Assembly (NCBI GenBank): GCA_011109175.1
Contig: RDEW01000041.1
Coordinates: 310,001-374,000, forward strand
Source: Dicyema japonicum
Taxonomy: Eukaryota; Animalia; Dicyemida
Length of the DNA stretch: 64,000 bases
Reading direction: 5' to 3'
Shown: piece by piece, positions 1 to 64,000 of the stretch
Layout: each line of letters opens with the position of its first letter
How positions within the stretch are numbered: the stretch's first letter is position 1
Notes under the pieces: model-generated
Database searches by the model: none
What the model was told of the DNA's origin: nothing
The model's input: the letters and a program-made list of their open reading frames with translations, nothing else
Program-made: the position numbers and the translations under genes

Positions 1-68
1 GCCCAGTTGTGGGAAATATAAAGGCGTGTGAAACACCAAAAATGTTAATGTTATTACCACCAAATCAG

Positions 69-1598
69 TCAACTCCACCTGACAATTCGTATTCCTGCAG
101 ACGGAAGGGTAACAAATAAGTTAGATTTAATGTCATTTTCGATATAATACTCTTTCACAACTTTCTTCATGAATTCATCCACCATTTTAGTCGGCACGAT
201 GGAGACAGAACAACCTCCCCAACCAGCCCCCGTTAGTCGAGACCCCAATGCCCCAGCCTTTCTACAGATTAAATCAGATCTCCCACAAGCATTTTTTTAC
301 GAGTTGATCGAGCATTGGACAGCTACAGTCGTACAGAACCGAACAGCTGTGGTGACTCTTGTTCATTAGGTCCCCAGTTTTGTTTGAATGGTAAGATCCT
401 CGACTTCCTGAGCTGACTTTTGGCAAATCTCCACGAATTTTCTTACTCTCAGGGCCTCACCGTACACGTGGGTTGCCGTAAGTACAAGGAGAATTGTCTC
501 ACTGGAAATTATATCACACAGCTACACCTGAGCGCACATTCGGGGACAAAATCTTATCCATAAGCACTTCTTCAGAAATCTCGAGTTCATTGGCAACCTC
601 AGCACGTGTGTAATCGTTCATGTGGAGTATTTCCTCGACTTTCGATAGCATCTCCTCTAATGTGAGACCCAAAGATTGTTGCAAAGTGCCTAATTTGAGT
701 ACTTTCCTCCACTCCAAGCCGGTTCTTTTAGCCATGATCTTGGAATTCCTCAAACTGGGGTACCATTGCTGCAAGCCGGCACTCACTGACACGGACGTTG
801 AAGTGAGTTGTGGCAGCCTTGTTGAACTCTACACCAGAATTTGCCACCACAAAAGATATTCCTTTGGGAAGAGGTACTGAGGCGGTCTTCAGTGGGTCAA
901 ATTCGATTGATAGAGCTGATCCTTCCAAGACAAGAAAGAAGCTGCCTGGTCCATTCCACCTCCCTGGGTACCGATCAGTCGCTCAAACACGGCACACAAT
1001 TCAGCCAACTCACTCTGCCCGTTAAAACTGAAAATTTACCGCTGATTTGTCTCCAGCTCCGAGCACGTGGTATACAACTACAGCAGAAGCGCAGACAAGG
1101 GCACTGGAACTCGAAAGACCGGCTGATGGAGGGATTATTCCGTCTACGAGAATCTTAAAATCACCAAAAATGTAAACATTTAGTCCATTCAGTTTCCTTT
1201 TAAGGTTGGAAGTCATCCCTATTATTCCGCAAAGCACATAGTTGTACCAAAAAGGCTCAGAGAGGATGATTAAAGGTTCAGAGGTGGAGAAATCGCTAAA
1301 TAATGTTGATTAATACGGATATTTATCGGTGTTGGTGTTAAAAATGTTGATTTGTGAGGATTTGTTGACAGAAACTGCAATCACAACGTCCTGCATAAGA
1401 GCCATTGGGCAAACTCCGTATCCGCAGTAGTCAATGTGTTCACCTAAAATGTTTTTATTGGTTACCTATAAGATTTACTCTGCCTGGGGCCCGGACAAAA
1501 AATGCTGGTTTGCAACCAAATCGGTTTTCAAATAGAACAGATAAAGAGGTAAGCCTTTGAGAATTTTTGCTATCGTAAATTGGAATAGACTGCGACAT
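69..1598 (-). CDS. GALK2: Galactokinase / N-acetylgalactosamine kinase (GHMP family), 7 tiny introns
   Basis: Spliced translation gives [10 protein letters not shown]|[41 protein letters not shown] and [12 protein letters not shown]. Introns are GT..AG, 21-26 nt. Three one-base homopolymer deletions (about 929, 477, 374) must be assumed. Confidence 0.9.
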
Positions 1599-1739
1599 CG
1601 GTGGATTTAAAAATCTATTTATTTATTTTGATTTGGCTTGACTTAAAAAATATTTTTAAATAATTATCATTAAATTTTATTTACATTTTTACTATTTTTG
1701 ATAATAAATAGATTTACCATCTTGAAACTTGTCCGAAAA

Positions 1740-2010
1740 TAAGTGACTCAGAATCAATACTACCACGTGGTTTACGAGTTTACCTTGCAAGGTTAAGATG
1801 TGGACACCATTAAAATCTCCGCTCATACTTTATAAATTGGTTTTCGCCTCTGATGCACCTCGTTTCATTTGACGAACGAGGACCACCCTCCCCATGGTCC
1901 TCGCCGGGAAGCTCCAAAATATTGGAAGACGCTTAAGATAGGAAGAGAATCTGGATGGACTACGAGAGCTTGCGTATGACAGGGAAAATGGAGGAAGATG
2001 ACTTTGTTAC
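1740..2010 (+). mobile_element. 3' fragment of I/Jockey-like LINE
   Basis: Decayed LPRGLRVYLARLRCGHH motif; homologous to 11100-11400 and 30550-31010. Confidence 0.55.
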
Positions 2011-2229
2011 TAGTTCAAGTTGCACATGCTTTGTTATTAGAGACGAGCGATGCCTGACCGTCATCCAAAAAGAATTATCTCTTCCATGTTCGAGCAGATA
2101 TAGATGGATTGATGGTTGGAAGGGACGTGTCCCACTCCGATCGGGAGAACCTGTAAAACTTGTTTCAGGTGTATCCGGTGATTAAAAACCACCTTGAAAT
2201 AAAAAATTCCAAAGATTATGGAAAAATCA

Positions 2230-4200
2230 ACTATTTAATCACGCGATACCGACACATTGCAGCTTTGCCCTCATTTATCCCTCCTTCAAGCTCACACGAG
2301 TTCGTATTGGTCGTATAACCGGATGATCATAGTTACATGAGTACCCTTCGGTTTTTTACGAATCATGGATTCCAGAGGACATGGTGTGAGGCATTTCTAT
2401 TCAAAAGTCTATTGTTCCGTTACTCTGAGCATTTTTTATGATTATCTATGATATTACTGGCATTTGTCCAAAGATGTATGGCCCACGAGGCGTCTTTTAT
2501 GAAGTGGAAGCCTTGATGTACTGCTTGTATAGGGTGGGATGGTTTCCGATCTTCCACGGCCTTCTCACACCACTTTTAAATAGTTTTTGAATAAAGTTAA
2601 CGTGTAGACCTCTCAAGCAGCCATTCTGGTAAAATTTGAGCTGGCAACACGATTTCCTGTGAAAACTACTGAACTTTTTCAAGGATATTTTTACCTACCT
2701 CAGACAGCCCGACGTAGACTGAAGAATTTCGGAGTGACTTGATTTGGCGAGTCGTTACGACGGCTCCAAGCTTCTTATGCCTTTTTTCGTGGAACAGTTT
2801 AAACGGATTTTCCCTTATTCTCCAAAACTGAATCAATTATGTCCCCCATTCACATGTCAAATGAGGTGTTCTAGAAAAACCACATGCCGGTTCACCATAC
2901 GACAGACTCAAGAGAGCTCTTCGTGACTTCGTTAATGGCAGCATGCTTCGAGAACTGGCCATGTTTCGGTTGCAAAGGCGTTCAACAACTGATCCGCATC
3001 GACAGGGATGATGCTGGCACAAATCGACCCCGAAGGACATCTTGGTCCAAAGGGATCCAATTGAAATGCATCCAACCAAGCATCGCCGTAGGGGGGAAAG
3101 GGCTGACAGAATACGTTTCCGGCGATGTAAGCCGTTTGTTTCCAAAAACAGATTTTTGGTCTTGTAATTTATGTTGGTTCAGTTCTTCAATTTGAGTGGA
3201 TCAGAGGGACCTCCTTAAATCGCCGAGCACCCCAACCCCGCAGTAAGTTTCTGATCGAGTTGATTTGGAGTAATACTTGAGATGATGAAGGCAGATATTT
3301 CCTTATTCTGAATATGTGGGATAATCCCTTTGGAAATGGTGAAGCCAATATCAAGAGGTGCTCCTTGTAATTGCAGGACGGGGAGAAAACACAAGCCGCA
3401 TACACTGGCAAACTCTTCAACCGTTAAGGCCACAAAAAGTGGTCCAAGTGGGTCACCTCATTGAATACCAATCGATGATTAAATAAGGTCGAGATGAGTT
3501 GGAGAACCGTAGGGTAGGTTCACAATGTGTGTAATATTTGGGGCTCTCATCAAATCGGTTTCATGCAGATGATCCCTTCCCACTGAATTGAGGGCGTTGA
3601 GATGGCCTATTCGCAGCTGCCGCGGATACTCACTTCGAGTTGTACTGGTTTCAGTTAACATGACAGATCATCAATAACAAGCCAGCACGAAAGCTTTGAA
3701 ACAAATCTTGGGGAAAAGCTTCAGACGGCGATTGGTCTTATTCCACCACCTGGCTTTAAGTTCACAAGCGAAGGAAGATATGTTTTTGGAAGTTAACGAG
3801 TTTGGATGAAGAAGCTACCAGATGGGCTCCCGCTTCGAAAGTGAAGGAGGACGAGAGATTTCTGACTGCCCGGCCGTAAACCATCCAAACTCTTACTGCT
3901 GCTTGGTGAGAAGGATTGGATTCTAACCATCACATCTGTTATTAGCAAATAATACGTGGAGGGGGCAGTTTAATGTCATTAAAAATTCCCTCAGAATCGA
4001 TGGAGAAGGAGTACCACTGTTCCAAAGAGGAAATGACTTCAAGACTGACCAGGGGGACACTTTCGGCTAAAAACAATGTCATAACAACTGGCTAGGTGTT
4101 TCCCTATTCAGCTCGGCACCAAGAGCATTCTGAAGAGAAAACTTTATTTCCCTGGTTAGGAAATGTTGCTATGGAAACACAATGTCCCAATGATTCACAT
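2230..4200 (-). mobile_element. Degenerate CRE-clade non-LTR retrotransposon, RT region
   Basis: Fragments LKPGGGIRPIAV, LNALNSVGRD and GIQ-GDPLGPLF; many stops and frameshifts. Confidence 0.7.
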
Positions 4201-6656
4201 CTTCAAGCGATTGAAATGATCTCCTAAATCAGGTCATTTGAATAAAGATCACGTAAACTAGATAACCACAAAAATAGATCAAAGAATGTAATAAAGAAAA
4301 TGAACCATAGTACCGCTTTCCACTCATTTCAGGTCCCCAAGTTAGAAGAGGATGGCTGGCTGTGAACCAAGAGAAGTGGCTAATTAATAAGGAGAATAGG
4401 ATTTTTCTTAGAATTTTTTTTTAAAACGTGCCCGCATTTTTTTAGAAATTGTTCAAAATGTGGAATTCTGTCTCCAGGCCTCACTAGCTTGGCCAGCGTC
4501 CTAGTCAGTAGAGAATTCAGGGAGAGAGAGTAGAATACTCTTGACAAGAGTGCTACAGGCCATTAGCGACGAGAGATATGTAGGGAGAGAAACATCTACA
4601 GGGTTTCGAAGTCCAAGCCCTCCGAGTCTCACCGGCAGTGTGGCCTGCTTCCATGAGTAATCCCTCGAACTGTACTTCGAAGATACGCTCCGCTTCTGAC
4701 TTAATCGAAGACACGTGGAAAGAATAGTAATGCTTGTTTACCGATAATTTAATTAATTAGCATAATCAATATCAATTGGATAATTATAGTTTCATGATGA
4801 ATTGAGAGACATTGATACACGAAGTTTAGGAACGAGGAAGCGTCGGACACACTATACTCTGGGTTTAAATCGCTTATGGCCCAAAATTTGGAAGAGGGAC
4901 AGTCTGTTCACTATGAAGGATGTAACTTATGCGAGGTTTCAGAGCTAAAGAAGCTTCGGATACACAAATGTTCTTAATCCCTTCAGGCCCACGAATGGTA
5001 AGGTAGTACTCTCTACTTCCTACATTCAGAAAGACGTGGTGAGGTAGTGTGGTAAAGGTATCATCCGTCGCAGAAAAGACGGTCTGAAAAAGAAATATCA
5101 AGGGATCCTCTACTGGTTCACGTTCCTCACAATTCTGTTGAGGAATTATAAGAAGGAATTTTTCCTAAAGATTCTGGACGTCTGGTTATACTCAGAAGCC
5201 ATCACGTGCGTGGGAAATAATTGATCTCATTGCTATCGCCAATCATTCCTCTCTCCTCTTCCGTCAACCAAAGTATCTTGGCAACCATTATGTTCCACAA
5301 GTCAGTTGGCTAGGATTAATCAACGATCAAACTGACTTAATTAGCTATAAAATCTCAAGAATCAGCAATTACAAAACATCAAAGCCCTATAAAAGATTGC
5401 CTTGAAGTATAGAAACTTCAAAGGCTTCTCAGTCTTCCAAAACGATTACATAGTCTGTTTTAACATTTTATCGGTGCGTTTCCATTGCATGACTCCATAA
5501 ACTCAATCACTTACTGTTTTGGAGACAGTGGGGATGGATAGGCAGCCTAAGTACTCTCTTCTAACGAACGAAGCACAATCTATACCAATAACATCCACAT
5601 AATCCCAACATGAAGACATTTACGTTATATATAGGCATCTGTAGTGAAAAGAACCAAGAGAAGATGTTCCTCGATTCACGCTGTTCAAACAAGGACCCAG
5701 GTTAATGAGAGAAGCAAGAAAAAAGTAATTCTAACTTTCCGTAAAGTAAATAACATTGAAAAGAAGCCCCAGAACGTCGAAATGGTCCATAGAAGGCCTT
5801 GCAATCATGTGCGGAAACTCTCAGAGTGGTGGAAAGTCTTGGTCACCATCTAAATGACTTGTAACTCAATAAAGTTGGCTAAAAAGCAAAAACGTGAAAT
5901 ACACAGGGATAACGTCCTAAATAGCGTAAATTCAATATGTTAATAATGGGACAAGAATGCTGCATTTAGGCTATTGTGATAGAAGGTCACTTTCTTGTAC
6001 TCTGTCCCTCCTAGTGATGATCCTGGAAGGGGATCAAAAGGATCAACAGTTGTTCTAATGAGGAAAGGAAGTCCGGGTGAGATCTAAGCCATGCAATCCT
6101 CTTTATGTGAGGTATTCTTGATATTTACCTTCTGCGTTAACCGCAAAGTTAAAAACCACCGAGAATAGCTTTCGCCACAAATAATCATGACTTAATAAAT
6201 TGTCTCTAAGCAAAGCCACGTGTCTCCTTTCTTATCGAGGGGAATTGTCCCATTATTTACGACATCTGTCCACGGTTGGTCCCATCAACATCTCAGAGCT
6301 TAGTTTAGACACCCACGTGATGCAGATAAACTGGTAGCTTTGATGACTCACCAGATGTGTTTTCTTAGACAGCGAAGAACACAATCTGCCCATATAAGAG
6401 AAATTTCCACGAGAGTAATAGCACGTGGAAGATGTTGACGATTTGATATTGACAGAAGGCGTGCAATTGCCACGCATCAAACAAAGGCAGCACAAACAAA
6501 TCAGCGCAATCGTGACAGACAAATCAATAATTGGGCGGTCTTACAATCTCACAGCATTTCCACATTCGGAGATAGGTGATCAGCCCAAAGATCCAACAAG
6601 GCAGGGAGGTAGCAGCAAACAGCTACTCATGTCAATAAGTCTAACAAACGACAGTG

Positions 6657-7240
6657 CACGTGTCATCAGAGATTATTAAACGTGAGTTGTTTGGCATACA
6701 TATTATAAAGACAAAAATTAAAGAATCATACAAACAAGAAGAAGTAAAATTAACTACTACTGCTGGTTCCCTCAACGGATCCTAGATATGGCTCGTCATC
6801 ATCACTGGAAGAGTCGGCGTTGCCGCTGGATTCACCTTGACTAGATTCGCTGAATAACTGGTCGTCTTCGGAGGAACAGGAGTCTTCGGCGTTTTTTACT
6901 AACAATGAAACCGACACAGACTTACCCTTCTTTACATTGTTGGGGACATCATTTTGCCCCTTTTGACGTGTTCGTTTGGAGGCTTGAACCTCTTTATCTG
7001 ATCCAGATGAGGCACTTTCATCGCTCTCTGCTCCAACCTGCTCCCTCGGACGCATTACGATGAAGACACTAAACAAACGTGGAAATAATAATCTATTATT
7101 TTTTAAGGTAAATTTTATAAAAAGTATTTATAATCAAAATAATTAAAATTTAAATTAAGTGTCATCTCACAAAAATCTGGAAAATATTTATTATCCAAAA
7201 ATTGTTTTACACGTGTCAGCAGAGATTATTCAACGTGAGT
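6657..7240. repeat. 31-bp direct repeats (6657-6687, 7210-7240) flanking an acidic Ser-rich ORF (6750-7076, minus)
   Basis: cacgtgtcatcagagattattaaacgtgagt vs cacgtgtcagcagagattattcaacgtgagt (29/31 identical). Confidence 0.8.
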
Positions 7241-7249
7241 AAAAACCGG

Positions 7250-7380
7250 AGCCTTAGAAACCCCCGCCCAATCCGGAAATGCGTTGGAACCCGGGAGGAA
7301 CACCGAGCAAGAATGAGATGGCTTATCGAGGCGGCCGGAATCACCTGACGGCTATGTAGTTATTTAATTTGTCGGTGATT
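7250..7380 (+). mobile_element. LINE 3' end fragment
   Basis: Encodes CVGTREEHRARMRWLIEAAGIT*, the same C-terminus as 42600-42672 (+) and 60501-60743 (-). Confidence 0.7.
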
Positions 7381-7584
7381 TTTGGTTTCAATAAATAAAT
7401 AAAATAAACGAATCAGACTCCTGGCAGCCTTCTTCGGACAACTTTTCGATGATTCCGTCGAAGCTTTCACCTGCCCAGGATTTTCGTTGACTATCAAAGA
7501 CTTGTGGTTGTCCAGCACTAGCTGTTGCTCGCTTGATGATAACTAGCCTCCTACAAGCTAGCGAGGTCGGGGCCAACTGTCCTC

Positions 7585-7780
7585 ATTTGGCTTATAAAGG
7601 ATTTTATATTCCTTATAAAAGTTCACCCGTCCTAATAAAATATTTTGATCTCTCATAATGGCTTCCCCCATAAAGCATAGATGATTACTATTCTTAACAG
7701 AGTATTTCACCTCATAAGAAGTGGCTTGCCCTAACAAAGCACTTTAGTTCTCATAAAGCATTATTCGCCCTCACAGTAGT
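7585..7780. repeat. Degenerate ~20-nt minisatellite; resumes at 8280-8305 and 9520-9560
   Basis: Recurring units such as tttagttctcataaagca, tattcgccctcacagta and tttcacctcataagaa. Confidence 0.5.
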
Positions 7781-8265
7781 CCCCGCCAACATTATCGGTG
7801 TTGCGTGTCTCTCACGATTGCAACTGAGATCAACTGGAGAAGCCACCTGGTCTTACGTGCGTCGTCCCTTTTTAGTATAGCTAGGTGTCCAAGTTTCTTT
7901 AAAAAGAGAAACGATTTCCAACTTTATTCCTCCAGTTGTCTCGATCACAATGGGAAAGAACGCGAATCCGTCGCGTAGCGTTTCGTATTTCTTTTCCTTT
8001 GCGCTCATTGTTATTTCCGAGCCATGCAGTGCGCTCCCGATTATGTTGGATGGACAAAGAGGGTCGACACAAGTAGGATCCCAGACCAAAGGTTTTGAAT
8101 GGGAAAATTGTGATTCTGTCAGGCCGTTTTCCGTCTCCTCTGTCTAAGCCAACAGGTTCAAGTATGGTGGGGTATCTCACAGACTCCAGGGCTCGCTTGA
8201 AAATTCCGTTGACCGTCTAATGTCTTGGGAATCGTCCTGCACTTCTTCGACGAGAGGGCATGGTG
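7775..8265 (-). mobile_element. CRE-clade retrotransposon 3' fragment (restriction-like endonuclease)
   Basis: LEPVGLDRGDGKRPDRITIFPF, VWDPTCVD, FFPIVIETTGG. Confidence 0.85.
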
Positions 8266-8302
8266 TCCATAATACTTTAAGTATTTCGGTCTCTTATAAG
8301 CA

Positions 8303-8305
<3 letters not shown>

Positions 8306-8334
<29 letters not shown>

Positions 8335-9514
8335 TCAAAGAAATTTATTTATAACAATAAAATCGTTCTAAAGTCCAGCGGATATGATCGAGTGGCTGTT
8401 ACCTCTGACTACTGCCAGGGATATCCTTTGGAAAAGCCACTCGGTTTCGCCGACGCTCCTCGAGGCTTTGGTCAATAGACACCCAAGTGCTCTAAGGAAA
8501 GAGACCGTCTTGGGCCAAAGACTCCGCTCGTCTCGACGACCACTGGCTGTATATGAAAACGGTTTATGAGCTGCTGTATTCTTTATCTTCGAGTTTTCAT
8601 ATAAACGGGCGGCCTCTCCCGCTTTCATTGCCGACCTCAAAAGTTTCGACTGGGAAAAGCTTGTCAGTACAGGCAGCATCCCAAATTAAGCATTTGCCCC
8701 GAGAGAAGGGGAAGACAGTAATTCCATCGGTCGCTTCCCATCATCCCTACTCAACGCCCGTTGGCTTCTAGAATGGATGGGTATCCCGCCAACTCGAGGG
8801 CGCGCTTCACCACTTCATTTATAGCCTTACGCCTTGGGATGCTGGATGCACATACCTCTCTTTTTCTCATGAAAAAACGCTTTATCCACGCAGAAATTAA
8901 ATTACGTCCTTCGAGGGGCTCCATGTTACCTGAAAATGCAACAACTCGGGGCGATTGACTCCCTATTCCGGTCTACAACCGAACGTAATTACTAATGTCG
9001 AATTCGACGAACAGGATGGGAACAAGCAACCTTGCCCGTTCGCTTGGTGGACTCGGAATTCTCTCACCATCTGATTTGGCACACCCGGCATATCAATCCT
9101 CATTGGACTCCAATCAGAATTTGATCATGATGATTCTCCAGCTCCCATCAGAGTCGTCAAAGATCGGAGATTTGGTACACCCTAAAGTCAAACAACTCGG
9201 GCAGAGAGACCTTTATGAGTCTGTTTGCGAGGATAAATACGAAGAGGCTTTTGAAAATATCTAAACCAACGACGAGCCTGTCTTTTAACTGCAAGATGCG
9301 AGTGGAGCGGGGCTTGGATCAATGCCCTACCAATTGGAAACGTGGGAACTCACCTAGACGATGAAACGGTCCGCACCGGAGTCCTCCATCAGACTTGGAT
9401 TGAAAGTTTGTCAACCCCATGAGTGCCGATGCGCCGGAAGGTCGACTGCTATGGACATCAATGCCCTTTCTTGTCGAAAAAGCGCAGGTCGATTCGCTAG
9501 ACACAAGGCTATAA
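8306..9514 (-). mobile_element. CRE-clade retrotransposon with 5' inversion, poly(A) tail and 11-bp TSD
   Basis: 8306-8828 is the minus-strand 3' part with poly(A) and WLFQRISLAVVRGN. 8829-9514 is the inverted upstream part (RLGMLDAH ... GRFARHKAI). TATAAGCAATT occurs at 8295-8305 and 9510-9520. Confidence 0.85.
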
Positions 9515-11039
9515 GCAATTATTCTCCTTAACAAAACATTTGGCTTTTATGGTCATCAATTTGCCTACCAATGATTCATATGGAGAGGATTTATTACAAG
9601 GCTATTCATCTGTCATGAAACCATTGGTAACTCCTATGAAGAGGAATTAATTTATCAAAAAAACCCAATTTATACAATAAGAGATTAAATTGGTTTTAAA
9701 TTTGAATAGCGGCTTAAGATCATAAAATCCTCTCTAATTATTTTTGCCTTAAGGATTTTGCCTAGCAATATGAAGAGAGGATTTTTCTGTATTTTTTATT
9801 TGAGTAGGAATAACTCACAAGCCTACCATCTCCTCCATTGTCACGAGAAGGATAAAGACATCATGAGACGGAATAGACATCACACCCTTCTGACCGATTA
9901 CCCCTTGGCTAACTGGTCCTTAATAAGTTCTGAGATTTTAATAAATCTATCAGAGATTATTTTTGAAGATTGGGGGAACTCTGTTGGTCCCCTGGTAATT
10001 ACGCAAGGTAAACGTACTTATTCTTACCAACAACGGAAAATATTTAATTAGCCAGAGCATGGATCTTCCGACTGTTTTGACGATGACTTGTAATGCAAAG
10101 TTACTAACTCTAGAAGACTGGGAAGTAACAGAGGAACATGTCAGCTGGTCGACTGACTCTTCAACGAGGGGACACGAGGGAAATGTTAGTGAGTACAACG
10201 CTACTAATTGTTAGCAATTTTATTGAACTTTGGGAGACTAATCAACGAATATTATTTTGAGTAGCTATGGGAGTCACAAAAACGGGATCACTGGAGTTGC
10301 ATGCATGGACATTGACGGAAATCGGCATCGATTGAATCTCTCCCTTGTTTTTGAATCCCAACGCCTATTGAGAATTGTTGGGTCATATATAGTTGATTAG
10401 AGCTTTTTTCAGCTTTTGGGACTTTTTGAGTTGAGTAAATTAATATTTTTGCTATTGGAGTTTCAAATATTAAGACATTTACCTATTTGGGGACATTACC
10501 CATCCCCCAAATTGTAAAAATACTCACTGAACATTACAAGGCTCAATAAATTGAGGAATAGGCGGCGTCTTCTTCACGGGAATACTATTTAAAGGACCAA
10601 AATGAGTTTTGCGACTGCCATGTCAGTTATAGTCATATACGACCACAAGAAGATCATCAACGTTATGTACTCTGCAACCTTATAAGAAACAAGGGGATCC
10701 ACGATATGATCAGATTTATCATCTTTGAGGGATTATCGGATTATATTTATTCATTAACCAAAACTATTAAAAAACAGCGTAGTTCTCTTCTCCCACGGTC
10801 AGTTATAGTATTCTAAATATGAGACCTACCTACTCGGTCCCCAAAGCCGAATTGATCTTCGAAATCTCATTTTGGCACTATTTTAGAAAATTAAAAATTT
10901 AGACTTCTTTTATCTTGGGGACCAGCCGACGCGGGCATTATCCTGTTCTGGAGCTCACGTTTTTGAGTATATGTTAAAAAGGCATTGGCTTTAGTTGACT
11001 ACGACTTCTTAAAAGAGATATTTTTATACTGAGTAACCC

Positions 11040-11410
11040 CCGATATATTGGAAAGAGGTTAAGAGTTAATAAATGTCTAATTAAGGTATATCCTGTTCCC
11101 ACGTCAAGTTAGCCATATTCTTTTCAACATGACATACATAAGCATCCGAAGACTCGATGATAATAAATTACTACAACGGTCCCCTCCTCCAATAGACCAA
11201 TCAGAATCTTCTCTTCTGAGGGACGTCCGGGTAAACCTGGCTCGTCTATGATGTGGGCACCACCACTCTCTACCTACGTACAATGTCTTTTGTCCCTTTT
11301 GGAACCTCTATTGACAACAAATCACCTACTTAAATGTCATGAATTAGAACACGTTCGCCTATAATGCCAGGACTGACCGAGGACAATTTCCGCCCTTGAC
11401 CCACAAGCTG
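11040..11410 (+). mobile_element. I/Jockey-like LINE 3' fragment
   Basis: PPPIDQSESSLLRDVRVNLARL*CGHH...HLLKC. Confidence 0.6.
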
Positions 11411-11419
11411 ACGATCTAG

Positions 11420-11545
11420 TACGTTGGATCGGCTCAATGATCCAAAGGGTCACCAAGATTCCACGTGAGACTGGATGGCTTTGAGAGCGTATCTCGATAG
11501 CTATCGTCAGAAGAAACAGCATGGCCATTCAAGCTCTCTAAATTA
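11420..11545 (+). mobile_element. CRE 3' terminal fragment
   Basis: PRETGWL..RISIAIVRRNSMAI. Confidence 0.7.
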
Positions 11546-11559
11546 AGAGTTAGTTAGTT

Positions 11560-14400
11560 AATAGCACTTCTGCGTTGCCATAAGCACGTAAAATGCCTAG
11601 GGGCTTGCTCGTGCCGTACACTCGACTATCCTCTCAGTCAGCCCTCTCCATCGTTTCTCGCGCGTTTACGAATATCCTCAAGATCGTCTCCAGTTTTGAG
11701 TCGTCCGCCAATTCGTGCGTAATCGTTGTTAAGGCAGAGAGGAAGCGTGGCCGACCCCGAAATCCAATTCCATGATTCGAATAGTAATCTTCCATGATTT
11801 GATTGCAAGGAATCACTTTGTCCATTCTCAGAACATGTCCGAAAAGTCGCCAGCGTGAGGTAATTACTTCTCTGCTCATTGGTTTGCATTTACATAATTT
11901 GTAGAGAGTGTCGTTTCTGATAATCTGTGGCCATTTGATTCCCGAAATTTTTCTCAATTGATTTCTATGAAATGTGTCTAGTCTGTCAAGGTCAGTTTTT
12001 GAAGTTCCCCATGTTCCCGAGTTATTTAATAGGACTGGTTGTATGAACGCGTTATATAATCGCATCAGAAGATTTAAGGAGATAAGTTTTCTGAGAGTCC
12101 AAATACTCCACATCTTTTTCAATGCACACGATGCCAACATCTTTCTACGAGCAATGTCCTCAGCATCACCCAAAAACGAGCCGAGCCTTTTAGTAAACCT
12201 TCATTTCTCATCAATCCGTGTCGGTAACCGATGAATCGAAGTTGACTCCGTTTTTTCTGAGTTGATCTTCAAAGACCACCTCTCCAGAACTGCTGTGGCT
12301 TTATCTACTACAGTTCTTAGTATCTCCACATTCTCAGACACAAAATCGATGTCATCAGCATATATTAATTCCACAAAATGATTATTTAAGTGACCCAATT
12401 CTTTTCTAACGTCCCTCAACTCAGCTTCCAAATAGATTGCAAAGAGAACTGGAAAAAGCGAGTCCCCTTGCGAAGTACCAATCACAGTCGTGAATTTTTC
12501 CGAATAGCCCTTCCCCACTTTCACTATGAGGCTCGTGTCAGCCAGCAAAAAACGCACAATCCTCAAACAGTCCTCATCAATTATGTCTTTGAGAACTTGC
12601 AGTAAGCCACCGATGACTCCATATCGATCTCCTGGTCTGAATCCGCTTTGACTTGGTGACAAGTATTGGTCAACTGAATTTGATATTCGATTCAATGTTG
12701 TAATCGACAATGTTTTTCGCAAAGTGGTCAAAAGCACGATCGGCCTGAGATTTTCAATTGGACTTGCAGATTTGCCGTGTTTTTGTAAAGGAAGTAGAAC
12801 TCCCATCGCGATGTCAATTGAACAATGAGTCCTGAATATCTTGTTGAATATAAAAGTTATCTTTTCTGCTGCTGGGTTGGTGCGTATTTTAACGACTCCC
12901 ACAAATATTGTCATATCCAGCTGCTCTGTTGTTATTCAGGCGAAGGAGTGCTCCGCGAATCTCGGAATCCGTAAACACATTATTAAGTGAACGAAACTGT
13001 CCTTCGAATTGTGTGATGGGTAAAATATCCTCTCGATTGAACTGCTTGCTAAAGTGTCGGGCTATAAGTGCAGCAGAACGGTTGGCGTCCAATTCAAAGT
13101 GACCAAACTCATCTTGAAATTTTAAATTGGTTTTAGCTGACCCGCGGTTGAGTAAACGCACAGCCATAAACATTTTTACACCTGAATGTGATCTTTCCGC
13201 TTCCAATACTCGTTGGTCCAAAAAGTCCGACCATGATCGGAGCACATTCTTCTTAATTTCGTGTTGGATTGTATTCCGCATTTTTTTTAATTCTAATTTT
13301 CGTTCAGGATCACAAGTTTCAATTTGAAGTCTTATATATCGTTGAGGAATAGACAATTCATTGACTGTCGAGTTATATGCTCCTTTATATCTTCCTTTCA
13401 TAGTATTTTCTCGAATCCCAACTGTTTCTTCGGCAGCCGTCATTATGGCTTCAGAGATTCTTTTCCACACGATGTGGGGTAGGCCATCCATAGAAATATT
13501 GGATAGATGCTTGTCTATTCGCTGCTGGTATCTCGTGAGGAGTACAGGATTATTAACTAATTCTTCTCCCGCTATCATCTGTGTTTTTCTGGGACGTGCA
13601 TGATTCGCAAATAATATTCCATAATGCCTGCTAAGATTCAATCGACAGACTACGATCTAGTGATCGCTATTTGCCAATGCTCTTCCATACGAACGAGAGT
13701 CCACTAATAATCTCTTGTGCGACTGCTTGAAATATAATCTATTTGATTGAATATTTTTTTTCTCTCCATTTTTCTTTGTTTTACAACCTACCCAGGTGGT
13801 CTTGTGTCGGGCGGCGTAATGAAATGCCGTGTTGCACAGAAACAAATCGTAGGTATTACAAAAGTCGATCATAAAATTTCCAGATGAATTTCTATATTTC
13901 CTTCCTTGATTACCAATGCAACGTTCACCTCTCCGTTAAATTCCTGACTTTGAATTCCAGTCTCCCACAATAAAAATTAGCGTGGACGAGCAGAGTTGAG
14001 AGTATACTCTTGATAATCTCATATAAAAATCATCAAGCTCATCCATAGATGTTAATAATCTTCCTGTGTGGAGAACATACAAATTTATGCCAGTCACAAT
14101 CGATCTCTTATTACGTAATCCGATATTAGTCTGGATAATAGCAATTTGGTCTGTGCCCCTCCATATTTTTTTTCCACAAGTGAGATGTGTATAGCAAAAC
14201 TCATCCCATAATGACGGGAGTCGGATGGTAGTCATATTAACCGGTAATTGTCATAGCATACATCTCGTTCCACTGTCACCTTCGTCTCTTGCAGACATGC
14301 CACACCGGTTTTGTATCATTCTAGATCCGTACATAGAATGTTCTGTTTGATGAATTCCTCTGACATTGAAAGATGTAATGGAAAAAAGCGTAGAGTGGAT
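11560..14400 (-). mobile_element. Degenerate RTE-clade LINE (APE endonuclease + RT)
   Basis: GDWNSK, NSDH, RPIVLL, QGDSL, YADD, RWRLFGHVLRM, GRPR; frameshifted. Confidence 0.9.
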
Positions 14401-14561
14401 TGATCGAGAATACGATAAGACATTACAATGAAAGTGGTGTCAACCAACTCAACTTAAATTAAAAGCTCTTTTAAAAATTTTTAAAAACAGAAATAATTAT
14501 TTAATTTTTGTTGAATAACCAAAATGAAATAAAATAAAAGTAATGAAATACAAAATTAATT

Positions 14562-15264
14562 ATGGAATCCATAAAATGTTTGGTTGTTGGAGACAGGTAA
14601 ATTAATAAAAAATAATTTAGTGCAGTCGGGAAAACAAGTCTCCTTCTTACGTATACAAAAACTTCCGTCAATACTTCATCCATTCCCAAATTGCATCCAT
14701 CACTATTTATTTGTAGATTCGAAAACTACTCTCTCCAAATAATGACAAAAAAGGACAAAGCTACGTTCCCCGTTCAATTGGATTTGTGGGACACAGCAGC
14801 AGATGACAATTACGACCGCCTCAGACCTATATCGTACGCCCAGACTGTTTTATAGTATAAAATATTCCTAGGACGTGTTCTTAGTGTGCTTTTCTGTGGT
14901 CATCCCCCAGTCTTTTCGGAACATTGAATCGAAGGTACCTTTAACGGAAAATGGTAGTGGCTTCCGGAAATTAACTTATATTGCCCCGAAGCGATATTTT
15001 TGATTGTGGGGACACAAAGCGATCTCCGAGACGACAAGGAAAAGATCCAAGAACTCGAGACATTGAACATGTCTCCTATAAAGTACAACGAAGGACAAGA
15101 ACTGAACAAACGAACAGGTTTGTAAGAATCCCATGATTGGAGGTGGAGTAAAGTACATTGAATGTTCCTCCCTCACCACATCTAATATTAAGGAGGTCTT
15201 TGAATATTCCATCAAATCTGCTTTATCCCGAAAACTCAAAAAGAAGATCTGCAATGTGATATGA
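14562..15264 (+). CDS. Atypical Rac/Rho-family small GTPase, 5 introns, CaaX end (CNVI)
   Basis: MESIKCLVVGDSAVGKT...LWDTAADDNYDRLRPISYAQT|DVFLVCFS...VGTQSDLRDD...YIECSS...KKKICNVI*. Introns are 24, 24, 25, 23 and 25 nt, at positions matching human RAC1 as I recall them. Confidence 0.9.
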
Positions 15265-15282
15265 CGTCATAAATTAATTAAA

Positions 15283-16089
15283 ATGCGTTTCCTGGTGAGG
15301 CGTTGTTTTCTAAGAAAATTTATAATTATTTGTATCTTCCCTTTCTAACACATTATTGTGCTTCATGAACAACTAATAAAAGGATATTCTAGGCTTTTTG
15401 TCTCCAATCTCAATTCTTGACAGAGAGTGCTTATTGGGGGAACTTATGTGATCTGTCTTGAGGTTATTTCGAGTGAGAAAACCGATTCTAACAAGAAAAT
15501 CACAGCTGATACTCCCAGAGATCCGCCGGATATATTTGGTGATGCGCAAACTCGGAGGGGACCCGGACGAGAGAAGAGGTATTCTGGACGTCATAAAGAA
15601 ATCTATGTGGTGACTTCAAAGTTGGCGCGTTAAGTAGACACAAAAGCTTCTCTTCCGTCAATATTCGGTGGAAGATTTTGGCACCAAGGCTTTTGATGGC
15701 ATTTCTCAATTCGTGTAGTCCATGTTAATAAAGACACGTTAAACGAAAGAGTTCACGTTCCAAGTTAAATTTAAACTTGAATCAGAATTTGTTGATTATT
15801 TTAAATTTATTTTCTCTCACCATAAAGTTCAAAAAATTGTAAGAAATGCCTGCGGTATTAATCCTTTAAGGGACGAGTAGAAATGATCATTTATTGTGAT
15901 GAGAATATTCTGAAGGAAGATCATCTTGGGTGCAAAATCGATGGGAACTTTGGAATGAAAGTCCTATAGAGCTAGGACTGGTCTTAGAGACTACAGGGGG
16001 CACTTAATTATTTGGGTCCGAATCAACCACCAAAATTCTTAACACAAGAACGCTTGAAGAAGCTCTTTTCCTTTAATTTTAGCATTTAA
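15283..16089 (+). CDS. Candidate multi-exon gene of unknown function
   Basis: A chain of 19-36 nt GT..AG segments joins open frames ending ...GRVEMIIYCDENILKEDHLGCKIDGNFGMK|RLQGALNYLG...FSI*. The 5' exons are unresolved. Confidence 0.35.
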
Positions 16090-16143
16090 TGATTCTTTCT
16101 AATTGTCATTTAACGAAAATTAAAGATGCGATGAATCTGCCAC

Positions 16144-16235
16144 GTGGCGCCATCGTTAGTGTGGTGCTATGTGACTACTTGAATTAAAGATTTTTTGTTT
16201 GTTTCTTCTGTTCCTCCTCTCCCTTTTGGCTCCAG
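16144..16235 (+). mobile_element. SINE family A, 5' fragment
   Basis: gtggcgccat...gtggtgct...ctgttcctcctctc matches the copy at 62411. Confidence 0.5.
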
Positions 16236-16756
16236 GATGACGGTGGTCTTGTGGGTCAATAAATTTAATCTCAAACAGCTGCTGAGTCTAAGTAATTTCA
16301 AATCCATCAGAATCCAGTTGTTGTGTTAGTATGGTTAACATTGTCGCCGGTGAATGAAACTAAACTGAAGAACAGAGATATCTAATCTTTCTTCTTCCAT
16401 TTGTCTTAACACGTGGCTTATACTATAGGAACGAGAATCGGAATCCCATCGACCCCCCACTCAAGTAAACAAAGCTGGTTTATAATAAAAAATACTCAAT
16501 ATGAGAGTTTTACTATCAAACACGTGGAATTAATGTTGTTTTGAAATGTTTCGGTATCAGGCTTTGAATTATGTGGGTCACCTTCTTGTGGTAATGAGCA
16601 GACGTTATTTCGTTCATAACTGTAAAAGGCACTCTTCAATTTCCTCCTTCACCAATTGTCATCGTGGCTATGTTTGGGATGGATTCAACCTCATACATCT
16701 CCCATATAAACGGGAGAACTAATTAATTCCCATTTACACCAAAGTCAATAAAATAG

Positions 16757-19430
16757 TGGATATGTTATGTTATCCAATTAAGTCGTGTCCGACCCTTGGA
16801 GATCTCATGAACAGTTTCCTCTACTCTCCCCGATCCGTCGCAATTTTGAGTAGTCTTGATAAAGGCATTCCGGTGACGTCTGCCACCGTGGATAGCCACC
16901 GAGTCTTCGGTCGACCAGGTCTTTTCTTCCCAGTAATATTGCTCAGGATAATAGTTTTTTCCTGAGAGTCAGAGCGGACAACATGCCCAAAGAACGCCAA
17001 TCTGTGTTTTACGATTCTTCCTTCTAGCGAAATGTCCGTCTCCACCCGTTTGAGTACATCGGTGTTTGTTATTTTGGAAGTCCAAGGGATTCTTAGTAAA
17101 CTCCTCCAGCACCACAGTTCAAAAGCATCAATTTTTCGTCTATCCGACTTTTTCAGTATCTATGTTTCAGCGACGTATAGAAAAACCGGGAACACGATTG
17201 CATTAACCAGTTTGCATTTGGTCCTTAAGCAAATATTTCTGCTTTCCAAATTCTATTCATTCTCTGGAAGGCGATCCGTCCCATGGCAATTCGCCTCTTG
17301 ATTTCCAAGCCTCCGTCACCATTCAGATTGATTAGACATCCAAGAAAGACAACATTATCGCAACTCTCTATTTTCTCATTCCCAATTTTTAGTTCCATTA
17401 TTAGCAGTCGTCATAATTTTGGTCTTCTTGATATTTACCAATAACCAAAGACGGCGCTCTCTTCTCTGAATCTTAGAATCAACTTCCTCCTCTGTTTTAG
17501 CCAGCAAGGTTGTATCGTCAGCATAGCGCAAATTATTGATGTTCCTGCCTCCAATTTTCATCCCGTTATTTGATACAGTATCCAATTTAGTCATGATCAT
17601 TTCGGCATAAATATCGAATAGGATGGGAGATAATAAGCATTCTTGTCTTACTCTTTTACCAATTTTGAACCAATCGGTATCTCCATGCACTGTTCTAGCA
17701 GTAACTTCTTGATCCTTATAAAGAGATTTGATAAGCAATATTAGATGGGCAACGAATCCAAATTCTTTTAAAGCGGACCACAGCTTGTCATGTATAACGG
17801 AATCAAAAGCCTTCCGATAGTCAATGAAGCACATGTATACACTTTTTTGGGATTCATGGGCTTTTTCTATAATCCACCGGACATTTGCTATATGGTCACG
17901 TGTGCCTCGTCCCTTCCTGAATCCTGCTTGGACATCCGGTAGAATCATTTCGGCATTTGGCATTAGACGATGTTGTATTATCTTTAGAAGTATTTTGCTG
18001 ACGTGTGGAATTAAGGCTATTGTACGATAGTTTGAACAGTCCTTGCTATCGCCTTTTTTCGGTATTGAAATAAAAATAGATCTTTTCCACTCGCGTGGCC
18101 AAATACCAGTTTCCCAAATTTTTTGACATAGACTGATGATCGCTGTCACCAGTATGGCCTTCAACAATTCACTTGAGATGTTGCCAATCCCCGGTGCCTT
18201 GTTCCCTGTTAATTGCCGTCTAGTCCACACGTATTCCACCTCAAGGATTTTTTGCCCCTCACCCAACGTTGCTTTATCAACATACATGGGTAGGCACACG
18301 GTTTCTGAAAATAGTCGTTCAGTATATTCTCTCCAACGATTTCGGATGTTCTGTTGGCTTCGCAATTCTACACCACCTTTGTCCTTGATTTTGCCCATCA
18401 TTTTCGTCTAGGTAGTATGTAATCTTTTTAGTTGTAAATACGTATTCCTAGTGTGACCTCTCTTATAGTTATCTTCCGTTTTTTTGCAGCGTAACCTCCA
18501 GTAGTCTTCGTTATCCTTCCTGGCTGCCTTTTTGAATTCAGAGTTAAGTTTTCTGTCATTCCATAATTCATCAAGCATCCTTCCGTTCAAATCCAGTAAT
18601 CCAATATTGTGCTTAACTTCCATTGCGTATTCTGGTGGTATGTTTGAGACATCGAATTTCTCTACTCGGGGGTATTCCAAGTGATACTGAATTTCGTCCT
18701 AATTTTTGCAACAAGTAGCTGATGGTCTGTTCCACAGTCTGCCCCTGGATATGTTTTGACGGCTGTTATAGAGCTTTTCCAACGTTTTACGCACAAAACA
18801 TAATCAATCTGGTTCCTAGACATTCCATTTGGCGACGTCCAAGTGTATAATCGTCGTTTGTGCTGTTTGAACCATGTGTTAGTTATCTGAAATCCATTTT
18901 CCTGACAGAATTGGACCAGTCGATCCCCAGCATCATTTCTTTTCCCCAAACCAAAACTTCCCACAATATCAGTATGCATACACCCAACTTTTGAGTTGAA
19001 ATCCCCCATTATGTAGATTGTGTCCTTTTTGGGTATTCGTTTTAGTGCCTCTTGAAATTCATAATAAAATTGGTCAATTTCGTCATCCTTGGCAATAGAC
19101 GTTGGGGGATACACTTGCATGACCTTAATATTCAATGGTCGTCCACGGACGTGGATTAGTATTATCCGATCATTAAATATTCTATGACTTTCAATAGCAC
19201 GTGCAATCAAGCCTTCTCATTTCTCTTTTTACGACTTATAGTTTCCCTACGTCTAAGCCTCTTACGTTCCATGTTGCGAAATTGTGAGATTATGTGTGAC
19301 GAATACTCGAGATTTGATGTTTTGCAGCAACGTTGCTTCCAATTAGATCGTAGGAGAGTTTGCTCATAAGATTTTCTTGGCATTTAAATGCAGGGTAGGT
19401 TGCCAGGTCTTTCCCCATCAACAGCTCTTA
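16757..19430 (-). mobile_element. RTE (BovB-like) LINE, long degenerate copy
   Basis: APE (GDFNSKVG, NQIDY, GADCGTDH) and RT (NYRTIALI, DYRKAFD, LRYADD). The 3' end GGGTCGGACACGACTT is followed by a short TAACA repeat. Confidence 0.92.
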
Positions 19431-19892
19431 TATTGGGATAATTTCAAAGAATGTATAAACACCACACACGTTGTAACAACACGTGAATCACGTTTTAACA
19501 ACACGTGAAAATAATGGATACTTTCCCATAAATTATTAACTCCAGGCTTATAATGGTAAGCCTTCAGACAAATTAAAAAAAGTAATTAATTCGTCAATAT
19601 GAAGGGCCTATTTGAGGGTATCATTTGAGAAGTCAGACGGGAGACTAATTGCTATTAATATTCAAGGTTTACTTAATTGATTTCCTATCAATCCTAGAAT
19701 ATTACGTAATGTACCCCATTTCCCCCCACCTGAACTCTTCCTAAGAGACATCACACAGTAACCATAAGCGAAAATTCAGAGACTTTTCGAAATATCTAAT
19801 TATTGAAAGGCACGTGGTATTGATTGCCCAAATTGGTTCATCGATTACTAAAGGGAATGCTATATAAGTAAAAAGCCGTAAAATTTATAGTT

Positions 19893-20594
19893 ATGGTGTT
19901 TGGCACGGATTACAACTTTGACACAGAAATTGACTTGAGCCGAAAACGTTTACTAAAAGATATTCGAGAATTTGAAAACAAAGTAATTTGTGATTAAAAT
20001 CAGGATGGATTAAAGCTAGTTTATACTGACATTGTATCAGGTAATATTGAAGTCATTATCGACGGACCTCCTAACTCCCCATACGAAGGGGGGAAATTTA
20101 CAATATTCTTAAAGATATCGGATATGTACCCATTCAAGCCTCCAATCGTAATATTCTATATTATTCATAGATGTCGTTCAAAACACCAATATTTCATCCG
20201 TGTATCATTCCTAGCAGTGGCAGATTCTCCCCAATGTTTTCAATTGACTGGTATGATTATAACCTATTTAGGACTACACCAGCGACTTTAGAGTGTCTCA
20301 TGAGATCCCTAATGGTTTGGATGACACACACAAAAATGAGTAGTGACTGTAACTTAATATTCAATGAAATAAAAGACTACAAATTTTTTTACACGATGGC
20401 TGAATACTTTACATATCGTTATGCCGAAGGTTAGCAATTGGTTCACTGTAGGGGTGAAGTACAATAAGCAAGTAAAGGAATACGCAGATGAAATCTACAA
20501 AAAAAAATATTTCAGAACCAGTGGATATGAATTCCGATTTGTTTGTCGGAAAATTCTTAAATTGGTCAAGAGGAAGAAATTGATCCTCGAATGA
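19893..20594 (+). CDS. Ubiquitin-conjugating enzyme-like protein without catalytic Cys (UEV-like); possible upstream exons from ~19515
   Basis: KRLLKDIREF...IDGPPNSPYEGGKF...YPFKPPI|MSFKTPIFHPCIIPSSGRFS. Introns are 21, 23 and 22 nt. Confidence 0.8.
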
Positions 20595-21010
20595 ATCATG
20601 ATTATTTAAAGTTCCTTCATTTTCTTTACCTAACTAATAAACCACAAGATAGACTTTATCGTTACTTCATACTTTATCGGGATACCTGATAAAATCTACT
20701 GCCCTAGCTACTTCACATACCTAACTAAAGACATCATAATCGTCCAAGATCCCAAAGGTCAGCTGAGATCACACAAATGGCAGTGAAGATCTCATTTTGA
20801 TCGAAAACTCCATGAATTAGTTCTTCACGAAAATTGAATGGAGGCGAGGTGGCTAACAAGAACGTCACACCCAAAAGCGGACCCTCTCAGAGATCCAACG
20901 GGTGTATTCGTTCTGTGCAGAACTGGGAAGCAGATCCTAACAAGAGAAGAGGTAGCAGTGTATTGGTCATCGAGAAGGCATTGTGGGCTAAGTGGGGAGG
21001 TAGACTGTCC

Positions 21011-21320
21011 AATTATTATTAGCCCCAGATACACCGAGAAAGAAGTTAACAGTAAACAACTAGTTAAGTGTATCCAGTTTCCACCGTTACAAAAACAGAG
21101 TCCTTCAACGTCACACAAGTCCATACAGAACCAGCATAAAAGTTGAGAGACGTCAATTCCTTGCAATTGTCGAAACCTCTCCAGTAGAGCGGGGGAGAGC
21201 AAATGATCCTTTTTCGTGCCAGTCTGGCACTGACGCCACTCTAGTAGGAAAGGGAAAAGGAGAAGCAGAAAAAGCAAACAGAAATCTTTAACCATTAGCC
21301 ACATAGCGGCCGAAACCAAA
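21011..21320 (-). mobile_element. SINE family A copy
   Basis: Reverse complement of the aaaaaggatcatttgctc and ggaaactggatacacttaa blocks of the copy at 62411. Confidence 0.85.
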
Positions 21321-21456
21321 CGTGGAATACTTGTCCAATCCTTAAAGAGCTAAAGGTCTTTGAATTGCCTAAAATAATTCAGATCGCAGAAAAAAGCTCT
21401 TTCAAATACAAAGGCTTATTAAATGATTATGTCATAGTTTCACAAAATTTGCTGGA

Positions 21457-22568
21457 TTAAATCGGTTCCTCTGCTAGTCTTATATTTACTTGTTTGGTCT
21501 TCAGAGATTGATTCTCAACCTGCAGGAACCTCAACCATTCATGAAGACATCGACTTGTGCTTTCCACCTCTCCAACAATGATGCACAATGAAAGAATGGT
21601 TCCATCCTCCTGTTCGTGAACGGATTTGACCCGATTTAGCTTTCTGCAGTCCTCTTCATTCTCAAAGTAAAAGTTAAAGAAGCTTTCATCCCCCACGTGC
21701 ACAGTCCCACCCCCACGAGACATCAATACGTAGTGACTGAACACTCGACTCCTTAAATAGCTCCTATATGGACCGGAGATGAAAAACTCTTCATTTTCTG
21801 TTTTCTCCAGCAGTTCCCTCTGGCTGGGACTTTGAGAAGACAAAATATATGCAGGGACTCTCTCAGCCTCCAATTTATGGCACGTGATAACCGCCTCCAG
21901 GTCAAAGGACATCCTCTTCAAAGCCATCCTTGCAATTGCGAGATCCATCTCAGTTTGGTCGGCGATATCCGTAGGGAATTGGGACCGGCAATGGATTTCA
22001 TTCCTTTGATCTTGGGAACCCAGTACATTGTCCGGAGGTACTTTTTCATTGCGTGAGAATTAATTCCGAAGATACTGCTGATCACCATGCCCATGTCCTC
22101 GGATGGAATAACTCCTAAAATATTTCACAGATCCTTACCATTCTGTTCCATACACGTGAGCAAAAAGACGCAACAGTACTGCTGCTTGGGGTAGTGGATG
22201 AACTCCCTCTGCCACGCAGACTGTGCAACCATGGTCCCCTTTGGGAAGACTTCGAGGAGGTCGACATAGGAGTCGAGGTTGTCGTGGATGTTGAATTTCT
22301 TGATGGGTTAAATTGCTTACTTTCATGTTTTCTAAAGCTCCGTTGATGAACTCCACGTGTCCACGTCTGAGAGTGCCCTGTTTGTGGAGGTAGAAGTCGA
22401 TGGCGGCACGGAAGATCTTTATGTTGGTTTTCCGCGAATTTGTCGGCTGGTTTGTGAGAAAGCTCTCAAAGGTGATTAAATCTTTGGGCTTTTCGGGACT
22501 CCTTGAGAGATTTTCCTGACGAATACTTTAGCTGATCTGACTAGAAATATCATCTATCACGTACTCAT
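21457..22568 (-). CDS. ECSIT: ECSIT (Toll-pathway intermediate / complex I assembly factor)
   Basis: RRGHVEFI.GAL, LLEVFPKG, HYPKQQYCC, HEQEDGTILSLC, WLRFLQ. Introns are 22-24 nt. One or two apparent homopolymer frameshifts; start codon approximate. Confidence 0.88.
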
Positions 22569-22786
22569 AGGATTTAAATTATTTTTAATAAATTAATTTA
22601 ACTATTTTAATTTATGGAAAGGAGGAGGGATGTCAGAGAGAAGGGCTGGCTCATTGAGCGCATCTCCTTACAGATCGTAAGGGGAAATGCGCTCTCAATC
22701 CTGAGAGCAGCCAGTAGCCTTTAACTATTTGGTTTTATTCTTCAATAAATTGTTATTGTTTAAAAAAAATTTATGGACTTATCCGC

Positions 22787-23090
22787 GTGGATCCATGTGG
22801 TGCTGTGTGGTTAATTGGTTAAAGTTTTCTGCTTGCTTGTCTGTTCCTCTTCTCTCTTCCTATTAGAGTGGCGTCATGTGATCCACCTCTCTAGGTGACG
22901 CCCAGTGCCAGGTCGGCAAGAAAAAGGATCATTTGCTCTCCCCCACTCTACTGGACAGGTTTCCTCAACTGCATGTAATGGACGTCTTACCCTTTATGCT
23001 GATTCCGGATGGACTCTGTAGAAGTGGAAACTGGATACACTTCATTAGTTGTTCACTTTAACTTCTTTCTCGGTGTATCCGGGTTATTAA
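22787..23090 (+). mobile_element. SINE family A copy
   Basis: Near full-length match to 62411-62725. Confidence 0.88.
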
Positions 23091-23159
23091 ATGTTAAATG
23101 TTTTAATTTATAAACGACAAATTAATTATCTCATTTTGATCGGAAATAAAAAGTTAATA

Positions 23160-25070
23160 CGTGTACAACGCCTCCGATCGAGATGAGTTGTCACCGTATT
23201 GTCGACGATTAAGGTCGACATGAGGTTTGTCCAATGCTCTGAAGAGGATCTTATGAAGGTTTAAGTTGATCTTTTCAGTCAAATTATTATATTGCAATTC
23301 GATCAACGCCTTCACATTTAGCAGACAAAAAAGGTTTGATAGTACCTAGGTGAGTTACACGTGTTTTCTCGGTCGTTATTATGGCATGCTTCCTAGCAGA
23401 CACACTTGACCCAGCTATGTCGTGCATTCGCATAAGGATACGCTCACATAGTTGGACTACTCCACACAGTCCACGACCGAATTTATCACGGGGGAAATGT
23501 AGTCTCTCCTTATTGGCTACCAGCACATGTACATGGTTTTTTCTGAGTACTCCACGGATCATAACATCCATCTCATCATACTCCTTGTACTCAAACTCCA
23601 CAACACCTATGTAGTAGTTTAGCAGCGAGACAGCATACTCATTTAATGCTAGTAACAAATTCCTTCATTTAGAGACGTCATAGATAATAACGCTGCTCTT
23701 TTACAAATGCCTTCAGTAATTTGTCGCTTTGTCTCAGGCATTATAAGGGACTTTGGAGTTTCGGTAACACCCAGATACTTATATCCTTCGTGTTCATCTA
23801 GGACTCTTACCAACTCGCTACATACTTGCGTGTTATTCGCAGACTTTTAATAATTTAAATCTAGTCTTATACTCTCAAATAATTCCCTGGCACAGACCCC
23901 CATGGAGTAGAGCTCCTCGGCTGTTCGAGCATACATCTTCAGGTCATCGATAAAAAGAAGGTGATTTGTACTGAAACAAACCCCTTCACAATGAACTGGT
24001 ATTTGCTCAAACCGGTCATTGAGGCGGCGACTCAATGGCTCCAAACAGAGAACAAAGAGTGGAGGCATGCTATCTCCCTGAAGGATCCCCCTCTTGAGTT
24101 TTACCTCGCCTATCCGGTGCCTATTATAGTTCAGATGAATACTCCACCTATTCATCACAGCCACTACAAAGCTGATGAACCACACAGGCATACACAGACT
24201 GTGTAGGCACTCGACAAGGTAAGAATGATCAACTGAATCGTAAGCCTTCTTCACATCCACCCACATAGACAAAAGTGAGTTTCCGTGAGACACAGAAAGG
24301 CATTTGTTGATCAAAGCCTGCTCTTTTGCCCCCTGACAATTTCGCACAGTACCCAACTGATTCTCGGAGAGAATCCTATTTGCTTCTACAAAGCTCCTGA
24401 CCTCATTAGCCACCAATTTGGTCATCAGTTTATACAGGGTTGGCATGCAGGTTATCGGTCGATAATCTGCAGCAGACTGGGGGTTGTCCAGCTTTGGGAT
24501 CAAATAAGTTGTCCCTGTGCATGCCCAATCAGGAATCGTTTCCGGGTTAGTGATGCTTTTCTGTAATACACGACACATAGACTCGTGTAATGAAGTGCAT
24601 CTTTTGATAAAGAAATTATAAACTTTATCGACCCCGGTCGTTTTCCAATCAGGGAGATGTCTCACTACCGCCTCAAATTTCTTGCGGAAATGGAAAATTC
24701 CGCAAGATTCCGCCAAGAAAGGAGCGGCGCTGTACGGGACATTCCACGCATTTCCTCTGCGTGGTTTAGCCTCCCACATACTACCCCATGTGGAAAGTAT
24801 TTCCGCGTCCTGCTGGGAACATACACTATGGCCATTTTCGTGTAGGCGACGGTAAAACAATCTGCGATTAAACTCAAACAGATTATTTTCTCTCCTAATC
24901 TTACACCGACTTTCATGTGTATAGAGTTCCCTCTTATACACCATTATTCCCCCTCTAACTCCACCTTTGCTTTCTTCAACTCTTTGAGGTCCCATTTGGG
25001 AACATGGAGTTTACTAATTAGCCCCTTTACTTCCATTTACTGGGTAATCTGGGCTGGTCCGTCAATTCTT
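23160..25070 (-). mobile_element. R4/Dong-like non-LTR retrotransposon, degenerate RT
   Basis: YRPITCMPTLYK, GAKEQALIN, DVKKAYDSV, GILQGDS, HLLFIDDLK, YKYLGV, ERLHFPRDKFGRGL. Confidence 0.88.
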
Positions 25071-25289
25071 CATAAGTGATCTTTGCTGCATACAGCACTA
25101 GGGAGATGTCACCCAGTGACCCTACTGGCTTTAAACTCTTTGGTATCTGAGAAACGGTTGAAGACGTACATAAACCGGATCGAAGAGTGATGTAATGAAA
25201 ACTTTCTTTTAATTGGACATGAGAAGTCTGGTCTGGTGAGGATAACTGGATGCAGGAGGCTGGCTAACCTAAAGAACTCGTTACAAGAC

Positions 25290-25760
25290 ATACCTCGGAA
25301 GAAGACTTGAAATACCTTGGGTTCCTAATTGACGAAAGAGATAATTTTATAGAACATGCTAAGATACAAAAGAAAAAAAACTACAAACGCTCTGTTCTGC
25401 ATTTGAAAATTAAAACTCGAGTCGGAGACCCTTGTTTATGTCTTCACTCCGCAATATTTCCTGCAATGTTATACGGTTTAGAAGGATGGTACGACTAAAA
25501 AAGACACAATTATCAAGAAATTTGAGAAAGCGCGTAATTTTGCTCTAAAGCTTACTTTGGGGATAAGTCCTCGTATGCAATTCCCCTATGGTTGGAAGGA
25601 AAAATGTGCAAGGTTTGCGGAACTATCGAAAATCTTATTAGAGGTTTCGTAAACCGCACTAAAGTATCTGGTACTAATCTTCAGCGATGACCCTTTACGG
25701 ATTTCTTAAAGAGACTGTAGGGAGAAGTCGGTTGGCAAGCCCTACCGTTTCATATTACTT
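25290..25760 (+). mobile_element. LINE RT C-terminal fragment
   Basis: KYLGFLIDERDNFIEH...AIFPAMLYGLEGW. Confidence 0.6.
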
Positions 25761-25896
25761 CCCACATCACTTAATTTGCAGTGTTTTCTTTATAATAACT
25801 TACTTACTTGACTGGTACCCACGTGATTTTTCATAGAGATACCTTCCTCAAGTAGGATGGAGTCAACTAAAGACTTACAGACTCCGATCTCGTACT

Positions 25897-26568
25897 TTAC
25901 GAAATCACTTTTTCCTCAGTAGCATAACCATCTGACACGACACATTTGACAGTATCCACCATTCCATCCATTTCTTGATAGTCCTTGTTACTTAAGGTCC
26001 AAATAAATTCGTTTCCATTTTGAATGACTTGGAACATGGAATTTGCTCCATCCAATTTTCCATTGTACATCCACGTTATATTGAGATTCCTCGGGGAATC
26101 GACCTTTCTCTTGCATTTAATTTCAAAAAAATGACTTTGAGAAATTATCACATCCCCACCATTAACATAAATCTTGACTGATCTCAATTTATCGAAAATA
26201 ACGGGTTGATCTGCAAATTTGAATTCTAGCAACCATAAGACGAGACAGTAAAATGTTGCCTGTATTCTATTATGTCTCGCGACGGTGCGCACCCATGCGC
26301 GGAGAGCACAAGTCATATTTGCATGGTTGACAGCCAACCGCCTTTCGGTATTAGCGACAAAATCAATGTGCACACATTCATTCCGGACCGGCGATGTAAA
26401 GAACCTAAAATCTTTAGTTGGTCTATGTGAGCCCCAGCAACGAGCTATCTTAGTATTCACAAAGTAACATAAGACATGCTGATGAATTTCCCATTGCAAC
26501 CTCGCAAAGGGCCTACTAAAACTTTTATTTGAACTAGTCGAAAGAACTTTCAATCTGGACAAAGCCAC
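25897..26568 (-). CDS. Immunoglobulin-like domain protein fragment, 5' end abutting a CRE insertion
   Basis: 223-aa open frame with Ig-like spacing: EIKC...NITWMYNG...VKCVVSDGY. Confidence 0.45.
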   Translation of the reverse strand: MALSRLKVLSTSSNKSFSRPFARLQWEIHQHVLCYFVNTKIARCWGSHRPTKDFRFFTSPVRNECVHIDFVANTERRLAVNHANMTCALRAWVRTVARHNRIQATFYCLVLWLLEFKFADQPVIFDKLRSVKIYVNGGDVIISQSHFFEIKCKRKVDSPRNLNITWMYNGKLDGANSMFQVIQNGNEFIWTLSNKDYQEMDGMVDTVKCVVSDGYATEEKVIS

Positions 26569-26599
26569 TCTAATATTTTACAGACAATATTGACTGGGA

Positions 26600-27132
26600 G
26601 CCTCATGCAGATCGACTGTTTTGGCCTACACCCTCGTTCCTGCAGGAAGAGTGCAGGCAGATTTCCCAGACACATAGCCTTGAACGAAGTCGTTAAATGA
26701 GCTTTGGACGCCGCCGGACACCCCTCCATGCTCGAACCAGTCGGTTTTTACAGGCGGGACGGGAAACGACCAGATGGGATGACAATCTTCCCTTTTGAAG
26801 CCGGGAAACCTCTTGTCCGAGACGTTACATGCACCGACACTTTTCCTCTTGCAACCTACTCCAGAGTGCCTCTGGAGCCTGCTCTGCTGCTGAGAAGGCC
26901 GATAAGATGAAACAAGAAAAATACGCGGTCCTACCCAATGATTTTTTTGTTTGTTCCACTGGCCGTTTAAACGTCTGGTTCCTTTGCGCCTGCGACGCTG
27001 GAATTCTTGAGTCGTCTATGGAATCAGATCGCTACACGAACAGGAGACCTCGTGAGTGCTGCTGGTTATTTGAGCGAATCTCGCCATCCTGAGAGAAAAT
27101 TTTGCCACGCAGTCAGGGCAGCCGCTATATAA
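26600..27132 (+). mobile_element. CRE-clade 3' fragment
   Basis: GLHPRSCRKSAGRFPRH, LEPVGFYRRDGKRPDGMTIFPF, WLFERIS. Confidence 0.88.
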
Positions 27133-27199
27133 CCGTTTACTCTCTTTTCTTTCCTTAATAAAAATTGTTTCAATATTTTTCATGTTGAAACCATATAAA

Positions 27200-28990
27200 G
27201 AGTAGCATTATTATTTAAGCACTTCACGAGAACCATACTAATTATAGCCCCGCATGTGCAGCAAAAGAAACAAGGTTAGATGTCATCTTTTTCCAAGCTC
27301 CCCTGTTCCTAGCCAAGGTTTTATGTTGTCCAGGTCGTCGGCATTTTTTAGATTTTTTGATATTGACCATATCTTTTTGTAAAACTATTTGGCAGTGTTG
27401 TTCTAGGTCTTCCACGATAGCGGCCTTCTTGACTAACATAGTATGTTTCCATAGATATGTTATGTGGGGATGTTAATTCCATCCTCAGCACGTATCCGAA
27501 GAGCTTCCATCGGGATTCCAGTACTTCTAAGCTGATAGGTCTAGTGCTGCACCTCCTTATATAAAGCATTTCTGATATTCTCGTTAGGCCCAAGTAGTTC
27601 CTGTTATTTTTTCTCAGCTGACCTCTGTGGAACGAGTCTAGTTTTTCCATATCCGCTGATGAGGTCGCCCAAGTTTCCAGCGTTATATAAAAGTACGGGT
27701 TTTATGAATGAGTCGTATAATAGGATTCTCATTTTCGTGTCGATACCTCTTTGATTGAGTCATAGATTCTTCAATTTATATAACGCAGCATTGGCTAGAG
27801 TTTTCCTACGTAAGATATCTTCGCTATCTCCCATAAGTGAACCGAGTTTCTTTACTTGTCGCCACTTCTCTTCTAGGACGTTACTCATCCTTCTTATCTC
27901 TGTGAGTTCTGTTTTCTCTCTGTTCACAGTGAGAAACCATTTCCCTAGTACATCTGGTGCTTTTTCTAATAGATTTTCCAGGACCTCTTTGTCTTCAGAA
28001 ATAAGGTCTACATCGTCCGCGTAAATCACTTCTTCCGTTTTTCTTTTGGTATAACGGTCTCAGTTCCTTCATAGCGGCTTTTAAATAAATTGTGAATAGT
28101 AGAGGAGACAGGGAGTCTCCTTGTGGAGTGCCCGTGTTGTTTCAAATTTTTTTTGAATAGGTCTTTCCGACTCTCACAAAGAGCTCAGTGTTGGAAAATA
28201 GAATTCGGGTCATCTTAGACTCGACTCATCAAGAAATCCGCTCAGTACCCCCATTAATTTGTTCCTGTTAACCGTATCAAAAGCTCTTGATGGGTCAATT
28301 CCCTGAATATTGATGGCGTTACGGTATCTTTGATATGTTGCACACCTCCATCTGTGACTCCAGACCGCATCAGATCTCCCTTCTCGAAAACCACTTCAAC
28401 TATCTGGTAGGTATTTGTAAGCAGATTTTTTTATTCGTTCAAGCACAATGTTTGCCGAGACTTTGCGTAATGAATTTAGTAGGGATTAGTAATCCCGTAC
28501 CCAGAGGTAGAGTTGAGTTAGTTGAAAACATTTCATTTAGTAGTGTAGCGATTTTTTCAAAAAGGGCGTCAGGGCCGTATTTAAGTATTTCTGGGTTTTT
28601 CGCATCTGGTCCGGGGCTTCTGTTATTCTTGAGTTTTCGACAGGCCGTTTTGATTTCCTCGGCCGTGATTGGTATCTCAAGGGGTCTTGGCCTTCCATCA
28701 AATAGGTGGATTTCTATGGGTTTGGTGTTGAAAAGCTTCTCAAAGTGAGCCGCGATGGCTTCAGCTTGTTCTTCGGTGTTCAGTATCAGCTTACCGTTCT
28801 CGTCTTTTATGGTTCGTCGACTTCGGTTTGTTCGCCGCGGCAAAAGGGCAGCGACGTACACCTGTCCGTTGTCTGTCACTTTGTTTACCTCTTCTATACA
28901 GGAAGCTATTTCTTCTAGGAGGAAAAGCTTCTTGTTCAGACCTTTTATTTTTTCTTCTGACACGTTGCCTTTCGCCCTGAAGGGTTTTTA
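27200..28990 (-). mobile_element. RTE-clade LINE, 5'-truncated and degenerate
   Basis: LKNNRSPGPD, PQGDSLSP, IYADD, RWKLFGYVLRM, RGRPRTTLP; related to 11560-14400. Confidence 0.88.
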
Positions 28991-30549
28991 TCGTACTAGC
29001 GTCAGTGGTATTTGATTTTATCATGTTTATTGAAAAAATCAAAAAATATAAAAAAAATAAAATATAAATATTTACCATCACCGAGCGTACATCCAAACGA
29101 TTGCGCTGAAGAAGACTTTAGAGAGCATGCTTGTAGAATATAAACACGGATTTGAACAAATAACGATGGCGATTAACAATAATTGGGAAATGATGAAGAA
29201 TCCTCTTACTGGATGCAATTTGGGAAAGAGGCGACGCGACACTGATAAAGAGTTGGATGATCCAGAAAATAGGAAGGGAAGCGGAGATACTACCAAGAGA
29301 GTCCCGGTGGGTGCTGGCCTGGTCGGAGAGACCAGAAGTTGATACATTAGTTAGATGATATGACTATTGTTTGTTTTGTTTTTAACTTAATTTTATTTTA
29401 TCAAAAAAAATAAATATTTACTATTAAATTTTTAAATTATTCGTAAGCGAATAAAAATTAAATATTTAATTTTTAACTAAAATAAATATCATATATTGAT
29501 TTTGTTGCAGGAAAGTGGCGGTCAATGAAAATTCTTTTGGATATTTATTGTCTCATGCCATCATGCCCAGCCAAAGTCTTTAAATTAAACATCAAAAACA
29601 ACGTTTAAACAATTTTTACGACTTATATAAGGATGTAAAGTTTACAAATAGCATCAGAGAAAAGCTGAACATTGTCAGTGAATTTTAAGAGTAAAAAATT
29701 AACCAAAAAGTCATTTTAACAATCAGACATTACTAAGACAATGACAACAAAAATTTATTAACTATAGAGTTAACGCGTTTTCTGGAGGGTATTACATCAG
29801 AGTCCTACCATAAGGCTTAGACTCCACAAGGAATGTAAAAATTTGGATACGGGACTCAAGTGTTCCGTTCTGTTCACCTATTACAAAGGGGTACCCAACC
29901 TACTAAGATTTGTGTTCAGGACAATCAGGGACTGTAGACAATCAAGAAAAAACTAAGCTGACCATTTTGTAAACGATTGAACAGAAATAGACGCTAGCCA
30001 CTTGATCCGTTTGAGAAACACCGAGGAAATTAAATCTACCAATTATTACTGATAACAGTGACCATAATAAACTGAATAATAACAAGGCTGTTGGATAATA
30101 TACACGGAGAGATGATAAGAGCCGGTAGTTGAAACCTCTGCCATTAAAGGTAATAGTTAGGATATTAGAGCCATCAGAGAATGAATCAGACATAAGTGCA
30201 AGTAGAGGGACGTCACCGCCTCAAACAAAAAAATCAAGAAATATAATCAATCTCTCGTGATTGAGAGTCCATTCCCTGTTCTTGGTTGTGCTTCTCTCTC
30301 GATTTAGTTTTATAATCCCAAAAATTTTGATTGCTGTGAGTTTGAGATGAATAGTCTTTCTAACGTCGCGTATTTTTTTCTTTGGGTGGTTCGGATCTCG
30401 TTAAAACCGATCCTGGTGGGAAGTCAGAACGACCCACCCACGTAGGTATTATCCTATCCTGGAGGTCATAACCTTGCTTTAATATCAAGAGGATCTCATT
30501 TGGTGCTACAGATAAATTTCCTTATGCCTAAAAATAGATTGGGGACAAA

Positions 30550-31010
30550 CAAATAAACTTATATTAAATAGATTATAAAAAAAACTGATCGTTTTTCTAC
30601 ACAAGAGAAGAACAAGAGAAGAGATGACCCGTCTTCCGTTCTTCAACAAAGCACGATGGGGATAGTGGAGAGGACGATTGTTCAATCCTGTACAGATATG
30701 AATGTATATTCAAGTGATGACTACAAATTAGGCGCCAAGTGGACGCTAACCTCGTGGTATGGAAGCTTCGCTTCCGTCAACAATTTGTGGAATACGCTCA
30801 GAAGCTTGTGATAGCAAGGCTTCTGATGGCTTTAGTGGATATCCAATTATGTTTCATTTTCAGACTTGACTGAGAAGGCTCAGTGTCTGAAATCGTTTGT
30901 AGTATCCGGATTTGATCACCAAGAGTAGAAATGATGCGCCTGTCAAGGAATTGTAGACTTAGCAACTTGAAATGGTCCCTGAATGGGAGAATTTTTGATG
31001 CCAATGTCTT
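30550..31010 (-). mobile_element. I/Jockey-like LINE 3' fragment
   Basis: KILPFRDHFKLLSLQFL...HHLNIHSYLYRI...HLFSC. Confidence 0.6.
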
Positions 31011-31144
31011 GTACTAAAAACAAATGACATTTTATTTAATTTCCAATAATATATAAACAAAATTAAATTATAATTTTTTACTGGTTAACCATAATTATAT
31101 TAATAAATTTAATTTTACAGCGTAATTGTCAATAAAATTATTAA

Positions 31145-32161
31145 ATGGATTTGAAAGACATTTACAATTCATTAGAATTTGTTAGAGTACTAAAAAGAAA
31201 CAATAATGAAAAAAATGCCTTTGTTTTATGCAAACGAGATGATGACTATGGGATTTTAATATTCCAGAGACAGAACATTTCTGATGCTGACATTGAGGGG
31301 ATGCTTGTCTTCAATAATGAGTTCTGTGACATAACATCCAACGACGTCTATCACAGATTCCAAATCTTCACAGATAACACTTTATGCAGTATTCATGTTG
31401 TCTTGATTAAGAAATGTCACTAACTTTAATATTCCCAGCCAACCAAGAACACATTGACAAATACTCAGACAAGGACTGCCTCATTATGATTAGGGAGACC
31501 TTTGCTGACTACGAAATGGCTGTTCTTCCTTATCTTAGAAGGTGTCAGCTTACTTTGGATGTTAGTTTTCTTATAATAATTAGTGGGTCTATAATTTGAT
31601 TGAGAGGGACTGTGAAAAGATTATTCACAGGGATGTTGATCTATTGAAAGGATTCGTGATGGTCCCTGACATGAAATGGAATCAGAAAAACGTCATGGAG
31701 TTGTACACTCTGGCCATATGCAATCGAAAGGACATTATGAATATTAGGGATTTGAGAGGAGAGCATATTGAGCTACTGGAGAATATTCTCTACAACGGAA
31801 TTGTACTTTGTTGTAACTATCATAGACTGCCATTGAGAAGGCTTATGAGTTTTCAGGAAGGTCTTTGAGAGTTTACGTTCATTATTTGCCTTCCTTCCAC
31901 CATTTTCATGTCCACTTTGTGAGTTTGAAGAGTGGTTTTATGGGTTATCCAGTCGGGAAGGCACATTTGTTACAAGATATTATTGACAACTTGAGAGAAG
32001 ATTCTGATTTCTACAAGAAGAGGGATATTTCATACATTCTCCCAAATGATAGTCCAATCTTTAAGGAGATTGAGCGATTCCGGGAACATCCCCAAAACTA
32101 TTTCTTTGATTTTTGGTTTTCAATGTTAATTTTCCTTTATATGAGTTTTGTATTCAAATGA
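31145..32161 (+). CDS. DCPS: m7GpppX diphosphatase (scavenger decapping enzyme)
   Basis: GFVMVPDMKW, IRDLRGEHIELL, HIT motif HYLPSFHHFHVHF, GKAHLLQDII. Three introns of 23 nt each. Confidence 0.93.
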
Positions 32162-33620
32162 GGTCAGGTCACATCCATGATAATCAAGGAAACCAGAAAA
32201 TTGCATTTTTAATAAAAATTGCAGACGCCACAATAGCTGGCCCATGGGAGAACGTATATCAGGATATTTCTTCAACCATTACAGCTCTAGACGAATTGGG
32301 TTTAAGTGTCAACGTTATGAATCGGAACTGATCAATATTTCCTGCTCATCTCCAAACTTTTCTACTGCCTGCAAGAATTCAGATACCTACTTCCAGGTTT
32401 CAGCATATCCTTCTTGGACAAGGTACACTTCCTTGGCTTCCCTCGGAAACGACGAGCTGTAAAAATGCCTTACCAGTAAAAATAATGAAGTTGAAGCCTT
32501 CACAAAGAGAGTATCATCTTTGGATTCACATGTGTCTTTCTTCTTGCTCAAGAAATGTATTTCCGTGTCGAAGATGATGTATATTTTGAGATCTTCACCA
32601 TGTTTTGAACACCGGAATGCACTATTGTCGTCTGATGGGATTCTGAGACGATCGACGGAGTCATTACTGAATGTCAAATTCGATGATCTGGGCTGGAGTA
32701 TATGCAAACAACCTGCAAGAAATGGGGACATTGGGTTGAGATCCCCCCTTGAAGCCGCCCTGCCTGCCTACTTTTCATCCTTTGCTTGGCCCAAGCAGTC
32801 CTACGTAACGCAACCGGACATACCTTGGACTCGGAGCTTGACAGTGTTTTCAAGCAGTGGGGTGAGTTGGACTTGAACTTCGCTTGCAAGAAGAGTTCGG
32901 ACTTAATCGCATGTATGAGAACTCTGGAGGCCGCGAAAAAAAGCGCCAACCAACACCGAATAGCAAGCATTAAGTCGGCCGCACATCGCGGAAATGTAGT
33001 TTGGCTCGAAGTTCTACCTTGCTTACATCTGGGGACCCTCCTTGACATAAACAGCTTGAGGATCGTGGTGGCACTGCGCTAGAACTGGACATATGCCAGA
33101 GACACAAATGCCGTTGCGGCGGAGACGTTGATACGAAAGGATTACATCCACTCTCTTACCGACAAAGTGCTGTTCGAGCCCGCGCCACGCAGCCCTCAAG
33201 GCTGCGGGATTTCCGGCCCAATTGGAACCATTGGGCTTAGACAGAGGCGACGGGAAGAGGCCGGATGGATGACGTTATTCCATACTCCCACGGAAAATCA
33301 CTCGTCTAGGACGCAACGTGTGTGGACACCTTCTCAGGAGCCAGATTGCTGACGGCGACGCACTCTCCTGGAGACGCAGCCAATCAGGCGGAAGTTAAGA
33401 AGATCCATAAGTACGAATCCCTCGAGACCATTACAATTTCGCCCCATTGCTGTGAAGACAACTGGAACTGTAGGCGCGAAGTTTGAAGCCTTTCTCCACA
33501 GCATTGGAAGCAAACTCGCCTCAAAAAGGTGCGAGCCACGGGAGGGACTCTGGTTGAGGCAGAGGCTCAAATGGCGATTATCAGAGGTAACGCCTTCGCC
33601 ATTCTGTCGTCCTAATTATT
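32160..33620 (+). mobile_element. CRE-clade retrotransposon 3' half
   Basis: RT end (LGLSVN), YILRSSPC, CRCG..GLHPL knuckle, DGKRPDG, IIRGNA. Confidence 0.88.
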
Positions 33621-34762
33621 GCCTAATTTTCATTATTTAAATAATTAATGTTAATAATTTAGTTAGAAGTATTTCCTTTTTATTAGCAAATTTTCATTAT
33701 TAATAATAAATTTAATTAAATTTTATTCCTACAATTTTTTATTCTTAATTATTTTAAAATTTGTCAGGCTATTTTTAAATTATTTTTTCAAATAAAATTT
33801 CATCTTTAATTGCCTCCATGAGAGAGTAGTTTTTCCTAGTGCTTTCTTTGTCAACGTCTCCAAAAGCATCTATATTAGGTCAGACATGTCTACTAAGATA
33901 CGAATGTGCTAGTTGTCAGACTGTAACAGAAAGGCATTAGAAATAATTATCACAGGATCACTGTTAAAGATAAATATTCTCAGCTAAGTGATCTCAAACC
34001 GATAAGGGGAAGTTGAAACTGGCGGAAATAATGAACGCGGAGTAGGAGTCTTTTTTGGGTATTCAATAAGGGTGTCATAAAGAGGGCTAATAAAATCGGT
34101 GGGCCGTGGTTAGTTATCCTCTATTCTAGAATATAATTAATTGTTCTTTTGTCAAGGAGTAGTGACCTTTTACAACTTGAATCTACACATAGTTATGACA
34201 CGCACTACATTTAAGAGGGAAAAAACAGTAATGTTAATTATCTGAGGAAGGAGAAAGGTATCAGGAATTTTTATTAACTTTTTTTTGGTTGGGTGTGACT
34301 CCCTGTATACAACACAGATGCAGTGAGGTATTATTGACGACAGGGTAATTCTTCAAATCAGGAAGCATCGTTGCCTTCAAGGGAATGGACAGCATTAAAA
34401 TTTAAACCAAGAAGCATCCGAAGCACATCTCAAGTTATTATGGAAGGACTGATGATGTGGTAGAGATGATGTCCGACACAGACTAATAACCTCTTAAGGG
34501 GAAAACAATCCATAACATGAAGAAACCGTTTCCACCACAAATAAACAAAATTTTCCCGCTATAACATTAAGATTCGAGTACTTTACAAGAACAAGGTCAC
34601 AATAGAACATTTACGGTTAATCCAAGACCACTGCTAAAAACCCAGAACTAGGTGACTCCAACACGTTCCAACATCTCTACCAGAAATCACAAAAATCAGC
34701 GAACAGATAAAATTAAAGTATTAGTAAAAATAAAGAACTCGTTAGTGATATTAGCAAAATAA

Positions 34763-35264
34763 TTAATTCCCACTGATACCATAAAAGTTGATTGGCCTAT
34801 ACTACACAACCTCCTCTACCCAAATACCGCTTCATAGACGTTCAACACAAAACACACTATAACGAACGTAGACACAAATCCCGCCACTATGTAATCAGAA
34901 GTTCCACGGACGTAGCATATGGGTACTTTTTGATAGGCTTTCTAAGGGTTTCACTGACTTTAAAAAACCAGGAATTTTGACTGCTTGTCCATTAGCTTCC
35001 TGTACTTCGAGATATAGGGACAACTCCGTAGGGATACTTCTTGCTCAATTCGAGCAGCTTTAGCCTTGGAGATAGGTTCTTTAACTCTTCAGTGCTCACA
35101 ATTTTTGATAGGAGAACCACCATCGACTGAGAATTCTCCAATAATCGGGCTCGACGGAGATGACTTACTGACCCCTGATGTCATTCTTTTGGTCTAAGAT
35201 ATTTAAAGATCCTTACAGCTATTTTTGAATAATTTAACCTTTGCAAGAGTCGAGCACACAACAT
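34763..35264 (-). CDS. Cytochrome c oxidase subunit 7A-like
   Basis: Presequence-like MLCARLLQRLNYSKIA|TKRM, then KLMDKQSKFL|KAYQKVPICYVRGTSDYIVAGFVSTFVIVCFVLNVYEA|YRP, which fits the COX7A pattern KQKLFQ..PVHLKGG..D plus one TM. Middle exon phase is unresolved. Confidence 0.6.
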
Positions 35265-35939
35265 TGAATATTAAATAATATGTTTTATTAAATTTATTAT
35301 AATTAATTTTATTTAATATTATTTTATAGTCAAAAATGTCAAATGACTGGATTGTGCTTACCCGGTATATTCGACGAGCAACCTCAATGACCCACAGCTT
35401 TAAAGCCAAGGGTCCATCGCTATCACAGATCTTAAGCACATCGATCCTCAGGCCCTAAACTAATAGCTCTCATTTTCAACAAATGGGTAACACGAATGCC
35501 ACTTTAAATTATGGGAAAAAGTATTCATTTACCGGTACTTAAGTCAAAAAACCCGACCAATAAGACATCACCTACCGACCAATCTCCATGCTACGTTCCC
35601 TCTCAAGAATCCTTGTTTCCAAGAGACTATTCCACTGTCAAGTTTTCAGCGCGGTTTTTGAGCCAACGGTTCCATTTCTCACCTTGGTTCCCTCACGCAA
35701 TTTATTGGGGCAGAATTCAAAACATCAAAGGTCCGTCCTAATATCAGTCGAATTTCCATGTTTTTCAGATTTCCTCTGACACAAAATCTTAATTTTTACG
35801 AAGTTTGGTTTCAATGGTCTGTCCTGATACCTTTATCAGTTTCAAATTTTGGCCGATATGTCTCAGCCTAAAAATGAAGATTGTACCATACACTTCTATG
35901 TATGTGATATTATCATCACTACCAAGGATAGAAATTACC

Positions 35940-36200
35940 AAGCAGTCATTGGGATCATACAAGGAATACTTGACACTGACCCCATGGTTTGCTCAAATGA
36001 GACTTAAGATTTTGCCAACCAAGTCCTTTGCAACTGTATTTACCACTTGTGTAAAGGGCTACACCATCAAACCGAGAATCCTCCTCAATAACACGATTGT
36101 CCCTATTAATACCACACCAAACATTCTCAAAGTTATGCTTACCAAGGACTTTCTTTGCCAAAAATGCGGCAACCCAAGCTATTGATGTATTTTGTGTCGT
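35940..36200 (+). mobile_element. I/Jockey-like LINE RT fragment
   Basis: YLTLTPWF...KSFATVFTT...LNNTIVPINTTPNIL. Confidence 0.55.
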
Positions 36201-36539
36201 GATTGGCGGGTTTGATTCCCACAACGCCTACCTGTTCGAATGATTCCTTCTGCTCTTTCCTTTCTTCAATTCCTAAGAGGCGTGTACGTTCAAGAAAACA
36301 CCATTTGCCTGACTGGCATACAAAAATGGTATATCTCCCACAATGTTTGATATGAATGGTCCTGATGCTTAAAAAGAATGCGTATGAAATGAAACCCTGT
36401 GATCCTGGGACAATAAAGGATTTAATCACTATAATAGAAAATAAATAATAATTAAACAAATAATTCAAATTCCAGTGATTTCGCAAATTATTAATAATTT
36501 TTATATTTTTTATATTAAAATAAAGAAACAACCAACCGA

Positions 36540-36880
36540 GGATTATACAGTAGTGCCCTGACTGCGTGGCTATTCCCTTTCAGGTTGGTGAGGGATATTC
36601 TCTCAAATAATCAACAGCGCTCATGGAGATCTCCTGTTTGTGTAGAAATCCGATTCTCAAGACCAGTGATCCCCAACTATTTTTGACGCCGACCGGTAGG
36701 CATTAGACAATTTTACCGCGGCTTGAAGGTAGATTGTTCACTTGCAATTTACATGTACCACTGCACCGACAACAGTCCAGTACCAATTGGTTAATGGACC
36801 AGCACCGGTTGGGGACGACTGCCCTACACGACCCAGGAATTACAGCGTTGAAGGAGCAAAGGAACCGGACGTATGTTTAA
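36540..36880 (-). mobile_element. CRE 3' fragment interrupted by a hAT MITE
   Basis: Reverse complement of the GDL.ERC.LFERIS..GNSHAVRA block; the CRE resumes after 36821. Confidence 0.75.
36664..36821. mobile_element. hAT (Charlie/SPIN-like) MITE
   Basis: TIRs CAGTGATCCCCAAC ... GTTGGGGACGACTG; degenerate 8-bp TSD. Confidence 0.75.
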
Positions 36881-36971
36881 AGGTTAGTAAGAGAGATTGT
36901 TAGCAAATGTTTATAGTTACTAAGGTTTTGTTAGAAGGTTAATAAGAGAGATTGTTAGTGAGAGTTACTAA

Positions 36972-39138
36972 TTACTTCATGAGAAGTATTCGGTCTCTTT
37001 GATCATTCGCTTCCTTTCGAATTTCTTCAGGATAATCAGTACCAAGTATTTCTTCAAAGAATTTTATAGTTTCATCTATATCTTCCAGTAAGAGATTTTT
37101 GTCAAGATTCATCAACTTATCCCAATCGACACCAAGTCCCGTAGTATTGATACTCCCTTTATTTATCTACACGTGGGTCACCTTTAACAGGAACTAATCC
37201 AATAGGACTGCTCATACCAACATCATTATTATCAACTCTTTGTAATATCCACTCCAATACACGTGCGTTATTTGAAAATCCAGGCCATAAAAAATCGTTA
37301 TTTTCATCCACTCTAAACCAATTCACATGGAAGACTTTAGGAAGCTGAGATTAATTAGAACACGTGCCTTATTTATTCCATTATCGAAACTCAGCCAATG
37401 TTTGATGTAGTCCCCAAAATTGTACCCCATAAACGGTCTCATAGCCATTGGGTCGTGCATTATTGACTTTCCTTGAAATATTGGAGAGCAATCACCTTTG
37501 AATTCAGCAGCCGATGTTGTCTCCGATTTGAGTTGACAGCCGACAAAAACTCCGTGATTCCAACTATTTGCCTCATATACAAGGGGATTCCTGATTTAGA
37601 AACATCCCTCTACCTGTTGGACGACGGCCTCCAAATATAATAGCACTAATAGGAACTCCTTCAGGATCCTCCCATCTTGGATGAATAATAGGACATTGAG
37701 AAGCAGGTGCAGTGAACCTCGAATTAGGATGAGCTGCTGGAGTTGTGGCTGTTCTTCTACACCAAGGATTTCCATTCCAATCAGTAATCACTTCATCCTA
37801 AGGATATCTCCTATGAAGAGAACTTGGTCAATGGTATCTTCGAGTCCTTCCCAGTAAGGCATTCTGTCCTTAGTCATCCCAATATTCGTAAAAATGGTGT
37901 TTTCCTGTATTGTCTCCATCGCATAAAGATTGGTGTGGCGGTTGGTGCCTGGAGCAACTCCAAAGAAGCCACTTTCCGGATTAATTGCTCTTAGTTGGCC
38001 ATCACAGTCAAACCACATCCAAGCAATATCGTCCCCTAATATATGATCCATTATTCTCTCACCAACACACCGTAATCTCATCCCTGGAAGGATAGACTCC
38101 ATCATTGCCATGTTTGTTTTTCCACATGCACTTGGAAATGCTGCAGCGACGAATTTCTCTTCACAGCCTTCTCTGCTGATCCCCAATATCTAGAATTGAT
38201 TTTCCGGACCCATACAAGCATGTGTTCAGCCATCCAGCTTTCCCTTTTTGCAATAGTACTGGCTATTCTCAAGGCGAAACACTTTTTGCCCAAAAGTGAA
38301 TTACCGCCATAACCACTTCCAAATGACATTATCTTATTTTCGTGAGGAAAGTGAAGAATCAGCACCTTTTCGGGATTGCAACCCCAATTGTATTTGGAGT
38401 ATTCTTAACTAAACTAGTAATCGTACTGGCTTCCTTCGTATGAGGAGATCCAATGCTGTGAATACATGGGACATAATTATCATCACTGATCCTATCCCAT
38501 ACATCATTATTGACACGTGCCATTTTGTGCATATTAAGAACAGCATAACCTGAATCTGTTATTTGTATTCCAATCTTGCTGTATTTACAGCCAAATGGAC
38601 CCATTAAGAAGGGGATCACGTACATTGTACGACCTAAGGAACTTACGATTTCAATCCACCTCTCATGCAACCAGGCCACCTGCTTTCATATTCAATTCTG
38701 GCTTGTTCAGGGGACATCCACTGTCCAATTTTTACCCTCGCATTATTTTGTGAGTTGGGGATACTCTCAAATTTCTCAGGGGTCACAATATATGTCTTGG
38801 CCTCTACTCTGGCGACATCCGCAGGGTCAGTATTAGCAATATAACTTGATTGATAACTTAGGAAATACCAGTTTTTAAGATTCGTTTCTTTTAATATTTT
38901 TCGAGCTACGAGTTTAGTTATTATTTGCTCTTCCTCTCGTCGGGATCCATCACAAATGTAAACTGCTTTTGGCTGACATATCTTCACATATTCCATTATC
39001 AGATGCTTAACACTCTGCGGCAGTGTTTCAAATTCCCCATGCGTTATTGGGACTCTGAACTCCTCAAAGCAAACGTAATGAACTTCCTCAATTACTTCTA
39101 TCAATTTATTATAAAAAATGACGACCGTCAGTTGGCAT
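36972..39138 (-). CDS. PCK: Phosphoenolpyruvate carboxykinase (GTP), 11 tiny introns
   Basis: [75 protein letters not shown]. Introns are 23-28 nt, one GC-AG. One C-run frameshift near 37585. Confidence 0.95.
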
Positions 39139-39573
39139 TTTTGTTATTTATTCGCCGATTTATTTTAAATAGTTTATGGATGTGCCGAATCATCGTAGTC
39201 AGAATACAGGTAGACTCCTATGTGAGGACATTTTGTGTGGGTACAGATTTAATTACAGCGACAGCAATCTATTTTACTTTGCTCAATCACAAGAAATCTT
39301 TGAAGAATACTGCAATCTACAGCACTATATCAGAAGACGATCTTCCTGTTCTGGAGCCATTTTGACTCCAGTTATTTGGTGGATCTAGGATCCGGTTGAG
39401 GACTGTTAAGTCAATGTTCTAATTAATAGATAATCTATATTCCAGATACGTCTTAATTCTGCATAAATCGATAAAATAAAAATTTTTACTTATTGACCTA
39501 AAAAAATTAAATTTTGTTTTTTTGAATTTATAACTTTGGTTTTTTGTCAAAACAGAATAAAATAAACAGATAG

Positions 39574-39870
39574 GTCATGCAGCGGCCGCCCTGACTGTGT
39601 GGTTATTCCCTCTCAGGAGGGCGAGCGAGTTCTGCTCAAATAGTTAGCAAAACTCATTAGGATCTCCTGTTCATACAGGAATCCAATTCCCTAGAAGACT
39701 CAAGAATTCCAACGTCACGTACGAGGAGAACCAGACATTTCAATATCGAGCGGAATAAACAAAAAATTTTCAGTTATGACAGTGTAACTTGCCTGTTTTG
39801 ACCTCTCGGCCTTCTCAGCAGCAGAACAGGCTCCAGAGACTCTGGTGTAAGTTGCAAAGGGCGAATGCGT
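39574..39870 (-). mobile_element. CRE 3' fragment
   Basis: ACSAAEKAE...LAL LRGNNHTVRAAA. Confidence 0.75.
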
Positions 39871-41759
39871 CAGGATTTTTAATTTATATAATATTTTTGA
39901 TTAAAAACTTATTTTAAACAATTTGAAAAACATGAATTTTTGACTTTATTGACAAAAAGCGCCCTAATCCTTCAATGGAGTCAAAAGATTCTCTGAAAGT
40001 AATATCCTTCTTTATTGGTCTGGAGACCTTCTCTGATGAAAATTTTGTTATGTTGGTTAGCCTCCTCCGAGTAAGGACTTTTCTTCCTTTGCATTGAACA
40101 AACGTTCAAGGCGAACTGCTACAATATCCGTTGTGTTTCCTCAGCATTAGTCGACTTTTTTCGCATTAGTCATAGGAACGTAATGGACTTTTTTGTTCTC
40201 TTTTATCAGTTTCAAGCTTTGGAAGAATGTTCCTGTTTTTCTGATCTCTTTTGACACAAAATCTTAATTTTTCAGAAGTTTGGTTTATGAGCACAAGTGT
40301 TCCCTTAGATATCTTTAATACCGTGGAATCCCCTCCCCCCATTTATTTGCGTTGATAGGGAGTATCTAATTCCTAATCTAATGGAGACAATTTTATGGTC
40401 ACTTTCAACTGTCAGTCCACATAAGACTCGAATCGGGCAAAAGATTTTCCTTTTAGGTGGCAGATAAAATAATCACTATCAGCTTTCCAGTAGTCGTACA
40501 TCTGCAGTCAATCCAAGCTGCTGTGTGGCCTGAAGAATGTTGTAACCCAAAATTCAGACAAATAAGCCAAAGGCATTGCAAAAATTCGCTAAAATATGCC
40601 GAGGTAATTCCTTATGGCTCTACATGCATGAAAATCACACAAGTCAATTTGAATGACTCTTATTAAAACCAAAAAGACCTACTCCATCCTGGGAGTTAGA
40701 AATGATCTGCTCGTGTCATTCACATATCAAGTGAACCTAATAGCTCTGAGGATAAAAAAATATTGAAGGCTTCTTCGCATTCCCAAATTCCCTCGCTTGG
40801 TTGGCACTTCTATACAATTTGTTTTATCGTGAATCACTCCCTCTCGCTATCGACGTAGAGCAAATTGGAGGTGAAAGAGAACGGATTCCTAGTTTTATTG
40901 AGACGCCCGAAACGGACACCTACCTCGTTGTTACGGAAAAAATTGAAAATCGCATCGATTATGGATTAACTGACTCAAGATTTTCTTTAAAAAGTCAAGT
41001 CTCCAGAGCATCCCCCTGAAATGGAATCAGATCATCATCCAGTTAATTCTATGTTTGCTAAGAGTAATAATACATTAAATCGATGGTTGGAGCACATGGA
41101 AACCTTACCTCAGTAAAAATAACCTGAAGAAGATCGAAGACCTCCAATTAGCAAGACGGTGCACCGGAGTTGAAGTTGTAAAAGGAGAGTTAACTTAGAA
41201 CGAGGTGATGTCTTTTATATTGAGGCAAGTCTTTACAGCTGAAATACGGTTGTTGAATTCTTTGTTTTTGAAAAAAAACTGAAAATCTGTTTGTTCTTTA
41301 ATGAGAAGAGGTTCAATCATCAAAAAGACTCTCTAGACTCTTAGAAGACATAAGTGGAGTCAATTGTACAACAATATAAATTCGTTCGAAAAGCAAATAA
41401 AAAACTGCAGGTGGGAATGGGACTTTTTGTAGCAATTCAATTAAAGACATTTAACTTTTAAAGTCCTATCGTTGGGATTTGGCAGACGTGCCTTGTGAAG
41501 GTCATCAGTGTGTAAGTCACCTCCAAAGATTTTAGGATTCTTTGAAGCGGTTATAGGCACTTGGGGATATCCTTGTATCGATGATCCATCATGAATAGAG
41601 TGAAGGTGGATGATGACACAGACAGTTGATTACGTGAAAGCCCATTGACCATACGATCTGTTTCTAGAGGGGTTCGAAGGACGTCATGATAACAGGGCAG
41701 AAAAATGTGTTCAAGGGACGTCATAAAAAAAATAAATTAGAAAATTGGCGAAAGCGAGA

Positions 41760-42720
41760 AGTTTTAGGGGGGGGGGGATTCTATTTGATAGCAGTCGAGA
41801 ACTCGATCTGAAAATCCCTAAGCATCTTGTGCTCAGGAGAATAAAATAATTTTTTACCAGAGAGCCTTTTCAACATTGAATTCAAAAATGAGAGATCCAC
41901 GTCTACATACTTGCAAACATTGACCGACTTCATTGGAGTCGATTCACAACCAAGCCAAGGCACTTTAAAACAGTGCTCTGTTCGATTGACATACATAAAG
42001 CTTTTGACTCAGTCTCGAGGAAAATTCTATCGAGAAAAAATATTTCAATCGGAGATCCCAGGGAAGCTCAAGTTTTGGATCACTAACTTCCTAAGTGGAC
42101 GTGTTTGCCTCGGAGGTCTGAGATCAATCTCACGGCTCCTCCCAACGGAGTCCCTCAAGAATCTCCTTTATCCCCTGCTCTGTTTAACCCTTTTCTGACT
42201 GATATCCCGACTCTTGAATCTGATAATGATGTTCTACTTTCTTATGCGGATGATATTGTGTTGGCTTAGCGAGATCAGGACATCTAGAGGCCACAGAAAA
42301 AATACAAATTAACTTGAACAGGCTTAATGCCTGGATAATGGAAAACGGCTCGTGGTGACTGCAGAGAAGTTGTCTACGTCACTATTTACCTCTGACAAAA
42401 GATTGGGAACGAAGACAGTCATCTCGAAGTTAAACAAGGTCGGCATCCCTTTCAACAGATGTCAAGGGAACTTGGGTGTTACAATTGATATGCTGACGGA
42501 GCGTTGGATTGTGAAGATCACCGAACCTGGACATACGCCTCTGGAGGCCCTTATGAGACTAGTCTTCAGATCACGGGGAAATGGACCTGAAAATGTACGT
42601 TCATGCACGGGCACGAAGGAAGAACACCGAGCAAAGATGAGGTCTCTGTTAAAATGCATCGGGATCACGTGATAATTAGTTGGTTTTACCATGGTCTTGG
42701 TATAAATAAATAAAAATAAA
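41760..42720 (+). mobile_element. I/Jockey-like LINE, RT and 3' end with internal deletions
   Basis: GVPQ..LSPLLFN, LSYADDIV, C-terminus CTGTKEEHRAKMRSLLKCIGIT*, (TAAA)n tail. Confidence 0.8.
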
Positions 42721-42800
42721 GTAGTCCTCGCCGACATTCTCGACGTTGCGTTGCCTCTCACGATTGCAACAGAAATCAACCGGAGAAGACACCGGGTCTC
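42721..42800 (-). mobile_element. CRE 3' terminal fragment
   Basis: ISVAIVRGNATSRMSA. Confidence 0.65.
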
Positions 42801-42804
42801 TAAT

Positions 42805-43330
42805 TAATTAAGATAATTGACTTTGCATTTCCTTCGCCAATAGTGAAATTGCATAAGCTATTTAAGGTCATCAACTTGTTTCATCACCACATTACAAGAC
42901 ATCTTAGTTCCATTCGCAGTTGTTTTTGTGGATAACGGTGTATTTTTAATTTGATTTAAAATCTCTGTTTTATTTGTAAAATTTTGGAATAGTTGTGATA
43001 ATTTTAGAAAACTTTTTGTATTCACCATCTGTGATGATTTTCCCATTTTTGCAATCTCATGACGACGATGAAGCTTCCAAAATTAGTAGTCCTGGCAGAC
43101 TGCTTCAATAATGTTGAACTTCAATTTTAATATTTTTTGGAGTCTTCGACAGCTAATTTTTGTGGCATCGCCAATTGGATATTTTCTTTAAAAATCACCA
43201 TGCTTGAATGAAAGTGTCTCCCAAGAATTGACTTTTTGTTACTGGTTGAATTTAGTGGCAAAGGAGACATTTTGGAAGGTGATCTGATATGATGGCAAAA
43301 TTCTCAGTCCATTGAGGTTTAAAAAAAGGT
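42805..43330 (-). pseudogene. hAT (GTF2IRD2/EPM2AIP1-like) transposase N-terminal remnant
   Basis: IAKMGKS...LFQNFTNKTEILNQIKNTPLSTKTT...KQVDDLK; frameshifted. Confidence 0.65.
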
Positions 43331-43367
43331 TTTCTATCCGTTTTTTACTTAATTTCTAATTTATAGA

Positions 43368-43673
43368 CATTCTTGAACCGGTCGGGTTATGCAGAAGTGA
43401 CGGGAAACGACCGGACGGGATGACCATATTTCCATTTGAGGCCGGGAAACCACTGGTTTGGGATGTGACATGTACAGACACGTTCGCCCAGAAAAATCTT
43501 ACGAGAGTGCTACAAGGGCCTGTTCAGCATCCGTAAAGGCGGAGAAGGCCAAACTCGTTAAATACGTCGACCTTCCCGATGATGTCAAATTTGTTCCCCT
43601 TGCTATGGAGACTTCCGGATCCTACTCCCCCTCTACACTCGAGTTTTTCAGGACGTCTTGGGAACCGGATCAC
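43368..43673 (+). mobile_element. CRE endonuclease fragment, near-identical to 60955-61258
   Basis: ILEPVGLCRSDGKRPDGMTIFPFEAGKPLVWDVTC; few substitutions against the other copy. Confidence 0.9.
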
Positions 43674-43679
43674 GAAGTG

Positions 43680-44185
43680 GATGACTTTTTCGACGATTCA
43701 ATGGTATTCTGAGACATCTGTTTTGTAAAACTTCCAGCTTGCTCTGTGCCGTAGTGATAACGGGGCATTCCATGCAGACAGGCGTACTCGATACTTGGTA
43801 GAACAAATTGTTTGTATAGAAGTTCTAACGATTGGCGGGAAGATATTGAGGAGTGCGTAAAAGCCTTGATACTTCCAATTTTATTTTGGATCCTCGCGGT
43901 TACCTGGTCCACTCGATGAGTGAATGTGACGAGAGGATCCAGGATGACTCCAAATATTAAAGGGTCTTTTTAATGGGGAGCGGGGAATCATACTATTTTA
44001 TTCTGGTGTTGCCCATATTTTTTTTCGTGCTGAGTATACGTCATTACATGTGACTTTCCTGGTGATATATTTAGACGGTTTTTTCAGGAACCAAATACCC
44101 ATTTGGTTTAGTAGATCTTGCACGGACCGTGTCGCCTCCTCGATTCTTCGATGTTTCACTGCGACTACAAGATCACCACATACGA
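43680..44185 (-). mobile_element. I/Jockey-like LINE RT C-terminal fragment
   Basis: LLYKQFVLPSIEYA, FGVILDPLVTFTH. Confidence 0.6.
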
Positions 44186-45799
44186 TAAAAGAATTGAGTT
44201 TTTGGTGGTTGCCCCTCTCTACCGACGTATGTACACTGGATGAGGTAACAGATGTCCTCTGTTCCTTTTGTTACCTCTCCGAGTTGACAGCAAATCACTT
44301 TTTGAATGTCTTGAATTAGAATACTGTTCGTCTACAATGCCAAGACTTTTGCTGTGTCCTACTTAATAGCCGCTGGTGTCCTACAGGTTAGTGAGGCCGG
44401 GGTAACTAACTAAGTTGTCTCTTGTGTCAAAATCTCATCCCCCATTACGTTAAAATCAAACGGAATTCAAACCACCAATCTTTGTGTACCCAACATTTCA
44501 TAATTGGTCAGAAGATCCAGGACTGTATAAGCAAAAAGCTACACAACCTCAATCGTCGCCAATTGGGATATTCCATAGTTATTGCAATTAGTAATTAACA
44601 GATCTGTCTAGGAAGTACAATAACATTTGTCACTCACTTTTGATTGACTTTAATTAGTCACGGCAGACACATTTGAGCTACTCGAGGTAATCCGTCTATA
44701 ATACTTTGAGAAGAAATCAAGTGAAGTAAGTGATCTAATGTTCTCTTTAAAGTTGCATAATGGGGAGGACTTTCGATTCCATAGTAACCCATGGGAGACG
44801 AATTTTTTTAATAACATTCAATCGATTAGTTTATTTTAGTAACACTACTCAATTTTCCTACCCACTGAGTGAGTCCAGGGGGTTCTTATATTCTCGTCTC
44901 CCAAAATGTGTTTCCCTGTCTAGCAAAGCATAGGCTCTCTCCCATAATTTGTATGAGAACCCAAGATCTCTGCCAATAAGTAATCGTAAGATTCATTAGC
45001 TTTAACTTTGTGACTGAGTTTTATTGCAGGAAACTCACTCTCTGCAATCAAATGTGTTAAAGCTGTATTAAATCTCACAGAACTAGTTCTACAGACTATT
45101 CTAACACTCAAGGGAGCCCACGTGCATTTGTAAAGCACATAATAAATTGGTGTTTTTCATTATCTCTCAAATCAAAAGGGTAGATCCAACAAGAGAATGT
45201 CTCTTCAGAATGAGTGAAGGGAATAATAAGATTATCAATATTTCAACAAAAGCATTGATTACCCATAAAAAAGTAATCCATCTCAGCGTGCTAACTAATG
45301 AATGATTGTCATGAGTAATTAATACATTATTGACATATCGACCTTTGTCTGAGACAATTTGTTTGATTGCCCACTTTCCTAATCACCCCTCTTCAAACAC
45401 CTAACTTACCGACACTAAAGACCGAACGTCCCACCATCAAGTCACACAAACCCTTCCTTCAACCACCGCACCAAATCAAGACTAAGACTGACAGTAATGA
45501 TGAAAAGGCCAATTCGTAATATTCTCTGATAGTTAGCATGATGTGAGTGATACGTGAGATGTGATATAAACAGATACTTAATATTATAGGATTGTCGCTA
45601 ATTACCCGCCAAGTGGTAAAAACGACAGAACGACTGCGGCAGACATTGAATTGACTTATTTATAGCGAATACTACTAAATTTGCAAAACACGTACTGTAG
45701 GTTTACATCAAATACGCTTATTCTGACTAAACACTACTAAATTTTCTAAAGTTAGTTGATGATTCTGATTACAGTGCTCTATAAAGCTACACAGATTGA

Positions 45800-46956
45800 C
45801 TGCGGGGACTCGGGTTCTCAGACTCCTGCAACCCCACTGAGAAGAACGGAACCAGAAAGGAAGACTCAGATGATACGAGGACTCTGTCCTTTCTGGACCA
45901 ACTGAATGTTCTACGATCACCGATTGAGGATCTCCCGAACAAAGTCCTCACAAAAATCCTCAACCTCCTCAACTCAGTTGAACGAATAAAGGGCTCTCAG
46001 GTATGCCGAAAATGGCGGGAAATACTTTCCAAAGAGGACATATGGGCTGAAATCTCCTTGGGAGACTGCGACTCCTTCGACCTCCTTCATATTGGCATGT
46101 TCATTGGTTCTCGAGGATTTTCTGTGGAGAAAATTGATGTCAAAAATGCCGCCAACCTCATCTACCGCTCCATCAGATTTATGACCCCCATGAAGCCTAC
46201 TCTGAAATATCTCCGACTCTGTCGCCTCAGTAACATGAGAATGGACGTGATCCTTGACTTCCTCTCAGCGTGCCCTAACCTGGTTCAGTTGGACCTTTCC
46301 AAGTCCTCATTTCTTAATCCTTTGAGGAGTCTGAGGAGGATTCCCCCAAACAGTGGTCTTTCCTACCTCAATTTGGACAGATGCGACACCCTCACTTCTC
46401 AGGTGCTCAAAAATTGGACAAAATTTGCTCCCAACCTGTCCTTCTTCGTCCATCTGAAGCACTGTACCAGACTCACGGATGACGGAATATCCGTTCTTGT
46501 TAAAAACTGCCCCAATCTCACGGAAATCACAATGGATTGTTGTCCATTGCTCACAGACGAGGCAATCACGTGCATTGCCCGACTGGGGGCCACCCTAAAG
46601 TCCTTCAGTGGAAAATATTGCTCGATATCTGACCATGGAGTCCACAACCTGGCCATCAAATGTACAAATCTGACACAACTGAACCTCCACGGATGTCCCC
46701 TGGTTGGAGAATTGGGGATCCTTGCTTTGTCGAGGAACTGCAAAATCCTAAAAGTGATTGACCTCTCTCATACCCAAGTAAACGACATCGCTCTCAGAGA
46801 ATTGATCAAGCTGGGATTTATTGAACAGATCAGGGTGGAGAATTGCCAAACCTCTCCGACCAGATGATTGATTTTGTGGTTAATGGATGGAATATGGTCA
46901 TCTTGGACAAAACTGTAAGAAAGAGAGCTCCAAGTGCCACCATGCTTATCATTTGA
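45800..46956 (+). CDS. F-box/leucine-rich-repeat (FBXL) protein; start unresolved
   Basis: F-box DLPNKVLTKILNLL..VERIKGSQVCRKW followed by Cys-containing LRRs (LKHCTRLTDDGI, LNLHGCPLV). One apparent frameshift near 46847. Confidence 0.85.
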
Positions 46957-47199
46957 CTGATTTGTTTGAATAAATATTATTTTTAATGAATTAGTAGCCT
47001 ACAAGCGAGAGAAAGTCAAATATTTTAATTTGTAGGATCAAAAATATTCTCGGTTAGTAAACTTGATAACAATGTCTCTCGAAAAGTAGGACACGTGATA
47101 CAACATGAAAATTCTTCCTGATTTATCTATTTGTTGCAATTTGGCTCAAATATATGGTAATGAGACTAGTTGTTACTTGACCGAGGGAGAACATATGCT

Positions 47200-47475
47200 T
47201 GTGCAAACCAAATCCATCTTCCAATAGACATTACAGACTTCCGCTTCAGAAGAGAGGTGGAGAAGTAGGTTCGGCCTCTTCAATTTTTGTCGCATGTCCT
47301 ACCGTCGCGGACATCACTTCAATCTTTGTCGTGCAAGAAGTACTCGTCGCCTCACGAGTGGGATCTGTTTAGCAAATGGTCCAGAGATTGACCTTTGCTG
47401 AAAACTCCATCTTTCGGATTCGAACCCACGACCTTCAGATCCTATGTAATCATACGTTACGTTCAGCCAGAAGAT
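47200..47475 (-). mobile_element. tRNA-derived SINE-like remnant
   Basis: B-box GGGTTCGAATCC on the minus strand at about 47416-47427, with a degenerate A-box. Confidence 0.4.
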
Positions 47476-47685
47476 CATGGAGCCAAAAAATTCGTTAATA
47501 ATAATAACACCAGAGACCACGGTTACACAATCTAACTAATCACGTAATCCCAGCACACTCTCAATGGTTTATTCTGTGTTACTAATTAGTATAGGGGGTG
47601 AAAATCTTAGCAGAAGTATTTAAATTTTATGAAAAATTAAGAAATTATTTGAATTACAATAAATATTTAAATAGAACGTTTTTTA

Positions 47686-48120
47686 ATGGGTCGTCGTGGT
47701 GGTATGTCTCGCGGTACAAGGTATGTATAAAACATTCCATGGTTAGATCCCGTAGTCCATCGCCTTCAGGAAATCTTCCTTCACGAACAAGACAACAAAC
47801 AGCTCCCGTTCCAGCGACTCCAGCCGGTCCAGGACTCATGGGGCAAATGGCTGCCACCGCGGGGGGTGTAGCAGTTGGATCAGCTATTGTAGTCCCCATT
47901 TGTCATTCCAAAGGGTCATACGGTCGGCCATGCCATAACAGGAGCTTTCAGTGGAGGTTCTTCCCAGTCAGAAGTGGCGGAAAGAACCCAGCCTGAGCAA
48001 GTCTGTGGAGAGGAAATGAAACGTTTCATGGAATGTGCCCAAACCTACAGTGAGGACATCTCCCTTTGCCAAGGATTTGCTGATCTTCATAAGAAATGCA
48101 GGGCCGGCTATAATTTATAA
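47686..48120 (+). CDS. CHCHD2: CHCHD2/CHCHD10 (Mix17) family mitochondrial protein
   Basis: PGLMGQMAATAGGVAVGSAI|GHTVGHAITG and twin CX9C. Introns are 26 and 25 nt. Confidence 0.92.
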
Positions 48121-48374
48121 CTCAACTAATAATCTCTAACATTACTAATGAGATCTATTTTTACTAATAAGTGGTATTACAAGCCTAGTGTGCATTATTG
48201 GCCAATTGTGGTTAGGATGCTTAATCTTTGCATGTGTGAATTTCCGACGTTGTTCATGTGGTTCTGCGCTCGATTCCTACTGGTGTGGATCGGTGTGACG
48301 TTATGTGGTCAGTCTGTTAATGGTATCGAGTAGGAAGGAGCAGAAATCCTCCCAATATCACTTACGAGTTAATC

Positions 48375-48540
48375 CAAAACCAACTGAAAGGGGAGAGAAT
48401 GTATGGTCTTCGCAGATGTGGAAACCCCTCCAGTAGAGTGGGGGAAAGCAAATGATTTTTTGTACCTCTTTGGCACTGGGTGCCATCTACTAAAACAAAA
48501 ATAAGAGAAATCGTCAATCAAGTAGCCACATGGCACCACA
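48375..48540 (-). mobile_element. SINE family A, partial
   Basis: Reverse complement of atcatttgctttccccactctactggaggggtttcc. Confidence 0.7.
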
Positions 48541-50559
48541 ATGTATTTTAGGCTTGTTAATTCCTCCGTGAATTGTGATAACTACATTACGACTTTTTTA
48601 AATCTACAATTCGAAAATGAAAGCTCGACTAGTCTATCAGTGGATGGTGAGCCACTTAAATGACTCCCACTAAATTCCCTTATCATCTATGATTATTACA
48701 ACCATCGTTCGCGTTCTTCTATTGCTCATGAACGAAATGACGGATTCGGAAGACACGAATTTTGAAGGATCGAATGTTCCGGGTTTGTATCCCATCTGAC
48801 TTGAAGTCAGGAGAAACTTCACAAACTAGAATGTTCTATTATTCTAGAATGTTCTATTAATAATGCTGACAGATAATTTGTAATGAATGAGGTGGTTTCC
48901 TAATCCGTCAATGGTCTAATGGTATTTAGGTTGGCCCTGTGGTGGATACTATTATCACATTCCAGGATCTTCAATGGCCGACTATATATTTATCCTCATC
49001 CAGTCTTCCTCGCTGGTCTTAGTGATTTTTCTTTATCCTCAACCGAGCAAACTTTTTTAACCGATCTCCTAGTTTTCTCGTGAAGTTCGGATTTCTTAGA
49101 CACATCCGAGATTAGTCGGCCATCCACATAACTTGAGTGACACAAAATTTGTGAGAAGATGCTCAAAGCCCTTGAAGACTCTCCTTCTCAACAATTCCAT
49201 CATAGGTATGTTGTCATATTTCACAAAGGACACTAGTTACACTAGTTAACATAAGAGATCTCTGAGGAAGAAAGGTCGAGGTTGACTCGAATGAAATTAC
49301 AGACAAGAATCAAACGCTTTCTTAGCACGAACCCATGAGATAAACCCCTCCCTTTAACACATTGTCCTGTTAAATCATCTTTCATAGAAGCTATTAGAAC
49401 AAACTTGAGAGCCCCATTACTCCAAATCAGAATATTAAATGTCATTACACGTTAAAGATTCAATGTACCCGGCAAAGTATCACAAACATACATTTGTGAG
49501 TTGCAAGCAGGAATTAGTGTTGCACACATCAGATTGTCCATTACAAGGGAAATGAACATGCCATATATGCAGAAATATGTATTAACTAATAAAATCAGAT
49601 TTGAAAAGCTCGATTAATAACATCAGCAATCAGAGCAAATATATCATCATTTCATTTACTACAACAACCCACAAAGGCAAAACACGTTATAATAAGCGAT
49701 TATATAAAATATTTAAAATAATTTTTATCACAAAAATATATTGTAATTTATTTTTAATTAATAGTGAGAAAAAAGCCAGAGGGATTTTCTAAGAAAAATA
49801 CACGTGGGGAGGGTGAAGAGGGTCTTTAAGTTGCTATGAAGAAAATGGCATCCAAATTTTGTAATGAGGAGGTGACCCACTTTGAAATTTAAAATCCAAC
49901 CTTTTTTTGGAAAAATTATAATCCTCTGAAAAGCCTCTCAGGATTATGGAGGTCCGGAAACCATCAAATCCTGAATTCTGTTACAAACAGTACATCTTCC
50001 ACACGTGTGCTTCTGGAGGTTATTCATCTCTGGACCACATCCTAGAATATCGCGGCCGCGAGAACTAGCATACAGAGTGACAAACAATGGGTTTCTGGGA
50101 AAAAGGGGCAACTCGACATCTCGGGAGTCACTAATTCAAAGAAATGATGCTGGATGTCTGTTTTATTAGATAGTCCCCTTGTCCTTGCTAGTTGGTGCTA
50201 TCGTTCGCCTCGGGATTAGCTGTTGGTTTGGATCCCACCAAGTTACTTACATGGTCGGACGATTCCGTGCTGCTCTTTGCCTTCTTCAATTTTTTTGAGG
50301 CGTCATGGAACCCACAAACTTAGGAAACGCCCAGTGTTTTGACCGGAATCCATCCAACAAAAATCCCTCTCTTCCATACTCCGGTGAAGGGAACCTCACA
50401 ATGGCGTATATGGATAGACCCGCGAACAATGAAAACCATCTCCGTTCAGGGGGTCTCTGATTAATGTCTTTCGTGAGTTACTAAAGGGGTTCAATATATA
50501 AAAGTTTCACCGAAAATCAAAAAATTGTCAAAATACAAACAAGAGAGAGAAAAAACAAA

Positions 50560-50642
50560 GATACTGTCGACCAAGTCTCCACTGAGAGAATCAAACCACG
50601 GACCTTCGTTAGTGTCATAACAACCACTAAACTACCTGGTCC
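50560..50642 (-). pseudogene. tRNA-like / SINE head remnant
   Basis: GGTAGTTTAGTGGTT ... GGTTTGATTCTC, degenerate A and B boxes. Confidence 0.4.
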
Positions 50643-50913
50643 AAGAAAATAATCAGAATTATCTTACAGTCACTTTACTACTTAGTTTATAAGTAATTTC
50701 ATGAAACCAATCATAAAATGGCTATCAACCCCGGATTCTATAAATTTGTGATAAAACCTATCACTTCAATATTTTTCCGTTCAGGAATCAATAATTATTC
50801 TGTTTCCATCGGCTGACATGATATAAAATGTATTTAGTAAATTCTTAGCTAAAATACAGCCAAAGAAATTACTTCCTCATAAAACAACCGTACTTCTCAT
50901 ATTCTGCTTAGAG

Positions 50914-51023
50914 CAGGGGTCAAACTCATTTAGCTTCGAGGGTCGCATTTATAATAATTTCCTTTGAGAACCGCATTTATAATAATTTTTCATCAAGGAA
51001 AGATTTTTTATTTTGACACCCTG
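50914..51023. mobile_element. hAT MITE with perfect 8-bp TSD
   Basis: TIR CAGGGGTCAAA ... TTTGACACCCTG; TSD GCTTAGAG at 50906-50913 and 51024-51031. Confidence 0.88.
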
Positions 51024-52059
51024 GCTTAGAGGATACCGGAAAGACTGCGGTCATTATGAAGTCATCGTCAATTTATCAACCTTAAGACCCTCTAATTGCA
51101 TAAAATAGGTGGTTAACAGAAAAGTAGCTACCACAATAGACACTCCCAGAGATCCTGTGTGGGACACAACGAAGGCTAAATTCATAGATCCTGTCATCTG
51201 TAAATGTTAAACTATTCCATGGTCTCTGAAGATCTGACCGCTGTATTGCTCAGAGTAACAAGCAAAAGTAGGATTTATTAAAGAAAGTGTTCGAAAAATA
51301 ATAATAATTAATATTTTGCCGACTCTTCCAGATCCAACCACTTTCCTCAGTGATCAAAAGACTAGCCTTTTCCTTTTCCTGTTATTTCTTCACCACACCA
51401 GAATCCGCTTTTGTCTGTTACTGAAGTTTTAAACTAAAGAACCCTTGAAGACTAGAATCCCACCAATCCACAAGAATTTGACAAGGATCTGAAGGTGATA
51501 ATGCGTATGTTCACCTTCTTTGAATATATCATACTTAAAGAAAGTCTGTGAAACCTTTTCTTGCACGTAAGAGGAGTAGTGAGGGATATCCACGTAGTTT
51601 TATGAATTTGTCGTATTTTAGTATTTTGTGGAAAAAGTAACAACAACGTGGATATAACTCTTTGTATCAATGAAATTGCTTTTGATAGATCCTCCGCGAA
51701 TGCCTACAAAGGAACTCGATCGGAGTGTTACTCTTTGGGACAAATCGACGTTATTTGCATCCCCCAATTGTTTCAAGGTTATTTGTGGAAACATGAAACC
51801 GCGACCAAGGTTCCTCGTAGATTCCTCCGAAACGGAGGGTTGTAATAGTTTGGGATGCAAGCGAGTAGTTCTCCGTCTGATTGAATTTAATTTGTTGAGG
51901 ATACTTCAAATCTCCGTGGGGGACAAGCGCATTCAATTGTTGTAACGACATTAGAAATGAGTCATTGGTGTCTCAAGTAAGGCCTTGGTAGTCATTTCCA
52001 ACCTCCTTGTTGTGCCACATGTTCTTAGAATTTGATTATATAGACACTACAGTAGCCAA

Positions 52060-52403
52060 ATAGAACGTTTCGGGTGGCTTAGTGGTTAGGTGTCGGGCTT
52101 AAGTGCTTAGGCTACGGGTTCGAATCTCGCTGCTGTTCACCTGGTGGAAGGTTCCACGCATCTACGATGCAGAAATGGTTTGACGAGTGACGCCGTCATC
52201 AGTGAATTATCACTGCGGAACTGGATTGTCTAGAAAGGACACTCACACAAGAAAAGAAAAAAAGAAGTGAAGATCACTCCTTGGTTCTACGATTAGTTAA
52301 ATTAACTGTTCTTTACTTAAATAAAGTGTGTGTCCTGCCTATGCGGAGCTATAAAATACTATGGCTCTCGTGAAAAGGCTTTATTATTATTATTATATAT
52401 TAT
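52060..52403 (+). mobile_element. tRNA-derived SINE (family B), intact
   Basis: A-box TGGCTTAGTGG, B-box GGTTCGAATC, (TTA)n tail; TSD TACAGTAGCCAA at 52048-52059 and 52404-52415. Confidence 0.9.
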
Positions 52404-52499
52404 TACAGTAGCCAAGATCACAGCGATATCGAGACTTATGGTCAATCAGGGACCGTCACACTCTGATATAATGAATACGTGAAAACCTTTTTAATAACC

Positions 52500-53420
52500 T
52501 CTAATACATCCGAGACGGGCTTTGTCTAGTTCCTCCTGTCGGTGTAGGACGTATTCTTTCAAAGTATCCACCATTGTGGGACTTCCTCCACTGAAATAGA
52601 AGAGATAAGGATTTCCTTTGAATTCGGCCACAGTTAAGTGGATTCAATGACGCCTCTAGGAATTGAAGAAGGTAAAGATGAAATCTTTAGACTAGGCAGC
52701 GTTTTAGGAATATAAGCACATCTAAATGCTAGTGACAGCACTACCACTATGTTATTTCGTCTCTAAAAACTCACAGTGGCAAATAATGAGCAATAACAAA
52801 ATAAGCCCAATAATCTATGACAGGTTATCGACGAACTATTTAAGCATTTATAAGTAAGAAAAAGATGAGCTACGTAATGTGGTAATCACTCTTGAAGGCA
52901 AATGGATAGATAAGTCCATTTTTTGAGATATGAGCCATACTATGTTCTACGAACAACCAAAATAGCTAAAGATTTATTATTATGGACTAATCAAACAGGC
53001 ATTAGTCTCCTGTAAGATCACATTGAACGTTGTTAAGTCGAGATTTTCTCATATACAAAAATGAAGAGGATACATCCGTGGTAGGGTGATTAAGACATTA
53101 AATCAAAAAAGTCAAGTCACCAATACAATCACATTTGCCCAAGTGACCACAAAAACTCTTGCACATAATTCTGAGTTCCCTAAAGAATAATTACGTCCAG
53201 AACGTTAGATGACGTACCAAGAATAACCCCCACCACTAAGTTAAGGCCACGTGATTAAATCCTACTACGGTACAAATATGCGTAGTTTTATAAAGACCAC
53301 AAACCCACAAAGATCTTCGCCACCACATAAATACACCCTACATCAAATGAAGAAGGCCAAGTCACCAAACACACGTGGCCAATAAGTCAATACTAAGCCC
53401 TAAACTAGGTCATACAAAAA
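52500..53420 (-). CDS. Candidate spliced or degenerate membrane protein, possibly a rhodopsin-type GPCR
   Basis: Hydrophobic exons between short GT..AG segments; IFVPGGVILGTSSNVLDVIIL resembles TM1. Confidence 0.25.
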
Positions 53421-53439
53421 TGTTATTATACAGAACAGT

Positions 53440-55014
53440 TTAATTACAGGGAAACTTGAACTCCTCATAGCTGGGATCAGATCTAATATCCACGATGATG
53501 TGGTCCCCAAAAGTGTTGATAACTCGCAGCAAGTCCCTCCGTTTAATACCGCAGATATGCATTATCTCCTCAAAATGGTACTCCCCGTTGAAGTAGGTCG
53601 AAACACGTGAAAGATTTTTCCTATCTCTCAAATCCCCAACCTCCTCAGGGGGGTACTCGAAAAGGAAGAAGTAGTAGTGAATTTGAACCAGAACATCGTT
53701 CCATATCAGCCATTCGATCATTTCTATAAATTTGGCCTGTCATGCAAATTGGACCCAACCTGACTGACTTGAGTGTAGATCTCCAATATCTGTGACAGGG
53801 GGACAGCGATCACCACCTTGTTAAGGACCCACAGAAGAGAGTGGTGAGGGAATCTCCGACTGAACTTATTCTGGATCACGTGCATGTCACATCTAAGCTC
53901 GGAATAACAAAAACTCAGATTCTAGGAACTTCTCCGCGTTTTGTACATGGAGACCCCGGTAATCGGAAATATGAGTGAAGCCATTCCCCAATATATCAAA
54001 TAGCCAGCCAAATATCTCACCTACAGTTAAAAACATCCTCAACCCTCTCCCAGCTCTCCCCCATTCTGTTGGCAATGCCTGAAAGAGAAATAATCGTGGA
54101 ATGAGCTCTCAGAAATGACTCAAACTCTGATAGCATGACGATGTTGTTCTTCTTGTAGAGGATGAGAGAATGATAAGATCTGATCCTTCCAAGGATAAGC
54201 TCAAATGAAGTCTGAGGGGTCCCTGGGACATTTACAGAGGAAAGAAAGGAAAGTTGATGTTCTGCCATGGACATTTGAATCCTAGAACTGTTGTTGAAGA
54301 CAAGATCCAAGTCCATGCACTTGCTCAATCTAATAGTTAGGGACGAGGAACTGGCTGAAGGCTGCACCGAAGAATTTTGACAAGGATGAGGACTCGGCAA
54401 CATTCCTAAAGTATTTCAAGAGATTCGGAATCTAAATTTAAACACATGGACGAAAAACATCTATGACGTTCTGATCGACTTCCTTTTCACAAATGCCGAC
54501 TAGCATCGACAACTCAGATAGGAGACCAGACTTTTTGTCCTCATTGATGAGGACCCGATTGATCTTCTTGAGGATGTCGACGTAGAAGTAAATAGTCTGC
54601 TGATTCGTTTCGCTCTATGTGCTAAAAATTCCAAACTGGAACAGTTATGATCGAATTTAGTTCAATTTTTGTCGATCCCTCCTTCCCACAGTAGAAGCAT
54701 TCGTCATATTCCAATTTGATGAGGGATATGATGTACTTGATGTCATCTGCCTGCAAGTATAAGATTTCTTGGTTCAAGAGCGCCTGTTTGTTGAAGACAC
54801 TGGATCGAAGTAACTTAAAGAGACTAAATTTAAGGGATGAACAAACTTGTCTATTATGGAGTGGTTTGGAAACTTCCCTAGGGACTAAGATCGGAGACCT
54901 ACCGTATTCTGAGTGGGACCCATCGTATGGGTAGTGGAGTATTATGCAATCGCAGTGACCAGATAACAGGCAGACTGTCAATGAGAGCAACTGATCTGGT
55001 TGAATATCATCCAT
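53440..55014 (-). CDS. NPRL3: GATOR1 subunit NPRL3-like
   Basis: IILHYPY, IRSYHSLIL, YLIYWGMASLIFPI, LVQIHYY, YFNGEYHFEEIM. Tiny introns; one apparent A-run frameshift. Confidence 0.82.
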
Positions 55015-55127
55015 ATATAATTTTTTTTGAAATTAATTAGAAAATTATTAATTATTTATTACATTTTATGATGTGCTTATTTCTCCTGTTCTCATTCCTA
55101 TGTTTTTTCCTACTGTCTACCCTAAAC

Positions 55128-55260
55128 GTGGCGCCATGAGGTGCTACATGAGTAGTTGTATTTTCCTCCCTTCTGATGGCGTCACTGGACCCACCTTACT
55201 GAGGAGGTGCCCAATGCCTGGCCGGCATCAAGAGGATCCAATAATTCTTCCCGGGGCAAC
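55128..55260 (+). mobile_element. Diverged relative of SINE family A
   Basis: gtggcgccatg..gtgct...tggcgtca...cccaatgcctggccggcat...ggatc. Confidence 0.5.
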
Positions 55261-55534
55261 GTCGTTACCTGGTGACAAGTTCTGGAATGCTGGAACGAGT
55301 CAGGATCGAGGAGTTAGTTAGTTTGGTTACCCTTGGTCTTTGGAGGTAATTTTAATTTAATTTTAAACAGAGGGATTTTTGAATTAGCATGGCGGCATGC
55401 GGTTCACCTGTTGTTGTGGAGGCTCCCGGTGAATGTTTTGGATGAAAAAGAATTGTTTGAACTTCTCTACTCCTCTACGTCCTTTGGAAGGATGGCCTAC
55501 CAAGTTAAATAAATAAAAACAGAGAAACTGCCTC

Positions 55535-55815
55535 GTGGCGTCATGTGGTGCTGCGTGGCTAATTGGTTGAAGTTTTCTGCTTGTTTGTCTGCTCTTCCTC
55601 TCTCCTCCTATTAAAGTGGCGTCATGTGATCCACCTGTTTAGGTGGCTCCCAGTGTTTGGCTGTCACGAAAAAGTATCATTTGCTCTTCCCACTCCACTG
55701 GAGGGGTTTCCATAACTGCAAGTATGGACGTCTTTTGCCCTTTATGTTGATTCCGGATGGATTCTGTTTCTGTAGAAGTCGAAACTGGATAAACTTAATT
55801 AGTTTTTTACTTAAA
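55535..55815 (+). mobile_element. SINE family A copy
   Basis: Near full-length match to 62411-62725. Confidence 0.88.
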
Positions 55816-57324
55816 TTAAATTAAAAAACAGAGAAACGAGGAGGCCCCACCACAATTAAGTTCTGGACACTACCTCCTAAGAGACGAATCTTGCTCTTGG
55901 CTTCCCCCACCGGATCAATTATCATCGATTCTACAAGAAGCTTTCTTTTACCCGGGACTTCCGATGAACATCAGAGACATGTGGAAGTGTCCGGCTTGAC
56001 GTCTAAGGACAGCGGACCTCTTACAAGGTAGCTAGGTCGGGTTAATAACTAACTAACTTTTTGTACTATATGTAAAGACTGTTTGAAGGAACCGGCTTCG
56101 TCGCCATGCCCTTTCTACTTTAAATACGACCATAAGAAAATCCACCTCTTTTTGGTCCTCCTTCGATATTTGTGTCACATCTGACTGATCTCTAGGAATG
56201 TCCACTTTTGGTGTAACTTTTCTGTTAACCACTGATTTTTTCTACTTGAAGTGACCGGGGGTGAATAAATACTATGTGGGCCATTTAATGGTTCGTGACG
56301 ACTTCTGGACGTTTGAATGATTGAGCGATTTTTTACCTGTTCGCTGGCCTTTAAAATTGAATGGCTGGTAAAAATGGGTGCCTCGCTTCTCACTCGCATA
56401 AAATTGGCTTTTGTTCAGCTGCTCTGATCCTTTCTAGTACGGTCACGTGCTAACCGACTCTAATTTTTGGTTGCAACTAGTCAATATTAGTAAAAACCAT
56501 ATAATCATGTTAACAGTAATCATACACGTGCAAAATTATTTAAGAACAGAATGGTCGAAAAATTGTGTTAACGATCTAGGTCGATGAATTTTATTTGAAG
56601 CCAACACTGATGTATCCAACGTTTCTTCTTTCCATTAAGTGGCTCGTGTAGTCTCCCGAGTCCGTGATTTCATCAATGAGATTATAAGATGAGGACGGGA
56701 TACATCGTCATGAGACGATAAAAGCATTTACCTCATAAACTACGTCATCGCGCTAGAAAATACATCATTTTAGGTCATTTAATTATGCTGACTTTGATTA
56801 TTGAAGTAAATAAACCTTAAAGCTAAATGTGGCCACATTGGCTGATTAGCATTTCTAGAATTCCTGAAAGCTAAGATTATGCGTCAGCAGTCAGTTTGTC
56901 CTCACATAAGGAAACCTAAGGGACGTTCGTTCAAAAACAGGGAACGGGGCTACTAATGAGCCAACTAAGGACACTAATGAGGCCCACTAATCTGCATTCA
57001 TCGATATCCACGTGAAACTCAGAGAAACCTAGAAATATTAAGAACTGAGATGAATATTAAAAAACCACAAATTGGACGTGTAACTAGGAATAATCCAAAA
57101 CCACAACTTAGATTCGTCGCTTTGGTACCGCCAAGACAATCAAAACAGCAAATTGGACACACAGCTTGAAGAGTGCTTTAGAGAACATTACTTTGACCCA
57201 CTGAATCAATCTCCAAGGAAACGAACTCTAATTTTGACTGATGGCTTTAACTAACGCCTAGAATACCATTCCAAGAATTTGCGCCAAATTTCTGTATAAA
57301 TATGGCAATATAATCAAATTAATA

Positions 57325-59039
57325 ATGCTGCGGCTAGCGTTTGGGAAGCACGTAAAATGGTAATTCACTATATAATACTTTTTTGCTTCAAGGAGAGTCT
57401 TAGCAATGAGTCAGCGACACAAATCCTTCACAATCGACAACATCAATCCAAATGCGAAAAAGATGGAATATGCCGTCCGAGGGCCGATTGTCACCCTTGC
57501 AAATCAATTCTCTGCCGATCTCAAAGAAGTTGGGTTAAATTTCATAACTTCAGGGCAAGACCCACGTGTTCGACAAAGTGTACATGGCCAATGTAGGAGA
57601 CTGTCACGCCTGTGGACAACAACCACTTACATTCATAAGACAGGTCCTTCATATACTTTATTCCACAGTTGGCCGCGGCATGTACCTACCCCAAGGCTCT
57701 GTTGGAGTCAGATTTAATCCCCTCTGACGTAAAAAGCAAGGCAAAGGCGATTCTGGCAGATTGTGGTGGATCCAGCATAGGTATCTGACCAAGTTACACA
57801 CATAGGGTCATACAGTCAGAGTCCAGGGGTGGAGATTATTAGAAAGCACGTGGCTGAGTACATTTCTGAAAGGGACGGAATCTCCACGGATTTCCATGAT
57901 ATAATACTTACCAACGGAGCCAGTGAGGGAATAAAGGTCCCCTTTACCTATTATTTCAGACAGTTCTAAACATGTGTGCCGGTGGAGAAAGGGCTGGAGT
58001 GATGATACCGATCCCTCAGTACCCCCTTTACAGTGCCACACTCACGGAACTCAACGTGGATCAAATAAACTACTATCTAAATGAGGAAGAGGAATGGGCC
58101 CTTAATACAGATGAGCTCGAAAGATCCTTCGCTGAGGCGTCCGCTGTATGTACCCCACGTGCAATTGTTGTGATAAATCCCGGGAATCCGACCGGAGCTG
58201 TGCTAGACAAGGCTAATATAGAATCAGTCATTGATTTTGCATACAGAAATAATCTGGCTATCCTTGCCGATGAGGTCTTCGAGTTCTCAGAGTCCTAGGT
58301 CTACCAACACAACGTCTATGCAAAGAATTCGAGGTTCTGGTCCTTCAAAAAGATCTTGCATGAAATGGGCCCGAAATACGGGGACGTGGAGTTGTTTTCT
58401 TTTATGTCTTGCTCTAAGGGTTACATGGGAGAGTAAGTCATGGGTCCTGAACTAATAGATGTGGAGCACGTGGGGGATACTTTGAAATGTGCAACATTTG
58501 CCCAGAAGTGAAAGCTCAGATTCACAAGTCGTTCACTGCCCGACTCTGTTCCACCGTTTATGGACAAGTTGGTCTAAGCTCCTCATTTTAGGTGATAATG
58601 GACGCTGTCGTGAACCCACCCAAGCCAGGAGAACCCTCATACGACTTATTCCACCAGGAACAGGAGAAGGTCCTCAGTGAGCTAAATGCGAAATCTAAGC
58701 TGGTCACCAAGGCTTTCCAGTCCACGCCTAATATGTCATGCGTTGAATTAAAGGGATCAATGTACGCCTTCCCAAAATTGGATCTCCCACAGAAGGCCAT
58801 AGCTGCGGCTGAGGTTCATGGTGGACTTATGTAAGAGTCAAAATATAACCCCTGACGCGTTCTACTGTTTTGAAATGCTGAAGAACACGGGAGTCTGTCT
58901 GGTACCGGGAAGTGGATTCTGCCAAAAACCGGGGACCTACCACTTTAGGACTACAATATTGCAGGACATTTCTGTTCTCCCTGATATGCTGGAAAAAATA
59001 CAGAAATTTCACACCGAATTTATCAGTCGATATTCTTGA
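57325..59039 (+). CDS. GPT2: Alanine aminotransferase with probable mitochondrial presequence, 9 introns
   Basis: [37 protein letters not shown]|VYQ, PLP-lysine motif SCSKGYMGE|[20 protein letters not shown]. Introns are 22-33 nt. Confidence 0.95.
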
Positions 59040-59639
59040 TTTCAAACTAATTATTAACACATAACTTTACAAATAAGTGGCCGACCACAAATTAGCTTTA
59101 TTTTCATTTCTGAGCACAATTGAACGGGTGTGGCTTTACCATAATATTAATTAGAATAATGAAGCAGCAAAGGTGTGGTTTTTTTATAGGTGGGCATATT
59201 TGTTTAATCGCCTTAAAGATTTAGTTAGGATTCGATCAAATTGAGATAAATACTTTCATTTTTGGTTTTATTGGCTTCGGGTGTACTTCACTTCCTTAGA
59301 ATGTGTCAGGCCCTAAAAGGTCATGAAAATGAGGAATATGATCATTAGGTCACTCTGCGTATGATTATAATATTTATAATTTCTGTTGTCACTCCACTTC
59401 TTATATTCCATGTTTTTCCAAGAAATCTCATGAAACACTATGTAGACTAGATTCATATGGGAATCAAAGCTTTTTGTCTCAAGCACCATTCCGGAAACCT
59501 AAAGTTTGTTCAAAAACAGGGAACGGGGCTAATATGGTAGCTCTCTTATTTCAAACTCTTCCAATTAGATTGTCACGTGATCTCTACAGCTGTAACATAT
59601 AACTGGATTGCATAGTCAGAAGGACTCCAACAAATTTGG

Positions 59640-59990
59640 TCTGGAGACTGCTTAGTGTTCGACTCCTTTCACTTTGATGGACCGAAATGTTCGCTCTCCC
59701 AATTATCCTGCACAAGACCTCCGAAAAATTGGGAAACGTCTCAAAGATAGAGATTACCCCAACAAGTTACTGGCATCGAATGAAACATAAGTTTTACCCA
59801 TAATCGTCCCTGTGACTCGAAAGCAATCGCGCGGAAGACATATTGGTCAAAGAATCCTCTATAAATCTTTTCTTTAGCTCTCTCTGCTTTCTTTGCGACG
59901 AAAAATTCCTTTACCGCGTTTACTGTGAAGGACAGAAAGTCTTTACATGTTGCATCCCAAACTAACAATTTCTTATCCTCGGTCGGAAAA
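59640..59990 (-). mobile_element. CRE 3' fragment, degenerate
   Basis: LVWDATC...FRAIAFESQG. Confidence 0.65.
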
Positions 59991-60500
59991 AAGGTTACCC
60001 TGCCATGGATTTGAATTTATTTATTTAAAACCAAGAATCACCGACAAATTAAAAGAATCGTGGCTGTCTGGTGATCCCATCCTTAAGCAGCTGTCTCATA
60101 TTTGTTCGGTGTTTTCAAAGACCCGACGTAATTCTTGTATGTACGAGTCATTTTTGAGAATTTCAAAGGTGTCAATAGAATTTCGAGTCATTTTTGGGAA
60201 TTCCGTTCTCCTCACAAGTTCCTCGAAAGGAGTCGACATTAACGGTAAGGAGAACCTTTGTAGGGCCCAGTGACTGTTGTTGAAAGACATTAATCTTCTT
60301 TAGGTTCGTATTGGATAGGTTTATCCCCCATACAATTAAGAGTTAAAGGAGGTGCAGAGTTTGTTAGTCTTCTATGAAGCAAATATCAAGATTTTCGATT
60401 GTCGGCATAAGTAACAAAAATCTTCCTTAATTTCCTTAGGAGTCAAAAGTTTTCTGTTCGTCAATTAGGGACTTTTGTGGCGAGGTTTACATGTAAGCTT

Positions 60501-60743
60501 TAATAATAATAATAATAATAGCAGAGACCACGGTTATACAAACTGACTAATCACGTGATCCCAGCACGCTTTAGCAGAGACCTCATAGTGGCCCGATGCT
60601 CCTCCCTCGTCCCCACACAAGCACGTATCGGCCGAATGATTGGATCTTGTAGTCATGACGGCGAAGAAACGATGGCGATGACCCACGTGGATACATGTTT
60701 CATGTGTATCATAGATTCTAGAGGCATTTGACCTGGAACAATC
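60501..60743 (-). mobile_element. LINE 3' end with (TAT)n tail
   Basis: CVGTREEHRATMRSLLKRAGIT*. The same 3' UTR also occurs at 47495-47560. Confidence 0.8.
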
Positions 60744-60810
60744 CAGAAATCCATCGTTGGAATTAAGATTTTCAAATTAATATTTTTACAAAATTAGATT
60801 TAAGGTAAAT

Positions 60811-61940
60811 TTTTTTTTAGTTTAATTTATTTATTTTTTTAAATAGAAGTCAGGTAGTTGCCGCCCTCACTGCGTGGCTGTTCCCTCTCAAAATTGCGAG
60901 CGAAATTCGCTCAAATAGCCAGCGGCGTTCACGGAGATCTCCAGTGCATAAGGTGATCCGGTTTCCAAGACGTCCGAAAAACTCGAGTGTAGAGGGGGAG
61001 TAGGATCCGGAAGTCTCCATAGCAAGGGGAACAAATTTGACATCATCGTGAAGGTCGACGTATTTAACGAGTTTGGCCTTCTCAGCCTTTACGGATGCTG
61101 AACAGGCCCTTGTAGCAATCTCGTAAGATTTTTCTGGGCGAACGTGTCTGTACATGTCACATCCCAAACCAGTGGTTTCCCGGCCTCAAATGGAAATATG
61201 GTCATCCCGTCCGGTCGTTTCCCGTCACTTCTGCATAACCCGACCGGTTCAAGAATGGCCGAGTATCCAGCAGCATCCATAGCTCGCCTGACAATTTCAT
61301 TCAGAGCCTTGTGCCTTGGGGATCTGCCAGCGCTCCTCCTGCAGGCGAGAGGGTGCAGGCCATAGCAGTCTATCAGGATGCCACATCGGCACGGGTGAGG
61401 TACACATACTTTTAGTCCCAGCCGCAGAGAGATACCAGTTCTAACGCATTCATCATCCAGAAAAGTGCCCAAAGCTCCATTGGGGATGGCGTTTAGCCAA
61501 GCTCCGCTCTCAGGGGAAGCCCCCGAAAGCAAACAAGCGCGTCGGTGCTGATTGGAAGATTCCAGTAGGAGTCCAAATGATTTCCACATAATAAGTTGTC
61601 CAGGTTTCGCTGGCGATCTTGGGAAAAGCAGGGGGAGGTTGGTGGCATTCCAGGCTTCTCGTGCGTGGATTATCTCTTGGTCAGTTGAGAATTCGGGTGG
61701 GGAGTGTAGAATCCTCCTGACCAAAGGTTCGCAGGCCGTGAGTGATGATGAATAAGCAGGAAGTGAGACGTTCAAAGTTCGACGGATTCCAAGACCCCGA
61801 ATCTAACTGGGAGTGTAGCCTGCATCCATGTATCATCGTCGAATCGGACATTAAATATTTGCTCCGTCGAGCTGAGGAGAGACAAATCAAAATTCTCGAG
61901 CAGCTCCAGTTGAGAATAATATGGAGCTGTCCTTAGTAGT
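60811..61940 (-). mobile_element. Young 5'-truncated CRE-clade retrotransposon
   Basis: SGAWLNAIP, knuckle CRCG..GLHPLAC, DGKRPDG, WLFERISLAILRGNSH, A-rich tail; flanked by a 65-66 bp duplication. Confidence 0.92.
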
Positions 61941-62237
61941 CAGAAATCCATCGTTGGAATTTAGATTTTCAAATTAATATTTCTACAAATTAGATTTAAG
62001 GTAAAATAAATTTATTTTCATATTGATATGACACACTCCCTAGAGGTCAAAGTGGACGTGGTCTCTACTTCGGTTTCTTCACCTGAGGATGCAATCGTTT
62101 CAGACGTTAGTAAATAATGAAAATAAGATCTTGGATTCCGACATGATATGTCTTCTACCTGATCAGAAGGATATTTCATTATGAGATATTTTTAGATCCT
62201 AAGGGACTCTCTATCTGAGTCTGATTTAAGTAGAGTA

Positions 62238-63553
62238 TGTCACATGGGCAGCCTGTTACATTATTTCGACCTTGAAGAGGTCTTTTGATTATCCGACATT
62301 TAATTTTGTATATCCGATTTATATCGTGATTTAATCCTGTTAAATTAGTTTTTTATTCATAAATGTTATGATTATAAAGATTTTATTTTTTAGAGATACA
62401 ACATGACCAGGTGGCGCCATTTTGGTGCTGCGTGGTTAATTGGTTTAAATTTTCATCTTGCTTGTCTGTTCCTCCTCTCTCTTCCTAATAGAGTGGCGTC
62501 ATGTGATCCACCTGTCTAGGTGACGCCCAGTGCCAGGCCGGCATGAAAAAGGATCATTTGCTCTTCCCCACTCCATTGGAGGGGTTTCCACAACTGCATG
62601 TAATGGACGTCTTACCCTTTATGCTGATTCCGAATGGACTCTGTAGAAGTGGAAACTGGATACACTTAATTAGTTGTTTACTATAACTTCTTTCTCGGTG
62701 TATCCGGGGTTAATAAATAAATAAATATTTTTTTATAGCGGTAAACCTATATTTCTAGCGTGATTTATAGCATGGAAGATTATTTTGTTGCAATGGTTTC
62801 TTACAAGGGTTTTGTGAAAGATTGCGTTGAATATCAAACTTTAAGAGATGCTTTGCATGATAAATTTCCCGAAAATCTTCCGAGGCACCGAAAATATAGG
62901 CTTGTAAAGAAGATAGAGAATTTTTCCATTATCAATGACACACATTATGACTTAGATAATTAAGTGATGAGTGTGCGATTCCAGAACAAATTGACGATTT
63001 GGTTAATTGTTCGACTCCAGAATCTATTGAAAATTCACGTAGTTTGATTTAAAAAATTTATATCTAGATAATTCCCAGTCAGATAATTTGTGTCCGAATG
63101 CAAAGAGATTCAATTTCGAAATTAAATCGATTGAAGAAAATTCTAATTATTACAAAGCTATGAACAGGAAAATGAATGTTCATAATAGTAAATATACTTT
63201 TAACATGGGAGATAAAGTATGAATCAAAAACATTAATAAATAGGTTTGGGCTAAAAAGGACTTTGGAACAAATCCCTCATTGCGACTGGATAAGTTTGAG
63301 TCTCAGTATTATCCAGTTGCGAAATAATTAATATTTTATCGAATAATCACGTGGAGGTAGCTTTAAATAGTTTAATTTGATAGATAAAAAATTCGAAAGG
63401 AGAAATGTCGACTGTATTAATGAGTAGACTAAAAAAGTTACTTAAATTTAATTTTTTATGGTTAATAAATCATTTATAAAATTAATTGAAGTTAATCTTG
63501 GTTCAAGGTTAATGTAACAGGCAGCCCATAGGTATCGCTTGGCCCATGTGACA
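62238..63553 (+). mobile_element. Ginger-like DNA transposon (TGT...ACA), internally deleted
   Basis: TIRs TGTCACATGGGC ... GCCCATGTGACA plus a subterminal inverted block; TSD GAGTA at 62233-62237 and 63554-63558. Internal ORF FPENLPRHRKYRLVKKIENFSIIND resembles the region before a Gypsy-type integrase zinc finger. Confidence 0.75.
62411..62725 (+). mobile_element. SINE family A reference copy, nested in the Ginger-like element
   Basis: About 310 bp with a (TAAA)n tail; at least 6 related copies in the window. Confidence 0.88.
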
Positions 63554-64000
63554 GAGTATTTCAATAAACATCATCAAGAGATCTACTGATACGCAGAGAC
63601 TTTAAAGGGGTAAGTTATGAAGGATTTGATTTAATGTAAAAAATAACATAAATAATGTTAATTATGATTAGGCTAAACTAAACTAACATATCCTTCTTTT
63701 ACGAGGATCTTCACAAGCCATCCACATGACTTCCACTTCTTCCTCGGACTGTGGGTCCGCCGCTTCGCCAATGTGTAATGAGTTTTTCGCTCTTCCAGTC
63801 GCCTCGACGCGGAAAGGATTTCGTCAATTGGTGTCTTATCTCCATGTTTGTGCTCGACAATAATACTTTCTAATGTATAAATCAGATTTAATGTAATAAA
63901 TATAATTTCAAAACGTTGCTGGTTAATAAGAACCATCTAAGTTCATCGGATTATGCGGACTTCTGTGCAGAATTGAATAAAGAAAACCCAACTCGAACGG

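Follow-up and report, generated by a model that had tools for sequence, protein, structure and literature searches.

A genome-wide excess of CACGTG over host genes of the dicyemid Dicyema japonicum and its possible reading by Max-type bHLH-zip proteins

Why does one six-letter palindrome recur throughout a 64,000-nt stretch (the window) of the genome of Dicyema japonicum, a tiny octopus parasite? An earlier note on this DNA had counted about 51 copies of CACGTG by eye, and we find exactly 51, from 465 to 63353, with 39 of the 39 quoted coordinates correct. Its expectation of ~8 copies at ~38% GC is revised, as GC is 40.2% and the expected number is 6.5 ± 2.6 (largest 12) in dinucleotide shuffles or 9.3 from base composition. 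CACGTG is the top hexamer of the window against Markov models of orders 0–4, and the order-4 null, already inflated by CACGTG itself, gives 29.6 copies against the 51 seen. Nor is the enrichment limited to the window: the whole assembly holds 21,851 copies, 4.0-fold the expectation, with a reversed control at 0.87-fold. The window is richer than the genome (one site per 1.25 kb vs one per 3 kb) and its sites are patchy, with none in 25826–37169. As the note had judged, one-mismatch words lie close to expectation (0.74–1.42 times order-1 in 246 kb); many other CpG hexamers do not behave alike, since other CpG palindromes reach at most ~2-fold in the window. The flanks are likewise without consensus, with no CDEI-like and no USF-like extension and only a slight preference for G at +1. 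Four comparison loci from other eukaryotes give a small baseline, 11 copies vs 6.8 expected in 68 kb, and orthologues from other dicyemids were looked for and not found. As an observation, the excess is confirmed.

Coding exons hold 43 copies vs 9.3 under synonymous-codon shuffling, and the excess survives Markov and codon correction. The three reading frames contribute 17, 14 and 12 copies (5.9, 1.2 and 2.2 expected under the same shuffling), and homology-supported genes taken by themselves contribute 22 (3.5 expected). His-Val pairs number 28 vs 15 expected, with the CAC GTG spelling in 17 of the 28. Codon or dipeptide bias is rejected as the cause, since every frame exceeds what codon usage would give; inside host genes, CACGTG steers codon choice. 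Several ordinary genes (Rho, UBC, DcpS and TRMT11) have no coding copy.

Individual loci, whose gene models were searched for homology exon by exon, illustrate the range of contexts. The galactokinase-family gene (366–1720, minus strand; an ab initio model with GHMP_kinases_N on exon 1040–1153) has exonic sites at 465, 603 and 1064, and another at 1764 just upstream. Exonic sites of the ECSIT gene (21457–22553, minus strand; ECSIT_N and ECSIT_C domains) lie at 21694, 21881, 22153 and 22354, in frames 0 and 2. Pfam and PDB alignments of the PEPCK (GTP) gene (36972–39138, minus strand) span exonic sites 37260 and 38514, both read as Ala-Arg-Val codons. Two PEPCK introns, modelled without RNA coverage, also involve the word: a predicted 25-nt GT-AG intron (37157–37181, minus strand) contains 37170, and the putative donor of a 23-nt GC-AG intron (37345–37367, minus strand) overlaps 37361, this donor being assigned because, of two candidates, only that cut preserves the frame. 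An F-box/LRR gene (45759–46867, plus strand; LRR matches) carries exonic site 46567 in frame 2. The NPRL3 transcript (53375–55272, minus strand; HTH_NPRL3, spliced RNA contig) has 53604 and 53877 in exons, with 53372 and 53248 at or past that contig's 3' end. Sites 56525 and 57009 fall in an unannotated spliced transcript (56505–57064, no strand assigned; RNA contig with a 24-nt gap), and exonic sites 57563, 57847, 58156 and 58467 in an alanine aminotransferase gene (57406–59039, plus strand), whose five introns of 23–25 nt are RNA-confirmed and in which RNA spans the last three sites. Placement in exons (with Pfam, PDB and RNA support), in short introns and between genes is thus borne out, the introns being of 23–36 nt.

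Genes and transposons differ sharply. CACGTG is enriched 8.1-fold in gene bodies, mostly 4–9-fold in flanks within 1 kb and only 1.25-fold in retrotransposon/transposase ORFs; density is highest in single-copy genes. A broken LINE-type reverse transcriptase region at 11634–13688 (minus strand, identity judged from translations) has no site, and neither do further broken reverse transcriptase regions at 23379–24995, 28439–29096 and 60850–61775. A broken LINE with endonuclease/reverse transcriptase (17376–19210, minus strand) has sites at 17897 and 19198, the former shared with a 92% identical copy. Among repeats, none assigned a strand, site 11462 (short dispersed repeat 11394–11544) is intact in five of eight copies at ~78% identity; family comparison of the short dispersed repeat 42494–42803 shows the position of 42666 (also 60552) intact in seven of ten aligned copies; and the site at 23358–23363 is copy-specific, with one- or two-letter variants in three other copies. 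Overall, diverged repeat copies retain CACGTG in 48 of 87 cases vs 27.9 expected (1.7-fold; pairs not independent).

Spacing adds a second signature. Genome-wide, pairs of sites are scarce at 16–45 bp, at 0.6 times the plateau (248 pairs vs ~415 at 276–385 bp, p ~1e-10), a range in which ordinary hexamers cluster (1.35–1.7-fold). Pairs are ~1.3–1.45 times commoner at 86–165 bp, a hump that is modest because repeat copies supply ~10–14% of the listed pairs. Among 144 listed pairs there is a hint of a 10-bp helical phase (scan p 0.07), which is not significant in a pre-stated test (121 vs 101); for multi-nucleosome periodicity, no second peak is seen at 276–305 bp.

What might read such a word? 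A profile search of the genome returns 40 HLH matches over cut-off. His5/Glu9/Arg13, by which group B proteins recognize CAC half-sites (PMC8431614), is present in 16 of 30 inspected bHLH domains (15 without ARNT), so that at least 15 loci bear a CACGTG-reading signature, and Max is the best match for both of two bHLH proteins tested; Max is single-copy in those lophotrochozoans that PMC5381572 tabulates. These matches lend evidence to two ideas of the earlier note, an anchor for chromatin and an expanded set of bHLH-zip proteins. Many paralogues are recent duplicates and eight have lost His5; dead genes and haplotype copies may be among them, and the growth of the family may itself be a consequence, or coincidental. 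On nucleosomes, MYC-MAX binds E-boxes close to either end (PMC10338342), from which we infer two sites ~100–145 bp apart, near the 86–165 bp hump. Secondary words of Myc/Max are barely raised (CATGTG 1.23-fold, CACGCG 0.9-fold), and preference in the flanks is slight, a stricter pattern than expected for a transcription factor, which counts against such a reader.

From these sequence patterns we favour, at about even chances, a selected signal over host genes, read by expanded Max-type bHLH-zip dimers as a general chromatin mark. Selection would retain CACGTG as a DNA-level signal over host genes and their surroundings; the dimers that most likely bind it would be those of the family expanded here; and the bound word would act not as a promoter switch but as a general mark that could keep the chromatin of host genes open or license it against silencing by default. 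A single bound site would serve ~50 bp or more, so that a second site nearby would add nothing. More tentatively, and with the balance tilting against so full an account, the Max family may have been co-opted as a genome-wide self mark after loss of DNA methylation and most transcription factors, with CACGTG placed in host genes at intervals on the scale of a nucleosome, strongly enough to bend codon choice, residues and even a splice donor, and deciding DNA activity or somatic retention.

An unlikely rival is neutral: a bound protein or repair pathway might lower the mutation rate of CACGTG, or convert near-sites to it, in germ-line host-gene chromatin with no benefit per site. The strictly exact hexamer and the copy-specific gains and retention in repeats are in keeping with this; protection would also spare neighbour words from depletion, and steric exclusion could yield the short-range dip. 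However, a ~8-fold lower loss rate is needed, precursor words are not depleted, and the broken LINEs of the window do not gather sites.

It is quite unlikely that CACGTG serves, in the somatic rearrangements of dicyemids, as a mark by which DNA is retained, amplified, replicated or segregated, possibly with a bHLH reader comparable to Cbf1 at yeast CDEI. Dicyemids are reported to eliminate somatic chromatin and to amplify selectively, as cited in PMC6543705, and the preference for host genes over transposon ORFs, at the DNA level and independent of frame, would suit such a mark. Against it, short high-copy repeats and satellites carry sites too, and a search for elimination joints that covered 11 sites over 6 kb, a weak test on contigs of three DNA runs from one mixed sample, finds none. 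In a scan for the point-centromere context (RTCACRTG plus a >90% AT element), the extension occurs at background rate outside repeats and a 90% AT 86-mer flank adjoins only 3 of 171 sites; with the CDEI/CDEII context absent, the dispersed centromere proposed earlier loses ground.

We consider it very improbable that the sites arise and persist, as in a HIP1 analogue, through a sequence-specific DNA methyltransferase coupled to methyl-directed repair. A palindrome of restriction-type length that ignores frame invites the idea, and divergent or intron-split methyltransferases can escape a search, yet profile searches of the genome for C5, N4/N6 and Dam-type DNA methyltransferases find none (PF00145, PF02086 and PF02384 are blank), and the lone weak PF01555 match reads as the tRNA enzyme TRMT11. 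The same search does detect intron-split genes, given the two MT-A70 loci, the only ones found; an MBD search, run without a working control, was blank. CpG stands at 0.8–0.9, similar to GpC, and no deamination-repair signature is seen: the C>T neighbours of the word, on which T:G repair would draw, show no depletion (TACGTG 1.13-fold, and CATGTG as given above). The methyltransferase with biased repair put forward in the earlier note is thus unsupported.

That the sites are simply Myc/Max E-boxes at the promoters of housekeeping genes is hardly plausible: motif and readers are known, and 1764 and 19811 lie upstream of genes, but enrichment within 200 bp upstream is 5.4-fold vs 8.1-fold in bodies (distances from predicted start codons, 30 genes), with no upstream peak, as the note's view of sites without promoter focus had it, and ~16,000 excess sites would have to serve ~5,000 genes. 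That repeats, composition, codon bias or assembly falsely produced the excess has a nearly negligible probability and is rejected, because, although some repeat families and 47–48 bp satellites contain CACGTG, the word is densest in single-copy genes, its flanks are unrelated, its excess survives Markov and codon nulls, and 11 sites are identical among the DNA and RNA contig rows listed.

In bacteria, highly iterated palindromes are known to prevail over codon choice; a search of open papers found no animal or dicyemid report. Unlike HIP1, CACGTG has an evident candidate reader, one whose structures are solved, so that the function of such a word becomes directly testable. The matter bears on how genes are told from transposons in an animal of ~30 cells that has few transcription factors and in which no DNA methylase is detected, and the bias can mislead work on codon usage and phylogeny in the long-branch dicyemid lineage.

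Among known systems, the yeast centromere element CDEI, bound by Cbf1, shares the CACGTG core, but the Dicyema sites lack CDEI/CDEII context. The bacterial uptake sequences DUS and USS also bend coding sequence; unlike there, we know of no uptake biology in Dicyema. There is a likeness to HIP1 (GCGATCGC) and alternate HIPs, in which one palindrome stands far above other words (PMC4390886, PMC5861425), in coding and non-coding DNA alike, independent of frame and without promoter focus; HIP sites show signs of conservation, of which the retention of CACGTG in diverged repeat copies may be a counterpart. CACGTG behaves statistically like HIP1, and the results support a system that makes or retains it throughout the genome, in any frame and with no tie to promoters. 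HIP1, however, is 15–300-fold enriched and linked to a cognate methyltransferase, whereas CACGTG is a hexamer enriched 4–9-fold in an animal genome in which none was found, is scarce in transposon ORFs and has its spacing signal at 50–165 bp rather than 10–90 kb. The Myc/Max/Mad E-box is the identical hexamer, and group B proteins are present and expanded in Dicyema (PMC8431614, PMC10338342), but Myc/Max E-boxes concentrate at promoters, whereas CACGTG here saturates gene bodies and alters codons, with weak flank and secondary-word preference. The PATCs of C. elegans are likewise a pervasive feature of endogenous genes with a proposed protection from germ-line silencing (PMC4947018); they are non-coding periodic A/T clusters, whereas CACGTG is an exact palindrome, also exonic, whose licensing role is putative. 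Exonic 'duons' resemble it in placing transcription-factor words in coding exons (PMC6790085), but in Dicyema one word dominates the whole genome, 5–9-fold over codon nulls.

The excess of CACGTG is real and genome-wide, and composition, codons and repeats do not explain it. The window holds exactly 51 copies, the figure the earlier note had estimated by eye, vs 6.5 expected from dinucleotide shuffles, and CACGTG tops the hexamer ranking for every Markov order from 0 to 4, both here and in a 246 kb sample from two scaffolds. The D. japonicum assembly (377 contigs, 67,542,437 bases; published as 67.5 Mb, 377 scaffolds, 36.7% GC, 5,012 genes and 49% repeats, PMC6736024) contains 21,851 copies and 4,535 of the reversed word; with about 5,400 expected from the dinucleotide ratios of the sample, the excess is 4.0-fold and not limited to the window. 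Four loci of other eukaryotes give a baseline of 11 vs 6.8 expected. One-mismatch words lie at 0.74-1.42x of expectation, confining the signal to the exact hexamer, and, apart from a slight G, the flanking bases do not extend the motif, both in line with the first impression. Literature text searches found no report of a CACGTG excess in dicyemids, and no related dicyemid sequence was retrieved. Detailed analysis covers ~340 kb, beside whole-genome word counts and profile searches.

Genes were modeled ab initio, and roughly, with a small gene finder built with CACGTG masked; exons were then checked singly, with homology searches run one exon at a time rather than on joined proteins. Pfam or PDB matches support galactokinase, ECSIT, PEPCK, an LRR gene, NPRL3, alanine aminotransferase and quaking; five introns are confirmed by one run that turned out to be RNA, and RNA contigs contain introns of 23-25 nt. 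We find 43 sites in 41.6 kb of coding exons vs 9.3 after within-gene synonymous-codon shuffling, with 22 vs 3.5 in homology-supported genes, 16 vs 2.6 in window genes, and an excess in all three frames (17/14/12 vs 5.9/1.2/2.2) that bears out the proposed frame-independence. CACGTG is chosen in roughly 35-60% of cases where the protein allows it, and the permissive His-Val pair is about twice as common as expected (28 vs 15, in a count that still included two sites later dropped as intronic). At 58156, in the alanine aminotransferase gene (57406..59039, + strand), Pro-Arg-Ala are the commonest residues among 120 homologues, so CACGTG is there a synonymous choice. Sites also occur in short introns, as had been claimed: within a 36-nt quaking intron, a predicted 25-nt PEPCK intron, and a 23-nt GC-AG PEPCK intron inferred from reading frame (37345-37367), where a probable non-canonical donor overlaps the word.

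Density over base composition is 8.1x in gene bodies and 5.4x in the 200 bp upstream, confirming that promoters are not the focus, 1.9-9x (small counts) in other flanks within 1 kb, 3.5-3.9x in dispersed repeats and unassigned DNA, and 1.25x in ORF regions of retrotransposons or transposases, where 23 kb contain 4 sites. Genes without any site exist; 25826-37169 of the window (11.3 kb) has none, although genes are predicted there, a DcpS-like one among them. Density is also low, about 1 per 1.6 kb, in a long fibrocystin-L (PKHD1L1)-like gene split by dozens of tiny introns. Diverged repeat copies retain CACGTG in 48/87 cases vs 27.9 for average hexamers (rank 48 of 1,953, from copy pairs that are not independent), and gains are seen in single copies. 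Tandem satellites of 47-55 bp units carry it in most units (G000:C40:26426-26876, C124:1034178-1034324, C212:173703-174044). GACGTC is about 4x enriched in sample word counts, within repeats only, and apparently forms part of one family. Window segments 55100-55900, 22783-23112, 52071-52394 and 62411-62737 consist of short repeats of very high copy number, whose summed depth is about 1000-3000 times that of single-copy sequence. A possible lncRNA, a spliced transcript (24-nt gap) whose ORFs do not exceed about 30 codons, lies at 56505-57064, upstream of the alanine aminotransferase gene.

Genome-wide pairs, counted in 30-bp bins of start-to-start distance, number 248 at 16-45 bp, 384 at 51-80 bp, 589 at 86-115 bp, 605 at 136-165 bp, 447 at 196-225 bp, 433 at 276-305 bp and 396 at 356-385 bp, where uniform scatter would yield 221 per bin. 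In a local sample, ordinary hexamers from the same genome occur 1.35-1.7x more often at the shortest distance, so the CACGTG dip to 0.6x is specific. Judged by eye, ~10-14% of the pairs listed for the short and middle bins stem from repeat copies; without them the dip is deeper and the hump shrinks to about 1.3x. An initial hint of a 10-bp phase was not borne out by further counts. MYC-MAX binds near nucleosome ends (PMC10338342), with which the hump would, by analogy, be compatible.

An expansion of bHLH-zip proteins, which the earlier note had suggested seeking, is found. The HLH profile gives 40 genome-wide matches over cut-off; homeobox genes reportedly number only 16 in this genome. The His5/Glu9/Arg13 signature occurs in 16 of 30 inspected loci (one ARNT-like), and eight others resemble derived relatives; together they fall into several paralogue groups in a weakly resolved 30-column tree. 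Two tested proteins match Max best. His5 and Arg13 specify CAC half-sites (PMC8431614), and Max is single-copy in tabulated lophotrochozoans (PMC5381572). The expansion (L026-L051) appears lineage-specific and Max/Myc-type; one paralogue group has Met, Gln, Arg or Thr in place of His5, and most of its members bear CACGTG in their own coding sequence. Basic regions also indicate Atonal-like group A genes in this nerve-less animal (G000:C314:390666, C312:1313360, C320:306239).

We give roughly even credence to CACGTG being a selected binding site of local reach, with the expanded Max-type family as its natural candidate reader; a short reach would make sites saturate at close range. Codon picking in every frame, indifference to promoters, weakness in broken transposon ORFs and short-range saturation fit selection better than blind mutational bias, which would scatter sites randomly and deplete precursor words. 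That bound sites are instead merely protected from mutation seems rather unlikely, and that CACGTG serves elimination, amplification or segregation is less likely still. A hidden methyltransferase is quite improbable: genome profile searches gave no match to C5 methylase, Dam/D12 or N6 families, with bacterial controls positive, and the single weak N4/N6 match translates as what we take to be a TRMT11-like tRNA enzyme. Two intron-split MT-A70 loci are as expected for METTL3/14. PF00145 has no candidate anywhere in the genome, which points to loss of DNMT1, DNMT3 and perhaps DNMT2; genome CpG is only mildly low (0.8-0.9). Plain promoter E-boxes are highly improbable, as promoter focus is absent, and an artefact is scarcely credible.

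Compared with known systems, CACGTG resembles the cyanobacterial palindrome HIP1 in its statistics, and that part of the earlier proposal stands; its methyltransferase with biased repair is not supported, given the blank family searches and CATGTG and TACGTG at 1.23x and 1.13x genome-wide. CACGTG shows no sign of HIP1's methyltransferase feature in these searches and is therefore not classed as HIP1. It shares the word and the presence of candidate readers with the Myc/Max E-box system, without being concentrated at promoters. For a mark of host genes, the PATCs of C. elegans (PMC4947018) offer the closest functional parallel.
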